Assembly (NCBI RefSeq): GCF_006345805.1 | Contig: NW_021836129.1 | Span: 1 to 64,000 of the forward strand | DNA: 64,000 nucleotides | Source: Octopus sinensis | Taxonomy: Eukaryota | Reading direction: 5' to 3' | In this document: positions 1 through 64,000 of the stretch, in pieces | How the letters are laid out: each line of letters opens with the position of its first letter | Position numbering within the stretch: the first letter of the stretch is position 1 | Notes under the pieces: model-generated | Database searches by the model: none | Told to the model about the DNA's origin: nothing | What the model saw: only the letters and a program-made list of their open reading frames with translations | Program-made: the position numbers and the translations under genes

Positions 1-282
1 TACTCTTTCACATTTTCAACGTGTTTATGTGCCAATAATACAATAAGTTGTGCTTTTTTGCTCTATAGTTTGATAGATTTCTATTCTGTTTTTTAATTGA
101 TTTTGATTAAAATAATCATTATTTTTAAAACATTTTTTGAAATAATCAGTTAATTTCAAATTTTCTTATTTCTTAAACCTTTCCAAGTAAACTATATTTT
201 TTCCTTTTCCCTTTTTATTCCACCTCTGATTCATAGATTTTTATTAACGTCTTTTAATGAAATCAATGTTTATTTTGTGTAA

Positions 283-700
283 CTAATTATCGGCAGAGGA
301 CAAGATGGAATGGCAATTCCCACGCAAGATGGCTATTGAATGCGTTGGAAAAAGCCATGTCCGTTCTCGATGATCGTTTTTCCTTTGCTTGCCAGATTCC
401 CCAATTTAATGAGAAATTTTTTAGTTGGGACCGAGGACACCCGAAGTCTCCACTGCGACCGGGGCGAAGATATAACGGTGCAATAAGGCGCCGTATTTTT
501 TGATCTTCAGTGTTTCTGCCAGGTTATTTGCGGAGCCCGGCTCTGAAGCTGACGTCAAGATGTTCCCGGCGGAGAAGTTATCCGTACAAGTAGCGTCCCA
601 GATGAGAGACTTGCCATTTTCAAATGGGAAGGTCGTTAGACCATCAGGACGTTGAAATCTAAACTCATTCCAAGTTGAAATCTAAACTCATAATATGTCA
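283..700 (-). mobile_element. CRE-like non-LTR retrotransposon, 3' restriction-like endonuclease fragment (frameshifted copy)
   Basis: Same sequence as 15968-16390 (RPDG..LIWDAT..AETLKIKKY..FAPVAVETSG) with indels. Confidence 0.8.
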
Positions 701-2198
701 CAGGCTAGGGTGTTACCGAGCGCTACGGGTTACCGAATGGACACTGTTTTTTATAAAAATGGCTTGAGAAGACGCATTGCGTCAATTTGGGCTATTTTCG
801 AATTATTAAACAGTTCTACTCACATTCAAAAATTATTGATTATATTCTGAAATTTGCCATTTCTCAAATTCGCCGCAAAAAATGACGGAACCAAAAAATG
901 GCGAATTTCAAAATAATATTCAAATAAATTTTCAAGTAATAACTCCTTTCAGTAAATATTTTTAGTCCAAAAAATTATTGTCTACAAACCCTCCAATTAC
1001 GCCATTCATTGCAAGGAGATGTAGAGACAGATACATTGCGGATTTAATTGACCTCAAAATATACGATTTAAATAGAAAAGTATCAATTTATAACAAAAAA
1101 ATTACTCACGGGTTCAACAGTACATATGAGGATAATGGAAACATAGAGGGTGGATGATGGTATGTGAGTTGAGTTGATTCAAGGACTTCGAATATTTCTT
1201 TAATCACTCTCAATATGTTTTTCAGAAAAAAGAATTTCTTCACTGTTAAAATGTCATGATAGTCTCAATATTCCTAACAGAGTGATAGCGGGGCTGGGAA
1301 GCATTTCAGTTTAATTTTTGTAATTAAAATAATCATAATTTTAGAAAAAATATTTCTTTGAAAAAGATTAAAAGATCCCTTTTTCAAAATATCTGATAAT
1401 CATTTTGCTTACGTAGCGATTTTACATTTTATTCTAAAATTATGTTAAACATGATTGGCTAACTATTTTACCTTGAAATTTGTAGAAAAATTTTTAACAT
1501 AAATTATTTAATTAAAAAAAGTTTTTAATTTTGTTTAAAGTGTTAGAATCCAACCGAAATTTCTCCAAAATATTAACTATTTATTCTGTAAAAATATTTT
1601 TATTATTCTATGTCATTGTTTTTGTCATCCACACTGTTTATTCACGGCTCCATAATTTGGTGGAAGCTCGGTTCTAGCCGGATTTTAATATATTTCCAAA
1701 ACAATTTTTGTTTTTCTATTCTTTTGAATTACAAATAAAAACCACAGATTCGCTCTTCGTGTTTATTCTTCCCTTAAAATTTATTAAAAATGTATATTTT
1801 CATGATCATATTTTTATTGAAATTAACACGTATCACGAGGACGTCCTGTAACCTAACGCTGGAACTGAATTTTTTTCAAAAAGTATAAATGTCTTGCGTC
1901 GATCAAAGGTTTTCTAAATTTTATTTAATCCTATTTTTGTACTTGTTAAACATTGTTGTACCATTCTTTTTAAAACTTGACAAATTAACCAATGTATTAA
2001 AAATAGTACATTTATCCACTACTAATACAATTAATATGAATAATATCTCAAAAATAGTTCAAAAAATATTCTTTCAATCCCATTTGGTTGTGAGTGATTG
2101 CTTTATTAAGAACATACATTATTTGATCATCCTAAGTAATAAAGATAACAATATACAATATGTATGTCTCGTGCATTGAATGCTTTGTTGTTATATCC

Positions 2199-3060
2199 CA
2201 GGGGTCGGCAAATACTTTTGGAGAAGAGCCAATTTTGAACATTTTTGGAAATTTCGAAAATTGAAGAGCCACCTTTTACCACTTGTCAAAAATTTTAATT
2301 CATAAAATAAATAGACATTAATTTAAAAAATAATTAAAAATTCATTTTAAAAAATTAAATTAATTAGACGCATTAATGAGAAATGTGATTCCTCATTTCT
2401 TTGGAGAGTTGGTTAATTTCTAGGTCGTAAGTCGTTAATTTTAATCTGAGGTTAGATTCCAAATTCGAATCTGTAATTTTGTTCCTTAATTTCGATTTAT
2501 ATAATTCATATGAGAAAAACTTTGTTCACACATATAAGTGGACCCGAATATTGTAAAAAATTCCGTATGCAAATTTTTTTAATTCATAATAAGAATCTGG
2601 AAGAGAATTCAAAGTTTCGAGAATCACATCTTCAAGTTTCTTTGTATAACATTAATATCATTTTTAATTTTACCAGAAAATGTTTCTGTTTCAAGGTTTC
2701 AAGTAATTCTGAAAGACGAATAAATTTTGATGCCCATAATTCCTTACATGTCAAGTCCAATAGCTGCATTTCGAACTCAGCTGCGTTGATTTCAAATGGC
2801 AATAAATTTAAATTGCGGACTTTAGCACTTAGGGGTTTATAACGAACGATAGTGTTGCTTTTTCTTTTCTAAAATCCAATATTTGCAGTCCTGGCATTGT
2901 CAGACCAGCATTTAAGAGCAGAATTCTCGAACTGATTATTCTTTGTAAGTTCTTCTACAGCTTTCTTTCGGGAATCACCCAAATTAAAGACATCCAGCTC
3001 AAAACGCCCAGTAATATTTCGACACAAAACAGAAAATATTAACATTTTAATACTCCCCAA
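2199..3060 (-). mobile_element. Buster/GTF2IRD2-type hAT remnant (3' half plus one TIR)
   Basis: TIR CAGGGGTCGGCAAA at 2199; minus strand encodes EFEMQLLD and IFGSTY.CEQSFSHMN dimerisation-domain motifs; copy at 17900-18765. Confidence 0.8.
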
Positions 3061-4861
3061 GTTTTTTAATTCCTAAGATTAACTTATAAATTCTTCACCT
3101 AAACATAGAAAACCAAAATGTCATCATTCCCGCCACAAACATCTTCCACCAACGAATAGTTCACAAAAACTGAGTTAAACAGTCATCGTTAGCAAAAAAT
3201 CACGGATAGGACAGTGCATTCCACGTCACTCCGTAACAAAATATTAAGACCTACAAAACTATACAATCTTCATTATTACCTGATAAATCCATATTTTAGA
3301 TTTATAATTTTAAACTGAAATAAGGGTATTCCTTTTTAAGTGGAGTCTCCCCTTTTTGAATATAAAAGTGCAATCTACATTATTATTTTATTAAATATAA
3401 AATAATATTTCCGACATAAAAGATATTGATAAAATTCTCTGAAGTTTAGGGATTGAGCAACCTACTTTCTCATCATCGATGTCGAGTTTAATTTGTAAAT
3501 CTCAATTTTTTATTTAATAAATGTGATAGGATTTTTTAATTATCAACTTATTAAAGAATTTTATTTTTTAAATAAAATCTAGAAATTAAACAGTTTAATG
3601 AATAATCTAAAAATTACTCTCTGAAAAATATCAAAACCTTCTCATTTGAAGTGGTACAATTGGTTCTTCTGCATTTCCAATAAAATTATATAATTCAGAA
3701 AAAATTTAAAAACTTTACTTTTTGAAGAAATTTAGAACTTTAATAAAAATAAATTAACAAAAAACCTTATAAATAATTTTAAACACGAATAGAAGAATCT
3801 TGTTATTATTTTTGGATAGATTATATATAAAGTAACTATTTTCTTTTTTATCCTGGTCATAAAAAAATACAAATAACATTCTCTCTATTTTTAAATGAGC
3901 CTGTTGTAACCAATAAAACGGAGGAAGATGTGCTGATGTGTTAGGGTATTGACAATAAACAATAATCATTTTATTCATTACCTGTTTTTTGATTAGTTCC
4001 AACAAAAATCTAAAATAGTGTTAGTTAGATTGTACATAAGAAGATTATCCATAATTTTAATATAATTATTATTTTCAGCTTTTGAAGGAAGATTAAATTC
4101 CCAGAAATATAGAATACATGTTTTTCGTCAACAAAACCTGAATTTTTATTCCCCAATTTATTCACCGCCATGTGAGTATACATCTAAATATGACTGTATT
4201 AATTTGAAATTATAATAAATTGAATATTGGCGATTATTATTTTTCTCTTCGTCATAATACGTGAATTCTTACACATTAATATTTATCAGTTTTACCATTT
4301 GAGTCATGAAGTGGAATAAGAGATGAATTACTGAAGCTGTGGGTTTCATTCATCGTTTTTTTGAATAAATAATTCGTTAATATATTGATATAATATATAC
4401 GCATTTTGAATTATTGCGATATTAATATTTCCGGATTGAGTTTATGATTTAAATATTTTAATTTATTTGATTCAAGTACATCAAAGGAGATCACAAACTA
4501 GGGCCAATGGACAGCTTCAAAGTTTATGTCATTCCTTTGTGAAAAGATGGGACTGATTGTTGACCAATTATTGAAAGGATTACTAAAACAAGTGATGTAG
4601 AAAATCTCTTTAGTCAACTATTTTTAAAAGAACTCTGAAGATTAACAGTTTTAATATTCACCCAAACAAGTCCTTTCCTGACATTTAGTCACCAGAAAGG
4701 ACTAGACTCCACCTATTAGGATATTTATACAGAAAATGGGAAAGAGATTTTTGTAGTTTCTCTTTGTTGAATATAAAGGAGCAATACTTGATTACAAAAT
4801 TAATTAAATAAAATAGAAATCCTTTTTGTAAAATCAAATTAAAATACAAAATCAAAGTCAT

Positions 4862-5621
4862 CTAAATAAATGGGATTCCGATCCAGGTAGTATTCCTATA
4901 TACCTGGTATTGTGATCCAAAAAATGACAGTAAAAGAGCTTCTTCGTTATTAATCCGTTTCTTAAAAAAATAAAGCATCCAACAAAAAAACAGAACAGTC
5001 GAAAACGGATTAACCAACGTAATCTATAACAATAATAACAAATCTTGAATATCTGAGTCCCAACAGAGAAATAAAAAAATCCAACATAAGCAGGATGCCG
5101 AAAATACTTCTAGACTCCATTTTTTATTAAATCATGATCCCGACGTAGTTTGAATTCTATTTGATGACTATAGTTACTCCCGAGTGTTAGGATCGAGACC
5201 TTTCTCAATAAATCTGCCAACAAAGAAATCAATATTCCCAAAATCGATAAAATTTTAAAAATTTCTCTAAAGCCTTGGAAATATAAAAAAAGATGAAAAA
5301 CCGGGAAATAAGAAAATAGAAACATAATATTCAAAAATTGCTATTCCCATCGCATGAAAGTAATCTCCATTTGTAAAAAGAAACGATTCGTTCGAAAAAT
5401 CATAAACTTTTGCAACATTGGCACATATAAATTCTAAATAATGAAACATGCACAGTTGTATGAGAAATATTCCAAATAGTATATGCTTTGATCAAAATAG
5501 TACAAAAAAGAGCCCAATGGACAAAGCTAATCCCAAAATCGTTAAGTTTTTTTTATAGTCTACAAAAATTGAATTAAAAATGAAACGTTTTTATATTCAG
5601 AATAATTATTTTGAGGTCCAT
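4862..5621 (-). pseudogene. ICMT: Isoprenylcysteine carboxyl methyltransferase (ICMT/STE14) pseudogene
   Basis: Spliced translation FHYLEF..NESFL..FP|G..LRK..LGSNYSH..DHDLIKNGV*KYFRHPAYVG..GTQ|..NP..RINNEEALLLSFFGSQY..GIPFI matches ICMT as I recall it. Lesions: TAG at 5110-5112, TGA at 5489-5491, and intron 5024-5052 begins AT instead of GT. Intact 28-nt intron at 5274-5301. Confidence 0.85.
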
Positions 5622-6471
5622 TTTTTAGGATAAAATAAACCGAAATTGTGTCAAAGAAAATTAAGAATGCCAAATAAGCATTCTTGAGGTAAAAAATAAG
5701 TATAATTGAAGAGCTTAATAAAAAAGAAATCAATGAGAATATTAATGAAGTATTGTGGAAATCGTTCTAATTTTTTATTATAAATAAAAAAAACGTTAAA
5801 AATCATTTCTGGTCAGTCCACAAGAAGTGATAATCTGGTATTTAGAATTTATTTATCAAACACGATTTCATTTTAATTTGAAATAAATTTTAATAATATT
5901 ATAGTATTGAAATAATTTATTACCAACATAAAACTAATCAACGTAGAGCCCTATAGATTTCTACAACCAGTATATAGAATATTCAATTTATAGATTGGAA
6001 TAAAAGATTTATTTATTAGGAATCTGTAGTTCGTTATGTGCAACTTCTTTCTGATAGTGTCGATGTTTTCTCTTTTCAAGAGAGTGTTAATGATCATCTT
6101 ATCTTACGAGCAGGGGAAATCCCTTATTTGGACATTTACTCTGTTAGAAAATGTTGGATCAAATGAACCCAAAGTAGAGGAATTATGGAATCGACTAATC
6201 GACCTCATCAACAAATCTCTATCCCCTTTCAAAGCATATTCCACGTTTTATAATAAATAATCTCGCCAACTCTGACATTGTGGCAATGATAGAGTTTCAT
6301 TAACCGTGCTTACTAGTTCAAGGAAATAAGACCAGGAACAAAAGACCGGTGTGAAAATACGGAACACTATCGATGCCCTGATAAGTTACCAAGCACAGAT
6401 TGAGAAGGAAATGCCCAACTTGACCATTATTGCGTGCTACTACATAAATACGGAAAATCTCAGTGTGTTTA

Positions 6472-6643
6472 GTTTATAAGACACTGACGAGAGCTGGTGA
6501 GTCATGTGGTCGAAGAATGTGTAGGGACTCTGTCCACCACGGGACATTTCACCAACTTTATTTTCTCAATAGATCTATGTAGTTGGGAAAAGCCAGATTG
6601 CTAGATAAAGTGCGGAGTGGCCATGATATGCGCTCTAAACTAT
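6472..6643 (+). pseudogene. DNAH1: Axonemal dynein heavy chain (DNAH1-like) C-terminal fragment
   Basis: YKTLTRA|28-nt intron 6497-6524|GTLSTTGHFTNFIFSIDL..PDC*IKCGVAMICALNY; TAG at 6602-6604 where Trp is expected; paralogous to 41616-41770. Confidence 0.85.
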
Positions 6644-6649
6644 ATTAAC

Positions 6650-7417
6650 CTAAATGCGCGATCGTTCTCAGCCTGCAATCACTCTCAACCGGTGACATTA
6701 TTTAATTAACAACTGGATTATTTGAGATATTAGTCGAGTCGTCGTCTTCACTTTATCTCCGTTTTTTAGTCTTATTAAACTCTCATTTCTTTATATTGTC
6801 CGCATTGAAGTTTTTGTTAATTCTGGTTTGGATTCCGCGAAATATTCTCCTCAATTTCTGTGCGAGTTTGTGACTTTATTCTAGAATGTCAAATTTACTC
6901 TTTCGTTACTGTCTGGGAACTACAAACTTATTTTTTTGATCTTCTTCTAGGCTTGGTGGATACCCTGTAGTTTAGAAGTGACTGCGTAATCGACTTGATA
7001 TCACGATATGGTTTATTTAGTTTATTTTTTCGACAAGTCTCGTCTCTAATGTGCTGTGAAATGATGCTTGCGGCTGCATTTATCCATTTGATTTGTTCGT
7101 ATATTTGTACCCACTACGTTCCCATCGAGTTATCTTCCTTGTTATGTGGCCTGTTGGGTAACAAAGAAAAGTACAGAAGAGGGGAAATAATCCTGTGGTA
7201 AATAAGAGTGATTAAGTTTAATGCGTTTGCTCTCAGTCAATTTTCTTCCTTTTCGAGCCAGCGCTTGGCTCTGCGGTCATTCTCAGTTTGATGGGCACAC
7301 TCGGCAAAGCTTACTCCGTTGTTCCGTTTATAAACCAATCCATTAGGGATTCTTCCGGCCGGACCATTCCAAACTTATGTTTTGCACATATATTCTCCAA
7401 TGTTCTCCAGATAACCA
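6650..7417 (-). mobile_element. Degenerate insertion, possibly LTR-retrotransposon gag-like fragment
   Basis: Absent from the paralogous block near 41610; flanked by 17-nt direct repeats; minus strand has CAKHKFG..EESLMDWFING and a CSRKHH..H Cys/His motif. Weak similarity only. Confidence 0.3.
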
Positions 7418-7725
7418 CTCTAAACTATATTAACTCGTCATTCGTTTTTGAGAATTGGTTTGTTTAACACTTTTTAATTAGTCTAAACTATTAACATTTG
7501 ATTCATCGCTAATTTCATTATTTGGATTTTCTCACACTTTCTATTGCTTAGTTAAGACCTCTCACACTTTATTTTTTATGTAAATGCTTTAAAAGGAATA
7601 ATCTGAGATGTAATTTTTTTAATGCTTACATTATCTGGAAATTCATCATGTGTATTTTTTTAGTTTATTCCTATAATCTGTTTATATATTAAAATTTTCG
7701 GTTTTGCAAATTGGTTTGTTTATCG

Positions 7726-7800
7726 CAGGGGTGGCCAACCTTTTTCACCGGCGAGCTACTTTTCATATTGCGATTTTTTGGCGATCGACTTATATATTTT
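7726..7800 (+). mobile_element. Isolated hAT terminus
   Basis: CAGGGGTGGCCAACC followed by GGCGAGCTACTTT, a Buster/Charlie-like end; no partner TIR found. Confidence 0.55.
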
Positions 7801-7838
7801 ATCGCTGCTTTTCTGCACTGTTTTTTGATTGAGGGAAA

Positions 7839-9250
7839 CTATAAAAAGTAATCAAATTTGGGGATCACCAACCAACATTGATTTGCTAGATAAATGGTCC
7901 CTTTATCCAAATGTTGATCAGTTCGAGATTGATAGAAGACTCGTGATTGATCTAACATATAAATCAATTTATTTTGTTGAATATATGAATAGATAGGCTG
8001 GAAGGAAATAAAATTCATTGGATATTCATATGAATTATACGCGTTTCTGAGTGTGGAATTTGTTGTATCTTCAGATTCACCTTTAAAATACGTTTCTATC
8101 ACTGATACAGTGTGATTGTAGTTATTCGCCATGTATAGAGGCATGTATGTATCTCTTAATTACACTAATTGATTATTTTAAAATTCAATAGTGTCAAACG
8201 AGAGTATTTCGACGATGTAGTTCGTGCTAAAGTTATCGATATATAAATTCCATTTAACCTCGAACATTCGTCATCCAGTCAAGTAGCCTTTGGTGATTTC
8301 AGTGAGCTAGTAATCCTGAAGTAACTGTCATGAATACATCACGACAATATTTTTTCAGTACTCATTTCAATATTGTTGAATATTCCGTTTACTTTGATGA
8401 ATCTTGTGGAGATTATTCCTTTGACTTTTGTTTAGGTCTGGTCAAAAGTGAGGAATATGAGTCTAAAAATGTGATTTGATAAATATGGTTCTAAAGTCAT
8501 CAAGTGTTGCCCCGACTTTTCTCTTTCTCCGGAAGAGTGGGATTTTTTTGAGCTTTATAAAACCGAAGTCGTCGGAAAAAGTGTTAGCCATCATATTTGT
8601 GCTAATTTCTAATTAAAATTTAGTAACTCTGAAAATTCAGACTGATATTGTATAAGATAGACTGATATTATATTCTTTATGAAGTTCGTATGACTCCGTT
8701 CTAAACGATTTCAACAGCAAACGTAACTTTATAGTCTAGATCTATATATTCCGTTTTGAAAAAACCAAGAATTATTATTTGTAATCCGAAATATTAAAAA
8801 ATACTCATGTCCAAAACCTTAAGTAAATTTTGTTTTTTCTCCTTCATTTTCTAATGCTTGCATGCAAGGAAATGTCTATATTTTTTCAAGAATTTTATTG
8901 AGATGGAGAAAACTTTTTAGTGAAATTTTTATATTATTGAGATTAGTTCAATTTTTATTTCGATACAAAGTTCTGTTTATTGCTATGTTATCTCCTTGTC
9001 AATTACAATAGAATTTAACATTGTTTGTCAACATGATCCAAAATATTATTTGATGAGGTTTCTTGTCTGAGTTGGTAGAATTTGCAGCTGTTCGGATATT
9101 CCCACATCAAGTTGTAAAAAGTATGTTCAGTAATAAGTTTTTTAAAATTAATATCTTCTTTGAGGCAACTACACCGTTGACCCGTCATGTCTCGACATCT
9201 TTCCGCGTCGTATTTCATTAAAGAAGCTTATTCATTTAACAAGTCAACTG
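7839..9250 (-). pseudogene. Degenerate unidentified gene with Cys-containing segment, copy 1
   Basis: MKYDAERCRDMTGQRCSCLKE and NNYNHTVSVIETYF segments recur, inverted and roughly 75-80% identical by eye, at 39990-41050; multiple stops. Confidence 0.5.
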
Positions 9251-9989
9251 ATACTCGCAGTTTATTTCCTTTAGCGATAAGAAAATTTGTTTCCCTGACA
9301 TTTTTATCACAAAAATTATCGATTTTCATACCAAACAGATGTTTGGGATGTCTCAATTTTAATACACGATTTATTGATTTTGACGAATTCGCCATTTTAT
9401 GTCAATACAGTGGAAGTTGTGACTGTTGCTTGACTATAAAATCCATTTTTAATAACAATTAAGCCTATTGAATATTACTAACGACAATGTCAAATTCAAT
9501 GTCAATAGACAAATACTAAGTATTGGATAAACATATTTCGATTGGGGTTTAAAATGTTTATTTTAGAGCCGGTGTAAAATAAAAGAAATGAAAGAGAATT
9601 GGGATTTTAACATTCTGATGGAATACCATGACAGAAAATTGCTTCTTTTGTAATAATTATGTCACATCCCTTGGTTAGTGGGAACTACCTAGTCAGACAC
9701 TTTATTCTCACTATGTCATACCTTGCCTTAAATCAAAAGTCTACGACTCAAAGGAAGATTAACAAAAATTCTTAAATAATCTTTTCTATCTGTCAATTTT
9801 GATTACAAAGTAACTTTCGAATTAGTAAATTGATTAATTGATACAACTTTTATTTCAATTCTGACATGAAATTTAAATGATTAAATCCAGGAATGGAAGA
9901 ATTTAAAAAAATTTTACTTTTGCACAAATTATGACAAATAATAATTGTCTATGAATCAGAGGTTGGAATAAAAAGGGAAATTATTCGGT

Positions 9990-10664
9990 GATGAGTCATA
10001 TTCATGGTTACTCACAATTATCGACGTTTATTCTAAGTATGCCTACACAGAGAATTTGCGGAATAAAAGTGGGAAAGAAGTTGCGGAACAACTTAAAGAT
10101 TTATTTTTTGAAAACGGACCATGCAAATATCTTCAATCGGATAATGGGACAGAGTTTAAAAATTCTTACATACGGGAGATTTGTCAAAAATTCCAAATTC
10201 AGCAAATACATAGCCGACCAAATAACCCCAGGAGTCAAAGAATTGTTGAACGGTTCAATCAAACGATTACGAGAAGCTTATCTAAAATGATGTCGGAATC
10301 TTCAGAAAAATGTTGGACAAAGCATATTAAAGAGACAGTATATTTCTACAATTTAACCAAACATTCTTCTACAGGTTAAATTGTCACATTTTCAAACTTT
10401 TTAGGTGATGCTCCATTTCATAGATACCGCGGTATTAAAGGATCTAACCCATTAATTATTCATGATGATGTCTTTGAAGAAAAAACTGTTTCTAAACTTG
10501 GAAAAAACATTACTGAGGAAAGTGAGACTGGAGAACAAAGAAATCCATTAATTATGCATGTTGATGTTTGTGAAGAAGAAACTGAGAGCGAAATTATTGA
10601 AGAAAGTGATACTGCAAAAGAAGGAAACCATTATATAAAAGTTCATTTTCTCATTATTTTATAG
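9990..10664 (+). mobile_element. Retroviral-type DDE integrase without RT (KRBA2/SCAND3/Ginger-like), with a 30-nt intron
   Basis: IIDVYSKYA..LQSDNGTEF..HSRPNNPRSQRIVERFNQT..KHSSTG|intron 10375-10404|DAPFHRYRG; the 5' part is frameshifted. Confidence 0.85.
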
Positions 10665-10899
10665 ATCGCTACTATTTGAAATTAAAGAATATTTGAAATC
10701 CTATCCTCCTAAGAACTTGAAAGAAATTTCAGATATTATTTATGCTGGTCAAATTTCTTATGAAAATATATCCAATTCTTCTCGAATAAACAGTAAATTT
10801 GTTGAAAGTACATCTGAAAAAATTGAAACATTAAAAACAAATATGTCTATGGTAAATAATTTTCCTGTAATCCGTTTAGTGGTGACAACCTCGCTGGCC

Positions 10900-11163
10900 C
10901 ATATGTTACTAAAATAGATTTTGGTAATTGTGGATTCTTTTTCCAAATATGTAATGCTTGAACTGTCTGTGACAGAAATTGCAGATTTATTCCAAAGAAT
11001 TTTTTATTATGCCGGGCCTCGGCTTATTCTACACACTGATAATGAAAAAGAATTTTGCAATTCTCTAATGGATGTTCTATGTACTAAATATGGTATAAAA
11101 CATGTACGTGGGAGGCCTCATGCTCCTTTGATACAAGGGCAAGTCGAAAGGTTAATGATTTAA
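10900..11163 (+). mobile_element. Second integrase-core fragment
   Basis: IVDSFSKY..LHTDNEKEF..HVRGRPHAPLIQGQVER. Confidence 0.85.
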
Positions 11164-11309
11164 AATAGATTTGTAGATTTAATCAAAGCATAAAACGCTG
11201 GATATCATCGGCAAGTTCTTCTCAAAAATGTTTTGGACGATATTGCCCATTTTATATATTCATGGGTGTTGAAAATCCTGGAAGGATTGATGAAGCGGAA
11301 ATTTACAAC

Positions 11310-11819
11310 TTTTAGCTTATGATTCGACAGGATTATCAAATGTTCGATAAAGTGCATTAGAAAATTTAATAATTGCTGGCGAAAAAAAAGTTGAAAAAAG
11401 AAATTATCATAAAAATAGACATTACACACAGGAAGATTTATCTCTTTATTTCAAAACAAATCTAGGCCTTTTTGCATAATCTGCAAAATTTCTTTGGCCA
11501 ATAGTTCAATGAAATTATCAAGATTAATACACCATTTGAGGACTAGACATCCAAATCTAGTCAGATCTTCGCTTGAATATTTTCAAAATATAAAAAACAA
11601 GATTGATGAACCTACAACTCTTCAAAAGTTAATCACTCATCATGCTCTTGCGCGAAAAAGGTTGAGAATCACTGTTTTAGCTTATAATTCGACAGGATTA
11701 TCAAATGTTCGATAAAGTGCATTAGAAAATTTAATAATTGCTGGCGAAAAAAAAGTTGAAAAAAGAAATTATCATAAAAATAGACATTACATACAGCATG
11801 ATTTATCTCTTTATTTCAA
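11310..11819 (+). repeat. 145-bp direct repeat (11310-11454 and 11675-11819) enclosing a ZBED5/Buster BED-finger fragment
   Basis: Near-identical repeats read directly; the spacer encodes PFCIICKISLANSSMKLSRLIHHLRTRHP. Confidence 0.85.
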
Positions 11820-11949
11820 TGTTTCTCTGGGCTGCATAAACAAAATTCTGAGCACCATTTCATGGTTGCGGAGAGGGAGTCGCTGTGCGGAGTCGTGTGC
11901 ATATGCGATGAGTAGTTATGTGATGAATCTCTCGAAAAGCAAAAATCTT

Positions 11950-12690
11950 TATTACCTGGGAGCAACCATCAACTGTCGTGGCTCGTACGCAGATCATATA
12001 GCAAATTTATTACATCGGACCACCAATCATCCTCCAAACAGACAATGGGAAAGAATTCTGCAATTCGTTAATTGACGAAGTCTGTGAAAAATATTTGATC
12101 AAGCATGTGCGTGGTAGGGCACGAGCGCTCTGGATACAAGGGCAAGTAGGGAGGTTGCCTGATGGTTTTAATTTTTTAAGGTTCAAAAAAAGCATAAAAC
12201 GTTGGATATCTTAAGCAAGTGCCTCTCGTGGATAATCAAAGACATTGTTTATGATTACAATAACACAATACATTCCACAACCGGAAAAGTCACGTTCTAC
12301 TTGTTTATGGGTGCTCAAAATCCGAATCCAATAACGGAGTCGGAAATTTAACAATTATTATCGGGAGATGTCGACAGTGCAATCGTAGATGCACGTGAAG
12401 AAGCGTATTCAAAACTTCTTATCGCTGGAGAAAAAATGATACACAGGAGAAGATGGAAATATAATGAAGATTCCATAAAAGTCGGATCTACAGTATTACT
12501 AAGGTATTAATTTTTTAATACATTTCCAAGACAAGACAATGATGCCAATATTCGAAGGTTCCCATTATACGATGGATTATCAAACAACAAATATGTTGTG
12601 GTAGATCAATAAAATGACATGTACTTGATCGAAGATGAGAATGGTGAAAAAACTAACGTACATATACCAAGAATTACAAAAATTGACTAA
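11950..12690 (+). mobile_element. Third integrase fragment (C-terminal half) with a 27-nt intron
   Basis: KHVRGRARALWIQGQV..DYNNTIHSTTG..KVGSTVLLR|intron 12504-12530|QDNDANIRR; internal stops elsewhere. Confidence 0.75.
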
Positions 12691-13154
12691 CGATTTTGTT
12701 TAAAATTTTTCATCTAAATTTTTTTAAGAATTGGAAGCCCGCATAGGGTGAGGGTTAGTTGTTTAAGTTTTGAGTTAGGGTTAGGAGCAGACGAAGCTTT
12801 TATATAGAATCTAGAATTTTTAAAACAAAGATGGAAAATCAGATTTCCGGCAAAATGTCAACATTTGAATTTTATGCACATAGGGGAGGCCAAAGTTAAA
12901 ATTAAAATAAAGCATTTCGGAACACCAATTGAAAAGTCAATATTTTACAAAAATTTAAGGATTATGAATAATAAAGAGATTAAAAAGTAATATTTTACAA
13001 AGATTTAATCAAATTTTCATCAAAACAAAAAAATACAAAAAAATAAAGTTGATAAATCATGAAAATTCAATAAAAATGAATATATACAATAGAAAGAAAA
13101 TCAATTAAAAAGATGCATTCAATTGAGATTAAACTATACCATTTACAACTCTAT

Positions 13155-13370
13155 TTTGCAAGTACGAAATTTAATTTGCGGTCAGTAAACTCATTCCTGC
13201 AAATAAGAAATGATTTTTGCGGTTAAGAAAATCGATTTTGCAATCAAGAAAATTAATTTGCGGTCGTGAAAGTCGGTTTTGCAAGTGGGAAATTAAATTT
13301 GCGGCTAGGAAAATCGATTTTGCTAGTAGGAATACTACCTTTGCTAGCAGGAAATTCAATTTTGCAAATT
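13155..13370 (+). repeat. Left subterminal array: 11 TTTGC motifs at 20/21-bp spacing
   Basis: GC cores at 13158, 13178, 13199, 13219, 13240, 13260, 13281, 13301, 13322, 13343, 13364. Confidence 0.9.
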
Positions 13371-13449
13371 CATTTTGTATAACCTTGACGCAACATTAAT
13401 GCGTTTAAACAATATATAAAGTATTTTTGCGTTTAAAATTAAATTAAAA

Positions 13450-14577
13450 ATGGCACAAAATCGAGAAGTCTCCGAAAATTCACAAGAAAATGGTACAGAA
13501 GACATTTGCATAAACAGACAAGGAAGAGGACATTACGGAAAATATTCAATGGAAAAACGGAAATTGATCATAGACACACACGATAGAGATTGGCGCTCTT
13601 TATGCAGGTCTTTGGGAGTGAAAGAAAGGACCGCATATTATTGGATTAAAAATAAAAAAATTGAATTACTTCCTAAAGGAGGAAAGATTTGGAGTAAAAA
13701 AAGTGAAGAAATTATATCTGCTCTATTAACTTGGATTGAATGCGATTGCCAGATCTCATTGGTCGAATGTACTGAAAAAATTCAAGCTCAATTCAATGTT
13801 ACTGTTTGTGTAAATACAGTAAAAAATTGGCTTGATGGACAATTAATTTCATTGAAATCAATTCGGCCAGTCACAATAAACATGAATACAGAGGAAAATA
13901 AAATAAAAAGAATGGAGTATTTAACACGTCTTTTGAATGCGAGATCTAAAGGAAGAACTATAATTTGGATAGATGAGTCAAATTTTAATTTATTTTGTCG
14001 TCGTAAAGAAGGACGTTCAAAAATTGGATGTCGGTCTATTGTTCTTGCACCCAGTAGCAGAGGGTCAAATTTACATTGTATAGCTGCAATGTCATCGTCA
14101 CAAATATATAATTTTAAGTGCAGAAGAGGCTCATATACAGGGGAGTCCTGTAAAACATGGTTTAGGCAACTTATTAATGAATGTGATGCATCAGGAGTTA
14201 CACATCCAACATTCGTAATTGATAATGCTCCTATTCACAGTCAACTTGAGTCTGTAATAAATCCAGGAGAAAATAGTGAATTATTAAGACTAGCGCCATA
14301 TTCTTATTTAATCAACCCAATAGAACTTGCTTGGAGTTCATTCAAAGCTGAAGTAAAGAAGAGAATTCGTGAAAATATGGATATAATTATAAATTATAAA
14401 AAAAATGCAGAGGGACTGTCAATAACCGAATTCAGAATGAGAATCTTGGAAAGGATTGCAATTGAGGCAAAAGAAGTATTAACTCCACAAAAGTTAATGG
14501 AATTCTCGAATCATGTGGAGAGATATTACCCCTCAGTTATTCGATGTGAAGATTTAACTGACAATTCTTATTTGTAA
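13450..14577 (+). CDS. IS630/Tc1-like transposase, 375 aa, DD33E
   Basis: WIDESNF / VIDNAPIH / PYSYLINPIE triad with 33 residues counted between the second D and E; N-terminal HTH-like region. Confidence 0.95.
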   Translation: MAQNREVSENSQENGTEDICINRQGRGHYGKYSMEKRKLIIDTHDRDWRSLCRSLGVKERTAYYWIKNKKIELLPKGGKIWSKKSEEIISALLTWIECDCQISLVECTEKIQAQFNVTVCVNTVKNWLDGQLISLKSIRPVTINMNTEENKIKRMEYLTRLLNARSKGRTIIWIDESNFNLFCRRKEGRSKIGCRSIVLAPSSRGSNLHCIAAMSSSQIYNFKCRRGSYTGESCKTWFRQLINECDASGVTHPTFVIDNAPIHSQLESVINPGENSELLRLAPYSYLINPIELAWSSFKAEVKKRIRENMDIIINYKKNAEGLSITEFRMRILERIAIEAKEVLTPQKLMEFSNHVERYYPSVIRCEDLTDNSYL

Positions 14578-14584
14578 TAAAAAT

Positions 14585-14802
14585 TTCTTGCAAAATAGAA
14601 TTTCTCACTTGCAAAAATGGTTTTCATGACCGCAAATTTAATTTCTTGATTGCAAAATTGGTTTTCCCAGTCGCAAAATTCATTTACTATTTGCAAAAAT
14701 GATTTTCCTAACCGCAAACCGGATTTCTTACATGCAAAATTGCCATTCTTGACTGCAAATTTAATTTCCAGATTGCAAAAATGATGTTCTCAGCTGCAAA
14801 AT
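14585..14802 (-). repeat. Right subterminal array (inverted): 11 GCAAA motifs at 20/21-bp spacing
   Basis: GC cores at 14590, 14611, 14632, 14652, 14673, 14693, 14714, 14734, 14755, 14775, 14796. Confidence 0.9.
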
Positions 14803-15545
14803 TGACTTGTAAATGGTATAGTAAGACAATAGGCACAAATTAACTTGTAAAATAATTTTTTTCAAGGTATTCTACATGTACCCAATATTTAATCAGCAAT
14901 AAAATGCATATAGAAAATTATACTTTAAAAAATTTTGAATAAAAAGTAATAATCAACGTACAAAAACAAAACAAACACTAGAACAGGAAAACGTGCAGAA
15001 CACGCTATTAATAATAATTCGATATTTTTATTTATTTCAAAAAATAAATATTTTTAGAAAATATATAAGTTATAATTCGATAATTGATTATTTAACTTGA
15101 TTTTTAAAAATCCTTTGAATAGAATTGTTTTTATTGTCCAAAAAACCAAAACCTAACGAAAAAGGAGAAATCGTTAACGAAAGATAAAAACAAAGCACCG
15201 AAGTCACTCTTTCAGTCTATACGCCAATTATAGTGATCAAATACAAGTTTTCTTCAGGACCGCAGAAGATACTTGAGAGTCTTCAAACCTTCCTCAAGTT
15301 GTCTCCGTAAGTCAATTTCAATACGAAACGTTTTATCTTTTCCAACTACAGTGAATACCCCCAAATTCGCCATTCTTAAATTCGCCAATTCTTAGATTCG
15401 CCTTTTTTTAAAAAGTTTTAGTTTCAATGGAGACTTGTCAATTCTAAATTCGCCACAATTTTTAAAATTTTTACATAAAAAATAAAAAAAATATTGATAA
15501 ATAATACATTTTTAAAAAGCATGCCGCAACGTGGGTTTAATACTA

Positions 15546-15610
15546 CAGTCTAACCCCGGGGTGGGGCACCAAAGTGCCCCAGAAAGCGAGGGTGCCCTTC
15601 TAAACAGGGG
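15546..15610 (+). mobile_element. Isolated pogo-family terminus
   Basis: TA|CAGTCTAACCCCGGGGTGGGGCACC resembles the TIR and GGGGCAC subterminal motifs of the pogo elements at 19733 and 53200. Confidence 0.65.
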
Positions 15611-15967
15611 GTCTGATTCAAACTACTGAATTATAGTTCATTTAATTTAAATTTTGGTTTACTTTGCGAACAACGAACTCTTTCACATTTTCCAACGTGT
15701 TTATGTGCCAATAATACAATAAGTTGTGCTTTTTTGCTCTATAGTTTGATAGATTTCTATTCTGTTTTTTAATTTGATTTTGATTAAAATAAATCATTAT
15801 TTTTAAAACATTTTTTTGAAATAATCAGTTAATTTCAAATTTTTCTTATTTCTTAAACCTTTTCCAAGTAAAATATATTTTTCCCTTTTCCCTTTTTATT
15901 CCAACCTCTGATTCATAGATTTTTATTAAACGTATTTTAATGAAATCAATTGTTTATTTTTGTGTAA

Positions 15968-16390
15968 CTAATTATCGGCAGAGGACAAGATGGAATGGCA
16001 ATTCCCACGCAAGATGGCTATTGATATGCGTTGGGAAAGCCATGTCCGTTCTCGATGATCGTTTTTCCTTCTGCTTGCCAGATTCCCCAATTTAATGAGA
16101 AATTTTTTAGTCTTGGGACCGAGGACACCCGAAGTCTCCACTGCGACCGGGGCGAAGATATAACGGTGCAATAAGGCGCCGTATTTTTTGATCTTCAGTG
16201 TTTCTGCCAGGTTAGCTGCGGAGCCCGGCTCTGAAGCTGACGTCAAGATGTTCCCGGCGGAGAAGTTATCCGTACAAGTAGCGTCCCAGATGAGAGACTT
16301 GCCATTTTCAAATGGGAAGGTCGTTAGACCATCAGGACGTTGAAATCTAAACTCATTTCCAAGTTGAAATCTAAACTCATAATATGTCAC
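15968..16390 (-). mobile_element. CRE-like non-LTR retrotransposon 3' fragment (PD-(D/E)xK endonuclease)
   Basis: RPDGLTTFPFENGKSLIWDATC..AETLKIKKY..FAPVAVETSG..QRISIAILRGN; 5'-truncated. Confidence 0.85.
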
Positions 16391-17899
16391 AGGCTAGGGT
16401 GTTACCGAGCGCTACGGGTTACCGAATGGACACTGTTTTTTATAAAAATGGCTTGAGAAGACGCATTGCGTCAATTTGGGCTATTTTCGAATTATTAAAC
16501 AGTTCTACTCACATTCAAAAATTATTGATTATATTCTGAAATTTGCCATTTCTCAAATTCGCCGCAAAAAATGACGGAACCAAAAATGGCGAATTTCAAA
16601 ATGATATTCAAATAAATTTTCAAGTAATAACTCCTTTCAGTAAATATTTTTAGTCCAAAAAATTATTGTCTACAAACCCTCCAATTACGCCATTCATTGC
16701 AAGGAGATGTAGAAACAGATACATTGCGGATTTAATTGACCTCAAAATATATTCGATTTAAATAGAAAAGTATCAATTTATAACAAAAAAATTACTCACG
16801 GGTTCAACAGTACATATGAGGATAATGGAAACATATAGAGGGTGGATGATGGTATGTGAGTTGACGTTGATTCAAGGACTTTCGAATATTTCTTTAATCA
16901 CTCTCAATATGTTTTTCAGAAAAAAGAATTTCTTCACCGTTAAAATGTCATGATAGTCTCAATATTCCTAACAGAGTGATAGCGGGGCTGGGAAGCATTT
17001 CAGTTTAATTTTTGTAATTAAAATAATCATAATTTTAGAAAAAATATTTCTTTGAAAAAGATTAAAAGATCCCTTTTTCAAAATATCTGATAATCATTTT
17101 GCTTACGTAGCGATTTTACATTTTATTCTAAAATTATGTTAAACATGATTGGCTAACTATTTTACCTTTGAAATTTGTAGAAAAATTTTTAACATAAATT
17201 ATTTAATTAAAAAAAGTTTTTAATTTTGTTTAAAGTGTTAGAATCCAACCGAAATTTCTCCAAAATATTAACTATTTATTCTGTAAAAATATTTTTATTA
17301 TTCTATGTTCATTGTTTTTGTCATCCACACTGTTTATTCACGGCTCCATAATTTTGGTGGAAGCTCGGTTCTAGCCGGATTTTAATATATTTTCCAAAAC
17401 AATTTTTTGTTTTTCTATTCTTTTTGAATTACAAATAAAAACCACAGATTCGCTCTTCGTGTTTATTCTTCCCTTAAAATTTATTAAAAATGTATATTTT
17501 TCATGATCATATTTTTATTGAAATTAACACGTATCACGAGGACGTCCTGTAACCTAACGCTGGAACTGAATTTTTTTCAAAAAGTATAAATGTCTTGCGT
17601 CGATCAAAGGTTTTCTAAATTTTATTTAATCCTATTTTTGTACTTGTCAAACATTGTTGTACCATTCTTTTTTAAACTTGACAAATTAACCAATGTATTA
17701 AAAATAGTAAATTTATCCATATTAATACCGTTAATATGAATAATACCTCAAAAAATAGTTCAAAAAATATTCCTTCAATCCCATTTGGTTGTGAGTTATT
17801 GCTTTATTAAGAACATACATTATTTGATCATCCTAAGTAATAAAGATAACAATATACAATATGTATGTCACGTGCATTGAATGCTTTGTTGTTATATCC

Positions 17900-18765
17900 C
17901 AGGGGTCGGCAAATACTTTTGGAGAAGAGCCAATTTTGAACATTTTTGGAAATTTCGAAAAATTGAAGAGCCACCTTTTACCACTTGTCAAAAATTTTAA
18001 TTCATAAAATTAAATAGACATTAATTTAAAAAATAATTAAAAATTCATTTTAAAAAATTAAATTAATTAGACGCATTAATGAGAAATGTGATTCCTCATT
18101 TCTTTGGAGAGTTGGTTAATTTCTAGGTCGTAAGTCGTTAATTTTAATCTGAGGTTAGATTCCAAATTCGAATCTGTAATTTTGTTCCTTAATTTCGATT
18201 TATATAATTCATATGAGAAAAACTTTGTTCACACATATAAGTGGACCCGAATATTGTAAAAAATTCCGTATGCAAATTTTTTTAATTCATAATAAGAATC
18301 TGGAAGAGAATTCAAAGTTTCGAGAATCACATCTTCAAGTTTCTTTTGTATAACATTAATATCATTTTTAATTTTACCAGAAAATGTTTCTGTTTCAAGG
18401 TTTCAAGTAATTCTGAAAGACGAATAAATTTTGATGCCCATAATTCCTTACATGTCAAGTCCAATAGCTGCATTTCGAACTCAGCTGCGTTGATTTCAAA
18501 TGGCAATAAATTTAAATTGCGGACTTTAGCACTTAGGGGGTTTATAACGAACGATAGTGTTGCTTTTTCTTTTCTAAAATCCAATATTTGCAGTCCTGGC
18601 ATTGTCAGACCAGCATTTAAGAGCAGAATTCTCGAACTGATTATTCTTTGTAAGTTCTTCTACAGCTTTCTTTCGGGAATCACCCAAATTAAAGACATCC
18701 AGCTCAAAACGCCCAGTAATATTTCGACACAAAACAGAAAATATTAACATTTTAATACTCCCCAA
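17900..18765 (-). mobile_element. Buster-type hAT remnant (duplicate of 2199-3060)
   Basis: TIR CAGGGGTCGGCAAA; same motifs as copy 1. Confidence 0.8.
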
Positions 18766-19732
18766 GTTTTTTAATTCCTAAGATTAACTTATAAATTCTT
18801 CACCTAAACATAGACAACCAAAAATGTCATCATTCCCGCCACAAAACATCTTCCACCAACGAATAGTTCACAAAAACTGAGTTAAAACAGTCATCGTTAG
18901 CAAAAAATCACGGATAGGACAGTGCATTCCACGTCACTCCGTAACAAAATATTAAAAAACAAACAATCTAACATTAAATGTGTACTAAACCATAAATTTG
19001 GAATAACTTGAGCTTGTGAACGAGATCAGAAAGACTGTGCTCATCCATAACAAGTCTAAATATTACTAAAAGAACAAGCATATTTCGAAGGAATAATTTT
19101 AACTAACAGTCCAAGTCCACTCAGGCTTGTTCTGGAGAATCAGCAACCTCCAAGGCAAGAAGATTAATAAAGCTGTCAATATTATGTCTAGTCATTATCT
19201 GCCACGTCAAATAAGAGGAAAAAATTATCGGAAATATCACTCACAGTGCACGTATAGCAATACCCCCAACGTGTGAAAAAGAATTTGTTTTTTGTCCATC
19301 CCTTCTTGTAATTTTTGGATAAGCCGTCGACTAGAGGCCTACAAGTGATAAATTTTAAACAACTTGATTACTAAAATACAGACAGGCCTGGCTATTGACA
19401 ACACCGACATTACCAGGAAGGAATTCTCACAATCTGAGGCCACAAATCTAGAAGAGAATTGTAAAAAAAATTTACTTGGTTATTAAAGTATCTGTAACTT
19501 TTCTACAATTTACAAATGGAAGTATCTGTATGTTGTAACGAACAAGAGATATAAGATGTAAAATCTGACAAAAGTTGTTGTTTTAATCCTTATTTGTGCG
19601 TATATGTCGTTGTTGGATATATTTCTCTATAAACTTAACAAAAACTCGGCGTTTAGAAAAAGACTCCAAAAAATGAAAATCATTGAGTAAAATATTCGAT
19701 ATTTTAATTGCTGATGTTAAAGCAGAAGAATA

Positions 19733-20834
19733 CAGTCCGACCTCTAAATGGGGCACTAAGTTCCTCAAATCAGAGGTTTCCCCAAAAAAGAGGTTTTTCA
19801 AAAAGCTCAATAAATAAAGAAAAAGAACATTATTTTTTAAAATAATCAGTTAATTTTTCTCCATATTTATAATTTTTTTGAGCCAGGATATAAAAATGTC
19901 TCTTGTCATCCACGCATTTTTAAACAAAGAGTATAAAATTCCATAAATTTCGGGAGAAAATTTTTTGAAACATCTAGGATTTCTATATTTTCCGATTATT
20001 AATGGTTCAAATTTTTCTCCAGTGTAACTACAGCATAGATGAAGAGTAACTTTATCTTTACTCCTTTTAAAGCCCCGTGTCGAATCACCAGTTTTCACGA
20101 ATGATTTACGTGGGGTAAGTTTGATAAAGAGAGAAGTTTCGTCACAATTAAAAATGTTCTCCTTTCCATATTGTTCAACTTTGATATTTAATTCTGATAA
20201 AAAATTCAAAATTATCGCATGATCAGCAGATGCGGATTCGCCTGACAATGTTCGGAATTTTAATTCATGCCTCTGCTTGAATTTTTCTAACCATCCATTT
20301 GAAGCTTTAAACTTGTTTAAGCCCATTCTCGAAGACACAGTTAGGGAAATTTTTTTTAAAGAGTTCCAGAAACTGGAACATTCTGATCCCTTAGACGCTG
20401 AAAAATATCAAGAACTTTTTCATCAAATCCGTTTTTATTTTCACTCAATGATGAGGAAAGAAATCCTTTTTTGATAAATGAAAGAATATTCTTTTTTATA
20501 CGAAAAATAGTTCCCTTGCTAGTATTGTACATTATGGATAATCTCCTCTCAGAATGTTCTTTCTTTAAAAGATGCTCAGCAATCTTCAACTTGGTTTCAT
20601 AATTCAAAGGCATTACACAAGAAATTTGAAATGAAACGTGTCTTAAAATATTAATTTTTTAAATTGGTATAATTAATTTTATTTAATAAAAAATCAATGC
20701 CCCGAATAGAGATGTTAACATTAATTGATTTTTTATAATTTGGTTAAAAAAATTTATAATGCCCCAAAACAGAGTTTTCCCCAAAAAAGAGGTGCCCCAC
20801 CCCTGAAGGTGCGCCCCAATTAGAGGTCGGACTG
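19733..20834 (-). mobile_element. pogo/Tigger element, internally deleted
   Basis: TIR CAGTCCGACCTCTAA.TGGGGC, TA on both sides; HTH (NYETKLKIA..TSKGTIFRIK), ASNGWLEKFKQRH, NCDETSL; 1-nt frameshift near 20356; 3' half of the DDE domain missing. Confidence 0.92.
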
Positions 20835-21230
20835 TAGTCAGAATCGTTGAATAAATTTGCAATTATTTTTGTGAAGAACAAGTTGTATGGTCTTAATAAT
20901 GTCAAATCAGCATCACATGTGTGTTCTATCGTCTTCTAAAAGTTACAGTTGAACCGCTGCCCCAATAGGAATCCGCCCCAAATACAAAGGTTATGATAAT
21001 TGATACCATTTTTTCAACTTTTTCTTTAATTACTTTAAATAAAATAACACTTAAAAATTAAAAATCCATTTTATTTATTAAATAAAAAAGTAATCGCTAA
21101 TTTCCCTTCCAATTACATTTTTCGTCAATTTCATGCTTCGTTCATTTTAAAAACATAATATTCACTAGTACGCTGAATAATGAATTTTCTAAAAGATTCA
21201 TTATATTCATCGTGTCTTTTATGTTATAAT

Positions 21231-23011
21231 TAGGGCAATTTAAGTTAAAAAAGTTAAAATATATGAAAATGTGTATTTTGGCTTAAAAGTAAAAATAAAG
21301 TATTTTTTAAATGAAATAGTTACTTATTAAAGAAAAAAATAAAGTTAAAAAGTTAAAAAAAATTTTTTTATAAAGTTAAAAATTTTAACTTTATTTAAAA
21401 TAGCGCGTGGGTGTTTAGTATGCCAAGAACTGCAAAAACAATGTATTTTAAGGCAAAAAAAATTGTTATTGAATATCCGCTGGAGTTTTTATTACGAGAG
21501 AATGGCGAGTTGCAATGTCAACTTTGCTTATGCACAGTCAGGTGTGAGAAAAAGCATTTTGTGAATTCTCACCGAGAATCGAAGAAGCACTCAAATTTAT
21601 TAAGTTTTTACAAATTAATATAATTTTTAGAGAATAATTTCTATCAGCCTTGTTTGGACGAGTTACCCAATGATGACTGGTCAATGCAAGTCACTAAAGC
21701 ATTTATTCAATGCGATATACCCTTGCATAAATTGACTATGCCTCCTCTAAAGAATTTATTCAAGAATACTTCTTTGCCTCTTCCTTCCCAATACAAAGCA
21801 AGAATGTGCGTTAAACAATTGAAAACTGAATATATTGTATTATTTCAAGAAAAGTTTAGGTTTATGAATATATAATTTTTTAGAAATCAACTTGTATTCG
21901 CCATAAGTGACGAGGTCACTATTCGTAGTCAAAAATTTGTTGCAGTTTTAATGGGGATACTTAAAAATCCCGATAAAACTTATTTGATTTCTTTCGTAAA
22001 AATTGATAAAACTTCTACCAAAGAAACAATTATTCAAATTGTTGACGATACGATTAAATGCGTTTTAATTGAAAGACAAAATTTCCTTCTCCTAATAACA
22101 GATTCCGCTAAATATATGCTAGCAGGTTTTAATTTAACATATAATTATAGCTGGAAAAGTTCTTAAGCTTTTATATCCAAGGTTATTTCACGTAACTTGT
22201 GTTGCTCATCTGATGCATAATTGTTCAATGAAAATCAGGACTATTTATCCTGAAATTGATTCTCTTATTGCATCAATTCAAGCGGCAATAACAAAAAATA
22301 ACAAGAGAAAACGACTATTTAATGAAATTGGAATTCCACCTCATGTAGTTTTAACTAGATGGGGTACTTGGCTAACTGCTGCATTTTATTATGCAAAAAA
22401 TTTAATACATGTGATAAACATTTTCAAAACAATTCCTGATGATGGAATCATTGTTCAGGCTGCAAAAAATAGCCTAAGAGATGAATCTCTAGTAAAAAGC
22501 TTAAGTTCTATTGTTAGAAATTATTCGACAATTCCAGGTAAAACTAGTTTAATAATAGCAGAATTATTGTGCAAATTTGAAAGTTCTCACTCCTCAATAG
22601 AGTTAGCTTACAATGAGCTAAAGAATTTAAAATTTGACGACGAATCAGATATAATTGAAAAATATTTGAATGAACGATTACAAAAAAATGATTTATGTCA
22701 AATTATAAGAATGACAAATTCATCAATTTCTCCTGAAGAATATTGTATGCTTTTAAAGTGTCAGCCTTCATCCTCTTCCATAGAACGATGCTTCTCTCAA
22801 ATTAAAAACTTTATGAGGGATAACAGAAATTTTAATATTGAAAATATAGAGAATTATGTTATATGTTTGTATAATAAATGATTCTTAAGTTAAAATTTGT
22901 TAGGTTAAAATTTTTGTTTTATAGGTTAAAATTTGGTTATTTTTAGGTTAAAAAGTTAAAATTTTTAGGTTAAAAAATCGAAGTTTTTAGGTTAAAAAAA
23001 AAATTGCCCTA
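21231..23011 (+). mobile_element. Full-length hAT transposon (CGGBP1-like family) with intron-containing transposase
   Basis: TIR TAGGGCAATT, perfect 8-bp TSD GTTATAAT (21223-21230 and 23012-23019), subterminal GTTAAAA repeats. Confidence 0.95.
21420..22881 (+). CDS. hAT transposase, 461 aa after splicing introns 21604-21630, 21860-21883 and 22126-22150
   Basis: Removing three GT-AG introns (27, 24, 25 nt) joins four ORF-track pieces without a stop: CQLC..HRESKKH zinc finger, ISDE, TDSAKYM, TCVAH, TRWGTW, SIERCFS. Confidence 0.9.
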
Positions 23012-23142
23012 GTTATAATACACAATTTCAGTATCATTACATCTAAAATATGAGTCACCAAATGTTCAAATTGAATATTTTCGTAAATATTTTAACTGAA
23101 TTTTTGTTGGCAAAATTCTTTTCACCAGATATTGCTCTAAAA

Positions 23143-24227
23143 CAGGCCTGGCCAACCCAAATCGCATCGCGGGCCACTTTGTCCAAATGAATCCTTTCCG
23201 CGGGCGCATATACATGTACATACTAAGGATAGATATCAAAACAACACAGATAATATCAAAACAACACAGATAAGATTTTATTTAGTAAAATAGCATTCAG
23301 TCCAATTATACGTATCAATGAGAAATCTGTTTTTCTTTATCTTCACTTAATTTTTTCAAATCAACTTCACAATTACTAGTTGCACATCTTAATTGGTTTT
23401 CTAAGTTTTTATCTGTTAAAGAAGATCTATATCTACTTTTACTAAACTTTAATTTCGAAAAGAATGATTCACATACGTAAGTAGATCCAAAGGAGCTTAC
23501 AACTCTTTGTGCAAAAATTCTTAAGTTGGGATATTTTTCTGCAGTCACATATTTGTTATAAAAGTCAATTTTGGATATAGTAGGATAAACAAGTCTTAGT
23601 TCACTGTTGCACTGTAGGTCAATTATTTCCGTCTGCAAAGTATTTGAAACAATAGAAACGTCAACATGAAATGGAGAAGAAAATGTTTCAAACATTTTCT
23701 CATATTTTTTTAGTTCCGAGAATCGACTGTCAAATGCTGCAGCAAGATTTTTTATTTCATCAGCGTACTTGAAGAAATTTTTACAATGGCTGATTTTAAA
23801 TTGATTTAGCGTTGGAAAATGTTGATCATTTCCATTTCTTATTTGACATTCAAACAATGACAATTTCATTCGAAATGCTTTGACTTGATGGCATGCATTA
23901 GTAATCAAATTATCCTGTCCTTGTAACTCCTTGTTTAATTGATTAATTTTTTCGGTTATATCTACCAAAAAGCACAGATCTAGCATCCATTCTTCATCAT
24001 TTAATTCAGTTAAAATTTTCCTTTTCTTCATATTGATAACAGCTACAAAAATAGATAAACTTTAAAATTTATTAAACTTATAAAATTTATCTTTATTTAT
24101 TAAACTTAAGAAAAATTTATCTTGAATGTATTTATAGGTTAACTACATACAAAATTTCTCTCGCGGGCCGCACCAAACTCCATCGCGGGCCGCATGCGGC
24201 CCGCGGGCCTTGGGTTGGCCAGCCCTG
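23143..24227 (-). mobile_element. Buster-type hAT deletion derivative
   Basis: TIR CAGG.CTGGCCAACCC, perfect TSD CTCTAAAA (23135-23142 and 24228-24235); 238-aa C-terminal ORF (W.LDLCFLVDI..FGSTYVCESFFS). Confidence 0.95.
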
Positions 24228-25730
24228 CTCTAAAAGATAGTTCATGGCGTTTTTAAAGCGGTCTAGCCATCCATTAGAGCCTTTGAGCTGGTAAAATTTA
24301 TCCGAGTCTCGATATTTCTGGCAATTTTTGAAGTTAAACATTCGTACATTTAAATTCCATTTTGGATCAAATTCCTGAAAAGTTCAAAAACCAGACGATC
24401 GAGTTTCGATGATAGATCTGATTCATAGTTTTTGTTTTGGACTACGTCAGTAATAGGATTTGAATCAAATCCTTGTTTAGTTTTCATTTTTATTCTAGAT
24501 ACTGTTCCCTCCCAACTTTAAAAATCTTTGATATTTAACTTTTGGATATGGGGTTTGCCGACGATTCCATTTTTTATGGCATGACCACTAAACCACACGC
24601 TATAATTAAAAATAAAATAATGCATAAAAATTTATTTAAAATTATTTAAAAAATGTCCCAATAAGCGGGGTCGATAATTTTTAAATTTATTATTTTATTG
24701 GTAGAAAATTTAATAAACTTTTATAAAATATACTCCAGAAATTAAAGTGCCTCAAATACAGAGGGTGCCTTAAGTCCGGGGTTTTATTGGGGCGAGGTTG
24801 GACTGTATTACGTTTTTGGTTAACTTTAATTAACTTATCTGTGATTTGATGTTAATAGATTTTTGTGATAAATTATCTCGTCATATAAAACCACCACATC
24901 ATTAATATTGAAAGAAAAACCAATTATTTATTCTAATTAATTATAAACTTTGATTAATTTTGTTAAAAAATTTATCTTTTCTAATTTATCATTCCTAAAT
25001 TCGCCTGTTACTTATTTCAACAAGATGTCAATATCTAAATTAAATTAGATTTTTGATTAAGTAAATACAGACTGTGAGCCCAACTGTAGACATATCTTCA
25101 TTTCTAACAAACTTACATTACTTGGCATACTTTCATTCTAGAATACAAAACACAGGGAGTTTTAATGTTTTCACATTTAGTTCCAATTTAAACTAATATC
25201 CATAGTCAGCTTCATACAATCAAAGTCTAATCTGATTGACATTTAAAATTTTGTGGTTTCTAAAAAAAAGAGTTAACGACGGCCCACTCGATTCACTATT
25301 TTTAATTCTGTTGATGATTATAAGACATCACTTCTTTAAGACTTGTACTCAATCTAAGATCAACAATCAATCGCCACAATTGAGGGTCATTTGATGTGCT
25401 TTTTGCTATCGTCATCGGCTTTATAAATCCATGTTATTGGGTTGTTTTGTCGAACAAAAAAACTCCATCGTGTTTCAAACTTTCATTTCAAATTTTAGAC
25501 AAGAACAGATTTAATGACTTTAAGTAAAATATTGAAAATTTTCAATTTGAGTAATTTAACATTTGTCTATATTTTTCCCAAATTATATGACAGAATTTCT
25601 TCAGAAAATAAATTTTTAGAAAACCACACAAATAAAACTTTTTATTAGATTTTATTTAATTAAATCAATGATAATTAAAACTTTCAGGGGATTCTAATTT
25701 AATTTATTACACTCAAACTAATCTTTTTGA

Positions 25731-26882
25731 TTAAAAGTCAATACATATTAGGAAATTAGGATTCGCCAGTTGCCGTACCGCGGATAGCAAACGTGTTGCC
25801 TCCCCAGATTGCCATAGATACCGTCTGGTACAGCCAGTTAATTGTCCGGTGGTCATTGGTCTTCTTTCCGATGATCTTCCCAATGACCGAAAGAATCCTT
25901 TCTGATTTGATGAAGTAAATACCAACTATTATATTTAAATATATATTTACTTTCTATGAGTATGCCAAAGAAAATCAAAATACCGATATTTACCGCCACA
26001 AATATATAAACATCTACAATATTACTGAACCAATTGAACCTTTTATTTTCATTATTTCAACAGGGGTATCAATTATATATGTTTCTACATGTCCATATGG
26101 GAGAACAAATGTAAGAATTAATTGTAATTGATTAGAATAAAAATTCCTTTTTTGAATCGAAACAAATAATTTATTTTTACTTTTGCAAAAATCTTTTACT
26201 TTTTTACAGGTGTTGAATTCTGAAATGCACAAATAGGCAGAAGAAAAATTATTTGTTTTTGTTTTTATGTCGAAATGATAAAAATTGTTGTATGCATAAC
26301 TAACGTTGATTCCTGCGTAAACATGATCAAAATCTATTTTCGCAAATACAAAAAGTGTAAAATACCAAAAAATATTTCCCGGTCTTCTGTTATTATCCAA
26401 AATCTGAATGAATAATCAGCTTTTAATATTTTGTAGAAGTTTTCTAACTTTAAATTAATATGAGGAACGTGATTTCTTATCTTTTAATATTAAATAACAA
26501 AAAAACAATTTTTATTTTATATTCAAATTCTTGTGCAGTTCTTCCGCTACGAAATAAAACAAAATCAGTTTTATTAGTACTCCTTTTGTCATAAATTAAT
26601 GAAGGTAATTCTAAAAAATTTTTTAATATTCTAACCATGGTACCATATCTCATAATTTGTATCATTCCAAAATGCTTTTACACTATTAAATTTATTAATT
26701 TTGAATTCATTATTTATTTCTAAAATTAAAGTTTTTATAAAAAATTGTCACCAGTCAAATTTACAAATTTTGGGGCATCGACAAGCGTTCCATTTGACAA
26801 AAAGATTAAATCTGTATTTTTTTATTTTACTTTTATTACCTTTAGTTATAATAATCGAAAATATTGAAAATAACACAAACAT
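25731..26882 (-). pseudogene. Probable orphan secreted-protein gene with micro-introns, at least one frameshift
   Basis: TATAAAA upstream; MFVLFSIFSIIITK|28-nt intron 26812-26839|..; 25-nt intron 26611-26635; no family recognised; 3' extent uncertain. Confidence 0.4.
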
Positions 26883-27789
26883 TCAACAAGCGTTCAAAGA
26901 TGACATATTCGTGGTTTTATAGATACAAATAAGTAATTTTCCTATTTTGAAATTATTTTCATCGCCAAGTTTGGAAATTTGATATAATACTTAAATAGCA
27001 CTTTAGCAGATTTTTGTTTTTACAAATTGTAGAAAAAAATATTTAAAGATGTCCATTCTCGTGCTCGAATAATGAGATTTATGAATTTGAAGGAAATAAA
27101 TTTAAAGAAATATTTTCTAATTAATTATACTACAAAGAAAAATTACTTTAAAAAGTGGTACATAATTTGATAATTCACTAACTACAATAAAGAAAGCCGC
27201 CAATTTACTTCAAAATAACCCGTATAATTGCATTTTTTAAATTTGTAAATAATGCCTGTAAGCTTATTTAGATTATTACAAAATTAATAAAACTTCTAGA
27301 ACAGTTTGTTCTATTTTATTAGTTACAAGCAATATTGAATTACTTCCTATTTGAATACAAATTAAGACCAAAACAATAATAACTATTACTTAATATATGT
27401 AGATTTCTATAATGTCTTTAAATAGATGATATTTAAATGTCAATTCTGTTTCTTTAAAACAAATATTTTTCATTTCTATCCACATTGCTTTCAACTTTGT
27501 ATATCTTCTTATCTCATATGAGTATGAGTAAATCTGAATTTTGAGTGAAATCTGATGTTAGTTCTTAAATTTGAATTGTATTTTTGTATCGATGCAAATT
27601 CTAAAAAATTAATTTACTTTGCAACGTTTTTCAAAAATTTTGAATAGATTATATTTACTCATGAAAACATGACCAGAAGTGAAATTAACTGTTTTTTTTA
27701 TAAAGAAATTGAAGTTATAAAAGCTATTAATTATTAAAAGTTATCATTATAAAACATAGAGTTTACCTGCGCCCACCCAATATCATCAA

Positions 27790-28025
27790 AGTCAAGTTTT
27801 CCTGTCTTTTCGGTCATTTTAGCAATTCGATATTATTTATTTGAAAAAAGCGCTTTACTAGTGCCGAAGTATGTTTCAGATCATTGTCTTGTTGGTAAAT
27901 AGGATTTTTAAGTTTGATTTTGTTCAAAATTTTTTCTATCACTATTGTACACGTTAAATTTAGCTTCATTACTAAAAATAACTCCCTCCCAAAAATATTT
28001 TGGGAGCATATTCCTCTCTCAAACA
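27790..28025 (-). mobile_element. Tc1 transposase fragment (copy at about 55490-55730)
   Basis: IYQQDNDLKHTS..NIELLK matches the Tc1 second-D motif. Confidence 0.75.
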
Positions 28026-29192
28026 CATTTGTAAGACACACCACACAAAGGGCAGTCCCCTTCTACTAAGGACACATGACTCACTGAGACCATGCCACCA
28101 AAGGACTCACTCTCTTCTACTTACAACACAAACTGACTCCCCTTCTACTGAGGACACGAGCCTAGAGGTGGGCATTCTATAGAAAAGTTTAGTGCAGACA
28201 TTTAATTAGTTGTTCTCAATGTTGAAACTATTGAATATTATTAATTAATTGATTATCTGGAATTTGAAAATTTTACAAAATTTTGATATCTTAAATATGC
28301 AGAATATAAAACTGTTTTGAAGCAAAAATAAAATTATTTTTCCAAATAAATTCACTTTTAGAACTCCCAGCATGTTTATTATTTTAAATTAATCCACACT
28401 TTATTTACTGAATGTAATTAGTGTGTACGTTTTTATAAGTTATGAAATCTAAATCCAAATTCGAGTTGATGGAAGCACTTATCAACAATTCGAGAAATTG
28501 AATGTTTGTATGTAATGATCCTAAATACAAATTGTGGATAACTATGCACGTTATTATGCAATGAAAGGGTAAACGACTCGGAAGACTTTGCCCCCAATCT
28601 GGCCGTCAAATTTTCAAGAAATTTATGTCTTGAAATAATAGACCATAGAAGAAAACAAACACGTTGTTCATGTCTTGTCTTGACCAAAACTAGAAAAGTG
28701 TTAAAAAAAGCTCAATGTGAGATATAAAAACCACAAAAACATCAAGAAAGGCCCGAGACTTCTTTCCCTGTCTAACCTTATCGAGAGACGGATATTCACA
28801 CACTCAATCATCAAAATGTAGGCACTAAAGTCTATAGTAAGATCTTTGTGGATCGTGTTTTATATTCGGGTATGTGTAAGGCCTCTAATGGACTTTGTTA
28901 TAGTCTACCCTGGAGGCTCCTTCAGATTGATGTGTCAAATTGGGGCGGAATCAAATAAGTCGGAGCTGATCAGCTTTACGTGAACGAAATTTGAGTGATC
29001 AAGAGATTCAGTACCATCACTGGATTCGTGTGGACAATTTTAACTAGAACCTATCTGTAATTTTAAATCTAAACTTTATCTCCGACATTAAATTTGTACT
29101 CAGTATTGTGGACATTCATTTTCCCTGAGTTTATATTAATCGGATTTATATTAAATATAATTTTTTTCGACTATGACAATTAAAATATAAAT

Positions 29193-29460
29193 AATACGTT
29201 ATTAAAAGTTAAATGTAATTAACAAATAGTTATTAACTAACTAAATTCCCGGCATCGTAAATGGAAACACAGTTTCCACGTACTATGGCCAAGGAAATCC
29301 TTTCGAAAAGCCACTTGGACTCGCGTGGGTCTCCCCGTTTATGGGAGATCATGCGGCCAAGCTTTTTTAGAAAGGAAAGAGACTTTTCGCCGATGACGCC
29401 GGAAGTCTCGACGGCGATGGGAGTGAACAGATACCGTTCAGAGAGCTCCTTGTACTTTCC
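29193..29460 (-). mobile_element. 5'-truncated CRE-like LINE insertion, present only in duplication copy 1
   Basis: Not in the ORF track: KYKELSERYLFTPIAVETSGVIG..ERISLAIVRGNC; absent at the equivalent site near 58050; AATATAAAT on both flanks. Confidence 0.88.
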
Positions 29461-30899
29461 AATATAAATATAAATTATAAGTTAAAATACTTTAATTTTT
29501 AATTTAATCTAAATTCAAAGAAATCTCTGAATTTTTAAAATGATTTTTAATATTTTCATAATTTTAAAATTTTATGCTTATCGATATCTTTCGACAATAA
29601 AAACCTGACTTTCAAGGACCAGCACAGTTTGGAGAAGACAATCCCAATATTGAACCGCATACTATGAAAAGATCCCAGTATTGCTTATTTCAGGACATTT
29701 CAGGTCATTGCGAAGGCAGACATCTTCTTTACTCTGCCCCGATTGATCAAGAACATCGTGTTTTTTTATTTGATCATTTCAGTACGTTCGGTTTTTCAGG
29801 CTTAGACTACGACTCGAGTTAGACAGTGCCCACGAACTTTTCTTTTTTGTGAGTGGCAAGCAGGCAGTTTACCTCAATCAAAAACGAGTTGTATTTACTC
29901 GGTATGTTCGTGTGTTTATTGGCATAAATCCAAGGACGAGGACGCATTTCTATATATCACATACGCCAACAAGTTGGTTTCTATGGCCGAAATTGATATT
30001 TAATTTTATTCTTTCTGGTCTCTAATCATTCTGTTTGCATGTGATCTAATTATTTTACCAATTTCTCAATAATATTAATTGGCGATGTGCTTAGTGGTGG
30101 GGCACTCATGTACTCACACTGACATACCAGATTAATCAAAACTAGCTTCATTTATAACAAGCTTCCTTTATAGTTTATATTCAGATTAGTTTACATTTTG
30201 ATTCGAATCAATATAATGCTCATGTTTTGAATTTGTGGAAATATTTTCGCAAATAAATCTGTCAAAAATGTTTTTGTTCTTTTAACTTGCAATTGATTTA
30301 TGATAATTATTAAACCACACTTGGAAAAAAATCGGAGATCATATCGTTAATTTCCATAACGACACATTTAAAGGCCCATTTCCCAGACCAGTGGAATGTC
30401 TCATGATTTCAAGACACCTCTGGCCAACAATAGGAAAGTCGACATTTTTCACTTCCAACAGAAAAAGATCATGGAGTGATAAAAAGTAAGAAAATGAATG
30501 AAATTGATCTACAAATGAACTTTAAGAAATTCTGTTGTCCAAAGTGAGAAGACGGTTGATGACAAGCAGACAAAAAGAGGTTATAACCCCCTTCAATTGC
30601 AGAAAACACTTCCCGGTGGCCAAGAAAGTAGGAGTTTCCTTCACTTACTGAATAACTCAACAAACTAGAACGTTTTAAGGCAGCAAAAAGATCAAAAATT
30701 GGAAATAAACGTGGGAGGATTAGTTAGCCTTCCTCTCTGTCTTGAGTGGAAATGACGAATGTGTAGATGAATTTGGTATAAACGAGCAACTCGGTGAAAA
30801 TGAATGCTAGAAATATCCACGACTAAGGACCGAAGCGATAGCAGGAATCTCTGAAGTGTAAATTGAGACGAAAGTCCAAACGAGTGTAAAAAATAGTCA

Positions 30900-31390
30900 T
30901 TAATATAACACCAAATACACTTTTGGACGACGAAGTGGCTAAGGTGGGTTAAGGACTGTCATTTAGATGTACAACAATGAGATCGACAGTCTGTTGGATG
31001 TATTGGAAGTCGAGAGGGATGGAGATGACTTATACGTGTCCTATGGACTATTTAAGTATTAGGGGCTGCTTATTTATAGTAATCTTAAAAAGCAGCAAGT
31101 GGAACAGTCCGACCGTATGACCGACCTACAAAGTGAAATCATGACATGTGAGGACTTGAAAGAACAGGTTTTTGGACATCATAACTTCTAGAAGAATTAC
31201 TGCTTGCTCTGTCTAAAAGCTCACAGCAAGAACTATTGAGAGAGGTAAAAACTCAGAAGAGCAAAAACCTCTATAGCAACCAGATAGTATTGTTGAAAAG
31301 CGATAGCTGTGACAAGGAACCAATTTTTGGTTATTCTATACGCAAGTTTGTTGATTGTGCTAATTTCGATTGGGGAAGCAATTAATTGAT
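30900..31390 (+). pseudogene. Unidentified intron-containing gene fragment (copy at about 59500-59990)
   Basis: LLDDEVAK|23-nt intron 30944-30966|MYNNEIDSLLDVLEVE..|24-nt intron 31056-31079|NLKKQQVEQ..; frame could not be extended cleanly either way. Confidence 0.45.
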
Positions 31391-31659
31391 GAATAATTTA
31401 ATAGGTTATTATTCGCAATTATTTCCCAAATATTTTATTGAACTTTAATCATGACACAAGTATGCTCACAAATCCGAAATTAATAATTATTTAATGATGG
31501 AATTTTATTATCAGTTCGTTTTCAACGGCATTTCTTCTAGAATTAGTCAGATTAAAGAGATTAAATTTGAGATAACTCAATTTTAAGGAACTAAATAAAA
31601 ATGTACAAATAATTAGCATAATTACACATATATAAAATGAAACTTAACAATGAATAATA

Positions 31660-32710
31660 ATGATTCTGATTGTCCTGTTGATGCTACAATACACATCAAG
31701 TATTATTTTATTGACACCAAATAGGTCCCGGTGAACTGAAGGTGAAGTATGATAAGAATATAGTAATCTATTTTTATTTTAATTCAGATGTTCATGTTGG
31801 ATGCTGTCAAAAATGTTGAATGATTATTTAACTAGCGTAGGCACTGTCACACCTAGTGAATATTTCGTTTGTCAATGAAGGAGAAGATATTTCTGTTGAG
31901 ATTGTTGAGTTTGAACTCCGTGTCAGTCAAATTGTAGTTCAGCTAGTGATGAAGGATATCATGTTATTAATAGAGTTGGAAGATTGAATGTATTCCTTAA
32001 TAGTTCAACGAATGGTTAAGGTAAATATAACACATTTATAGTCGATGGAATGTTTAACGATTCCAAATGTCAAGTATATTCAGTGTTTTAATATAAGCAA
32101 TATAAACCCGGAATTATCATATACAAATTACTCAAAATAATGAATTTTGAAGATATTGATGACCCTGACAGTATTTTAAACCCGGAAAATAAATTGTGGT
32201 CTTTTTATTTGTAATTATAGAAATGTTATCCCAAGTCCAGAATTGAATCAAAAATTCAGAGAATTAAGATTTGAAAGAGAAAGTATTGTTGAGGCATTGA
32301 GACTAAATGAAGAAAATACAAGTGAACACCAAAAAATTAATTTTGAAGATGATGAAAATATTGACAATACAATTGGAAACCAAGAAACTAATTCCGAAGA
32401 TGATGAAAATATTGACGATACGAGTGGAAGCCAAGAAATTAATCCCGAAAATGAAGAAAATACAAACAATACCATTGGAGACCAAGAAATTAATTCTGCA
32501 GCTCAAAACAATACAGTTAGTGGTGCAGAGGTCGGTAAAGGAATCAGGAAAGGTATATTGCTTCTATGTCTTTTCCCTTTTTGGAATAAGGGTGTAATAT
32601 ATAATAGTGGATATGAGTTTTTATTTCATGGCTGGTGCAGTCTTGTGCATGCTAATTCTTCTTTAATCCCAATACTTTTACTAATTCAGGACACAATAAC
32701 TAAATTTTAA
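31660..32710 (+). CDS. Orphan secreted or surface protein with acidic 17-aa repeats and 7 micro-introns
   Basis: Introns 31700-31724, 31763-31787, 31815-31840, 31920-31942, 32015-32041, 32074-32097 and 32196-32220 give one open frame from MILIVLLMLQYTSS into the 32243 ORF; three 51-nt repeats near 32335-32487; TATAAAA about 25 nt upstream. Confidence 0.75.
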
Positions 32711-32851
32711 TTTGGGCCTATCTGTTAAAGACACGTGACTGCTAAGTTTATTTTGAAATGGTGAATTAAGAAAATGATGTCAATCAAACATAGTGTTTTT
32801 TGTGTAATTAAATAAAAGTTTTGATGGTAGGAGATAGTGAGTTATTAAATA

Positions 32852-32998
32852 CAGTCTTACCTTTTTTGGAACGGACCTTGAGGCGTGGAAAACCTCTGTT
32901 TTTGATACATTTTTGAGATTTGGAACATTTCGAAAATTTATAAGAAAATTTATAAAATCCTTACCAAAAAGACCTCATTCCAAACGGAGGTTAGACTG
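32852..32998. mobile_element. 147-bp pogo-type MITE (copy at 61446-61592)
   Basis: Imperfect TIR CAGTCT(T/A)ACCT..TTTGGAA with TA on both sides. Confidence 0.8.
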
Positions 32999-33489
32999 TA
33001 TCCCAATTTTAATGAACTAAATAAAAATCAGAAATACTTCGCTTAATTACACAGATATAAAATGAAACTTTACGCTAAATAATTTTGAATCTGACTGTGC
33101 TGTTGATGCTAAAAAACTTATTAAGAACCTGTTTTCACTAATAAATTTGTATTTTAGATATTTAAGGACTATACATAAGAATATTTCCGAAAAGTGTAAA
33201 ACGTTCTAGAACCTGGAAAAAAGTTATAATAGATTAATTTAAATGAATGATTAATTCTTTGCAATCCTTGGTATATTGGAGTATAGTATCTAATATATAG
33301 TTTTTTGGTGCTTTTCACGTCAAAAGCAAACATTAATGTTGACGCATCAAGTATAATCTCGAAGCTCTAAAAATTAGCTTTAAATCCACAAATAAGCAAG
33401 GATTACAAAAAAATACAAAATCCCTTTCGACAAAGAAAACTGATCGTTGAACATTCAATTAATTGAAAATCTAATAAAGAAATTATCTA

Positions 33490-33764
33490 AATATGCCTCA
33501 ATCCTCATAAGTCGAATACTTTTCTTGAGAAAATCCAGAGATATTGAGAGCAAATCTCGTGGTAATAATTATTCTTACAAATTGAATGATTAACATAAGC
33601 AATATATTTTTGGTTTGGCCAATGATAATCTATCATTGACACTATTAAAGTTAAAAAACATGGTTTTTTCTAAATTTCGGATAAATATTAGTCCGGATGC
33701 TATTAACCAATGTCTTAAAAATTTTCCCTACATGCATCAACACTAATGCTTGATGAGTCAAGAC
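33490..33764 (+). mobile_element. Degenerate IS630/Tc1 transposase remnant interrupted by a hAT
   Basis: SRGNNYSYKL..LTLLKLK..ISPDAINQCL HTH-like segment; LMLDES motif at the hAT insertion site. Confidence 0.5.
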
Positions 33765-34996
33765 CAGGGGTTCTCAACTTTTTTAGCTCATGGGCCAAAT
33801 CGATAATTAAGAATATCTTTGCGGGCCGCACAAAAAATATTTTATGTTATTAATGAAAAGAAGGCTTTATTAAGTAATAAAATCAATGCGAGACTTGATT
33901 CTGTTTGGCGTCTATTATTTTGTCAAAACAGGGAGTAAAAGTCGAACACGATGTGCGTAAAAGTTGATTTAGGTGTCCATCAGTCAATTGATTTCGATAC
34001 TTTGTTTTTATTTGCGTAAGTTTGGTGAAAAGAGCTTCACATGTATACGTTGATCCGAAGACTGATGCATTTTTTGAGCATTATCGACCAAGTTCGGATA
34101 TTTCCACTGTGGAATTCGACCCCAAAAATCCAATAGTTCACTTGACTTAAATAGCGCGGTAAGTTGTAAATCTGCCTGCATTTCAATTAGTTCCAGTTGA
34201 TATATGTATGGAGCGGTTGCAGCATCTGCTTCCATAGGTGACAAAAATATTTTCATAATAGGTAAAGCTTCTTTAAAATCATTAAAACGTGTTTCGAATT
34301 CATCGATTAAGTCACTAATAACGCAGATATATTTTTGTAGGATCCATCTTCCCTGTGATTTGAAAGTATTGGGAAATGAATGGTAACTCTACTTTCAATT
34401 TGTATATTCCAAAGGTGTAGTTTTTCGATAAATGCAGAAACCATTCCGTACAATTCATGACATAGTTTGCCCTTACCCTGCAGAGAAGTATTCAAAATTG
34501 AAAGGTGCGTAGAAATATCTACCATAAATGCTAAATCTGCAATCCACTCCTTATCAGTAAGCTGAGGATAAAATATCTTATTGTCAATAAAATGCATAAT
34601 CTCCGGGAGAAGGTCATAAAATCTAAATGCGATTTAGTTTAAATTTATATAAAGTTTTTAGACATGCTACCCGACTCATATTCAGAAGAATGTTTTGAAT
34701 AATGCCTCTCGACATTATATGTCTTAAGACATCGTATGACAGAATGACTAATTAGGCAATGTACGTTACCATTTTCTTCAAAAACGAAAAATTTTTCCTC
34801 CCATTCGGGGTTAAATGCACGATTTTCATGAATAATTTTCTACTTCGTTTAACACGTTTATCAGACATCACAAACAATATTATTTAAACATTAATGTACA
34901 AAATATTTAATATAAAAACAAAAAATATTTAATATATTTTTATAATTTTAATCGGGCCGCACCAAAATTGTGGCGGGCCGCGGTTGAGAACCGCTG
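33765..34996 (-). mobile_element. Buster-type hAT, internally deleted
   Basis: TIR CAG(G/C)GGTTCTCAAC, perfect TSD GTCAAGAC (33757-33764 and 34997-35004); WIADLAFMVDI and FGSTYTCE motifs. Confidence 0.95.
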
Positions 34997-35069
34997 GTCA
35001 AGACTAATGATTGCGTTTTCAACGTTAAAGCTCGGAAAACCCATAAAAATTCAATTTTTTAATCAGTGA

Positions 35070-37481
35070 TTACAAATTTAAAAAAAAGATTAGTTCACAG
35101 TTTTCAATGTTTTCTAATAAATCTTTTTCAATTGTCGTTAACCTGATCAAAATGTCATTTTTGTTAATTTCTTCCTCATCCTTTATATTTTCATCATTTT
35201 CATCCTCAATGTTTCCGCAATTGTCCATCTCTTCTATTGTATCATTTTCTGCATATTCATATGCAAGAAATTCTTCAATATCCAACGGATCAAAAATATC
35301 TGTCCTTTCTATTGGTATACTATCTTCTGAATTATTTTTCACGTTATTATTATTTAGAATTCCGAAACAATTTGAAGTGGTATGTTGCGATACATCTTTC
35401 CATGCCATTTTAACAAATATCACAACATCCTTTAATGTGAGCTTTTTATATCAACTATAAACAGATATTTCTTTATGTTCTAACAAATCCGTTAAATATG
35501 CAAGTTTGTGCTTATTGAAAAGCGTTTTGAATTTTTTATGATTTTCAGGTCCATCATCTAAACCAGGGGTTCTCAACCTTTTTTTCTCGTCGACCCCTTG
35601 ATTTTTTTTGACCCCCCTAATATTTAATCGACCCCCTTAAAATTTTATATACAACAGACAATATAACTATCTGAAAAGTCAAGATAAAATTGATTTTTAG
35701 TTATTGCGTCTGCTTACAGTCGATTCTCCTCCTCTTCGAGCCCGAGCAAATCTGTTTTATTTTTTATTTACAATTCGATGTAGAATGCTAAATCCACATT
35801 CAACACAGTATGATGTCGGAAAATAGAGTAATAATTGTGCCATTTCGTTCCACAATTTTGGATAAGTCTTTTTCACTTTGATATTTTGCCAAAAAATAAC
35901 TGACGTTTTTGAATCTTCATAGTATAGTTTTAATTCTGGATTGAATTTTAAAGTAATTAATATTTTATTTTTCTTCTGGCTTCGACAAAAAAGGATTAAT
36001 CATCCAAGATGAAATTTCTAATTCAAGAATATCTTGGAATATGACTTTCGTCATTTTAAAGCGAAAAAATAGTATTTTTAAGGCTTTCACATAAAATATG
36101 TTCAACATTATCAGACATTTCGTAAATCCTGCGACATTACGTAAACTGAATCATTGCTAATTGGCACAGATTTTAAAATTTCGCCAGGATTTAAACCCAT
36201 CAAATCTGATAGAATCACTGATATAGATGGTTTGATGAGATTTTCACCAGAAACGTGGGAACTCGTATTTTTGGCAGTAATTATTGCAATTTTATAGGAT
36301 TCAATTAGTCCTCCTTAATTTAAAATGAAAAAAATTATTAAATTATATTCGACCCCTTACGATCGATTTGGGCTGATTTTCGACCCAAGGTTGAGAACCA
36401 CTGGTCTAGACCAAGCCTGTACTATTTCGCGATATAAACATGATTTCAATATTAGACAAATTTTCTGGTATGCAATGGGAAAAACAGTTATCCAGAATAT
36501 GCAAAATTTGTTTTCTCTGTAATTTTAGATTCAAATCAAAGTTTATTAACCAATCTATGAAGATTTTCCCAGTCATCCAAATACGCTGGGAGCTATAATA
36601 TGAAATAAATGAATCGTAATTGTAATTTTTGAAACATCGGGGTTTTTTGGGTTTTGATATCATCACAGGTTTTAATTTATGAGTTTTACTAATATTCGTG
36701 CAAAGCATTACAGAAACACGATCCTTGAAATTTTTGTAACCTTTAAATCGGTTACGAAAAATGGATTTTGAAGGAATGATTTAATAAAACAATCCAGTTT
36801 CATCTAAGTTGTAAATTTGATCATCATTGTATTTCTGCGAAACTTCACGAAATTTAGAAAGAAAAGATTCGATATCAACGGGATCATCTGTTTTTAATTC
36901 TCCATGCAATTTTCGCATCGAAATCCATTTCGTTTTTTAAATTTTTCCAAAAAGCCATTTGATTTTTAAAATTTACTAGTTTAAGTTGTTGCGCAAAAAA
37001 CATATCCTTACTAGAAATTAAGGCTTCATTAAGAAAACCGTCTAAATATTGGACCCTAAATAAGATACCTCTAGACACAATCAAATCCATCCATTCAACC
37101 AATTTTGCATCAAGTTCAGGAAACTTAAGATTTGATACTTTTTTTAAATCTAGATTGTGTATTATGCTATCTTTGAGAAGAGAATCTTTTTTCAAAAGAA
37201 TGTTGTTATTTGTTTTTCGAGAAATTTTTTTATTAAACAAAAAAGAAAATTTTTCGGCCAAATGATGACACGAAAAATGAGGATTTTTTCTTTATAAGAT
37301 AAAATTTCTATTTTCTGATTAAAATTCAGACGAGTATAAATATTGCGAGAAGACATTTGGGACAAATTTTATTAATAAATTTCAAATTTATTAAAAAAAA
37401 TTTTGAAGAATAAAAATTATAGTACAAAAAAATTAAAATTTGTGGCCAATTTGAGAGGGGCCAATTTGAGAGGGTTGAGTG
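35070..37481 (-). mobile_element. Degenerate pogo/Tigger element
   Basis: HTH FPELDAKLVEW, YNLDETGLFY, ILDNCFSH, AWKDVS..NCF; one terminus CACTCAACCCTCTCAAATTGGCC|TA at 37481. Confidence 0.85.
35564..36403 (-). mobile_element. ZBED8/Buster-type hAT deletion derivative nested in the pogo
   Basis: TIR CAG(G/T)GGTTCTCAACC; TSD ATCTAAAC/GTCTAGAC (6 of 8 match); YPKLW..FPTSYCVECGFS. Confidence 0.88.
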
Positions 37482-38017
37482 TATTATCTTATTTTCTCTG
37501 GTCTGGTATAGATTGCTTCGACCAATAAAACAGTTCGTTCATACGAGGAGTTCTGATGAATAAACTGGAAAATTATTTTTTGAGACATCTGTTCGATGAG
37601 CAGAAAAATTTTTATCAGGAGTTATCAATTTAATGTTTTTGATTGTAAAAATCTATGAATTAAGTAGAGATCACGGGGAGCTTTTACTCTGCTCCACGAG
37701 TTATAATTCACGAATTCGAAATCAAGGTTAACTCTGGATATATCACTCTCGATGTTGTCCATTATCGCAATTAGTTCTGAACACAAATATGTGTCGAAAT
37801 ATTTGATTTTAAATTTCAGATCAGTAAATGCTTCCTCGATTGAATAATGTACCCCTTCTGTTTTTGTAATTAAATTTATGACCACTTAGTAATTCCCATT
37901 ATTTTTTTATTTTATTTATTTATTAACCCCCAAGCTTGCATAGCAAACCCAGCACAAGCAGTCACATTATGGATTCGAATAGTATAGATTCATCGTGGAA
38001 TTCGAATTTTTATTATA

Positions 38018-38275
38018 TTATGAAAATGGGAATTTATTTCTGATTTCAACTAAATGTTTTGAGAAAATTGCATCATTTTCAAAAAATTTAATTCTTCTCA
38101 ATTTATCAGACAATATGTCCTCAATTTGTATGGACATTTCATCAATTTTTCTACGAAATGTATTATTACTGAGAGGGGTGTTTTTTATTATCTCTGAACC
38201 ATTTTTGCACATTTTTAACAAAGTTTTAAAAGAAGAAATACATAATATTTTTTGCAAGTGTATGGAGATAACCAT
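38018..38275 (-). mobile_element. ZBED5-like hAT fragment
   Basis: PLSNNTFRRKIDEMS..IEDIL motif. Confidence 0.7.
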
Positions 38276-38385
38276 TTTGGGCAGTTAATTCTACTATTAC
38301 AACCAAATGTAATCAGTTTAAAAGTGAAAATGAAAAAGTCCGCGAGAAAAAACGAGCTCGACCTACGAGCGCTGTGAGATAACGG

Positions 38386-38720
38386 TTATGTCCAGGCCGA
38401 ACGGATAGCTTGTGCGTTGCTGCGCATAATTGTAACCGAAATTCTTTGTCTCAGCCAAGAGGATTCGTGTCCATCCATGTTTCTCCGAGAGATAAGGAGA
38501 CCGACGTCTATCAAGAACTTGGCTGTTTGCGGGCCGAAGGATCCGGAGGTCTCGAAAGCCAAAAGGACAAAGTAATGTTGGGCAGTGGGTTGTCTGTACT
38601 TATCGACTTTGTGGGCTTCCCCCCCCCACCTGTCCAGACCGACTGGTTCAAGTACATTCGGGAAACCGGCAGCATTAAGTGCTCTCGAGATGACGTCGTT
38701 GAGTGCCCCGTGACGAGGTA
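38386..38720 (-). mobile_element. Third CRE-like LINE 3' fragment, internally deleted
   Basis: RHGALNDVISRAL.AAGFP.VLEP.GL..FETSGSFG..QRISVTIMRSN; the RPDG/WD segment is missing. Confidence 0.85.
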
Positions 38721-39049
38721 ATTCTGCTATTTGATATAAAAAGGTCACTTTTTTTTGGTTTTGAATTTTCGATTTTATAAAAAAATGTAAAATACTTTAT
38801 TCCATGTTAAGAATAAATTTAAGACATACAGTCAACCTTCGTTAATCCGAAAATTCAAATCGCTTTCCCTTCGGATTATGAAGAAATCTAAAATTTATAT
38901 GAACGTTAGATAAATGATCAGATTAGTGATCAAATTACTAATCTGTTTATAAACACAATTATTTGTAGAAAAAATCGAATAAAGTTTCTTTTTATAGTAT
39001 TTTTTTAATTAATTTTTGTAAATCATCCGAGATGTGTTTCAAATTTTTT

Positions 39050-39430
39050 ACAGTATCGTTTGTTATATTTTGAGAAAAGCAATTCGAACAAGAACTTGAT
39101 TAATGACAATTTGAATTGCTTGGAAATTGTTCTTCAAAATGTGACTTGGCGCGTAATCAAAAAGTAAATAAATTTTTTGTTATATTGTTCATTTCATCAT
39201 CAAGTAGCAGCATCACGCAATTAAACAAATAACTGGCTTTCGAATTTGGATAATAATGACAGTATTTTCCAACATTGAATCCTTTGAAACAGTTTGGTTT
39301 CTTGCTGTGTCCTGTCCATTCCGTTAATAACATCCATTCGAGATATCCTTTTTATCAATGAATTCTCAAGCAGATAATAATTTTTACAAGCTAGTCTATA
39401 GTAAGTGTTTGAGCTCTCACTGTTTTTCAT
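39050..39430 (-). mobile_element. Possible N-terminal/zinc-finger fragment of a KRBA2-like integrase
   Basis: KNYYLLENSLIK and a SCSNC motif; very degenerate; Tigger-like end CAGTCAACCTTCGTTAATCCG nearby at 38829. Confidence 0.35.
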
Positions 39431-39989
39431 TGTTCTTTATTTTTCAAAATTTCAGATAAAGTAGAATTTCGTAGTCCAGGTTTAATTCTCTTCTGATAAT
39501 TTGAGACAATTCATTCAGAGACATTTTCCTCGAATCCTTAATTTTTACAAATCTGTTCTTTTAGATGAATTTTGACTTCGGTCCTTTTTCTAACCATAGA
39601 AAGCGTGCTGTTAATTAAATTTGAAAAATTAATTAAAAAAATTAATCAACAAAATTATTTTGTAATAATAAACAAAATTAATCCGAAATTATAAACAAAA
39701 TTAATTGAATTTTCGGAGCATTGAATCAAATTTGGCAAAAAAAAGTTAAAAAATTTATAATTAGAAAATTGATTAATAACAACTTTTCTGGCAAATTTTG
39801 AGCAACTAGAGCAATACAAATACCTCGCCTTTCTATGTTTATCATCACTATCGTACCCTTTTACCCTTATTTTAAAATTTAAAATGTAAATGTCTTTATT
39901 CTTTTTTATGTTCCTTGCAATAAGAGAGAAATATCGTTAAGTTTCGTAAAAATCCAAGATAAGAACAGCCCCGCGTAGTAAGTAGCGTG

Positions 39990-41050
39990 CCTTAATGGAA
40001 TACGACGCGATAAGATGTCAAGACACGACGGGTCAATGGTGTAGTTGCCTCAAAAAAAAGATATTAATTTAAAAAAATTTATTATTGTACATACTCCTTG
40101 CAATTTGGTGTGAGGGTCTCCAAACAGCTGTAAATACTACCAACTCAGACAACAAACCTCATCAAATACTATGTTGACTCATCTTGACAAACAATTTCAA
40201 ATTCAATTGTAATTGACAAAGAGATAAAAAAAAAACCCATAAAATAGTGCAAATTTCAAGGTTTTTCAAAACGGGATATATAGTCTAACTTAGCGTTACT
40301 TTTGCAGTTAAAATCGCTAAGAATGGACCCATACGAGCTTCTTAAAGAATATAAGCTCCGCTTTCCTATCTTATACAATATCAGCTTGAATATTATCTTA
40401 AACTTTATTTATAAATTAACACAAATATGATGGCTGACGACAATCTTGCAGTTCTTTCCGACGAATTCGGTTTTATAAAGTTCGAAAAAAATCTCGCTCT
40501 TCCAGATAATGAGAAAAGTCGGGGCAACACTTGATGACCTCATATCCGTATTTAAACGTAGGATCATATTTATCAAATCACATTTTTAGACTCATATTTC
40601 ATCATTTTTGACCAGACTCAAACAAAAGTCTAAGGGATAATCTCCACAAGAGTCATCGAAGTAAACTGAATATTCAACAGTATTGAAATGAGTACTGAAA
40701 AAGTATTGTCGTGATGTATTCATGACAATTACTTTTGGACCAGCAGCTGACTCCCCTTGGAATCACCCGGGGCTACTTGACTGGGTGGCGAATGTTTGAA
40801 GATAAGTGGCTGTTGTATGCCAATCTGTTAGGACCAAACATTCACAATTATTAAAAAACCTAAAAGAATGTCAAATAACTACAATCACACTGTATCAGTG
40901 ATATAAACATATTTTAATGGTGAGAATATAACAAATTCCATACACAGAAACGCGTATGATTCATATAATGGATATCCAATGAATTTTATTCCCTTCCGGA
41001 GTCCATTTCCTCCAATCTGTTAGAACCAAACATCCCAATTATCGAAAAAG
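39990..41050 (+). pseudogene. Degenerate unidentified gene, copy 2 (inverted paralog of 7839-9250)
   Basis: MEYDAIRCQDTTGQWCSCLK and NNYNHTVSV segments; stops. Confidence 0.5.
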
Positions 41051-41615
41051 ACCCTGAAGTGTGCTTGGTGCTGGCAGATTAGTCGAAATGGACTTCAAAA
41101 CACGTAAAATGGCTCTGTGTCATCTTGTTACATTTGTAAATTGACTTTGAAGTAAAATTGAACGCTTCTCTAAGCAGTCTCTTTGCATTGGTCAGCCCAG
41201 AAATGTCATCATTTGTGGAAAAAGACATCGAGAACCCAACATGGACATTCAAATTGTGAGTAACAAATAAGAGAAATGTCAAATCAAATAAAATAAATAT
41301 TTAGATTATATCCTCTTGTTAAATGTTCTGACACTCTGGATGACAATAATGATGCAAAATAAAATAACAGTGTTGAGAAATTTTAAAATATATATAGACA
41401 GATTATAGGAATAAACTCAAAAAATGCTATTACATAATCGTTGTTTCCTAATAGTTATTACACCTTTTATTATTTCAAAAAACTTTGTCTATTTAGACAA
41501 ACCAAGCGTATTTGCCGTCTAATGGACAAACCCAGTCACTACCACTGAGGGGTCTTAACTAAGCAATAGAAAGTGTGAGCAAATCCAAATAATGAAATTA
41601 GTGATAAATCAAATG

Positions 41616-44600
41616 TTAATAGTTCAGAGCGCATAAATAATCTGGCTCTTCCCAACTACATAGATCTATCGAGAAAACAAAGTTGGTGGAATGTCCCGTG
41701 ATGGACAGAGTTCCTACACATTCCTCCACCACATGACTCACCAGCTCTCGTCAGTGTCTTATAAACTGACAAGGAGGCGTCATAATTTTTATTTTCTGTC
41801 GGAATCAGCCAGATTGGTGGCATTTCCACATACAGTTCCTTCGGTCTCGACTCCACTCGACGTCCCCCGTCTCATTGACCCCCCTCCATAAACAAGCCCG
41901 TAATCTAATACCCACTCAAAGGAGGACTGGATATGTCCTCTCCTTCCAACACCTACACTGTGCTCACGGCCATACTTTAAAAGCGAAACTTATTTTATCA
42001 ATTAAAATCACGTTCTTTCGAGCATAGTTTTAGAGAGTTCCCGTCAAGAAAGCCTGCGGAAAAAAGAAACCCGATAAAAAAACAGAGAATACATATTTTT
42101 CCCACATCAAGGCACTCTATTGGTGTACAAACTCTGTGCCATGTCCTTCAACTCCTGGGAAATGACAACCAGTCCTTTGACAGCCTTGAGTAAGTATTCC
42201 AAACACCTTCTAATGACACCAAGAAGACGATTCTAACTGACATATAATATTATCAACTATGGCTTTTTGGATGAGGGAAGTGTTCATTGACTCTTCGTAA
42301 AGGACGGGGTACTTTGAGGATATTTCCACTATGCTGAATTCAAGGGGAAGAATGGCGAAGATATCTCTGACAAGTTTGTCCACAATCTCAATCATAAACT
42401 AATAAACAGACATTTCAGACGAGTCTTCTGGTATTCTGGCACTTTTGTTTTGTGCGAAAGTGATATCTACATTCTCGTGCAGTCCGAATATCTCCGGGCT
42501 ATCATTGATAGGCAGGTCTCTTATATAAGTCAAATACCCCTGGCAACTAAAATCATTAACCTCACTCTGTGGTCCGTCGAAGGATAAGGTTGGAAAAATA
42601 CTCTTGTTTTGGAAAAAGTGTATTTCTCTTCAAAGACACTGTCGCTGTAAGAGTCCACCAGCAAGTAGGCGACTGTCCTTCTGTTCCAGTCGTCGGATAA
42701 GATAACTACATGAAACAAGTTAAAAGAGCAGATTTTTAAACGCAGGAGTCTATTTAAAAAAAAAGGTTAACCAATTTTGAATAATTGAAATAATTAATAA
42801 TAATAAACCTTATTTTGACACGAATTTAAAAATCATCATTTTGAGAAATGTACAATCAGAGGAGATTGGCTTTTATACCCCTGAGAGGCTCAATAGTCAT
42901 TTTGCTGCTATTTTGTAGTAGAAACGTGGAAAATCGAGTACTGGGGGGACTTATGAGCCAAACTCTAAAGTCTGTACACCTGATTTTAAAGTGACCCAAA
43001 ATAACTTTTTCCGGATCCAATTTTTCGATGAGTCTTTCCAACTGAGGCATCCAACTTTGTGCCAAATGACAGTTCTGGAAGACAACCCATTTCCAGTGCT
43101 CAATTTGTTCTCTCATAATCTCTTCGGCCCTCGGGCCTTGTCCTTGTCCAAGGGAAATTGACAAAAGTTTTTTAGAAAAGCGCATTTCCTCCGCGAATTT
43201 GTACAAATCCGCCGCGGGATCAGTTCCAGCCGAAATAATGAAGACGAGAGGAACGAAGGGAGACGAGTCCTTGAAGACCAGACTCAGGTGAGTAGTCTAG
43301 ACCGTTCCGTCACTCAAATTCACCTGAGGCTCGATAAAATGGCTTCCAAGGTTGTTGGAGACGTATTGCTGCATATTCGGGGTTATTTTATCAGACCGAA
43401 GACATTTGAGGACAATCATTTTCTGAAAGTCGTCGGGGGTTTTGTCCCAGAGAGCTGGCAGTGGATGGTTGTTAATAAAACTATAAGATATACTTGTGGG
43501 GATCTGAACTATCAAACTTATATTTATATTCGCAAAAATTGTCAATAAAGTGTTCGACTATTCCTTTAAATGAGTCCAGTGAGGCCAGTCCCTCCAATTT
43601 CTGTCGGAGAGCCAGTCTGGGGCGGGGTTCGGTTTTTGGATAGTCTTTTCGACTGAGCTCAACAGGAAATATCTCCACTCGTTCTAAAACTCGTTGAATT
43701 TTACGAACTCCTTTTATTTCTCCAAAGTTCTGTTTGATTCGTACACAAACGAGTAATCCAAACAAGAGTCTTCCAATTCCTTCCTATTTGAATATTGATT
43801 CGTATTTATATGCCTCATTTGAGCATTATTGACAATCAACTGGTTCTTGGCATCTTCAAGGTCAAAAAGTTCCTCCGTCACGACAATCCGCAATAACTGA
43901 TCCTCGAGGCTTCTAAAACTGATAATGACTTTTATATTGAGGACTGAGGTGGGTCAATAAATAGTGGCCACCGTTTTGAGTTATTGGCGATGAGTGCATT
44001 TTCAATCGAAAAGTTGTCTTTAGGCAGTCCCGTAATTTGCCAATTCCGTATTTTTACCGGGTCCCCCATCGATGTCACGATCTCCGGGCGGTCAGTAATA
44101 GGGACCTTGCACTCAGTAAGGACTTTTAGACATTTCTCGTATAGAATAGCCCGATATTCATGCTTTAATAAAATTATTTAAGTTTTATACCGTGAATGGT
44201 CCCAAATAGGCAATCGACACGGCGGCTATCAAAATATCCCCCACAAAATTTTGTAACGTGTATTCCAAAGTCTCGACAGTCTGTTGCCACCGGGATTTCT
44301 CGCTGCCGAGTCCCCGTACCCATCGATGTAAGGACGTATCTTCCTTATGATGGCTTCGGGGATGTTGTCCTTGTCGTAGGTGAAAAGAGAGTCGATAAAT
44401 TTTTAAGGTTTTTGGAAAGGGTCTTTCCGGGCTCTCAAAAGTCGTCGACCTTGACTTCGGGAATGTAGGTGGGGACTTTTTCAAGCTTGACCACCTTCAT
44501 AATGCACACAGTCTCCATCACAAGTTTGACCCCATCGGGAGGACAGGACATAGCCTTTACTTCGAATACGTCATTCTTGTTGAGGGACTTGAAACTCGAT

Positions 44601-47600
44601 AAGGCGGCACTCTAATCTAAGACGTATTGTCCAACCATGATGAGGAGGGCTTCACTCAGTTCTCGCTGGGTATCATCGGCGATGTTCTGGCACTCATCTG
44701 CCTTTGCACATGCATCAGTTTCTTCCTTCTTTACATGAGCTCTTGTTTCTTCTGCCACTTTCTAGACTTGTTTAATAGCCCTCCTAACTGTGTCTTTCTC
44801 GATTTGGGAAAGCGTTCTGTTGGCTTCGTCCATTGCCTCTTCGAGTTGGGGTCTCAATTCGCTCAGACTTGACTGGAGGACGACAACTTCCTCAGAAGTA
44901 GTCATCAACTGAGATAACTTCCAAACCAATAGTCACCTTATCCAATCCCGTTTTTAGTCTGTTTTTGGCAGATACGACTTGAGATCTCTTGATTCCAAGC
45001 AGGGAAGAAAAAGAGGAGATCAATTCGAGATAACTAGTAGAAGTCACGTAGTTATGATGGTTTATTTCGATCAGGAATTTGTTGGACAGTTCAATCACAT
45101 TTTGGTGGATAAGTCGACAGGATTTTATCTATGACTATTTTATTCAGTCTTTACTATTCCTGAGATTGTTTCTTGGTCGTCTTTCAATTCAGGAAGATCT
45201 GTCAAGAACCTTTCAGCAACTGATTGGTAACCACTGTGTGCAGATTAGTTCTCACTCTCTTGGTGTATATCAAGTATAAATTTGTCTTGGTAGGCTGCAT
45301 CCCCATCTCACTACAAATTGGCTGCATTTGCTGATATATTTTGTCCAATTCTTCATTTCCGTAAAGATTTTGAACATCTCTTGAATTTAAAATGTTGTTG
45401 AGGCTCTCTAGGAATCCTTCGTCTTTGATCTGCCATTGAGGTCTCTTCAAGTCCCAACCTGTGTGTCATTGAAGAGAAACACAATCTGAGTCTCCTTTAG
45501 ATTAGCTTCCATGTTGAACGTGTAGTGCAGGGTGTCAAACATGCGGTCTACAAAAAATCTACAAAAAATTATTTTTTTATTTTTGTTACATTTAATTAAA
45601 CTTTTTAATTGTATTTTTAAATCGTGTTTGTTAATGTCACGTGCTTTTTCTGCAATAATAAAGAAACGATGCTTGAAAGATGAACGGAGAGTGTTTCTAG
45701 ATAAATGAGAACTTTTCTATTTTTACACAAAGGTTGATGGACATTGTTTGATATGTAACAATTTATCGCTATACCGAAAGAACACAACCTAAAGAGGCAT
45801 TATCAATCTAATCATCTATCATACAATTATTTCGAAGGCTGCTTATTAACCAAGAAGGTCCAATGCATGTTTCAAAAGAATTGCGAAAAAATTTATCTGC
45901 GTTACAGACTCATTTCACAAAAAGTCATAATCGAAGTACTGCATTAGTCACTACAAGCTATGAAATCAGCAGAATGCTTGCAGTAAATGGAAAATCATAT
46001 TGTGATGGTAATTTCATCAAGCAATGCCTTCAAAAAACAGCGAATATTATTTGTTCAGACGACGCCCACTTGTTTAAAGATATTTCATTAACAAGAAATA
46101 CTGTTGCCGAACACATTAATGAAATGGCATTGAATTTGAAACAACAATTAAAGTCTGATTTGTAAAAATTCGAATATTTTTCAGTTGCAATCGATGAAAC
46201 AGTTGATGTCGTTGGAATTGCACAATTAGCAATCTTTTTTAGAGCCTGTGATTCAGATTTTAATATTTATGAAGAATTTCTCGAACTGGTACCAATGCAC
46301 GATACTACTACAAGTAAAGATATCTTTATATAACTACTACAAATTCTCTTTGAATATGGGTTTGATTTGAAGAAGCTTGTATGTTTATGCACTGATGGTG
46401 CTCCGAATATGGTTGGACGATATGCTGGCGTTGCCGCCAAATTGCGAGCTAAAATACAAAAGGTAAATCCCGGGTCATCATTTGACAGAGGTCATCCCCT
46501 CAACACCGGCAGTTTAGTAAACTGCTGACAGATATTAATAATCAGTTCAGCGACATTCCTTTTTATACTCCAGTCCGCTGGTTGTCACTTCAGAAAGTTG
46601 TTAAAAATATTTTATTTGTTGAGATCGGAAATCATTTTATTTATGGAAATGAAAGGGCAAAACATAGACGAAATGAAAAGTCAAACTTGGATCAGGAGTA
46701 CTGTTGATGCACATAATGTAATGAATTTTTCTCAGTATGAAAAAAAACTAAAATCGTTGTTAAAGGAATTTCAAGAAAGATTTAATGATTTTTCGTCTTT
46801 TGAACAACAATTTTCATTATTCGCATCACCATTCTCTCTTAATGTTTCCAATGCAGATGAATGTTTATAAAGCTAAAAATTTGGAGGTTAGAATACCTGC
46901 TTTCTTTTCATATCTTCCGGGAAAGTTTAAAAACTTTAAAAAGTTTGCAACAAAAATCATTGCTATGTTTGGTTCGACATATTTGTGTGAACAGCTTTTT
47001 TCTTTTATGAAATTGATAAAAACTGCTCAAAGAACAAGATTAAATGATGAACATTTATCTTCTTTAATAAAAGTCGGAACTAAATGAATAGCTCAGCCTG
47101 ACATATCAAAAATTGTATCTAAAAAAAGATGTCAATCCTCTGGAAGCAGTTCTCACCAAAATTAAAGGGCGATGGTTGAATAATTTAGTTTCTTTTATTT
47201 TGATTATTCATCATTATAAATATCAGAATTAATCTTCCCTTAATGAGAAATTATTATAAATGCGGCCCTCGAAGCGAAATTGACACCTCTGTTGTAAAGA
47301 GTCTTGTTCGGAGTCGGAAGGAAAAAATTGAGGACATTTTGGTATATTTCAATGCATGCCGTAACAATCTGATCTACCTGTCAAAATCGATTTATGCTCA
47401 TCTGAATGATTCATCTTTACTTCTTAACCTGCCCACGTGCGTATGATTGTGCCGAATATGTGGCGGATGCTTGTGTCACTCATTTCCACAAAGGAGACCA
47501 TGTTGAAGCATCTCAAAAACCTCTGCGTCACCGCGTTCCTCCCCCCACCATGAGGACCCATTGCACAACAGAAATTAATGTCAATCAGTTTGCAAAAGTC

Positions 47601-47800
47601 CCCTACACAAAATAGACATAAATGACCGAACCAATCATTTTCCTGTCGTACCAACCTCCGTTTCCGAGACACTGTCGAATTAATTCGATTGGAGTTTGAG
47701 CTCCCCAGATTTCTAGTGCTGGTATATTCAAATCATCAATAAAAAATATTCGTTTTTTCCCCAGAGGAGGGCCGTAGATTCACTTCCGACTGTCTGGGTC
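41616..47800 (-). pseudogene. DNAH1: Axonemal inner-arm dynein heavy chain (DNAH1-like) pseudogene, AAA3 to C-terminus
   Basis: FIDDLN, AMGP.GGGRN, PTPNKTHYTFN, LNNILNS, YLGPFT, SLGQGQGPRAE, QNCHLA.SWMP, KYPVLYEESMNT, YKTLTRAGTLS.TGHSTNF; many 23-29 nt introns; TGA at 44435-44437 where Trp is expected; frameshifts, large internal deletions and a hAT insertion. Confidence 0.92.
45528..47291 (+). mobile_element. Degenerate Buster/GTF2IRD2-type hAT inserted in the dynein pseudogene
   Basis: Ends CAGGGTGTCAAA and TTGACACCTCTG; LTRNTVAE, AIDETVD, CTDGAPNM, RWLS, FGSTYLCEQLFS; stops and deletions. Confidence 0.9.
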
Positions 47801-49839
47801 CAACAAATTTCAAAACCTCGTCGAAAACCTTAAAGAACAGTCCAAATGCAGTGAAAGACTTCTAAATGATCTGAAATGTCGTTTTAATTCACTTTTGGAC
47901 AAAGTTTCAAGTTTTGAACAGTTGCACTGCAAGGCAATGACAGAACTAAAAATGCAAAACAACGAACTTTGTGTATTTTGTTGATTTAAAATAAGCATAA
48001 AATCGAACTAAATTTGACGGAGAATGAACCAATGATTTCTGAGTTTAGAAGAATGAATTTAGAAATTTCCGACAGGCAAATAATGACGGGAGAATTCTAC
48101 GGAATTTTATTTGAAATAATCAGACGGGACCAATTAGATTCCAAAGCAACCACACATGTCTGATTTGGGTAGATTAGGTTTCTGGTGGAACAGTGGCTTT
48201 TCAAATTGACTCATGATAAACGAATGGATGTTAGAAAGGCCTAAGGACCTGATTTGGGTAGATTAGGTTAAGATTTTCAAAGTCATAAAATTAGCTTATT
48301 TTGTAGATTTAAATATGAAAACAGCCTTTTTTCTTGATTAAAGTTTGTAATAAACATTTATTCTAATCATGCTTTTACGAAGAATAAAAAAAGTAGAATA
48401 AAAGTTAAAACAATTTTGATAAATTTTTATGGATTTTAGTATTTGAAATTTCCTACAATCAGGCAATGGAACCGAATCCAAGAACTCTTATGTGACAAAA
48501 GTCTGTGACAAGTTCTGCATTACTCAAATACATATGAAACTAAACAATCCAAAGAGTCAGGGAATTGTCTAAAGATTTAATCAGATCATCACGGAGTTTA
48601 TTGTATTTATTTTATAATTAACAAGAAGCTTCTTATTTAGAGATATTATGTGACGATTACTTTTTTCTATTTACAAAAGTTTGAATATTCATACTGGTAA
48701 AATGTAACTATTGTTTCAAAATTTTCTATCAATTTTGTGAACGTTTAATACAGTGGGGAGTATGTTTATAATAAATAGTCGTTAATTTTTGATTTGACGA
48801 TAATCAACATTAATAAAATTTATCATGATTTCACCTTTGGCTCGGTCTCACTCTCGCCACATATTACAAAGGGAAACATTAGGATTAAATATTCATTTCG
48901 GCGTCCTGACCTCACTATTAGTTTTTAAAAACTAGTAAAAACTTTTTAATACCAAAAAATGATTCGTCTCTTAAGTCAGATGCCATGCTGACTGCAATCT
49001 ATATTATCTCTTGATGCTCGTTGATTGAGTCTTTTATTACTCAGAGGATGTCGCTCCATTGCACTTTTTGAGAGGTCTGGCCGAGAGAAGAGGAAGAAGA
49101 GACGAAACAGGTGTTTAGAGTGCTGCCCATTGTTTATTCCGAAGGTTTGTTTATCCCGAAAATATTAGCAAAGTCTGAAACACATTGAGCCGGCGGAAGT
49201 CGAAGTGAGCTTGTAATTGAAATGTTCAGAACATCTCAGAAGAATTGGATTAGTTGTAATGGTTTGGAGATCTATGACAAAAATGATAAGTTACATTTTT
49301 GGAAAATTCTATTTTGCTGAATAAAAATAATTAATCATGTCCTAATATTGTTTCTGTAAAATTAAAGTTTCTAAATGTCGCCGAAAAAATTATGAATATA
49401 TTCTGATATATATTCATTTGGAACATTTTTGGTCAGTTTTTTCGTGATTGTCACGGTTTTGGAAATCCCGGTCGGACCCACGCAAAGCACTTGGTCAGTC
49501 GGATTAAATATTTACAGGTTTTTTGTTTTTTAGAAGAAGATCAAGTATGTACAATGATCTTATATGGTCAACGGTTGGCACAGTTATGTCAATGAACCTT
49601 TGTTGGGAGGAATTGAGAATTGGTCTCTATTTTGGAATCAACATTTTTTATATTTATACTTCATTTGGCAGACTTTCCATTCATTTGACATATGTCTAAG
49701 AAATATTCCATTATATAATTCTGCCTTAATACATTTTTTTAATTATTGAATTCAAGTTACCTTCAGAATCAAAATGTCGAAATAATGTCGGAATTTTGAC
49801 CGAAAAATGTGAAATAAAATAATCGGATTGTTAATTAAT

Positions 49840-50520
49840 GAAAAGATTTTTCTAATTATTGATGGAACTGATGCTAGCTAAGACAAAATTGTAAATATTC
49901 TTATTGAGAAAATAACTTATAGCATCTATCTTAGCGATTATAGAGCATTAAATTTTTTGCCGAGTTGTATGTTAGATTGTAAACGGTACAATTCGTTTTG
50001 TGAATGCTGAAAGAAAAAATTTTTACTCTTATTAACCGACGCTGTAAGGTTGATAATTCAGTCGGAAAAATAGTACAAAATTTTTCATTTTAACCTGTTT
50101 TTAGTAATATTTATTTCACATTTGATTAATAATTGTACACTGAATTATCGTGTAGTAAAAAACTTAAGAAAACTTAATTTTTAACTCTATTTTACTTTCA
50201 CTTTGGAATTTTTCCATTTTGCATCCAAAATTCAAAAATAATAGGTTTTAGGAATAATTTGTTTTTAGAATGTCTATCTTTCGTAAGAATCCTATACAAT
50301 TGCGAAATAGTTCTCTCAACAAAAGAAAAACTAGCTCTGTTTGAAATCCTAATAAAACTACATTCGATTCAAACTGAGGTGTGAACGAGTAAAAGTCCTG
50401 TGATGAAACTTGACTGCACTACTCAAAAATATCTGATACAGTAAAGAACTTTCAAGATTGTTGTAGACTGTATTCAAGATTAAAACAGATTATGCGACAT
50501 GCTGAATACCGTTCAATATA
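49840..50520 (+). mobile_element. Highly degenerate relative of the 21231 hAT
   Basis: RKN(F)LLLLTDA resembles RQNFLLLITDS; fragments only. Confidence 0.4.
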
Positions 50521-50617
50521 AGCAACTGACTGCCAGTTCCTAACTGTTTAACGCAGTGCTGATTCTCTCCAAAAATTATGTCCATATTGACGAAAGCTTG
50601 AAGTGTAGTCACCCTAT

Positions 50618-52562
50618 CTACGTACTACTGCTATTCAAACAGGGAATGAAAAAATACAAAAATATATATTGGGCGTCTCTCCTCATGCGGGAATATATAA
50701 TACTCGTTAGAAACTCGTGGTTAACCCCATCCAAGTCAGTATTTAGGGGAAGTGAAGAAGGCTCAGTGGACTGTAAGTAGGCTTGCACTAAAAATAGAAA
50801 AAGAAGGCAAACTGTCACGAGCGTGTTGTTGGATAAATGTGCGAGTTTGTGAAGGTGGAGTCCAACTTGGGTTGTTTCTCTGAAATGTGAGAATAAAAGC
50901 ACCGAAAATGCAAGGAGTGATATTTCGAGTTTATCATGAAGAGTGGTGTGGTCAGGGGGGACATGAAGGAGGGCATAATCCAGCATATCTCCACCTGCGT
51001 GTGTACGGAGAGTATGTTGGCAAACAAAATGTACAAGTCGTGGGATTTGATGTCGAAAAAAGAAGAAAAGAAATAAAGGAGCAGTAAATGGTGCAGCCAC
51101 TTGTTGTATCAAATAAATCTGTAAGTGTTGAATAAGTACAACTAAATGTGATTGAAAGAGGAGTGTAAAATGTCGATAAGTGTGGAGTGGTTGATGTTGG
51201 TCGGGGGAGAAATGATATAAATGGGCTACCAGATGGGGGATAATGTGGTGTGGATTAGTAGTGGTAGACTATGATAAGGAGAGAGAAAACAACCTGTCGA
51301 CTACTAGCAAAGGCATAAACAGCAGCTGGAATATAAATAAACAAAGACAGACTAGTGATGGCAATAGCAGTCACAATTCTGGGGACTTGAAGAATAGTGT
51401 CATGAAGGAGTGTAAGTACAGCAAACAAGAGAAGGACAGCCCCCGCAAAATAAGTAGCATGTCTTGCCAACACACCCACCAATGGAGAAGAAAAACATTG
51501 AATATACTGATTGGCAAAAGGATAGGCCAAAGCAAGTCGTTCCTCCAATTCATGATCCAATTCAGAGTAGTTACGAAGGGAATAGTAAGCAATAGGAGTC
51601 CAGCGGTGTCGAAATATACTGGAAGGAGCCCTACGAATCATCTAAACTAATCAGACAGACATACCTCAGCATATTCGAAGCACACATACAACAGTTGGAC
51701 AACAAACAAGAATGGGGATAAAACTAAGCCAAACAAGCACATCACCACCAACCGTGTTCTAATTCTACCATATTAGAGAAGGCTACGTTCTCTCCGCATA
51801 TTCCCTCAGACCCCCCACTCGGTATATCTCTGCTATACTCACCCTTGTTGAGAATACAGTCCCCTGCACACACGACGGAAATAAGAGCTTAAACAAATAC
51901 AATTCCATCAATTTTGTAAAGCAAGGAATAGATTCAAATTCTCTTATTAGTCCTACCATAAAATTGGTATGTCGGACAATCATGCTGTGGCAAACTTACA
52001 TTATACTTACATTCTTACGTAATTCATCTAGGCCACTGTCCTTCTCCATTAGTCCTCTCTCAATCCTCTCCCATGCAGTCACGTACAGTTCATTCTACCA
52101 TCACATCCACTCACTCACTGAATTTATAGACATATCCTTCAATAATCTCCTCATATTCCACAAATGGGGCAGTCTCCATAATAGAATACATATTTTGACA
52201 ACACTGAATATTCCCACTCCCACCACTACACACATTTCCCCTCTACTACACACTCTCAGACATGACTCCACTGGTAGGAATATGTCTGATATGTTCCCTT
52301 CTTTCATATTCCACCAATCAAAGTCCACACATTTATATACGTACATTACAAACACACACAAAAACACAATTCGTCTATATTCATTTAGTCTTTAGTACAT
52401 TATATTGAATAGTTCGTCCACTATTATGCACCATATTCCTTTCTTTCGGTAGTAGTCGTACACTGAGCTTACCAACCAGTCCCTTTCCGTAGTCGAGAAG
52501 GTCCCACTATTCGATGTGTTCAACAGAGGTTTCGACAAGTCATCCAGATCCACATCATCCAT
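50618..52562 (-). CDS. ATG9: Autophagy protein ATG9, apparently intact, with micro-introns
   Basis: MDDV..VYDYYRKKGIWCI..|..CVDF..IVRHTNFMVGL..RWTPIAYYSLRNYSELDHEL..APFTAPLFL..GGDM..KLEISL..NNPSWTPP; 24-nt introns at 52375-52398, 52095-52118 and 51995-52018. Middle introns and the exact 3' end were not all traced. Confidence 0.9.
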
Positions 52563-53199
52563 TCAAACCTCAATTTTATTTATTACCACCAACCTAACAA
52601 ATATATATATAAATATATTCTTATAATTATATTAAAATACAGGGGTCCTACAACTCGTACATCTTATTAAAGTTGGGTACTTAATCGACCAAGCACAGTC
52701 TGTTCTGTTACATCGACTGGCAATGTTGACTGATATTTTGTTGTCAATAAATAGACGAGACTCCTACGAATTGTCCATGTCAGTTATCTACTCTCTCAGA
52801 ACTAGATTTGGGCTTCAGAGAACGGAATCCAGTGCATAAATGCGTATGACAAAACATTACACATTTATTGACCAAACAAAGACATTCTTAGTTGATTAGT
52901 TACTTTAAACTAAATGGTTTGGAAAATAATTTTGAGAAATCAGCGACAAGTTAGTCTACCCATTTTCATCTTGACAGATAAATAAGTGCAAAGTAATATA
53001 CACCCCTCGACATTAAAATCCAAACAATTAATAAATCGTCATTTTTATTATCAAATTTAGAAAAAAAACCTTTGAGCATAATATTTTTTTCTATATTTTT
53101 AGATTAAAAAAATATATATTTACAAAAGTTTTATAAACGATATTTAAAAGCATAAAACGTGTTTTCAGTGGCGTAAAATTCCGGAGACTTTTGCTATTA

Positions 53200-55079
53200 C
53201 AGTACGACCCCGGTTTGGGGCAGACCCCATGGGTGGGGCACCCTCGGGTTTTGGGGCACCCCCGCTTTTAGGGGCAGTTTTTGAAAACAGTAAATTTTTC
53301 ATTCTATTATTTATTTTTGATGACCCCGGTTTGGGGCACTTATTTAATTTATTTAATTACAAAATGTTAGTTTATTTATTAATTATTAATTAATACTATT
53401 ATTTCACGTGTTTATTTTGACTTTAGTATGGTTCGTAAAAAGAATTCAAAGATTAATTATGAAACAAAAATTAAAATCGCTAAAGATATAAAACATGGTC
53501 AATTTTCAGAAAGAGATCTTGCTAAAAAGTATAAAACGAGCAAAGGTATCTTTTTTAACTAATTATTAATTACAGGTACTATTTCTCGCATTAAACAAAA
53601 TTTTGTTTATTATTTTGACGCGGGATTAACTGAATCCGATAGAATCAAGGAATCACATGATCCAAATAATGAATTAGATAGATTAGTTTTTGAAACTTTT
53701 CTACGTCTGAGAGATGAATTTCTTCCAATTTCTGGAACTATCTTAAAACTGATTGCAAAAAATTATCTAAAAAGATAAATTATGAATCATTTAAGGCATC
53801 AAATGGATGGCTAGACCGGTTCAAGAAAAGACACGAGTTGCTATTTAAAACTATAAGTGGAGAAAAGAATTCATCTGACCTTTCTACGGTTTCCAATTTT
53901 TTTGCTGATTATGACAACTGTTTGGAAACTGTAGGAAGTGAAAATATTTTTAACTGTGATGAAACAGCTTTATACATAAAGCGAACGCCGTCGAAATCTT
54001 TTGTTCAATTTAATGACAAATGCAATGGAATTAAAATGAGCAAAGAGAAAGTTACCCTTCTCCTTTGTTGTAATGCACTTGGTGAAAAGTTAAAACCTCT
54101 ATTAATTGGAAAATTCAAATCTCCTAGGTGTTTAAAAAATTTTAACGCTGAGGATCACGGAGTACTATATGCTGCATCAAAAAATTCGTGGATGACTAGT
54201 GATATTTTTGGGAAATGGTTATGGAAAGTAAATCAAGATATGATCAATGAAAAGAGAAAAATTGTCTTAATACTGGATAATGCGAGCTGTCACAGAAATA
54301 CAGAATATTCCAATGTTTATTTACTTTTTCTTCCCAAAAATACGACCGCTTTAATTCAACCCCTAGATATGGGAATAATAAAATCCTTCAAGTCCCTCTA
54401 TTTCAATAAACTGATTGATTTTACTCTTATATTTGAAAAAGAACAGCTTTCTGATTTGAATTTGAATAATGTCAATCTTAGACAAGTCATTACAGTTGTC
54501 GGGGAGGCATGGAAAATGATGTCAGAGACAACGATAATTAATTGCTGGCAGAAAATAAATGAAAACAGATCAAAAATTTCGGATAATGTACAGTTGGACG
54601 AAGAATTAATAGATGACGTGATTTCAGATGTTATTTCAATGGATTCGACAGATATTATTGAGGACAAAATTACTTATGATGGATATGAATCTAAAAAATC
54701 ATCAATTAAAGAAATCATAAACATCGTGAATTCTCTAGAAGATAATATTTTCAGTACATGTCCACAATTTTTGAAAATCTACTACGAATTTAGAAAAAAC
54801 CTATCAGGAGAACTGAAAAAAAACCAATTCGGTGAGAAAATTACTGATTACTTTTAATAGTATTTTTTGTTGGATTTATTAAAATTTTTAAATTTTATTA
54901 AGAAAGGACTATGTTAGAATTTTTATTAATATTAAATAATTTTAATTTATAGTCTAAAATGCAATAAAAATCTATTGAGGAGAAAATAAAAGCAAAAAAT
55001 CTTTACCCTCGCATTTTGGGGCACCCCCGCTTTTTAGGGCACTATGATAAAAATGCTGCCCCAAACCGGGGTCGTACTG
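53200..55079 (+). mobile_element. Full-length pogo/Tigger element
   Basis: Perfect 24-bp TIR CAGTACGACCCCGGTTTGGGGCAG, TA on both sides. Confidence 0.95.
53428..54857 (+). CDS. pogo transposase (DD29D) with 30-nt intron 53546-53575 and one 1-nt frameshift in an A6 run near 53757-53762
   Basis: MVRKK..TSK|GTISRIK..ASNGWLDRFK..NCDETAL..LDNASCH..QPLDMGII; 466 aa if one A is restored. Confidence 0.85.
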
Positions 55080-57588
55080 TATTACTTAATATATGTAGAT
55101 TTCTATAATGTCTTTAAATAGATGATATTTAAATGTCAATTCTGTTTCTTTAAAACAAATATTTTTCATTTCTATCCACATTGCTTTCAACTTTGTATAT
55201 CTTCTTATCTCATATGAGTATGAGTAAATCTGAATTTTGAGTGAAATCTGATGTTAGTTCTTAAATTTGAATTGTATTTTTGTATCGATGCAAATTCTAA
55301 AAAATTAATTTACTTTGCAACGTTTTTCAAAAATTTTGAATAGATTATATTTACTCATGAAAACATGACCAGAAGTGAAATTAACTGTTTTTGTTTTTAT
55401 AAAGAAATTGAAGTTATAAAAGCTATTAATTATTAAAAGTTATCATTATAAAACATAGAGTTTACCTGCGCCCACCCAATATCATCAAAGTCAAGTTTTC
55501 CTGTCTTTTCGGTCATTTTAGCAATTCGATATTATTTATTTGAAAAAAGCGCTTTACTAGTGCCGAAGTATGTTTCAGATCATTGTCTTGTTGGTAAATA
55601 GGATTTTTAAGTTTGATTTTGTTCAAAATTTTTTCTATCACTATTGTACACGTTAAATTTAGCTTCATTACTAAAAATAACTCCCTCCCAAAAATATTTT
55701 GGGAGCATATTCCTCTCTCAAACACATTTTCTACGACACACCACACAAAGGGCAGTCCCCTTCTACTAAGGACACATGACTCACTGAGGCCACGCCGACA
55801 AAGGACTCCCTCTCTTCTACTTACAACACAAACGGACTCCCCTTCTACTGAGGACACAAGCCTAGAGGTAGGCATTCTATAGAAAAGTTTAGTGCAGACA
55901 TTTAATTAGTTGTTCTCAATGTTTAAACTATTGAATATTATTAATTAATTGATCACCTGGAATTTGAAAGTTTTCCAAACTTTTGATATCTTAAATATGC
56001 AGAATATAAAACTGTTTTGAAGCAAAAATAAAATTATTTTTCCAAATAAATTAACTTTCAGAACTCCCAGCATGTTTATTATTTCAAATTAATTCACACT
56101 TTATTTACTGAATGTAATCAGTGTGTACGTTTTTATAAGTTATGAAATCTAAATCCAAATTTGAGTTGATGGAAGGACTGATCAACAATTCAAGAAATTG
56201 AATGTTTGTGTGTAATGGTCCTAAATACAAATTGGGGATAACTATGCACGTTATTATGCAATGAAAGGGTAAACGACTCGGCAGACTTTGCCCCCAATCT
56301 GGCCGTCAAATTTTCGAGAAATTTATGTCTTGAAATAATAGACCATAGAAGAAAACAAACACGTTGTTCATGTCCCGTCTTGACCAAAACTAGAAAAGTG
56401 TTAAAAAAAAGCTCAATGTGAGATATAAAAACCACAAAAACATCAAGAAAGGCCCGAGACTCCCTTCCCTGTCTAACCTTATCGAGAGACGGATATTCAC
56501 ACACCCAAATTGTAGGCACTAAAGTCGAATAGTAAGATCTTTGTGGGTCATGTTTTATATTCGGGTATGTGTAAGGCCTCTAATGGACTCTGTTTATAGT
56601 CTACCCTGGAGGCTCCTTTAGATTGATGTGTCAAATTGGGGCGGAATCAAATAAGTCGGAGCTGATCAGCTTTACGTAAACGAAATTCGAGTGATCAAGA
56701 GAATCAGTACCATCACTGGATTCGTGTGGACAATAAGTCCACGACGATTGGTATTGATCTTGAAATACGCCAGTCTCCTAGTTGTGTAACTCTGACGGAA
56801 CTTCAAACTCAGTGCTGTAAAGATTTCTTGACATGCATTGCTTGCCGAAAAAATAACACTACATAAGATTGGACTTGTACGGGAAACTCCGGATAGACGT
56901 TGCAATCTTTTGGAGCAAAAGAAAGTTGAACTTTTCCCACTATGTCTAAAATTATTTTCTGTTATGAAAAACTTTCTACAAAACTATAAAAAGTGCACTA
57001 TTAATATTTATAGCACTATTTTATAATCAACTCTTCAATTTGTGAGTTAGATTGAGTCTTTTTTTATGCTTAAATCATGTCCAAAGATTGAGTCTCTTTT
57101 AGACAAAAATTGTGCATGGCCAGCTGATTACACCTTTTGACGTTTAAAAGATCAAAATAAAATTTTTTGATAAAAACGTATTCAAAGCAATTAACGAATC
57201 CGGTCTGTCACTTTACAACTATTATATTGGACTAATCAACATTGAACCACACGAGTTTAAGGATATTTATGTTTATGTTCGACGTATTCTTTATAAGATA
57301 AAACTTTATTTAAACCCTGCAAATATATAAAGACTCTATTTACTAAAAGATAAACTTGGGTGAGAACTTACTTCAATTGTGTTAGTAATTGAATGCATTT
57401 TGTTCAAATTCCTCTATAATCTGAAAAAAAATCTGAAAGAACCTGAAATTCTGTGGGCTTTAAATTTAAAGAAAACACATATAACAATAATCGCGGGATC
57501 TTTAACTCTGAAATAGATGTAAGAAAACTCCAAAAGTTCAAATTAAATGTTTATTGATAAAAATTGACAGTAAATCTCTTTATTGTAT

Positions 57589-57915
57589 GTCACAGTGGCT
57601 GAAGACTAAGCTATGGATAATGGATTTGGACGGTCGTGAGTTCGATTCCGAAGGAGGCTGTTTTTCATCCTGGGGGTAATTCTCGTTATCGTTCCCCTGC
57701 CCGTGAGGCAACGAGTACTTCTGGCACGACACAGTTGGAAATGGGGATCTCTTACCTTCCGGGCTTAGCGTGGCGTTACGGGGTCCACCATGTCAGTTGG
57801 AAATTCCTTCGGATATGGCAACGCTCAGTAGGCACTTAATGCCTACCGAAAGAGGATTCTTAGCTTCTCAGACCCTGGGACATCGTCGTCTCAGGCCGAT
57901 CTTGCGGGAAGGATT
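57589..57915 (+). other. Candidate tRNA-derived SINE or structured RNA
   Basis: A-box-like TGGCTGAAG and B-box GTTCGATTC about 44 nt apart, followed by a GC-rich body with hairpins (TGCC-CGTGA-GGCA; GTAGGCA-CTTAA-TGCCTAC). Confidence 0.4.
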
Positions 57916-60252
57916 GAACCTATCTACAATTTTAAATCTAAACTTTATCTCCGACATTAAATTTGTACTCAGTATTGTGGACATTCATTTTCCCTGAGTT
58001 TATATTAATCGGATTTATATTAAATATAATTTTTTTCGACTAAGACAATTAAAATCGTCTAAATATAAATTATAAATTAAAATACTTTAATTTTTAATTT
58101 AATCTAAATTTAAAGAAATCTCTGAATTTTCAAAATTATTTTTAATATTTTCATAATTTTAAAATTTTACGCTTATCCTTCGATATTCTTCGACAATAAA
58201 AACCTGACCTTCAAGGACCAGCACAGTTTGGAGAAGACAATCCCAATATTTAACCGCATACTGTGAAAAGATCCCAGTATTGCTTATTTCAGGACATTTC
58301 AGGTCATTGTGGAGGCAGACATCTTCTTTACTCTGCCCCGATTGACCAAGAACATCGTGTTTTTTTATTTGATCATTTCAGTACGTTCGGTTTTTCAGAC
58401 TTAGACTACGACTCGAGTTAGACACTGCCCACGAACTTTTCTTTTTTGTGAGTGGCAAGCAGGCAGTCTACCTCAATCAAAAATGAGTTGTCTGTACTCG
58501 GTTTGTGCGTGTGTCTATTGGCAGAAATACAAAGACAAGGACAGATTTCTATATATCACATACGCCAACAAGTTGGTTTCTATGGCCGAAATTGATATTT
58601 AACCTATTCTTTTTTGTCTCTAATCATTCTGTTAGCATGTGATCTAATTATTTTACCAATTTCTCAAAAATATTGATTGGCGATGTGCTTAGTGGAGGGC
58701 ACTCATGTACTCACACTGACACACCAGATTAATCAAAACTAGCTTCATTTATAACAAGCTTCCTTTATAGTTTATATTCAGATTAGTTTACATTTTGATT
58801 CGAGTCAATATAATGCTCATGTTTTGAATTTGTGGAAATATTTTCGCAAATAAATCTGTCAAAAATGTTTTTGTTCTTTTAACTTGCAATTGATTTATGA
58901 TAATTATTAAACCACACTTGGAAAAAAATCGGAGATCATATCGTTAATTTCCATAACGACACATTTAAAGGCCCATTTCCCAGACCAGTGGAATGTCTCA
59001 TGATTTCAAAACACCTCTGGCCAACAATAGGAAAGTCGACATTTTTCACTTCCAACAGAAAAAGATCATGGAGTGATAAAAAGTAAGAAAATGAATGAAA
59101 TTGATCTACAAATGAACTTTAAGAAATTCTGTTGTCCAAAGTGAGAAGACGGTTGATGACAAGCAAACAAAAAGAGGTTATAACCCCCTTCAATTGCAGA
59201 AAACACTTCCCGGTGGCCAAGAAAGTAGGAGTTTCCTTCACTTACTGAATAACTCAACAAACTAGAACGTTTTAAGGCAGCAAAAAGATCAAAAATTGGA
59301 AATAAACGTGGGAGGATTAGTTAGCCTTCCTCTCTGTCTTGAGTGGAAATGACGAATGTGTAGATGAATTTGGTATAAACGAGCAACTCGGTGAAAATGA
59401 ATGCTAGAAATATCCACGACTAAGGACCGAAGCGATAGCAGGAATCTCTGAAGTGTAAATTGAGACGAAAGTCCAAACGAGTGTAAAAAATAGTCATTAA
59501 TATAACACCAAATACACTTTTGGACGACGAAGTGGCTAAGGTGGGTTAAGGACTGTCATTTAGATGTACAACAATGAGATCGACAGTCTGTTGGATGTAT
59601 TGGAAGTCGAGAGGGATGGAGATGACTTATACGTGTCCTATGGACTATTTAAGTATTAGGGGCTGCTTATTTATAGTAATCTTGAAAAGCAGCAAGTGGA
59701 ACAGTCCGACCGTATGACCGACCTACAAAGTGAAATCACGACATGTGAGGAATTGAAAGAACAGGTTTTTGGACATCATTACTTCAAGAAGAATTACTGC
59801 TTGCTCAGTCTAAAAGCTAACAGCAAGAACTATTGAGAGAGGTCAAAACTCAGAAGAGCAAAAACCTCTATAGCAACCAGATAGTATTGTTGAAAAGCGA
59901 TGACAAGGAACCAATTTTTTGTTTATTCTATAAGCAAGTTTGTTGATTGTGCTAATTTCGATTGGGGAAGCAATTAATTGATGAATAATTTAATAGGTTA
60001 TTATTCGCAATTATTTCCCAAATATTTTTATTGAACTTTAATCATGGCACAAGTATGCTCACAAATCCTAAATTAATAATTATTAAATAATGGAATTTTA
60101 TTATCAGTTCGTTTTCAACGGCATTTCTGCTAGAATTAGTCAGATTAGAGAGATTAAATTTGAGATAACTCAATTTTAAGGAACTAAATAAAAATGTACA
60201 AATAATTAGCATAATTACACAGATATAAAATGAAACTTAACAATGAATAATA

Positions 60253-61303
60253 ATGATTCTGATTGTCCTGTTGATGCTACAATACACATCAAGTATTATT
60301 TTATTGACACCAAATAGGTCCCGGTGAACTGAAGGTGAAGTATGATAAGAATAGAGTAATCTATTTTTATTTTAATTCAGATGTTCATGTTGGATGCTGT
60401 CAAAAATGTTGAATGATTATTTAACTAGCGTAGGCACTGTCACACCTAGTGAATATTTCGTTTGTCAATGAAGGAGAAGATATTTCTGTTGAGATTGTTG
60501 AGTTTGAACTCTATGTCAATCAAATTGTAGTTCAGCTAGTGATGAAGGATATCATGTTATTAATAGAGTTGGAAGATTGAATGTATTCCTTAATAGTTCA
60601 ACGAATGGTTAAGGTAAATATAACACATTTATAGTCGATGGAATGTTTAACGATTCCAAATGTCAAGTATATTCAGTGTTTTAATATAAGCAATATAAAC
60701 CCGGAATTATCATATACAAATTACTCAAAATAATGAATTTTGAAGATATTGATGACCCTGACAGTATTTTAAACCCGGAAAATAAATTGTGGTCTTTTTA
60801 TTTGTAATTATAGAAATGTTATCCCAAGTCCAGAATTGAATCAAAGATTCAGAGAATTAAGATTTGAAAGAGAAAGTATTGTTGAGGCATTGAGACTAAA
60901 TGAAGAAAATACAAGTGAACACCAAAAAACTAATTTTGAAGATGATGAAAATATTGACAATACAATTGGAAACCAAGAAACTAATTCCGAAGATGATGAA
61001 AATATTGACAATACGAGTGGAAGCCAAGAAATTAATCCCGAAAATGAAGAAAATACAAACAATACCATTGGAGACCAAGAAATTAATTCTGCAGCTCAAA
61101 ACAATACAGTTAGTGGTGCAGAGGTCGGTAAAGGAATCAGGAAAGGTATATTGCTTTTATGTCCCTTCCCTTTTTGGAATAAGGGTGTAATATATAATAG
61201 TGGATATGAGTTTTTATTTCATGGCTGGTGCAGTCTTGTGCATGCTGATTCTTCTTTAATCCCGATACTTTTACTAATTCAGGACACAATAACTAAATTT
61301 TAA
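60253..61303 (+). pseudogene. Duplicate of the 31660 secreted-protein gene with a lost splice donor
   Basis: Intron-4 donor GT is AT at 60513; the next GT (60515) would shift the frame. Confidence 0.6.
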
Positions 61304-62357
61304 TTTGGGCCTATCTGTTAAAGACACGTGACTGCTAAGTTTATTTTGAAATGGCAAATTAAGAAAATGATGTCAATCAAGCATAGTGTTTGTTTGTGTA
61401 ATTAAATAAAAGTTTTGATGGTAGGAGATAGTGAGTTATTAAATACAGTCTTACCTTTTTTGGAACGGACCTTGAGGCGTGGAAAACCTCTGTTTTTGAT
61501 ACATTTTTGAGATTTGGAACATTTCGAAAATTTATAAGAAAATTTATAAAATCCTTACCAAAAAGACCTCATTCCAAACGGAGGTTAGACTGTATCCCAA
61601 TTTTAATGAACTAAATAAAAATCAGAAATACTTCGCTTAATTACACAGATATAAAATGAAACTTTACGCTAAATAATTTTGAATCTGACTGTGCTGTTGA
61701 TGCTAAAAAACTTATTAAGAACCTGTTTTCACTAATAAATTTGTATTTTAGATATTTAAGGACTATACATAAGAATATTTCCGAAAAGTGTAAAACGTTC
61801 TAGAACCTGGAAAAAAGTTATAATAGATTAATTTAAATGAATGATTAATTCTTTGCAATCCTTGGTATATTGGAGTATAGTATCTAATATATAGTTTTTT
61901 GGTGCTTTTCACGTCAAAAGCAAACATTAATGTTGACGCATCAAGTATAATCTCGAAGCTCTAAAAATTAGCTTTAAATCCACAAATAAGCAAGGATTAC
62001 AAAAAATACAAAATCCCTTTCGACAAAGAAAACTGATCGTTGAACATTCAATTAATGGAAAATCTAATAAAGAAATTATCTAAATATGCCTCAATCCTCA
62101 TAAGTCGAATACTTTTCTTGAGAAAATCCAGAGATATTGAGAGCAAATCTCGTGGTGATAATTATTCTTACAAATTGAATGATTAACATAAGCAATATAT
62201 TTTTGGTTTGGCCAATGATAATCTATCATTGACACTATTAAAGTTAAAAAACATGGTTTTTTCTAAATTTCGGATAAATATTAGTCCGGATGCTATTAAC
62301 CAATGTCTTAAAAATTTTCCCTACATGCATCAACACTAATGCTTGATGAGTCAAGAC

Positions 62358-63598
62358 CAGGGGTTCTCAACTTTTTTAGCTCATGGGCCAAATCGATAAT
62401 TAAGAATATCTTTACGGGCCGCACAAAAAATATTTTATGTTATTAATGAAAAGAAGGCTTTATTAAGTAATAAAAATCAATGCGAGACTTGATTCTGTTT
62501 GGCGTCTATTATTTTGTCAAAACAGGGAGTAAAAGTCGAACACGATGTGCGTAAAAGTTGATTTAGGTGTCCATCAGTCAATCGATTTCGATACTTTGTT
62601 TTTATTTGCGTAAGTTTGGTGAAAAGAGCTTCACATGTATACGTTGATCCGAAGACTGATGCATTTTTTTGAGCATTATCGACCAAGTTCGGATATTTCC
62701 ACTGTGGAATTCGACCCCAAAAATCCAATAGTTCACTTGACTTAAATAGCGCGGTAAGTTGTAAATCTGCCTGCATTTCAATTAGTTCCAGTTGATATAT
62801 GTATGGAGCGGTTGCAGCATCTGCTTCCATAGGTGACAAAAATATTTTCATAATAGGTAAAGCTTCTTTAAAATCATTAAAACGTGTTTCGAATTCATCG
62901 ATTAAGTCACTAATAACGCAGATATATTTTTGTAGGATCCATCTTCCCTGTGATTTGAAAGTATTGGGAAATGAATGGTAACTCTACTTTCAATTTGTAT
63001 ATTCCAAAGGTGTAGTTTTTCGATAAATGCAGAAACCATTCCGTACAATTCATGACATAGTTTGCCCTTACCCTGCAAAGAAGTATTCAAAATTGAAAGG
63101 TGCGTAGAAATATCTACCATAAATGCTAAATCTGCAATCCACTCCTTATCAGTAAGCTGAGGATAAAATATCTTATTGTCAATAAAATGCATAATCTCCG
63201 GGAGAAGGTCATAAAATCTAAATGCGATTTAGTTTAAATTTATATAACCTTTTTAGACATGCTGCCCGACTCAACCATCGTACAGTTGTATGCATAAGCA
63301 AATCTCCATACTTGGCGTCAACATCCTCGAGAAATATCTTGAAATTCCGATGATTTAAAGCACGGGATCGAATAAAATTTACGATCGAAATGACCGTTTC
63401 TGTAACATGGTCCATTTTCATAGATTTCGCGGATAAATTTTCTTGATGCAGGATGCAGTGATGCCAAATCACAGGACTCAACTCATCATCTACTCGCCAT
63501 CCAGCTACGAGACCTTGAAACCCAGTTTTCCATCCAACCATAGAAGGACATCCATCTGTAGCAATTGAAAACATTTTTAAAGGATTCAAATGTGCCAT
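62358..63598 (-). mobile_element. Buster-type hAT (longer copy of 33765 element) with 31-nt intron 63218-63248; 5' end not present
   Basis: ATDGCPSM..HCILHQE..RALNHRNF..VRWLSRAACLKR|intron|FYDLLPEIMHF..WIADLAF..FGSTYTCE; shared frameshift near 62940. Confidence 0.9.
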
Positions 63599-64000
63599 TT
63601 CAAGACAATCGCGAAATTCGCGAAATATATATATACATCAATTTTGTATCTAAGGATGTGGAAATTCCAGCATTTTTCCTATGGCTCAACAAACTTGTTT
63701 TTTGGAGACAAAATCGTCTTTTTAGTGGCAGGTTTACAGAAAAGGATCCTTGTTGAACAATTTCTTTTTGCCCTTACAATTGACGAGCTGAAATAATACA
63801 GATTGATGACATTAAATGTTATTTATTTTATTTTTTAAATGTTTTTAATTTATCGAATTAACTACAATAAATTATTACGCACGTTATATTATTTTCTTTT
63901 GTTGTGAATGTATGCAGTTAATTCTTATTTTATTTTTTCGTGCTTTTATGTTTTAATTTTATAATTTTTTGTTTTTTTATTTGTTTGACTATTAATTAAA

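Follow-up and report, generated by a model that had tools for sequence, protein, structure and literature searches.

The genes of mobile elements resident in the DNA analysed here appear to carry ultra-short, U2-type spliceosomal introns of the host's own kind which, once gained, were copied along with the elements, a reading that rests on sequence comparison and to which we assign a probability of about 0.8. The window, a contig stretch of 64,000 nucleotides, contains seven GT-AG segments that an earlier sequence-only reading had reported as introns of transposon genes; exact search and three-frame reading located all seven where they had been placed (I1 to I7, Table 1). They measure 24-31 nt, and all begin with GT and finish with AG, as do a further intron, I2', and an additional candidate at 12504-12530. 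Any of the seven, if retained, leads to a premature stop through an in-frame TAA or a frameshift; removal reopens the frame in every case and then produces a gap-free alignment to homologs in six. The exception, I3, is situated in a variable linker. The genes with such introns belong to no fewer than four unrelated families of mobile elements, in agreement with the statement that they occur across hAT, Buster-like hAT, pogo and integrase genes.

Table 1. Mobile elements, host genes and introns located in the window. A slash within a peptide marks the point where two exons meet.
Feature	Position	Strand	Description
rve integrase A	9972-10374 + 10405-10661	+	Pfam rve 1.5e-15
I1	10375-10404	+	30 nt, GT..AG; contains in-frame TAA
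rve integrase B copy 1	about 10860-11250	+	
I2	11151-11176	+	26 nt, GT..AG; in integrase B copy 1
I2'	12154-12180	+	27 nt, GT..AG; in integrase B copy 2; not listed by the sequence-only reading
Candidate extra intron	12504-12530	+	27 nt, GT..AG; C-terminal part of integrase B copy 2
pogo copy 2	19740-20836	-	internally deleted; I6 site without intron, MYNTSKGTIFRIKKN continuous in DNA
Complete hAT element	21231-23011	+	inverted ends, 8-bp target duplication, 461-aa spliced ORF
I3	21604-21630	+	27 nt, GT..AG; linker between zinc finger and core
I4	21860-21883	+	24 nt, GT..AG; gap-free junction QEKFR/NQLVFAISDE
I5	22126-22150	+	25 nt, GT..AG; gap-free junction AKYMLA/AGKVLKLLYP
I7 copy in 98% segmental duplicate	34623-34653	-	donor lost, GT to TT
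Host DNAH1-like axonemal dynein segment	44163-45458	-	three-frame reading; D6 domain against DNAH1 2e-57
Dynein micro-introns (n=6)	45430-45458, 45129-45154, 44909-44936, 44762-44788, 44612-44635, 44163-44190	-	29, 26, 28, 27, 24, 28 nt
Second Buster-like copy	46486-46704	+	decayed; I7 site without intron
Host ATG9 gene segment	51642-52398	-	Pfam ATG9, 1.9e-23; one frame once 4 GT..AG segments are removed
ATG9 micro-introns	52375-52398, 52095-52118, 51759-51786, 51642-51664	-	24, 24, 28, 23 nt
Full-length pogo/Tigger-type element (pogoC)	53200-55079	+	24-bp inverted ends flanked by TA
I6	53546-53575	+	30 nt, GT..AG; N-terminal DNA-binding domain of pogoC
Buster-like hAT transposase remnant	62480-63773	-	Pfam Dimer_Tnp_hAT
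I7	63218-63248	-	31 nt, GT..AG; junction CLKR/FYDLLPEI (VRWLSRAACLKR/FYDLLPEI)

Intron-bearing element genes

The hAT element holding I3, I4 and I5 is the only one of the intron-bearing elements that is intact in the window; most intron-bearing copies are decayed and hence uninformative on present function. Its coding exons (21420-21603, 21631-21859, 21884-22125 and 22151-22881) form an ORF, from ATG to TGA, that is complete only with three splices. The element is bounded by 11-bp inverted ends (TAGGGCAATTT and AAATTGCCCTA) and by an 8-bp duplication (GTTATAAT) at 21223-21230 and 23012-23019, and these hAT superfamily features are joined by acidic residues, CxxH and RW motifs and a C-terminal hAT region. 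DUF659 is the sole Pfam match of the product, which is colinear with 14 homologs and keeps the invariant or near-invariant columns of the 15 sequences, including D147, E148, D211, H238, H241, W289, W292 and E430; no near-identical spliced protein was found in the databases. The names ‘CGGBP1-like’ and ‘Buster’ are labels taken over from the sequence-only reading.

The pogoC element combines a TA duplication and inverted ends with a CENP-B-type HTH and a DDE_1 domain (Pfam DDE_1, 5.9e-39, and HTH_Tnp_Tc5), the features of the pogo/Tigger type, and its relatives carry Tigger-derived names in their sources. Within its coding sequence (53428-53545 and 53576-54857), the A-run at 53757-53762 has lost one nucleotide: it reads A6 in the window and A7 in two copies, 99.6-99.8% identical, on the sister contig L007. 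Both of these copies keep I6, at 30 and 29 nt. Removal of I6 yields KYKTSKG/TISRIKQN, gap-free against 13 relatives. The only other type of copy with I6, a 55%-identical subfamily (L008) from the same assembly as the window, has a 25-nt intron of unrelated sequence at the same site and in the same phase. Pogo copy 2 (43-51% identical to pogoC by tblastn), pogo copy 3 and L009 are without I6; relatives aligned over the site read through it, and no match was seen to start directly after I6.

The Buster-like remnant that holds I7 is decayed: it has one frameshift near 62985, another at about 63620 within a (TA)n run, and an upstream in-frame TAG. Its product has 5985 homologs, and a single aligned stretch covers residue 132, the I7 junction, in most of the best 150; P0169 aligns in one stretch, 3-219 against 32-248. 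A PDB search with the product gave no match. A 51%-identical relative, P0240, ends in VRWLSRAACLKR followed by YICLNRS and a stop, just past the I7 site, and probably shares I7, its ORF ending inside the intron. The copy of I7 in the segmental duplicate belongs to a 5'-deleted derivative whose homology stops 25 nt upstream of the donor. Over the empty site, the second Buster-like copy reads VRWLSLQKVVK-IFYLLRSEI, with just a 1-nt A-run shift.

In the integrases, removal of I1 gives YNLTKHSSTG/DAPF and removal of I2 gives GQVER/FNQSIK, both gap-free against P0043 (YNNSFHRSIGMAP and VERFNKTLK, respectively), and a Pfam rve_3 match spans the I2 junction. The I2' junction in the second copy of integrase B, GQVGR/FKKSIKRWIS, has the same site and phase as I2; the flanking exons of the two copies are roughly 75% identical in protein, judged by eye, and the introns have diverged. 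Excision of 12504-12530 in the same copy joins VGSTVLLR/QDNDANIRRFPLYDG and eliminates an in-frame TAA, and the segment is tentatively regarded as an additional intron. Integrase A is without I2 and integrase B without I1. Both integrases are decayed fragments, and no element ends or partner genes are recognisable for either in the window. Among the relatives, those closest to them (57-60%) consist of an integrase ORF only, one bearing the name ‘Gag-Pol’ in its source; on a metagenome contig, a 37%-identical relative has a DNA_pol_B_2 gene at a distance of 6.6 kb. What had been called integrase elements are rve integrases with seemingly Polinton-like relatives, but not classical transposases. 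They may belong to the Maverick/Polinton type, in which the integrase accompanies genes for a protein-primed DNA polymerase and a capsid, or to the Ginger type, which is bounded by inverted ends. An intact Tc1/mariner ORF is also present in the window.

The host and its splicing signals

The ten host introns of the window, from ATG9 and dynein, measure 23-29 nt, and those of TOP1 on L007 measure 25, 29 and 27 nt; the size agreement between transposon and host introns (24-31 against 23-29 nt) was correctly noted. Ciliated and with introns of 23-29 nt, the host animal is most probably a dicyemid. Matching contigs stand under Octopus sinensis, where these genes are mis-spliced in the NCBI gene models. 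A myxozoan host was ruled out because the dynein is of the axonemal DNAH1 type, mammal-like (2e-57), and myxozoans are not known to have cilia. An alternative genetic code was dropped after counting TGA-only and other stop sets: TAA, TAG and TGA all close transposon ORFs and the standard code gives full-length spliced products, so that the standard code was retained.

An AG precedes the donor in six of the seven introns, branch-like TNA motifs occur 12-17 nt before the acceptor and most introns have T-rich 3' tracts, the last two being weak evidence in sequence of 18% GC. Splice signals published for the host are reduced in their turn (PMC13644364). A distinctive donor type was considered and rejected: a GTT start is found in seven of the nine transposon-gene introns of the window and in the L008 intron, but also in three of the ten host introns of the window and two of the three in TOP1.

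Gain, inheritance and rival explanations

There is next to no chance, in our view, that the segments are unspliced, that is, small insertions left as mutational debris in dead copies and bounded by GT and AG by accident. In its favour, dead copies are numerous in the window, and if ORF restoration is the only demand, AT-rich DNA should offer roughly one GT-AG rescue for each disruption; I3 is the sole GT-AG option among 492 ORF-restoring deletions, ranks 62nd and, with homology giving no preference, is not significant alone. A window-wide scan comparing GT-AG segments that join long ORFs with all 256 boundary pairs gave no GT-AG excess; this criterion is too permissive in such sequence, and a homology-scored scan was therefore used instead, in which all ORF-restoring deletions at I3, I4 and I5 were ranked by profile score. 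I4 lies within 0.4 bits of the top score (rank 7 of 485) and I5 ties for it (608 deletions). GT-AG is one of seven near-equivalent placements at I4 and one of three at I5, so that with f(GT) x f(AG) = 0.0022 the chance of finding it is about 0.016 and 0.007, respectively. Also speaking against accident are placements that are base-exact against homolog alignments, one size class throughout, intron sequences that diverge while the site stays, and a hAT element with a complete ORF and fresh target duplications; the remaining disruptions in these genes, moreover, are 1-nt homopolymer shifts and not 24-31 nt insertions.

Every intron site has intron-free relatives. The statement that related elements lack the introns is borne out by pogo copies 2 and 3, L009, the Buster-like copy at 46.5 kb, integrases A and B and the database hAT homologs, 39 of 39 of which read straight through the I4 and I5 sites. 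I6, I2 and probably I7 also recur in diverged copies, and since database proteins are mostly ORF-based calls in which intron-bearing relatives are under-detected, the impression of intron-less relatives is inflated. These recurrences (I6 in the 55%-identical subfamily, I2 in the ~75%-identical copy and probably I7 in the 51%-identical relative) speak against the idea that introns are gained readily: gains look rare and then inherited, the picture for every intron being one of infrequent acquisition in a transposon lineage and later copying with the element. Because these sites are kept in diverged copies, splice-site conservation amid intron sequence divergence fits selection for splicing. Introns old enough to occur in copies 51-75% identical could instead have arrived with their elements, predating entry into the host, whether vertical or horizontal, and then shrunk to host size. 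In the I3 linker, the closest hAT homolog (L003, from a different sample and 43% identical) is interrupted by a 46-nt intron and, because this intron lies so near, I3 may be older than this host; the L003 intron is, however, 2-3 residues off and in another phase, L003 is itself among the 39 homologs without I4 and I5, the relatives aligned at I6 read through and the sole further I6-bearing copy stems from the same assembly, all of which makes such an arrival unlikely. More improbable still is domestication, by which the intron-bearing genes, or at any rate those of the integrases and the Buster-like copy, would have become host genes and their introns host-gene introns. The absence of recognisable element ends and partner genes around the integrases in the window agrees with it, and domesticated transposases typically acquire introns (bioRxiv 10.1101/656579), but the integrase and Buster-like copies are multi-copy and show stops, frameshifts and deletions, while both hAT and pogo are bounded by inverted ends and target duplications, and near-identical copies of pogo occur elsewhere.

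On the reading that we favour, gain followed by copying, the introns would be ordinary U2-type introns of the host's ultra-short class, situated in the protein genes of two hAT, one pogo/Tigger and two rve-integrase families. Each would be an insertion relative to intron-free relatives, with a single origin in its transposon lineage, and would be copied together with the element because the elements move as DNA; transposase would then be produced only after host splicing, since the intron sits in the transposase gene and is copied with it. We infer that the introns are removed from RNA and that the gains occurred within the present host lineage. The control point, or the way past RNA surveillance, that the sequence-only reading proposed is speculative. 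The introns are not a mobile family themselves, as near-copies are absent elsewhere: none were found within 5 edits in the window except the intron itself, the segmental duplicate and chance AT-rich matches. Self-identity at the intron-length lag was not above background, giving no sign of tandem duplication of an AGGT-containing segment. A bolder and rather doubtful proposal is that dicyemid micro-introns still arise by AT-rich insertions of ~25-30 nt at AG/G, datable in young transposon families, and that host or element uses the dependence on splicing to restrict transposase to certain life-cycle stages; if true, dicyemids would be one of the few animal systems that allow recent births of introns to be counted and the mechanism behind them to be tested.

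Known systems and annotation

Spliceosomal introns in transposase genes are already a known phenomenon, exemplified by the P element (IVS1-3), maize Ac, medaka Tol2 and Drosophila pogo, and IVS3 of the P element shows tissue-specific retention. In these systems, too, transposase mRNA is spliced by the host and the introns travel with the element; the window introns differ in belonging, at 24-31 nt, to their host's extreme size class. The TLEWI Tc1-like elements of bivalves show a lineage-restricted gain of two to five GT-AG transposase introns, with a structure shared among copies, and their authors proposed that the introns make transposition dependent on host splicing; the dependence of transposons on host splicing is thus a published idea and not new here. 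TLEWI elements are without inverted ends, low-copy and read as domesticated (bioRxiv 10.1101/656579), whereas the hAT and pogo elements of the window retain inverted ends and target duplications, and pogo has near-identical copies.

The size class itself is shared with myxobolid myxozoans, whose median introns are 22-27 nt, and with Dicyema japonicum, whose introns are similarly short, both with reduced splice signals, but it was published for host genes (PMC13644364; PMC6736024). A text search of PMC6736024 and PMC6543705 found no mention of transposons, which appear only in passing in PMC13644364, and none of the three describes introns in transposon genes. In plant CACTA transposases, exon-intron structure varies by family and can be mapped on the family tree, with loss dominating (PMC4158355). 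The window elements likewise differ in structure among relatives in a way that can be mapped on a tree; unlike in CACTA, the outgroups are intron-free, which makes gain the more economical reading. The transposable elements known as introners, which generate introns (PMC9860276; PMC12130899), also tie mobile DNA to intron gain, in the opposite direction, since the window introns sit inside transposon genes.

Transposon genes begin intron-less, and any intron within one is therefore a dated gain, which makes the window introns clear cases of introns born at a size of 24-31 nt, and such births could be counted genome-wide. The host introns of this lineage are said to occupy conserved ancestral positions, against which those of the transposons stand out as births. 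The predicted mis-annotation was also found: in P0049 and P0052, both NCBI models, the micro-intron is bypassed by means of invented introns, 241 nt and roughly 100 nt long. As these models illustrate, a gene finder that imposes a minimum intron length will render an intact element as a truncated or chimeric ‘gene’. Micro-introns explain why such elements are called broken, and through parasite contigs under an octopus name, proteins with the wrong label enter NCBI and UniRef.

Seven micro-introns in mobile-element genes

The seven GT-AG introns of 24-31 nt that the sequence-only reading had placed in transposon genes were located by a three-frame reading of each element, followed by an exact search for coordinates; the outermost coordinates equal the span it had claimed, and the sizes agree. 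All have GT..AG ends, and six of the seven have an AG directly before the donor. The claimed size match with host introns is right, since the ten introns delimited by frame and motif continuity in ATG9 (24, 24, 28 and 23 nt) and dynein (29, 26, 28, 27, 24 and 28 nt) measure 23-29 nt. GC content is 18% in transposon introns versus 35% in host introns, the former in keeping with its surroundings. The introns show no sign of an origin by tandem duplication or of being mobile themselves.

Coordinates of introns (I1-I7), elements, duplications and frameshifts
Feature	Position	Strand	Size or identity	Location or remark
I1	10375-10404		30 nt	integrase A
I2	11151-11176		26 nt	integrase B
I3	21604-21630		27 nt	hAT
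I4	21860-21883		24 nt	hAT
I5	22126-22150		25 nt	hAT
I6	53546-53575		30 nt	pogo
I7	63218-63248	minus	31 nt	Buster-like hAT
Tc1/mariner element	13153-14740		inverted ends ~148 bp, 80% identical
Tc1/mariner DDE_3 ORF	13450-14577		375 aa	intact, without intron
Nested insertions	23060-24240, 35560-36400	minus, minus		hAT deletion derivatives within pogo fragments
Duplication pair	29465-34678 vs 58060-63273		98%
Duplication pair	2-3247 vs 15677-18955
Duplication pair	27384-29038 vs 55080-56734
Duplication pair	6471-9221 vs 39992-41767			inverted
1-nt homopolymer frameshifts	53757-53762; 20355-20365 (minus); 46590-46605; 5290-5310 (minus)			also in L007 copy B

The clearest of the intron cases is the hAT element at 21231-23011, which has the terminal sequences TAGGGCAATTT / AAATTGCCCTA and the 8-bp duplication GTTATAAT on both flanks. 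Without I3-I5 it forms a single ORF of 461 aa from ATG to TGA, whose product can be aligned over its full length with 14 homologs (~455 aa) and preserves the residues that vary little or not at all in the family; the element looks autonomous. As a measure of chance, all 12-60 nt deletions near each intron that restore the full ORF were scored by the homolog profile. The GT-AG deletion at I5 is one of three equivalent placements that tie for the top score among 608 deletions, and that at I4 ranks 7th among 485, at most 0.4 bits off the best score; with f(GT) x f(AG) = 0.0022, the chance values are ~0.007 and ~0.016, respectively. I3 lies in a variable linker, where it is the sole GT-AG solution among 492 deletions, about the chance expectation; the case for it is that a third splice is needed and that it resembles I4. 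An in-frame 21-nt GT..AG segment (GTAAAACTAGTTTAATAATAG) is also present at 22533-22553, where the product has four residues more than its homologs; its removal would leave the product three residues short.

At the remaining junctions, the spliced products of the rve integrase genes A and B align with the database protein P0043 through I1 (YNLTKHSSTGDAP vs YNNSFHRSIGMAP) and I2 (GQVERFNQSIK vs VERFNKTLK), and spliced pogo is gapless at YKTSKG|TISRIK against 13 relatives. With most of the 150 best-matching homologs (out of 5985), the Buster-like product gives one uninterrupted match over residue 132. 'Buster', like 'CGGBP1-like' for the hAT element, is a provisional label of the sequence-only reading. 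Relatives of the integrases are integrase-only, one being named 'Gag-Pol' by its source, and a more distant relative adjoins a protein-primed DNA polymerase; these genes may be Polinton- or Ginger-type units rather than classical transposases. The best named relatives of integrase A (57%) and pogo (41-47%) outside the octopus assembly lie in that of the microsporidian Dictyocoela muelleri (P0041, P0058, P0059, P0062 and P0065 among them), which could reflect parasite-host transfer or contamination of that assembly as well.

Probable gain and inheritance of the introns

Related elements had been said to lack the introns, and many do: the I6 site is uninterrupted in pogo copies 2 and 3 of the window and in a copy on the database record L009, the I7 site in a decayed Buster-like copy at 46.5 kb, integrase A lacks I2, integrase B lacks I1, and 39 of 39 hAT homologs continue through the positions of I4 and I5, a check on genomic metagenome contigs showing an unbroken ORF for two of them. 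Other, diverged relatives do carry introns. Copy 2 of integrase B has a 27-nt intron (12154-12180) exactly at the I2 site, and a pogo subfamily on L008, 55% identical, has a 25-nt intron of unrelated sequence at the exact I6 site and phase. P0240, a database protein with 51% identity to the Buster-like product, terminates in ...VRWLSRAACLKR, then seven residues and a stop, the output expected of an ORF caller that meets an intron at the I7 position. In L003, the nearest hAT relative, which is from another sample, a 46-nt intron lies in the linker of I3, 2-3 residues off and in another phase.

The sharing of the I2 and I6 sites by diverged copies speaks against the ready gain that had been proposed and against frequent new colonization; instead, a few introns would have been gained, each fixed within one transposon lineage and later inherited. 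Because site, phase, ends and size are conserved while the interior diverges, there is indirect support that the introns are spliced. The Tc1/mariner element with the intact ORF is an intron-free control family.

Introns in transposase genes and the splicing dependence of transposition are already established, the P element, Ac, Tol2 and pogo being cases in which such introns tie transposition to host splicing. For the TLEWI elements of bivalves this tie has been stated outright (bioRxiv 10.1101/656579), and CACTA intron turnover has been described (PMC4158355). The case of this window is probably undescribed so far, since the searchable dicyemid genome papers contain no words beginning 'transpos'.

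Dicyemid-type DNA and its annotation

Dicyemids inhabit octopus kidneys. The dynein of the window is of the axonemal DNAH1 type, well conserved against mammals (2e-57), and therefore indicates a ciliated animal; myxozoans are not known to have cilia. Animal introns below 30 nt have been reported only in myxobolid myxozoans and Dicyema (PMC13644364), and repeats make up 49% of the D. japonicum genome (PMC6736024). The window is AT-rich (GC ~31%), fits the standard genetic code and is dense in mobile-element remains.

The pogo search returned proteins 94-97% identical, titled 'tigger transposable element-derived protein 6-like [Octopus sinensis]', whose contig is L007 (GCA_006345805.1 VCDQ01002911.1, record 99228-112428). 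This record is dicyemid-type DNA in the octopus assembly, as its compact TOP1 gene (~800-2860) has introns of 25, 29 and 27 nt. Dicyemid-type genes occur on the Octopus sinensis contigs L007, L008 and L009, which are probably parasite DNA, and proteins from them bear the tag [Octopus sinensis] in both NCBI and UniRef. There is direct proof of the predicted mis-annotation: NCBI models there bypass the micro-intron via invented introns of 241 nt and ~100 nt.

Decay, duplication and host genes

Two further pogo copies on L007 are 99.6-99.8% identical and both keep I6; the family is young. An A-run that is A6 in the window (53757-53762) is A7 in both, so the only frameshift of the window's pogo is the loss of 1 nt from a homopolymer; copy B on L007 has a different 1-nt homopolymer frameshift. 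Shifts in A/T runs recur in pogo copy 2, the second Buster-like copy and ICMT. Varying between near-identical copies, they may be long-read assembly errors, and 'dead' calls based on a single frameshift are thus unsafe. The I7-bearing Buster-like copy and both integrases are decayed, and the segmental-duplicate twin of I7 has lost the donor.

Internal duplications are large; those of kilobase scale in the 64 kb are 80-98% identical and may represent genuine segmental duplication or else redundancy of the assembly. Pfam element domains comprise rve integrases, a BED-finger piece, hAT dimerisation domains, the DDE_3 ORF and three or four pogo DDE_1 copies. The nested hAT derivatives have GC-rich inverted ends (CAGGGCTGGCCAACC... 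and CTAGACCAGTGGTTCTCAACC...).

Three host genes were found (Pfam): ICMT, ATG9 and dynein heavy chain. The DNAH1-like dynein (42200-48000, minus strand) is probably a pseudogene copy: it carries a Buster-like hAT insertion (~45560-47300), its reading is broken by an in-frame TAA and a frameshift near 44400-44440, and parts of it are deleted internally (e.g. FIDPPQ abuts SLEDQLL near 43940). Its D6 domain has an 8-residue insertion relative to DNAH1 (ILGHFKIRCT region), overlapping a 26-nt GT..AG string (43006-43031, minus strand) whose removal disrupts the frame. ATG9 retains one in-frame stop, removable with a 15-nt GT..AG segment (GTAAGTTTGCCACAG; 51985-51999, minus strand) that is either a still shorter intron or a nonsense change. 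ICMT (4688-5766, minus strand) has an in-frame TAG at ~5110-5112 in place of an expected conserved Tyr and, at ~5030-5060, an intron-like insertion of 26-29 nt without a GT donor; an 18-nt GT..AG segment may be present at ~5500.

Follow-up and report, generated by a model that had tools for sequence, protein, structure and literature searches.

In the window, by which we mean the whole stretch of 64,000 nucleotides of DNA analysed here, positions 21231-23011 in all likelihood constitute an intact, compact hAT transposon of 1,781 bp, whose transposase gene is divided into five exons by four ultra-short introns of 27, 24, 25 and 24 nt. Unspliced, the gene appears as four ORF fragments, and the earlier note had proposed that this apparently dead hAT is an intact element with ultra-short introns, a proposal that is supported by colinearity with relatives, profile scores, the introns of the host and the Hermes-like fold of the family. 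Every sequence feature which that note described is present where it had placed it. From these features we infer that the gene is spliced, and further that the element is expressed and mobile at the present day. The element is thus an ordinary transposon of a known hAT kind with an unusual gene structure, the parts of which are as follows.

21223-21230, no strand: left TSD copy, GTTATAAT, 8 bp, identical at 8/8 positions to 23012-23019
21231-21241, + strand: 5' TIR, TAGGGCAATTT, complementary at 11/11 positions to 23001-23011
21242-21419, + strand: 5' subterminal region and 5' UTR, with RGTTAAAA five times forward and once reverse
21420-21603, + strand: exon 1, start codon (MPR...) followed by a C2H2 zinc finger
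21604-21630, + strand: intron 1, 27 nt, GT..AG, phase 1, one in-frame TAA, 11% GC
21631-21859, + strand: exon 2, linker and helical DNA-binding region with the conserved ...AFLxADIPLHKL...
21860-21883, + strand: intron 2, 24 nt, GT..AG, phase 2, one in-frame TAA, 12% GC
21884-22125, + strand: exon 3, RNase H-like catalytic core (first half)
22126-22150, + strand: intron 3, 25 nt, GT..AG, phase 1, 12% GC, retention shifts the frame
22151-22537, + strand: exon 4, CxxH and RW motifs and start of the helical insertion domain
22538-22561, + strand: probable intron 4, 24 nt, GTAAAACTAGTTTAATAATAGCAG, phase 1, in frame, stop-free, 25% GC
22562-22881, + strand: exon 5, remainder of the insertion domain and C-terminal hAT-type region
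22882-23000, + strand: 3' subterminal region, with RGTTAAAA seven times forward
23001-23011, - strand: 3' TIR, reading AAATTGCCCTA on the + strand
23012-23019, no strand: right TSD copy, GTTATAAT

What happens to the reading frame when the short segments are taken out? Removal of the 27-, 24- and 25-nt segments joins 21420..22881 into an ORF of 461 codons, the length given in the earlier note, that ends with the stop codon TGA at 22879-22881 (AATAAA is at 22873-22878). The three introns that it listed are all present, but it overlooked a further GT..AG segment because retention of that segment leaves the ORF unbroken. The segment 22538-22561 is probably a fourth, in-frame intron, and the predicted protein would then have 453 and not 461 residues. 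By our own estimate, a stretch of 453-461 codons without a stop would arise by chance at about 1e-16 at 31% GC.

The splice models were scored against a profile of the family from which the window sequence had been left out. The model with four introns reached 512.7 bits and the model with three 500.1 bits, with 495.9 bits if intron 1 was kept and 488.2 bits if intron 2 was kept. Removal of intron 1 thus gains 4.2 bits, this intron being located in a variable, poorly conserved linker, and removal of intron 2 gains 11.9 bits and yields a gap-free alignment with 17 relatives; a 30-nt alternative to intron 2 scores 7 bits lower. Removal of intron 3 creates YMLAAGKVLKLLYP, a gap-free match to the family consensus YMxAAGxxLKxLYP, and the sole alternative, of 34 nt, comes out 15 bits lower. 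No gap interrupts the alignment of the window protein with its relatives at junctions 2 and 3. Very few other combinations of GT..AG segments restore the ORF, and these alternatives score lower or delete the second zinc-finger histidines or other conserved residues. As controls, 28 other in-frame GT..AG segments were removed, none of which improved the score: all resulting models scored at most 501.5 bits, each losing at least 11 bits. The AT content of the introns is far higher than that of the exons. In three of the four, A-rich or yTnAy-like motifs precede the AG by 10-14 nt, and intron 2 has a single one, at -20. GT..AG borders together with an exact removal that restores frame and colinearity with intronless homologues are what is expected of spliceosomal introns of the U2 type. 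An exact pattern search of metagenome contigs for junction 3, spliced or unspliced, gave no match.

The ends of the element are equally well preserved. The matching TIRs and the perfect TSD that had been reported before are both borne out, the TIRs as perfect repeats of 11 bp and the TSD as identical copies of 8 bp. At the 32% GC of the 64-kb window, about 0.005 such pairs of TIR and TSD would be expected by chance according to our own estimate. The 3' TIR recurs without a mismatch at the 3' terminus of one relative (L002), and relatives in other genomes have the TAGGG[C/G] termini in common with the window element. Aligned 8-mers flanking family members give the target motif nTnATnAn (T2 in 44/57, A4 in 46/57, T5 in 46/57 and A7 in 41/57), with which the TSD of the window element, G-T-T-A-T-A-A-T, agrees. 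The family motif contains the consensus nTnnnnAn of the Ac family (PMC8961557, citing Arensburger 2011), so that the target site is Ac-like. Near the TIRs the motif RGTTAAAA occurs 12 times forward and once reverse within the 319 bp of both ends, as compared to 21 times in the remaining 62 kb. It is about 100-fold denser at the ends than elsewhere in the window, and the coding region of the element contains no forward copy. These motifs are presumed to be transposase-binding repeats. The subterminal motifs of relatives differ from those of the window element and read GTCAAAA or GGGCAGA.

The predicted spliced protein keeps the residues that are conserved in its family. The zinc finger and the D/D/E, CxxH and RW motifs reported by the earlier note were all recovered, in columns of the family alignment that are invariant or at least 90% conserved. 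Relatives start with MPK..., and the N-terminus aligns with them from residue 1 onwards; C33, C36, H51 and H57, which bind zinc (spacing Cx2Cx14Hx5H), are invariant. Exon 3 encodes D147/E148 in SDEV (21906-21917) and D211 in TDSAKY (22098-22115); exon 4 encodes CVAHLMH with the CxxH motif C235xxH238 (22198-22218) and TRWGTW with the RW motif R288-W289 (22354-22371); exon 5 encodes the third catalytic residue, the glutamate in IERCFS (22780-22797), which is E430 in the 461-residue and E422 in the 453-residue model and belongs to the conserved motif S-x-E-R-x-F-S of the C-terminal region. In the alignment of 18 family sequences, E148, D211, C235, H238, W289, E430 and the zinc ligands occupy invariant columns, and D147 and R288 columns with at least 90% conservation; the window protein keeps all 24 invariant columns.

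The family to which the element belongs is large. Cluster representatives with E<=1e-3 number 11,088, and the top 150 have mostly 450-510 residues. Among the relatives, 39 are 36-43% identical to the window protein, the closest only 42-43%, and most of them are uninterrupted ORFs of 453-461 residues that cover 100% of the query; the window protein aligns end to end with such uninterrupted relatives of about 455 residues. Complete relatives with TIRs and 8-bp TSD measure 1.79-2.38 kb. The earlier description of the element as short for a hAT holds in comparison with canonical hATs of 2.5-5 kb (PMC3942097), but 450-510 residues and 1.8-2.4 kb are the norm of its own family and there is no truncation.

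Several observations place this family among the hATs. The window protein matches Pfam DUF659 at residues 129-250 (E 1.6e-8), as do all 18 of 18 family members, and DUF659 corresponds to the RNase H core of hATs (PMC3985635). Together with the 8-bp TSD, the catalytic D/D/E, CxxH and RW motifs and TIRs as short as those of hATs in general (10-25 bp; PMC3942097), this assigns the element to the DUF659-type catalytic-core group of hATs with an Ac-like target site. The AlphaFold model of one relative (P0001, 42% identical to the window protein) has a pLDDT of 90, and a Foldseek search with this model returned Hermes transposase for all of the top 12 PDB matches (E 2.8e-9 to 8.5e-7, TM 0.46-0.55). 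The P0001 model contains an RNase H-like DDE core with a large helical insertion, as in Hermes, and the D/D/E residues and the CxxH and RW motifs are located on strand 1, after strand 4, after strand 5 and in a late helix. This is where an RNase H-type transposase would be expected to have them, and the model suggests that the residues correspond to those of Hermes. Other sequence profiles matched weakly: a PDB search yielded no transposase and weak matches to U1C zinc fingers alone, and Pfam Dimer_Tnp_hAT (PF05699) gave faint matches to 15 of the 18 family members, at best with E 0.0018, and none to the window protein at E<=1. All profile matches of the zinc finger are weak, those to U1C/zf-U1 (PDB E 0.004; Pfam zf-U1 in two members) ranking over zf-BED (one member, E 0.4). 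The C2H2 finger is not recognisably of the BED type and has a U1C/matrin-like spacing.

Where did the introns come from? In a simple neighbor-joining tree the window protein falls within a clade of intronless members (bootstrap 56-78%), and the distribution of introns suggests a gain in the lineage of the window element itself, because most relatives are intronless. In the closest relative (L004), the linker corresponding to that of intron 1 contains a GT..AG intron of 46 nt, at another position and in another phase, and we do not claim homology of the two.

The size of the introns matches that of the host. On the minus strand of the window lies a relic of a DNAH1-like dynein gene, with matches at 40-45% to assorted animals, in which GT..AG spacers of 26, 28, 27, 24 and 28 nt fall exactly at the alignment gaps to intronless reference dyneins. 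This relic is a pseudogene, with one frameshift and three large deletions in its interior. Since its putative introns measure 24-28 nt, the introns of the transposon are of the size class of the host's own genes, the host examples being predicted from this one pseudogene. A pogo-like copy in the same window likewise has a GT..AG mini-intron, of 30 nt and with an in-frame stop, and a paralogue of this copy is without the intron. Among animals, dicyemids and myxobolid myxozoans are known to have introns this short (PMC13644364; PMC6736024). The surroundings of the element are a graveyard of transposon fragments, and for a neighbouring Tc1-like ORF the closest named proteins are from the orthonectid Intoshia linei (62%) and from Octopus sinensis (61%). 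Taken together with the axonemal dynein, the size of the introns and the richness in repeats (PMC6736024), this is a hint of a dicyemid as host, with a myxobolid myxozoan as a further candidate. Rfam and tRNA scans of the window gave no matches.

A ciliate-type genetic code (TAA and TAG for Gln, TGA for Trp) was considered, as it was suggested by the tiny introns, which are typical of ciliates, and by a TGA at a Trp and a TAA at a Gln position of the dynein. It was rejected on account of transposon ORFs of 339-375 residues and the spliced ORF of 453 codons, all of them free of TAA, TAG and TGA, and because the dynein, with its frameshift and deletions, is a pseudogene.

Could the element nevertheless be what it seems at first sight, a decaying, dead hAT whose gene is interrupted by small insertions and nonsense mutations that resemble introns by coincidence? 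The fragmentation of the unspliced gene would be explained in this way, the first two segments keep the frame and each has a single TAA that is readable as a point mutation, decay is common among the relatives (of 86 loci, 34 have an ORF of at least 430 residues and 52 have none that long), and the element is embedded among transposon fragments. Against decay, all four segments have GT..AG borders, are 24-27 nt long like the introns of the host and are much richer in AT than the exons, cutting them out exactly brings back colinearity and improves the profile score whereas the control removals lower it, and outside of them 453 codons are free of stops and frameshifts and keep all invariant residues of the family. 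That four independent insertions would by chance have GT..AG ends has a probability of about 1e-10 by our own estimate, and we consider a dead copy to be very improbable. A gene that is intact, spliced and expressed but immobile, as a single-copy domesticated or stranded gene that was co-opted or lost a requirement in cis, would equally be expected to have introns and an intact ORF. In line with this reading, one copy is visible: other copies, MITE derivatives and a paralogous empty site were looked for in the window and none was found, an exact look-up of the 222-residue product of the last ORF in the public gene index found no record, and the metagenome contigs yielded no exact match to junction 3. 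Domesticated hAT genes normally lose their ends, however, and here TIRs and TSD are perfect, the TSD fits the family motif, the subterminal arrays are intact at both ends and all catalytic residues are kept, making immobility a rather improbable reading.

A further reading concerns the number of introns. Segment 22538-22561 could be coding and encode a lineage-specific loop of eight residues (GKTSLIIA) within a protein of 461 residues, since it is in frame and stop-free, its removal is not forced, and with 25% its GC content is nearer to that of the exons than to that of introns 1-3. These eight residues of the window protein are, however, missing from 17 of 17 aligned relatives, and the borders of the insert are exactly those of a GT..AG segment as long as a typical host intron, the removal of which adds 12.6 bits and gives the highest score of all models tested. 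We therefore regard a gene with three introns as unlikely.

How does the element compare with known systems? With the hATs of the Ac family (Hermes, hobo and Ac; Hermes structures 2BW3, 4D1Q and 8EDG) it shares the 8-bp TSD, short TIRs starting with YAG (here TAGGG) and the DDE, CxxH and RW motifs. The ends of Ac also read TAGGG/CAGGG. As judged from the structural model, the Hermes fold with its RNase H-like core and helical insertion domain is a further likeness to the family of the window element, albeit with 11-13% sequence identity between Hermes and the P0001 model in the structural match and no match to the PDB at the level of sequence. In Hermes, short subterminal repeats at both ends are bound by BED domains (PMC10368747), and the window element likewise has repeats at these places. 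It differs from Hermes, hobo and Ac in being far smaller, with 1.78 kb and 453 residues as compared to 2.5-5 kb and about 600-800 residues (PMC3942097), in the U1C/matrin-like spacing of the zinc finger in place of a recognisable BED finger, and in that the Pfam hAT dimerisation domain is detected weakly in its family.

The window element's own family are the compact DUF659-type hATs of metagenomes and invertebrate genomes, with homology from end to end over 450-510 residues and with the same TAGGG[C/G] termini, 8-bp TSD, target motif and length (1.8-2.4 kb); in aphids and Periplaneta americana such relatives are annotated as 'DUF659 domain-containing protein'. Four introns of less than 30 nt are found only in the window copy of this family. 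Ac and Tol2 are also hATs with intron-split transposase genes. In BuT2, with five exons, the transposase gene is similarly split by several introns within an element bounded by TIRs and an 8-bp TSD, but these introns measure about 60-150 nt (PMC3942097) and those of the window element 24-27 nt. The lower limit usually assumed for introns of animals is about 30 nt (PMC13644364). The introns of dicyemids and myxobolids resemble those of the window element in having 24-28 nt, plain GT..AG borders and a high AT content (PMC13644364; PMC6736024), with the difference that those reports concern host genes and the window offers transposon genes, hAT and pogo-like, whose relatives do not have these introns.

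If the element is indeed an intact hAT with four introns, its life cycle might be envisaged as follows. The spliced mRNA would be translated into a transposase of 453 residues, or of 461 if the in-frame intron 4 is kept, consisting of an N-terminal C2H2 finger, a helical DNA-binding region, a DDE core (D147, D211 and E422) that is interrupted by a helical insertion domain with the CxxH and RW motifs, and a hAT-type C-terminal region. By analogy to Hermes and Ac, this transposase would bind to the RGTTAAAA subterminal repeats and to the TAGGGCAATTT ends, excise the element and reinsert it at nTnATnAn sites, thereby generating duplications of 8 bp. The mini-introns were most likely acquired in the element's own lineage within a short-intron host. 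Judging by the perfect 11-bp TIRs and the 8-bp TSD, its sole indications of age, the element may be young.

More tentatively, and as a possibility rather than as an expectation, the mini-introns may have arisen de novo in a transposon living within a lineage that splices introns of about 25 nt, where they would serve as a host-specific lock and throttle, the pogo-like element of the same window showing the same process. The lock would consist in full-length transposase being made only in hosts that splice short introns. The throttle would consist in incomplete splicing, which would give rise to truncated proteins such as a zinc-finger peptide of 70 residues upon retention of intron 1, and competition of this peptide for the subterminal repeats could dampen transposition, as retention of intron 3 does in the P-element. 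An element of this kind would be a natural reporter of intron gain and of the minimal signals for ultra-short splicing.

For genomes with introns of less than 30 nt, these observations mean that views based on ORFs or on standard gene finders call intact transposons dead, and the hAT element and its pogo-like neighbour indicate that transposon activity in short-intron genomes may be underestimated. For the evolution of introns, four mini-introns in the style of the host, set against many intronless relatives, provide a clean case for the study of gain. The element also helps to define the requirements for splicing of an intron of 24-27 nt, which the reports on dicyemids and myxobolids have brought into question (PMC13644364). 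It also draws attention to a very compact lineage of hATs (about 1.8 kb, about 455 residues and a finger unlike BED) that is abundant in sequence data and labelled just DUF659; functional study of this lineage could start from an intact member whose ends are defined.

The unspliced gene of the hAT element lies within 21411-22881, where a mechanical ORF list returns four fragments on one strand, as the earlier note had described. Removal of the three introns proposed there joins 21420..22881 (+) into a single ORF of 461 codons that ends in TGA. These introns, together with a putative fourth, are the following.

Proposed introns of the element, all GT..AG, plus strand
21604-21630, intron 1, 27 nt, a multiple of three with one in-frame TAA
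21860-21883, intron 2, 24 nt, a multiple of three with one in-frame TAA
22126-22150, intron 3, 25 nt, frame-shifting
22538-22561, putative intron 4 (GTAAAACTAGTTTAATAATAGCAG), 24 nt, in frame, stop-free, encoding exactly GKTSLIIA

An exhaustive listing of ORF-restoring GT..AG pairs of 15-80 nt yields very few alternatives, and these would remove residues of the zinc finger or of the conserved core. Aligned in a set of 18 sequences, the window protein runs colinear with its relatives from Met1 to the C-terminus and keeps all 24 invariant columns. The zinc finger, D/D/E residues, CxxH and RW motifs named earlier are present. Neither junction 2 (aa 137/138) nor junction 3 (aa 218/219) meets an alignment gap, junction 3 reading YMLAAGKVLKLLYP after splicing, where the family consensus is YMxAAGxxLKxLYP; the linker around junction 1 is variable. 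Scored with a family profile from which the window sequence was left out, the splice models gain with each proposed intron removal.

Profile scores of the splice models
Three introns removed, 500.1 bits
Intron 1 retained, 495.9 bits
Intron 2 retained, 488.2 bits
30-nt variant of intron 2, 492.8 bits
34-nt variant of intron 3, 484.6 bits
Intron 4 also removed, 512.7 bits, 453 aa, the top-scoring model

GKTSLIIA is the one insert in the 18-sequence alignment that is unique to the window protein, and 28 of 28 other in-frame GT..AG removals within exons cost at least 11 bits. The unique insert, the 512.7-bit model and the control removals together suggest that four introns, of phases 1, 2, 1 and 1, probably divide the gene into five exons. 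The three earlier introns are supported, the removal of each raising the profile score; their number is probably four and the protein 453 aa long. If intron 4 were retained, a 461-aa protein would still be made, because this intron is stop-free. The introns have a GC content of 11-25% vs 31% in the exons. In three of the four a yTnAy-like motif lies 10-14 nt before the AG; the sole such motif of intron 2 lies 20 nt before it.

Introns of this size also appear in a relic of a host gene, a DNAH1-like axonemal dynein heavy chain on the minus strand (~45465-41600), which is 40-45% identical to animal dyneins. In tblastn alignments GT..AG spacers fall exactly at the alignment gaps of intronless reference dyneins.

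GT..AG spacers of the dynein relic, minus strand
45154-45129, 26 nt
44936-44909, 28 nt
44788-44762, 27 nt
44635-44612, 24 nt
44190-44163, 28 nt

Introns of the host's own genes would so measure 24-28 nt; among animals, the only reports of introns below 30 nt concern dicyemids and myxobolid myxozoans (PMC13644364; PMC6736024). The relic is a pseudogene, in which TGA stands at a conserved Trp (~44437-44435) and TAA at a Gln, the frame shifts near 44420, and three large internal stretches are missing relative to the reference dyneins. Two diverged pogo-like transposases (DDE_1 / HTH_Tnp_Tc5) add a further case.

53428-54857, plus strand, pogo-like copy 1
20613-19850, minus strand, pogo-like copy 2

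Copy 1 has a 30-nt GT..AG mini-intron with an in-frame TAA (53546-53575), which the paralogous copy lacks (20613-20356, minus) and whose removal restores colinearity; both copies also require a frameshift within an A-run immediately after a conserved ...SGT(I/L)L motif. Alignment, profile scores and host intron size together support the earlier proposal that this apparently dead hAT would be intact.

The element is a hAT. A search of ~5.8 billion proteins gave 39 relatives of the spliced product at 36-43% identity, most of them uninterrupted 453-461-aa ORFs spanning the full query. Pfam DUF659, the RNase H-like core of hAT transposases (PMC3985635), matches the window protein with E 1.6e-8 and 18 of 18 aligned members, and 15 of 18 have weak hAT-dimerisation matches. 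The zinc finger (Cx2Cx14Hx5H) has weak scores that favour U1C over BED. For P0001, a relative protein with 42% identity, the AlphaFold model (30-sequence alignment, mean pLDDT 90) has Hermes transposase as all of its best 12 PDB matches (E 2.8e-9 to 8.5e-7, TM 0.46-0.55). By alignment and this model, D147/E148, D211, E430, C235xxH238 and R288-W289 are placed as expected of an RNase H-type transposase, and we infer that the catalytic residues correspond to those of Hermes. The family comprises 11,088 cluster representatives at E<=1e-3, of which the best 150 are mostly 450-510 aa with end-to-end matches; those with a name are annotated as "DUF659 domain-containing protein" in aphids and a cockroach. 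Three complete relatives lie on large eukaryotic-looking ENA/JGI contigs.

L001, 5598-7490, complete relative, with a frameshift near the C-terminus
L005, 3476-5524, complete relative
L016, 305-2097, complete relative

Their TIRs are TAGGGCAACC or TAGGGCGATTTT and their TSDs GTAATGAG, GTGATCAT and GATATGAG. Since another relative, L006, comes from a Tara Oceans marine metagenome, the family seems widespread among eukaryotes.

The element spans 1,781 bp (21231-23011), and its matching TIRs and perfect TSD were confirmed.

21231-21241, 5' TIR, TAGGGCAATTT, 11 bp, perfect
23001-23011, 3' TIR, reverse complement of TAGGGCAATTT, perfect match
21223-21230 and 23012-23019, flanking direct 8-bp TSD, GTTATAAT, perfect

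By our estimate ~0.005 such TIR and TSD pairs are expected by chance in the window. TAGGG[C/G] is the common terminus of the relatives examined together with flanking sequence, and the complete ones measure 1.79-2.38 kb with 8-bp TSDs. A size of 2.5-5 kb is usual for hATs (PMC3942097), and the element is short by comparison, as noted earlier; the relatives' lengths and 450-510-aa products thus make this compactness a trait of the whole family. Flanking 8-mers (n=57) give the target motif nTnATnAn (T2 44/57, A4 46/57, T5 46/57, A7 41/57), which includes the Ac-family consensus nTnnnnAn (PMC8961557) and with which GTTATAAT agrees at four of four fixed positions. The subterminal repeat motif differs by family member; here it is RGTTAAAA, with five forward and one reverse copies in the 189-bp 5' end, and seven copies in the 130-bp 3' end; the coding region has none in forward orientation, and the other 62 kb of the window have 21. 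A 20-nt unit, ATATCAAAACAACACAGATA, is perfectly duplicated in tandem ~220 bp to the right of the element (23233-23272).

No second copy or empty site was found in the window, and no identical ORF or exact junction match in public data. Youth is therefore suggested solely by the 38 terminal and TSD bases, all of them unmutated, and potential autonomy solely by the intact structure.

The window consists mostly of transposon remains.

13450-14577, plus strand, intact 375-aa Tc1/mariner-type ORF (DDE_3)
23315-24031, 62477-62851 and 63218-63598, minus strand, and ~46367-47087, plus strand, unrelated hAT fragments of the longer Charlie/ZBED-like kind
32243-32710 and 60836-61303, plus strand, near-identical ORFs ~28.6 kb apart
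2510-2842 and 18346-18747, plus strand, near-identical ORFs ~15.8 kb apart
15968-16390 and 38386-38748, minus strand, retroelement debris, with integrase-like ORFs in the first third of the window

Among named proteins, the Tc1-like ORF has its best relatives in Octopus sinensis (61% identity) and in the orthonectid Intoshia linei (62%), which may be a clue to the host lineage or a case of transposon sharing between parasite and cephalopod host. Together with the axonemal dynein and the wealth of repeats, these relatives hint at a dicyemid as the source of the window. The Charlie/ZBED-like fragments have clear Dimer_Tnp_hAT matches, one lying only ~300 bp right of the element. The near-identical pairs indicate dispersed repeats or segmental duplication; the 155-aa acidic, repeat-rich product has no Pfam match. 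Tails of the form ...ETSGxxGP...WLxQRISxxIxRGN... recur in the retroelement debris, which also has rve integrase cores (Pfam rve, E 1.5e-15).

How did the element come by its introns? At 34 of 86 related loci the ORF runs uninterrupted for at least 430 aa; most of the rest are decayed copies, and none has mini-introns at the element's intron positions. L004, the closest relative, has just one GT..AG intron, of 46 nt; it lies in the zinc-finger linker, like intron 1, but differs from it in position and phase. A neighbour-joining tree with its root on aphid-type members places the window protein with L004 (56% bootstrap) and with P0001, which is intronless (78%), inside a set of intronless members. 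The more parsimonious reading is therefore that at least introns 2-4 were gained in the lineage of the window element; its support is moderate, and intronless ORFs are over-represented in the database. The point of interest is that introns below 30 nt have apparently been gained within a mobile element, and there is a practical warning in it, as transposons of short-intron genomes can seem dead when they are not.

Follow-up and report, generated by a model that had tools for sequence, protein, structure and literature searches.

A pogo/Tigger transposon at the joint of a direct repeat in apparently dicyemid DNA, and its possible origin by hybrid-end transposition

The locus and its features

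The window, that is the whole 64,000-nt stretch of DNA that was analysed, appears to be DNA of a dicyemid parasite with introns of 24-30 nt, and related contigs are labelled Octopus sinensis. Contigs under this label that carry the pogo family of the window likewise seem to be dicyemid, which matters to users of the annotation. Self-BLAST and boundary alignments place two copies of a repeat here in the order copy 1, intervening DNA, pogo, copy 2, all in direct orientation, in a region of 68% A+T, and the window has no N gaps. The features discussed below are the following:

27294-27383, plus strand: unique left flank of copy 1 (...AACAATAATAAC)
27384-34678, plus strand: repeat copy 1 (A; self-BLAST, boundary alignments), with a 278-bp insert at 29187-29464 found only in this copy
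33886-34870, minus strand: hAT-like (FAM200A/GTF2IRD2-like) remnant of copy 1, internally deleted (tblastn)
34679-53199, plus strand: interval from copy 1 to the pogo (Pfam matches, DNAH1 alignment)
35073-37291, minus strand: second, unrelated pogo-like remnant within this interval
about 42.3-49.5 kb, minus strand: DNAH1-like dynein gene fragment (DNAH1 alignment)
about 50-52.6 kb, minus strand: ATG9 (Pfam)
52395-52562, minus strand: first coding exon of ATG9, with the start methionine inside (Pfam ATG9, E=4.6e-5)
53198-53199: TA beside the left terminal inverted repeat (TIR), the end of the ATG9-upstream DNA
53200-55079, plus strand: pogo/Tigger-type DNA transposon of 1,880 bp, bordered by the interval on its left and by repeat copy 2 on its right
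53200-53223, plus strand: left TIR, CAGTACGACCCCGGTTTGGGGCAG (inverted-repeat search; same terminus at all loci)
53428-54857, plus strand: pogo transposase gene, with a 30-nt intron at 53546-53575 (translated after intron removal)
55056-55079, plus strand: right TIR, CTGCCCCAAACCGGGGTCGTACTG (inverted-repeat search; same terminus at all loci)
55080-55081: TA beside the right TIR, with which repeat copy 2 opens, equivalent to 27384-27385 in copy 1
55080-63273, plus strand: repeat copy 2 (A'; self-BLAST, boundary alignments), with a 1.18-kb segment at 56735-57915 found only in this copy and containing a dispersed repeat
62480-63637, minus strand: hAT-like remnant of copy 2, middle part retained, frameshifted (tblastn, Dimer_Tnp_hAT, frame analysis)

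In the interval, Pfam also recognizes ATG9 on the ORF at 51258-51641 (minus strand, E=2.2e-22). A word-indexed protein search found no relative of the ATG9 exon, and an exhaustive search with the dynein exon returned no match above 72% identity. A Tc1-like ORF of the window had no match on record in the protein look-up, and Rfam and tRNA scans found nothing.

The pogo element, its junctions and its family

The element at 53200-55079, in which a catalytic domain, a helix-turn-helix, TIRs and flanking TA dinucleotides are all present, is a canonical pogo/Tigger transposon (Tc1/mariner-type, DDE_1). In Pfam its protein matches DDE_1 (PF03184) over profile positions 1-177 of 177 with E=4.1e-39, and HTH_Tnp_Tc5 (PF03221), a CENP-B/Tc5-type helix-turn-helix, with E=3e-7, and relatives of this protein additionally carry PF04218. 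The TIRs returned by the inverted-repeat search are 24 bp long and perfect. In an A-run near 53757 one base has been lost, which breaks the transposase frame so that translation stops after codon 106, and the private changes of this copy against its family amount to one substitution and one 1-bp deletion (alignment column 560).

The two ends of the element are joined to their surroundings as ...TTTGCTAT-TA-[CAGTACGACCCCGGTTTGGGGCAG ... CTGCCCCAAACCGGGGTCGTACTG]-TA-TTACTTAATATATG. An earlier note on this DNA had placed the break in homology exactly at the TA adjoining the pogo TIR, and this is what was observed: the pogo ends at 55079, and from the flanking TA the sequence at 55080 onward equals that from 27384 onward (AAC-TA-TTACTTAAT...) base for base. 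Over 90 bases to the left of these starts, the two sequences are unrelated (C at 27383, G at 55079). The TA at 27384-5 and 55080-1 is 2 bp long and so carries no target-specific information. The same note had described the left flank of the pogo as unrelated ATG9-upstream DNA, in agreement with the ATG9 matches on nearby minus-strand ORFs; the ATG9 start codon lies 636 bp from the left end of the pogo, and the 600 bp to the left of the element match nothing else in the window. The pogo is flanked on either side by the 5 bp TATTA, a direct match that was treated as chance, since the other copies have no such extension. As for copy 1, its left flank (27294-27383) contains no pogo, excision footprint or TIR, and the flank left of 27384 has no homology elsewhere in the window. 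A transposon terminus at the left end of copy 1 was also considered and rejected, there being no TIR at 27384 and the lone 18-nt inverted match, which straddles the boundary, being attributable to AT-rich chance.

Seven other loci have copies that share 99.2-99.8% identity with the window pogo, those within reach being the ones with annotated proteins; the seven pogo proteins that were looked up all map to loci other than the window. An exact search finds TA-CAGTACG...CGTACTG-TA at 8 of the 8 retrievable loci of the family, whose flanks share no motif beyond the TA. Because all eight loci show this arrangement of TA-TIR...TIR-TA, 55079/55080 is a true terminus of the element. A pogo copy with ...AACAATAATAAC-TA as its left flank, as envisaged in the earlier note, was found at none of the eight loci, which represent copies with annotated proteins only. 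One of the other copies (L002) encodes an intact 466-aa transposase, and, based on this and on the near-identity of the copies, the family is recent and probably active.

At another locus of the family (L001, VCDQ01002911.1), the order of segments is fL-TA-E[1..1456]-TA-rc(E[1459..1880])-TA-E[1..1880]-TA-fR. A model of hybrid-end insertion matches 3955 of 3969 alignment columns there, as against 3126 of 4039 for simple nesting, and a simple nested insertion was ruled out by its 764 mismatches. Both parts of the L001 complex carry a variant at column 343 that is absent from every other copy. To judge from its sequence, this is the exact product expected of a right and a left end, belonging to two element copies, inserted into the element's own internal TA. 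Alternative (hybrid-end) transposition thus does occur in the pogo family of the window, which has already been shown to join the ends of two element copies. The aberrant Tc1/mariner transposition of impala in Fusarium (Hua-Van et al. 2002, as cited in PMC8225341) is a precedent for non-canonical products of TA-targeting elements; L001 is specifically a self-targeted hybrid-end insertion. Leaving the L001 complex aside, no second copy of the family was found within up to 10 kb on each side of the six other loci.

Divergence, content and apparent right end of the two copies

Self-BLAST aligns the two copies in three blocks, namely 27384-29038 with 55080-56734 (96.6%), 29047-29186 with 57916-58055 (97.9%) and 29465-34678 with 58060-63273 (98.1%). 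Part of the segment private to copy 2 (57704-57856) matches positions 4969-5126 of another locus (L004) at 90%. Over 6,993 aligned bases, 127 substitutions (1.82%) separate the copies, in addition to three large indels, and the divergence is patchy, ranging from 0% to about 5%, with blocks of 0-0.3% and others of 2-4.7%: the first 647 bp contain no substitution, the earliest one specific to copy 2 lying at 55727, whereas the next 2.2 kb have about 4.7% and the last 1.9 kb 0.3%. If the pogo and the copies were equally old and a uniform clock applied, the probability of finding at most one private pogo substitution would be 7e-7, and the pogo would be at least ten times younger than the duplication; this argument was used solely against a sister-chromatid origin, as the patchy divergence violates the clock assumption. 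A recent sister-chromatid copy does not fit these data, the copies being diverged and the pogo nearly unmutated. In fact, because 1.82% divergence and three indels stand against one pogo substitution, a sister-chromatid event would need an extra assumption, such as a homologue as partner, later allelic exchange or gene conversion.

The same figures bear on whether the meeting of pogo and boundary might be a coincidence, the boundary being older than the pogo and the latter having inserted by chance into the boundary TA. Such an insertion would agree with a pogo that targets TA, with the A+T content of the region and with an element younger than the divergence of the copies, but it would require one TA to be hit among thousands nearby, no feature singles that site out as a preferred target, and the flanks of the eight loci share no motif beyond that dinucleotide; we regard it as very improbable.

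According to the earlier note, host genes had been copied. Pfam and protein searches of the visible copied part detected transposon debris only and no recognisable host gene, so that this claim has no support in the sequence in view, and a protein search with a chimeric query of copy-2 ORFs matched only distant hAT proteins. The debris is informative for the right end of the repeat. In copy 1, the N-terminal zinc-finger part of the hAT-like remnant (34657-34845) is fused to its C-terminal part (33886-34624): residues 120-178 and 450-548 of the tblastn query P0130 fall on 34821-34657 and 34624-34331, respectively, and residues 284-350 of P0131 on 34845-34657. In copy 2, residues 326-461 of P0130 fall on 63628-63236, and Dimer_Tnp_hAT matches 62480-62983. 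On these alignments, 34678/63273 corresponds to the fusion point of an internal hAT deletion in copy 1 and not to the true end of the duplication, and for this reason the repeat probably runs past the edge of the window. The 8 kb given in the earlier note for the duplication is accordingly a lower bound, homology stopping within the hAT-like ORF at the deletion of copy 1. The remaining sequence (63274-64000) shows no resumed homology elsewhere in the window, and a larger duplication unit is compatible with the hAT deletion.

Possible origins of the pogo/copy-2 junction

Although we hold it at somewhat less than even confidence, we favour a hybrid-end insertion that generated a tandem duplication of the unit 27384-53199, the differences between the copies stemming from diverged homologues or from later allelic exchange. 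In such an event, the pogo transposase would have made the pogo/copy-2 junction by pairing the right end of the ATG9-upstream pogo with the left end that this element has on a second chromatid or homologue. The paired ends of this hybrid element would then have taken as their target the TA at 27384, at a distance of about 25.8 kb, and the viable product would read X - [27384..53199] - pogo - [copy of 27384..] - ..., in which the transposon marks the joint of a direct duplication in tandem. Given such an insertion, the interval 34679-53199 would be the remainder of the 25.8-kb unit, and the window would show only the first 8.9 kb of the second one. To account for the patchy differences, a diverged homologue may have supplied the second unit, in the manner of P-element hybrid element insertion, or other alleles may later have exchanged sequence with one of the copies. 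Gray, Tanaka and Sved reportedly described in 1996 that, with the homologue as target, each duplicated copy derives from a different homologue, so that differences between the two can exist from the outset.

The junction is exact at the TIR and TA, the layout is direct and hybrid-end products exist elsewhere in the family; from these observations we infer the origin of this particular junction by hybrid ends, the 25.8-kb unit and the source of the divergence. The earlier note's proposal of a transposase-made junction is in this way partly supported, by the exact pogo terminus and TA, by the L001 product and by the layout, which is the one predicted for P-element hybrid element insertion and Ac alternative transposition (PMC3744419). 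The copies are not fresh, being separated by 127 substitutions (P=7e-7 for an age equal to that of the pogo under a uniform clock). As a tentative proposal, hybrid-end transposition by an active dicyemid pogo/Tigger element may have produced a tandem duplication of at least 26 kb, including the 3' part of an axonemal dynein gene and ATG9, with a second, self-targeted product on another contig.

The arrangement resembles that described for alternative transposition of maize Ac/Ds, of the reversed-ends and sister-chromatid types (Zhang et al. 2013, PMC3744419), in which a cut-and-paste element likewise lies between direct copies and copy 2 starts at the element's terminus plus target. In the maize reaction the ends come from two element copies or chromatids, alternative transposition of Ac is recognized by a transposon that separates two direct copies, and the duplications range from 8 kb to 5.3 Mb (PMC3744419). 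Ac/Ds, however, are hAT elements with an 8-bp target duplication, whereas the pogo of the window is Tc1/mariner-like with a 2-bp TA, and a matching target duplication is consequently uninformative here; moreover, in maize the events were newly arisen when detected, and their reciprocal deletions were detected as well (PMC3744419), whereas the copies in the window are already 1.8% diverged and have no known reciprocal product. In P-element hybrid element insertion, as cited in PMC3744419 and PMC8225341, left and right ends of different chromatids insert nearby and yield a duplication or deletion adjoining the element. That case was reportedly shown genetically in Drosophila males, whereas the present one is deduced from the final sequence alone, in another organism and another transposon family.

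A mis-join through the pogo, or recombination between two pogo copies, would yield the same sequence as a transposase-made duplication, and the mis-join is the case that the earlier note had named as refuting its reading. We consider an assembly artefact a serious possibility, nearly level with hybrid-end insertion: a false duplication between haplotypes or strains, in which the region has one true copy and two polymorphic pogo insertions, one upstream of ATG9 and the other, in the other haplotype, at the TA of 27384, were joined when the assembler crossed a 1.9-kb repeat of 99.7% identity and so set the second haplotype behind the first. The patchiness of the divergence described above is that of allelic variation, and its mean of 1.8% is near the 1.24% heterozygosity of Dicyema japonicum pooled from a single octopus, for which two assemblies were merged and allelic scaffolds then removed (PMC6736024). 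Likewise, the pogo is multi-copy, 1.88 kb long and 99.2-99.8% identical among loci; apparent parasite DNA in a host assembly may have low coverage and sample a population; and the window has another repeat (2-3247 and 15677-18955) that looks like unpolished long-read sequence, with 30 one-sided 1-2-bp deletions. In its nearby direct copies, its divergence of about the level of heterozygosity, its join at a repeat and its presumably pooled, heterozygous source, the locus resembles haplotype ('heterotype') false duplications. In long-read assemblies, these usually occur at contig ends or gaps, whereas the pogo is joined exactly at both ends here and no gap interrupts the window. A false duplication would also take two young insertions that arose independently and in one orientation at a distance of 25.8 kb, when six other loci, the L001 complex aside, have no second family copy within up to 10 kb on each side, and, as long reads usually span 1.9 kb, a break would be likelier than a mis-join at the pogo. 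If the junction is a mis-join, it serves as a warning: where parasite samples are pooled, transposons that are young and nearly identical can give rise to spurious 'tandem duplications' with enzymatically exact-looking junctions.

Rather unlikely, in our judgement, is an older segmental duplication that was later cut back, either by a pogo-adjacent deletion (alternative transposition of one end to a nearby TA) or by recombination between pogo copies in direct orientation, which the earlier note had also named. The second copy would once have reached further to the left, and the DNA between the ATG9-upstream region and the copy-2 TA would have been lost, so that homology would merely seem to start at the pogo. 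A young pogo with one private substitution and diverged copies would then be reconciled without haplotypes, gene conversion between paralogues at a distance of 28 kb could account for the blocks of low divergence, and the pogo family does perform hybrid-end reactions, which yield deletions as readily as duplications (PMC3744419). On the other hand, more steps are needed (a deletion after an old duplication and an insertion, or else recombination after two insertions), neither the lost left part nor a second pogo has left a visible trace, and the window pogo, with only two private positions against the consensus, carries no shared variants that would expose a chimera of two copies.

Should the junction be real, the pogo family would join hAT and P elements as a source of transposase-made tandem duplications, and there would be a concrete route of gene duplication in a genome otherwise known for reduction. 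If hybrid-end insertion is its true origin, L001 and the window would together constitute evidence from natural genomes that a TA-targeting pogo restructures a highly reduced animal genome in the manner of Ac/Ds and P.

The pogo element, its family and its junction

The element at 53200-55079 is a clear member of the pogo/Tigger group: its 24-bp arms are perfect inverted repeats according to an inverted-repeat search, and its long ORF matches DDE_1 (E=4e-39) and HTH_Tnp_Tc5 in Pfam and is 100% identical to proteins named 'tigger transposable element-derived protein 6-like [Octopus sinensis]'. In the window copy, an A-run near 53757 has lost 1 bp, so that translation stops at codon 106. The edges read ...ggagacttttgctat-TA-CAGTACGACCCCGGTTTGGGGCAG...CTGCCCCAAACCGGGGTCGTACTG-TA-ttacttaatatatg..., and from the TA at 55080 onward the sequence is identical to that from 27384 on, whereas the 90 bases that precede the two positions are unrelated, exactly as the earlier note had described the junction. 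Its description of the DNA on the left of pogo as ATG9-upstream also holds, on the basis of Pfam ATG9 matches on the minus-strand ORFs 52395-52562 (with an initiator Met) and 51258-51641.

53200-55079, pogo element, with terminal inverted repeats and TA on both sides
53546-53575, pogo intron, 30 nt

The family was compared at seven loci on GCA_006345805.1 contigs, all distinct from the window locus. Every copy is bounded by TA-CAGTACG...CGTACTG-TA, the other copies are 99.2-99.8% identical to the window copy at all loci, and in a multiple alignment the changes private to the latter amount to one substitution and one 1-bp deletion. A pogo copy with the left flank ...AACAATAATAAC, the search for which had been proposed, is absent from all seven fetched loci. 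At locus L002 (17419-19298) the 466-aa transposase frame is intact once a 30-nt intron is removed, making this copy a candidate autonomous element. Beyond the genome labelled Octopus sinensis, the named proteins most similar to this transposase come from microsporidian parasites of amphipods (Dictyocoela, Cucumispora; 40-50% identity), a hint that it may have spread horizontally between parasites. At locus L003 (8773-9753), a copy of about 980 bp from a MITE-like family, whose inverted termini are of the GGTTGAGAAC type, is inserted in a pogo copy with TTTAAGGCA repeated on both sides; related termini in the window (34982-35003, 35557-35580 and 36387-36410) adjoin a second pogo-like remnant.

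Extent, content and divergence of the direct repeat

Self-BLAST of the window resolves the two copies into three colinear blocks, separated by segments present in one copy only.

27384-29038 = 55080-56734, block 1
29047-29186 = 57916-58055, block 2
29465-34678 = 58060-63273, block 3
56735-57915, segment in copy 2 only, 1.18 kb
29187-29464, segment in copy 1 only, 278 bp

Homology stops within the window, at 34678/63273, yet this is not the true end of the repeat. Both copies contain a decayed minus-strand hAT-like gene (FAM200A/GTF2IRD2-like; Dimer_Tnp_hAT), whose remnant in copy 2 spans residues 326-745 of the reference protein P0130. The copy-1 remnant passes straight from residues 450-745 to residues 120-178 (34821-34657), so that the middle of the gene is deleted there. 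The 8 kb previously given as the size of the duplication is therefore only a lower bound; 63274-64000 would be the sequence lost from copy 1, and homology is expected to resume past the window.

The claim that host genes were copied is not demonstrable, since the visible copies hold no recognisable host gene. Pfam searches of the larger ORFs gave no match other than the hAT domain, copy-2 ORFs joined into 1,293 aa and compared with 5.8 billion sequences retrieved only distant hAT proteins (~31% identity), and RNA-gene scans found no RNA genes; a Tc1-like motif, YQQDNDLKHTS, marks a further remnant at 27.8-28.1 kb. The host genes are ATG9 and a fragment of a DNAH1-like dynein, both between 34.7 and 53.2 kb; their copying would require a duplication unit that reaches this interval. 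The dynein heavy chain (42300-49511) is visible only from AAA3 to the C-terminal part, ATG9 (50000-52562) fills the place expected for its 5' part, and it may be a truncated gene copy. A FAM200A/GTF2IRD2-like hAT remnant (45887-47132, plus strand) lies inside this gene on the opposite strand, and similar remnants occur at 2.4-2.8, 18.1-18.6 and 23.3-24.0 kb. An unbroken 375-aa Tc1-like ORF (13450-14577, plus strand; DDE_3, E=1e-17), flanked by inverted repeats of ~148 bp with 80% identity (13153-13300 / 14593-14740), may represent a complete Tc1/mariner element.

The copies differ at 127 of 6,993 aligned bases (1.82%; 81 transitions) and by 16 small indels. Had pogo been at the joint since they separated, it should have acquired about 17 private substitutions, and one is seen (Poisson P=7e-7), which argues against a recent sister-chromatid duplication; the duplication is not fresh. 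Divergence is, in addition, uneven.

First 647 bp next to pogo, 0 substitutions
28031-30207, about 4.7%
30207-31087, 2 substitutions
31087-32798, 2-2.6%
32798-34678, 0.3%

Near-identical stretches make up roughly half of the repeat length. This pattern is compatible with allelic haplotypes or with gene conversion between paralogues but not with a uniform clock, and a clock-based argument therefore gives no clean date for the event.

Source organism of the DNA

The window is repeat-rich, and its dynein gene (42300-49511) and pogo (intron at 53546-53575) carry introns of 24-30 nt; the dynein matches axonemal DNAH1 (bit score 248, E=7.5e-73) after removal of 27-nt and 24-nt GT..AG inserts. Compact genes also adjoin other pogo copies. 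The only animals reported to have introns so short are myxobolid myxozoans and Dicyema japonicum (PMC13644364), the latter a renal-sac inhabitant of Octopus sinensis with a genome of 67.5 Mb, 36.7% GC, 49% repeats and a mean intron of 38 bp (PMC6736024). GC is 32% in the window and 31-38% in the VCDQ contigs, and because several repeat families are common to both, window and contigs are most likely dicyemid (Dicyema) DNA despite the Octopus sinensis protein annotation.

Dicyemid-like contigs of GCA_006345805.1: VCDQ01002911, 012107, 002185, 000515, 013367, 011214, 011809

A hybrid-end product and the origin of the junction

One of the seven loci, L001, has the layout fL-TA-E[1..1456]-TA-rc(E[1459..1880])-TA-E[1..1880]-TA-fR, where E is the pogo sequence.

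9704-13466 of VCDQ01002911.1, left 1,456 bp, inverted right 422 bp and a full copy, all joints TA

In our model, the right and left ends of two element copies, on sister chromatids or in adjacent elements, inserted together at the internal TA of E (window 54656-7). This model agrees with the observed 3,963 bp in 3955/3969 alignment columns, and a variant at column 343 is common to both parts of L001 and absent from all other copies. A simple nested insertion of equal total length is ruled out by 764 mismatches. L001 is therefore a self-targeted product of hybrid-end (alternative) transposition, which this family accordingly carries out, and the prior for a transposase-made junction in the window is raised.

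Four readings yield the same local sequence, and what probability they leave belongs to explanations that we have not thought of. We tentatively place first a hybrid-end insertion that duplicated the unit 27384-53199 in tandem, which would take one pogo insertion plus a single aberrant event of the type that the family demonstrably performs, the second unit being supplied by a diverged homologue or altered by allelic exchange afterwards. The layout resembles the duplications made by alternative transposition of Ac/Ds (PMC3744419) and P-element hybrid element insertion; however, the sister-chromatid version expects young copies, which these are not, and the junction TA is only 2 bp and hence uninformative, so that membership in this class is not established. 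Patchy divergence at about the level of heterozygosity is explained with no extra assumption if two haplotypes were falsely assembled in tandem through pogo, which is a possibility of close rank. It suits a pooled parasite sample: D. japonicum was sequenced from pooled animals of one octopus, with 1.24% heterozygosity, and two assemblies were merged before allelic scaffolds were removed (PMC6736024). Nevertheless, it requires that two young insertions lie 25.8 kb from each other and that the assembly was mis-joined over 1.9 kb, and a second family copy was found at 0/6 loci other than the L001 complex in fetched DNA of up to 10 kb on each side. The transposase-made junction of the earlier note thus stands as plausible, backed by L001, with a mis-join nearly as likely. 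Truncation of an older duplication, whether through a deletion beside pogo or through recombination between pogo copies, needs the most steps of the four and appears unlikely, and it is very improbable that pogo inserted by chance at a pre-existing boundary.

A second direct repeat (2-3247 and 15677-18955, 98.2% identical) continues off the window start, with no obvious transposon end at its right boundary (3247/18955). Its two copies differ by 32 indels, of which 30 are deletions of 1-2 bp in the window-start copy, a pattern suggestive of a contig end or of long-read sequence with insufficient polishing.

Follow-up and report, generated by a model that had tools for sequence, protein, structure and literature searches.

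The pogo/Tigger element at positions 53200-55079 of the window, as we call the whole 64,000-nucleotide stretch of Octopus sinensis assembly DNA that was analysed, carries within its transposase gene a 30-nt segment that is most likely a genuine U2-type spliceosomal intron, whose splicing we infer from the comparison of sequences. Our reading as a whole, to which we give a probability of roughly three in four, is that this is a real intron of normal size for a dicyemid-type host, gained once before the split of two related transposon families.

The element is complete. Its left terminal inverted repeat (CAGTACGACCCCGGTTTGGGGCAG, 53200-53223, + strand) pairs with a right repeat at 55056-55079 (- strand), with 24 of 24 positions matching by self-BLAST (26 of 26 including the TA), and the two are bordered by unstranded TA target-site duplications at 53198-53199 and 55080-55081. 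Perfect 24-bp repeats with TA on both sides are found in the window copy and in four other full copies, the flanks of these remaining copies being unrelated. The transposase is encoded on the + strand in two exons. Exon 1 (53428-53545) translates as MVRKK...KYKTSK plus the first base of a Gly codon and holds the first two helices of an N-terminal HTH, while exon 2 (53576-54857) runs from GTISRIK to the stop and encodes HTH_Tnp_Tc5 and DDE_1 domains. In Pfam searches with the element product, the CENP-B/Tc5-type HTH (HTH_Tnp_Tc5) is matched at E=3.2e-7 and DDE_1 (PF03184) at E=4.1e-39 over its full 177-position profile; the catalytic domain is assigned by this domain-level match, and the first, N-terminal HTH is recognised by alignment to relatives alone. 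DDE_1, the CENP-B/Tc5-type HTH, short terminal inverted repeats and the TA duplication are all shared with pogo/Tigger, the pogo superfamily of IS630-Tc1-mariner (Gao 2020, PMC7386202), and place the element in that group.

A segmental duplication has its left edge exactly at the right TA duplication. Large intra-window duplications of 96.6-98.2% identity relate 27384-34678 to 55080-63273, and also 2-3247 to 15677-18955; the 55080-63273 copy begins exactly at the pogo right end (55079/55080), and the sequences to the left of 27384-34678 and 55080-63273 are unrelated. This edge may stem from a rearrangement at the transposon, from the loss of a second element, or from an assembly chimera created across the repeat.

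The putative intron occupies 53546-53575 on the + strand (30 nt, GT..AG, phase 1) and contains an in-frame TAA. Across it the sequence reads ...aaa acg agc aaa g / GTATCTTTTTTAACTAATTATTAATTACAG / gt act att tct cgc att aaa, so that GTATCTTTTTTAACTAATTATTAATTACAG splits the ..KTSK and GTISRIK.. codons of an ORF that starts at 53428 (MVRKK...AKKYKTSK) and resumes after the segment as GTISRIKQNF...; its removal restores colinearity with intronless relatives. The preliminary description of this DNA had reported such a break, TSK / 30 nt / GTISRIK, and its junction is exact, with exon 1 ending at 53545 and exon 2 starting at 53576. Within the N-terminal HTH, the site separates helix 2 from the presumed recognition helix (...SERDLAKKYKTSK / GTISRIK...), a placement taken from alignment to relatives and not from a structure. 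Reading of an unspliced mRNA would stop after 44 residues, and the next downstream Met lies inside the catalytic domain. Therefore, given the in-frame stop in the segment and the lack of a Met before the catalytic domain, a functional DNA-binding transposase needs splicing. P-element-type regulation by intron retention also features an early interruption and a stop, and retention here would yield a 44-residue truncated peptide; the likeness is pure analogy.

Five further copies of the family are found on four contigs of GCA_006345805.1 by BLAST of the DNA behind matching protein models, which were identified from 100%-identical protein matches labelled 'tigger transposable element-derived protein 6-like [Octopus sinensis]'. 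These copies are 99.1-99.8% identical to that of the window, and the segment is present in all six recovered copies, at different TA sites. As such, near-identical copies that occupy different TA sites and all carry the segment reveal a family that is young, recently mobile and moved with the segment in place, although the >99% likeness of the copies gives no information on selection within it. One copy has a 29-nt segment in which a T-run is one T shorter, a variant that is harmless only if the segment is removed. Without its 30 nt, copy L004 is an uninterrupted 467-codon ORF (467 aa) from ATG to stop. The window copy has in addition an A6 run at 53757-53762 (+ strand) that shifts the frame, where three other copies have A7; this is either a private 1-nt deletion or an assembly error, and the preliminary description was right that one missing A is the only other defect of the window copy. 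The survey covers seven loci, and an intronless master copy may exist elsewhere in the genome. At L002:2706-6466 two family copies lie head to tail, with the last ~425 bp of the first inverted and abutting the start of the second, which is a nested or rearranged insertion.

The NCBI models at loci L001-L007 (P0001, P0003, P0004, P0123, P0127 and P0128) never use the tiny intron. Some omit coding sequence so that a longer intron can be called, others begin out of frame or run the transposase together with exons of a neighbouring retroelement; on P0003, Gnomon joins the donor of the tiny intron to an acceptor lying 88 nt further on, and 21 codons are thereby deleted.

A sister family (P0003/P0128), with 57-63% amino acid identity and 67.5% DNA identity to that of the window (~33% diverged), is interrupted at the same place. 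Its junction reads ...gat aag tac aaa att agt aaa g / GTTTTTTATTAATGTAAGTTTTTAG / gc gct gtg tca cgt att aaa, where GTTTTTTATTAATGTAAGTTTTTAG is a 25-nt GT..AG segment found at two loci (L003 2839-2863; L007); the Gly codon is the same one and is again split behind its first base, in phase 1. Since 25 is not a multiple of 3, the 386-codon downstream ORF of the sister family is in frame with exon 1 only after excision. Between the two families pN is 0.28 and pS 0.66-0.83, and for exon 1 alone Ka/Ks is ~0.22, so that the coding sequence upstream of the intron is under protein-level constraint. The 30-nt and 25-nt segments have in common only a low-complexity, AT-rich likeness. Conserved position and phase, drifted length and sequence, retained GT..AG ends and constraint on both exons together form the comparative signature of a spliced intron.

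The properties by which a U2-type intron is recognised are found at this locus: GT..AG ends flank a segment whose removal leaves an ORF colinear with intronless homologues, position and phase are kept across diverged lineages while sequence and length drift, and both length and signals lie inside the range of the host spliceosome. Searching the protein collection with the transposase returned no spliced protein or cDNA of the window pogo family and no high-identity Logan or transcript matches. The 30-mer, which the preliminary description proposed to seek elsewhere, is present once in the window when as many as 3 mismatches are tolerated (0 expected) and otherwise only in copies of the window pogo family among the fetched loci. 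Across the window and these loci it is thus confined to one transposon family and does not show the spread of an introner. A ciliate-type IES, with a TA inside each flanking AGGTA, was also considered and rejected, as the ends do not fit an IES-like consensus.

Maximum-likelihood tree building with 31 transposases groups the two families that have the intron in a single clade (support 100/97). The intron is absent from 28 other sequences of the tree, and the compared part of the L005 copy does not reach the site. Nearest to the intron clade, with moderate support (86/57), is the intronless ORF P0002 from Logan assembly ERR3671687; next comes a clade of the window 20.6-kb family C, family D (L006) and the L005 copy, followed by Dictyocoela, a microsporidian, and other outgroups. 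In families C and D the reading frame crosses the site unbroken, and alignment to relatives shows no insertion at SK/G in outgroup proteins. One gain on the branch ancestral to the window and sister families, before their split, is favoured over loss, because a single gain stands against three or more exact excisions. The comparison of families by intron presence that the preliminary description called for thus returns one gain, with every other sampled lineage lacking the intron. Its claim of intron gain stands to the extent that the tree favours gain over loss, but the event is older than was claimed, as it predates the family and the site is shared by all copies and by the sister.

The sequences with which the 53200 element had been compared, family C at 19832-20613 (- strand; intronless at the homologous site as TSKGTIFRIK) and a degenerate remnant at 24368-24529 (- strand) with GTVSRIK, are indeed uninterrupted, the 20.6-kb copy reading MYNTSKGTIFRIKK, unbroken, across the site. 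They had been called paralogs; with 38-51% amino acid and about 65% DNA identity to the 53200 element, they are to be regarded as other pogo families and not as copies of the 53200 family. Outside this genome, the nearest named pogo relatives are from Dictyocoela muelleri and Cucumispora dikerogammari, microsporidia of amphipods, at 43-53% amino acid identity, which may be a hint that pogo elements of one lineage circulate in parasites of invertebrates, both marine and freshwater.

Three other accounts of the segment have to be weighed against a single ancestral gain. An intron ancestral to the pogo clade and repeatedly lost draws some strength from the modest value of some supports outside the clade of the two families, and from the chance that introns are purged in the organisms from which the outgroup proteins come; it would require at least three exact losses (in P0002, in the C/D/L005 clade, and in the microsporidian and other outgroups), zero outgroup proteins carry an insertion at SK/G, and we consider it unlikely. 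Slightly less probable still is that the segment is a dead 30-bp insertion, never spliced, in a non-autonomous family that is mobilised in trans by an intronless relative. Splicing is deduced from sequence comparison, the window copy is also frameshifted and other pogo families do reside in the same genome, all of which would suit such a history. Against it, the segment is carried by 6/6 copies, one of them with an otherwise perfect ORF; a family whose DNA differs by ~33% has the corresponding codon interrupted by a GT..AG segment of another length, its two exons still open and constrained; and the coexisting families are at most 63% identical in amino acids and have different TIRs, which makes cross-mobilisation unlikely. 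Independent gains by the two families at the same proto-splice site would account for introns that differ in length and share only AT-rich low complexity, and AAR/GGN does resemble the classical MAG/R proto-splice site. Yet one event more simply accounts for introns that share codon and phase in sister lineages, and unconstrained AT-rich sequence of 25-30 nt is expected to be unrecognisable at pS above 0.66, so that parallel gain appears quite improbable.

Under the favoured reading of a single gain, the intron would have entered a K/G (AAR/GGN) proto-splice-like site in the common ancestor of both families and would then have drifted in sequence and length (30 vs 25 nt). Models of intron gain include tandem duplication of an AGGT-containing exon segment and the insertion of filler DNA at a repaired break. 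AG/GT at both junctions and a site in a conserved exon with AAR/GGN fit either model. The duplication model, however, expects intron ends that copy the flanking exon, and the pogo intron has no such likeness beyond AGGTA: no exon-derived sequence is found inside it past this motif, comparison by eye giving AT-rich matches of 8/14 and 5/13. AGGTA is present at 53544-53548 and again at 53574-53578, as the preliminary description had noted in support of duplication or end joining. The repeat is splice consensus and not evidence of mechanism, since three of its five bases are fixed by AG/G and the Gly codon, the bases common to both junctions in the sister family are AGG only, and there is no further exon likeness. 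A small filler insertion at a repaired break, removable at once by permissive GTa...AG splicing, would be the likeliest and most economical origin.

The length of the intron is best read against host genes of the window, a context that the preliminary description had omitted. A DNAH1-like axonemal dynein gene or pseudogene lies at 41650-47732 (- strand), with GT..AG introns at 45458-45430 (29 nt), 44936-44909 (28), 44788-44762 (27), 44635-44612 (24) and 44190-44163 (28) and a GC..AG candidate at 43813-43784 (30). Removal of its 28-, 27- and 24-nt introns gives 201 aa that align gap-free to human DNAH1 2778-2978 (E=3.7e-56), and among dyneins metazoan DNAH1 comes first (E-56), other dynein paralogues and protist dyneins scoring E-40 or weaker; the spliced piece has one match in the protein collection, at 56%. 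The gene has TGA in frame in place of an expected Trp (at about 44437-44435), a 1-nt A-run frameshift about 40 nt downstream and a hAT-like insertion at about 45.8-47.1 kb. Relative to the dynein consensus it also appears to lack long conserved stretches, after ...TNLH, in part of the stalk coiled coil and in part of AAA5. Either the gene is a pseudogene or this stretch is badly assembled.

About five kilobases away, an ATG9 gene identified by Pfam (51269-52562, - strand) has introns at 52398-52375 (24 nt), 52118-52095 (24), 52018-51995 (24), 51786-51765 (22) and 51664-51642 (23). All five junctions are gap-free against human ATG9A (E=7e-35), with which the gene is open and colinear over its first ~385 residues. 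It is very divergent, its best relatives in the protein collection being 24% identical. The intron finder is a crude dynamic programming procedure; evidence is limited to the junctions confirmed by alignment to the human proteins, eight in total and gap-free (three in DNAH1 and five in ATG9A), and its output past ATG9 residue ~385 is left out. In the two genes we catalogue eleven host introns, 22-30 nt in length. Because these neighbouring introns have the same size range and the same minimal GTa...AG signals, the 30- and 25-nt pogo introns are ordinary here. We likewise set aside an ordinary octopus host with one exceptional 30-nt intron, as its DNAH1-like and ATG9 neighbours show introns of the same size.

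Other transposons of the window vary in structure. A hAT-like transposase gene at 63637-62478 (- strand) becomes a 364-codon ORF upon removal of 31 nt (63248-63218) and 35 nt (62982-62948), so that a second transposon superfamily probably carries GT..AG introns of 31 and 35 nt, as judged by ORF continuity only. At 13450-14577 (+ strand) an intact 375-codon Tc1/mariner-type (DDE_3) ORF is intronless, and its exact product is not on record in the public collection.

Dicyemids are kidney parasites of octopuses, and the host of D. japonicum is O. sinensis; ultra-short spliceosomal introns of Dicyema were reportedly described by Ogino in 2010. Introns of Dicyema are 22-30 nt long and GT..AG, with GTa at the 5' end, no polypyrimidine tract and A's upstream of AG (Lu 2019, PMC6736024; Zverkov 2019, PMC6543705; Hadjez 2026, PMC13644364), a pattern that is matched by the pogo intron and by 10 of the 11 host introns of the window, one DNAH1 candidate starting with GC. 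In dicyemids the median intron is 27 bp and two thirds are <30 bp (PMC6543705), splice signals are reduced to GTa...AG (PMC13644364), and the genome has 36.7% GC and 49% repeats (PMC6736024). Introns below about 30 nt are considered absent in most animals and, within the animals, are known only in Dicyema and myxobolids (PMC13644364). In the window, introns are mostly <30 bp with GTa...AG, as in the dicyemid descriptions (PMC6543705, PMC13644364), and a ciliated metazoan is indicated by the axonemal DNAH1-like gene together with standard stop codons. Standard stop codons, and a dynein nearest to DNAH1 of metazoans, led us to reject a ciliate host. To our knowledge myxozoans have no cilia, and the axonemal dynein thus argues against a myxozoan. 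The extreme divergence of ATG9 would fit a fast-evolving lineage and not a mollusc. On the basis of intron size, gene content and association with the octopus assembly, the window and the contigs of the other copies are most likely dicyemid-type DNA, probably parasite contigs within the octopus assembly. Rfam and tRNA scans of the window returned nothing usable for host identity, and a search of the literature found no report of dicyemid contamination of the O. sinensis assembly.

The alternative is that the window is true octopus chromosomal DNA, into which the tiny-intron genes and the pogo families entered from a parasite by horizontal transfer, leaving the intron as a donor relic. Every named database match is annotated Octopus sinensis, on contigs of 41-552 kb, and the decay of the DNAH1-like gene (TGA, frameshift and missing segments) is what a transferred gene would show. 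Weighing more heavily on the other side, at least two adjacent host genes and several TE families over 64 kb are all in tiny-intron style, and the reading frame of ATG9 stays open and follows human ATG9A for the initial ~385 residues. The protein clusters of the matches have zero members from O. vulgaris or O. bimaculoides, despite an O. vulgaris / O. sinensis divergence of 2.5 Mya. From young copies with >99% identity we conclude that transposition is ongoing; it depends on the splicing of 30-nt introns, and such splicing would be unexpected in a mollusc. The O. sinensis assembly, moreover, is rich in unplaced sequence (13,516 scaffolds, with only 86% of sequence in chromosomes) and in duplicated BUSCOs (5.2%, vs 0.4-0.5% in two Octopus relatives and 1.9% in Amphioctopus fangsiao). 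Octopus chromosomal DNA is therefore a very unlikely source, and the claim that tiny-intron genes and active pogo families are physically in the Octopus sinensis germline is more doubtful still; if true, much dicyemid DNA in one block, its transposons still mobile, would have passed from a kidney parasite to its cephalopod host.

The single intron of Drosophila pogo measures about 55 nt, on an unrelated length scale. Surveys of pogo elements treat their transposases as single ORFs, and in the text of the main one the word 'intron' never occurs (PMC7386202). The published Dicyema introns are in cellular genes at conserved ancestral positions, whereas here an intron of that type lies in a transposase and is apparently newly gained. 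While ultra-short dicyemid introns and pogo elements are both already known, an intron-bearing pogo clade in a tiny-intron genome, with its gain phylogenetically polarised, is new. In such a genome a 30-nt intron is of moderate interest and far less exceptional than it would be in an ordinary animal.

For users of the assembly, the 'tigger transposable element-derived protein 6-like [Octopus sinensis]' proteins of RefSeq and UniProt would come from contigs of parasite type, to extrapolate from the window, and analyses of octopus gene families, TEs and horizontal transfer that use GCA_006345805.1 may be contaminated. Standard gene callers forbid introns <30 nt and therefore mis-model tiny-intron loci. 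For the biology of this lineage, the element offers a cleanly polarised intron gain in animals where gains are thought rare, within a transposase that is intolerant of the unspliced stop. It suggests that introns arise de novo with ease where the spliceosome asks for hardly more than GTa...AG, and that the transposons of this genome adopt the extreme intron style of their host, as the hAT-like gene also appears to do.
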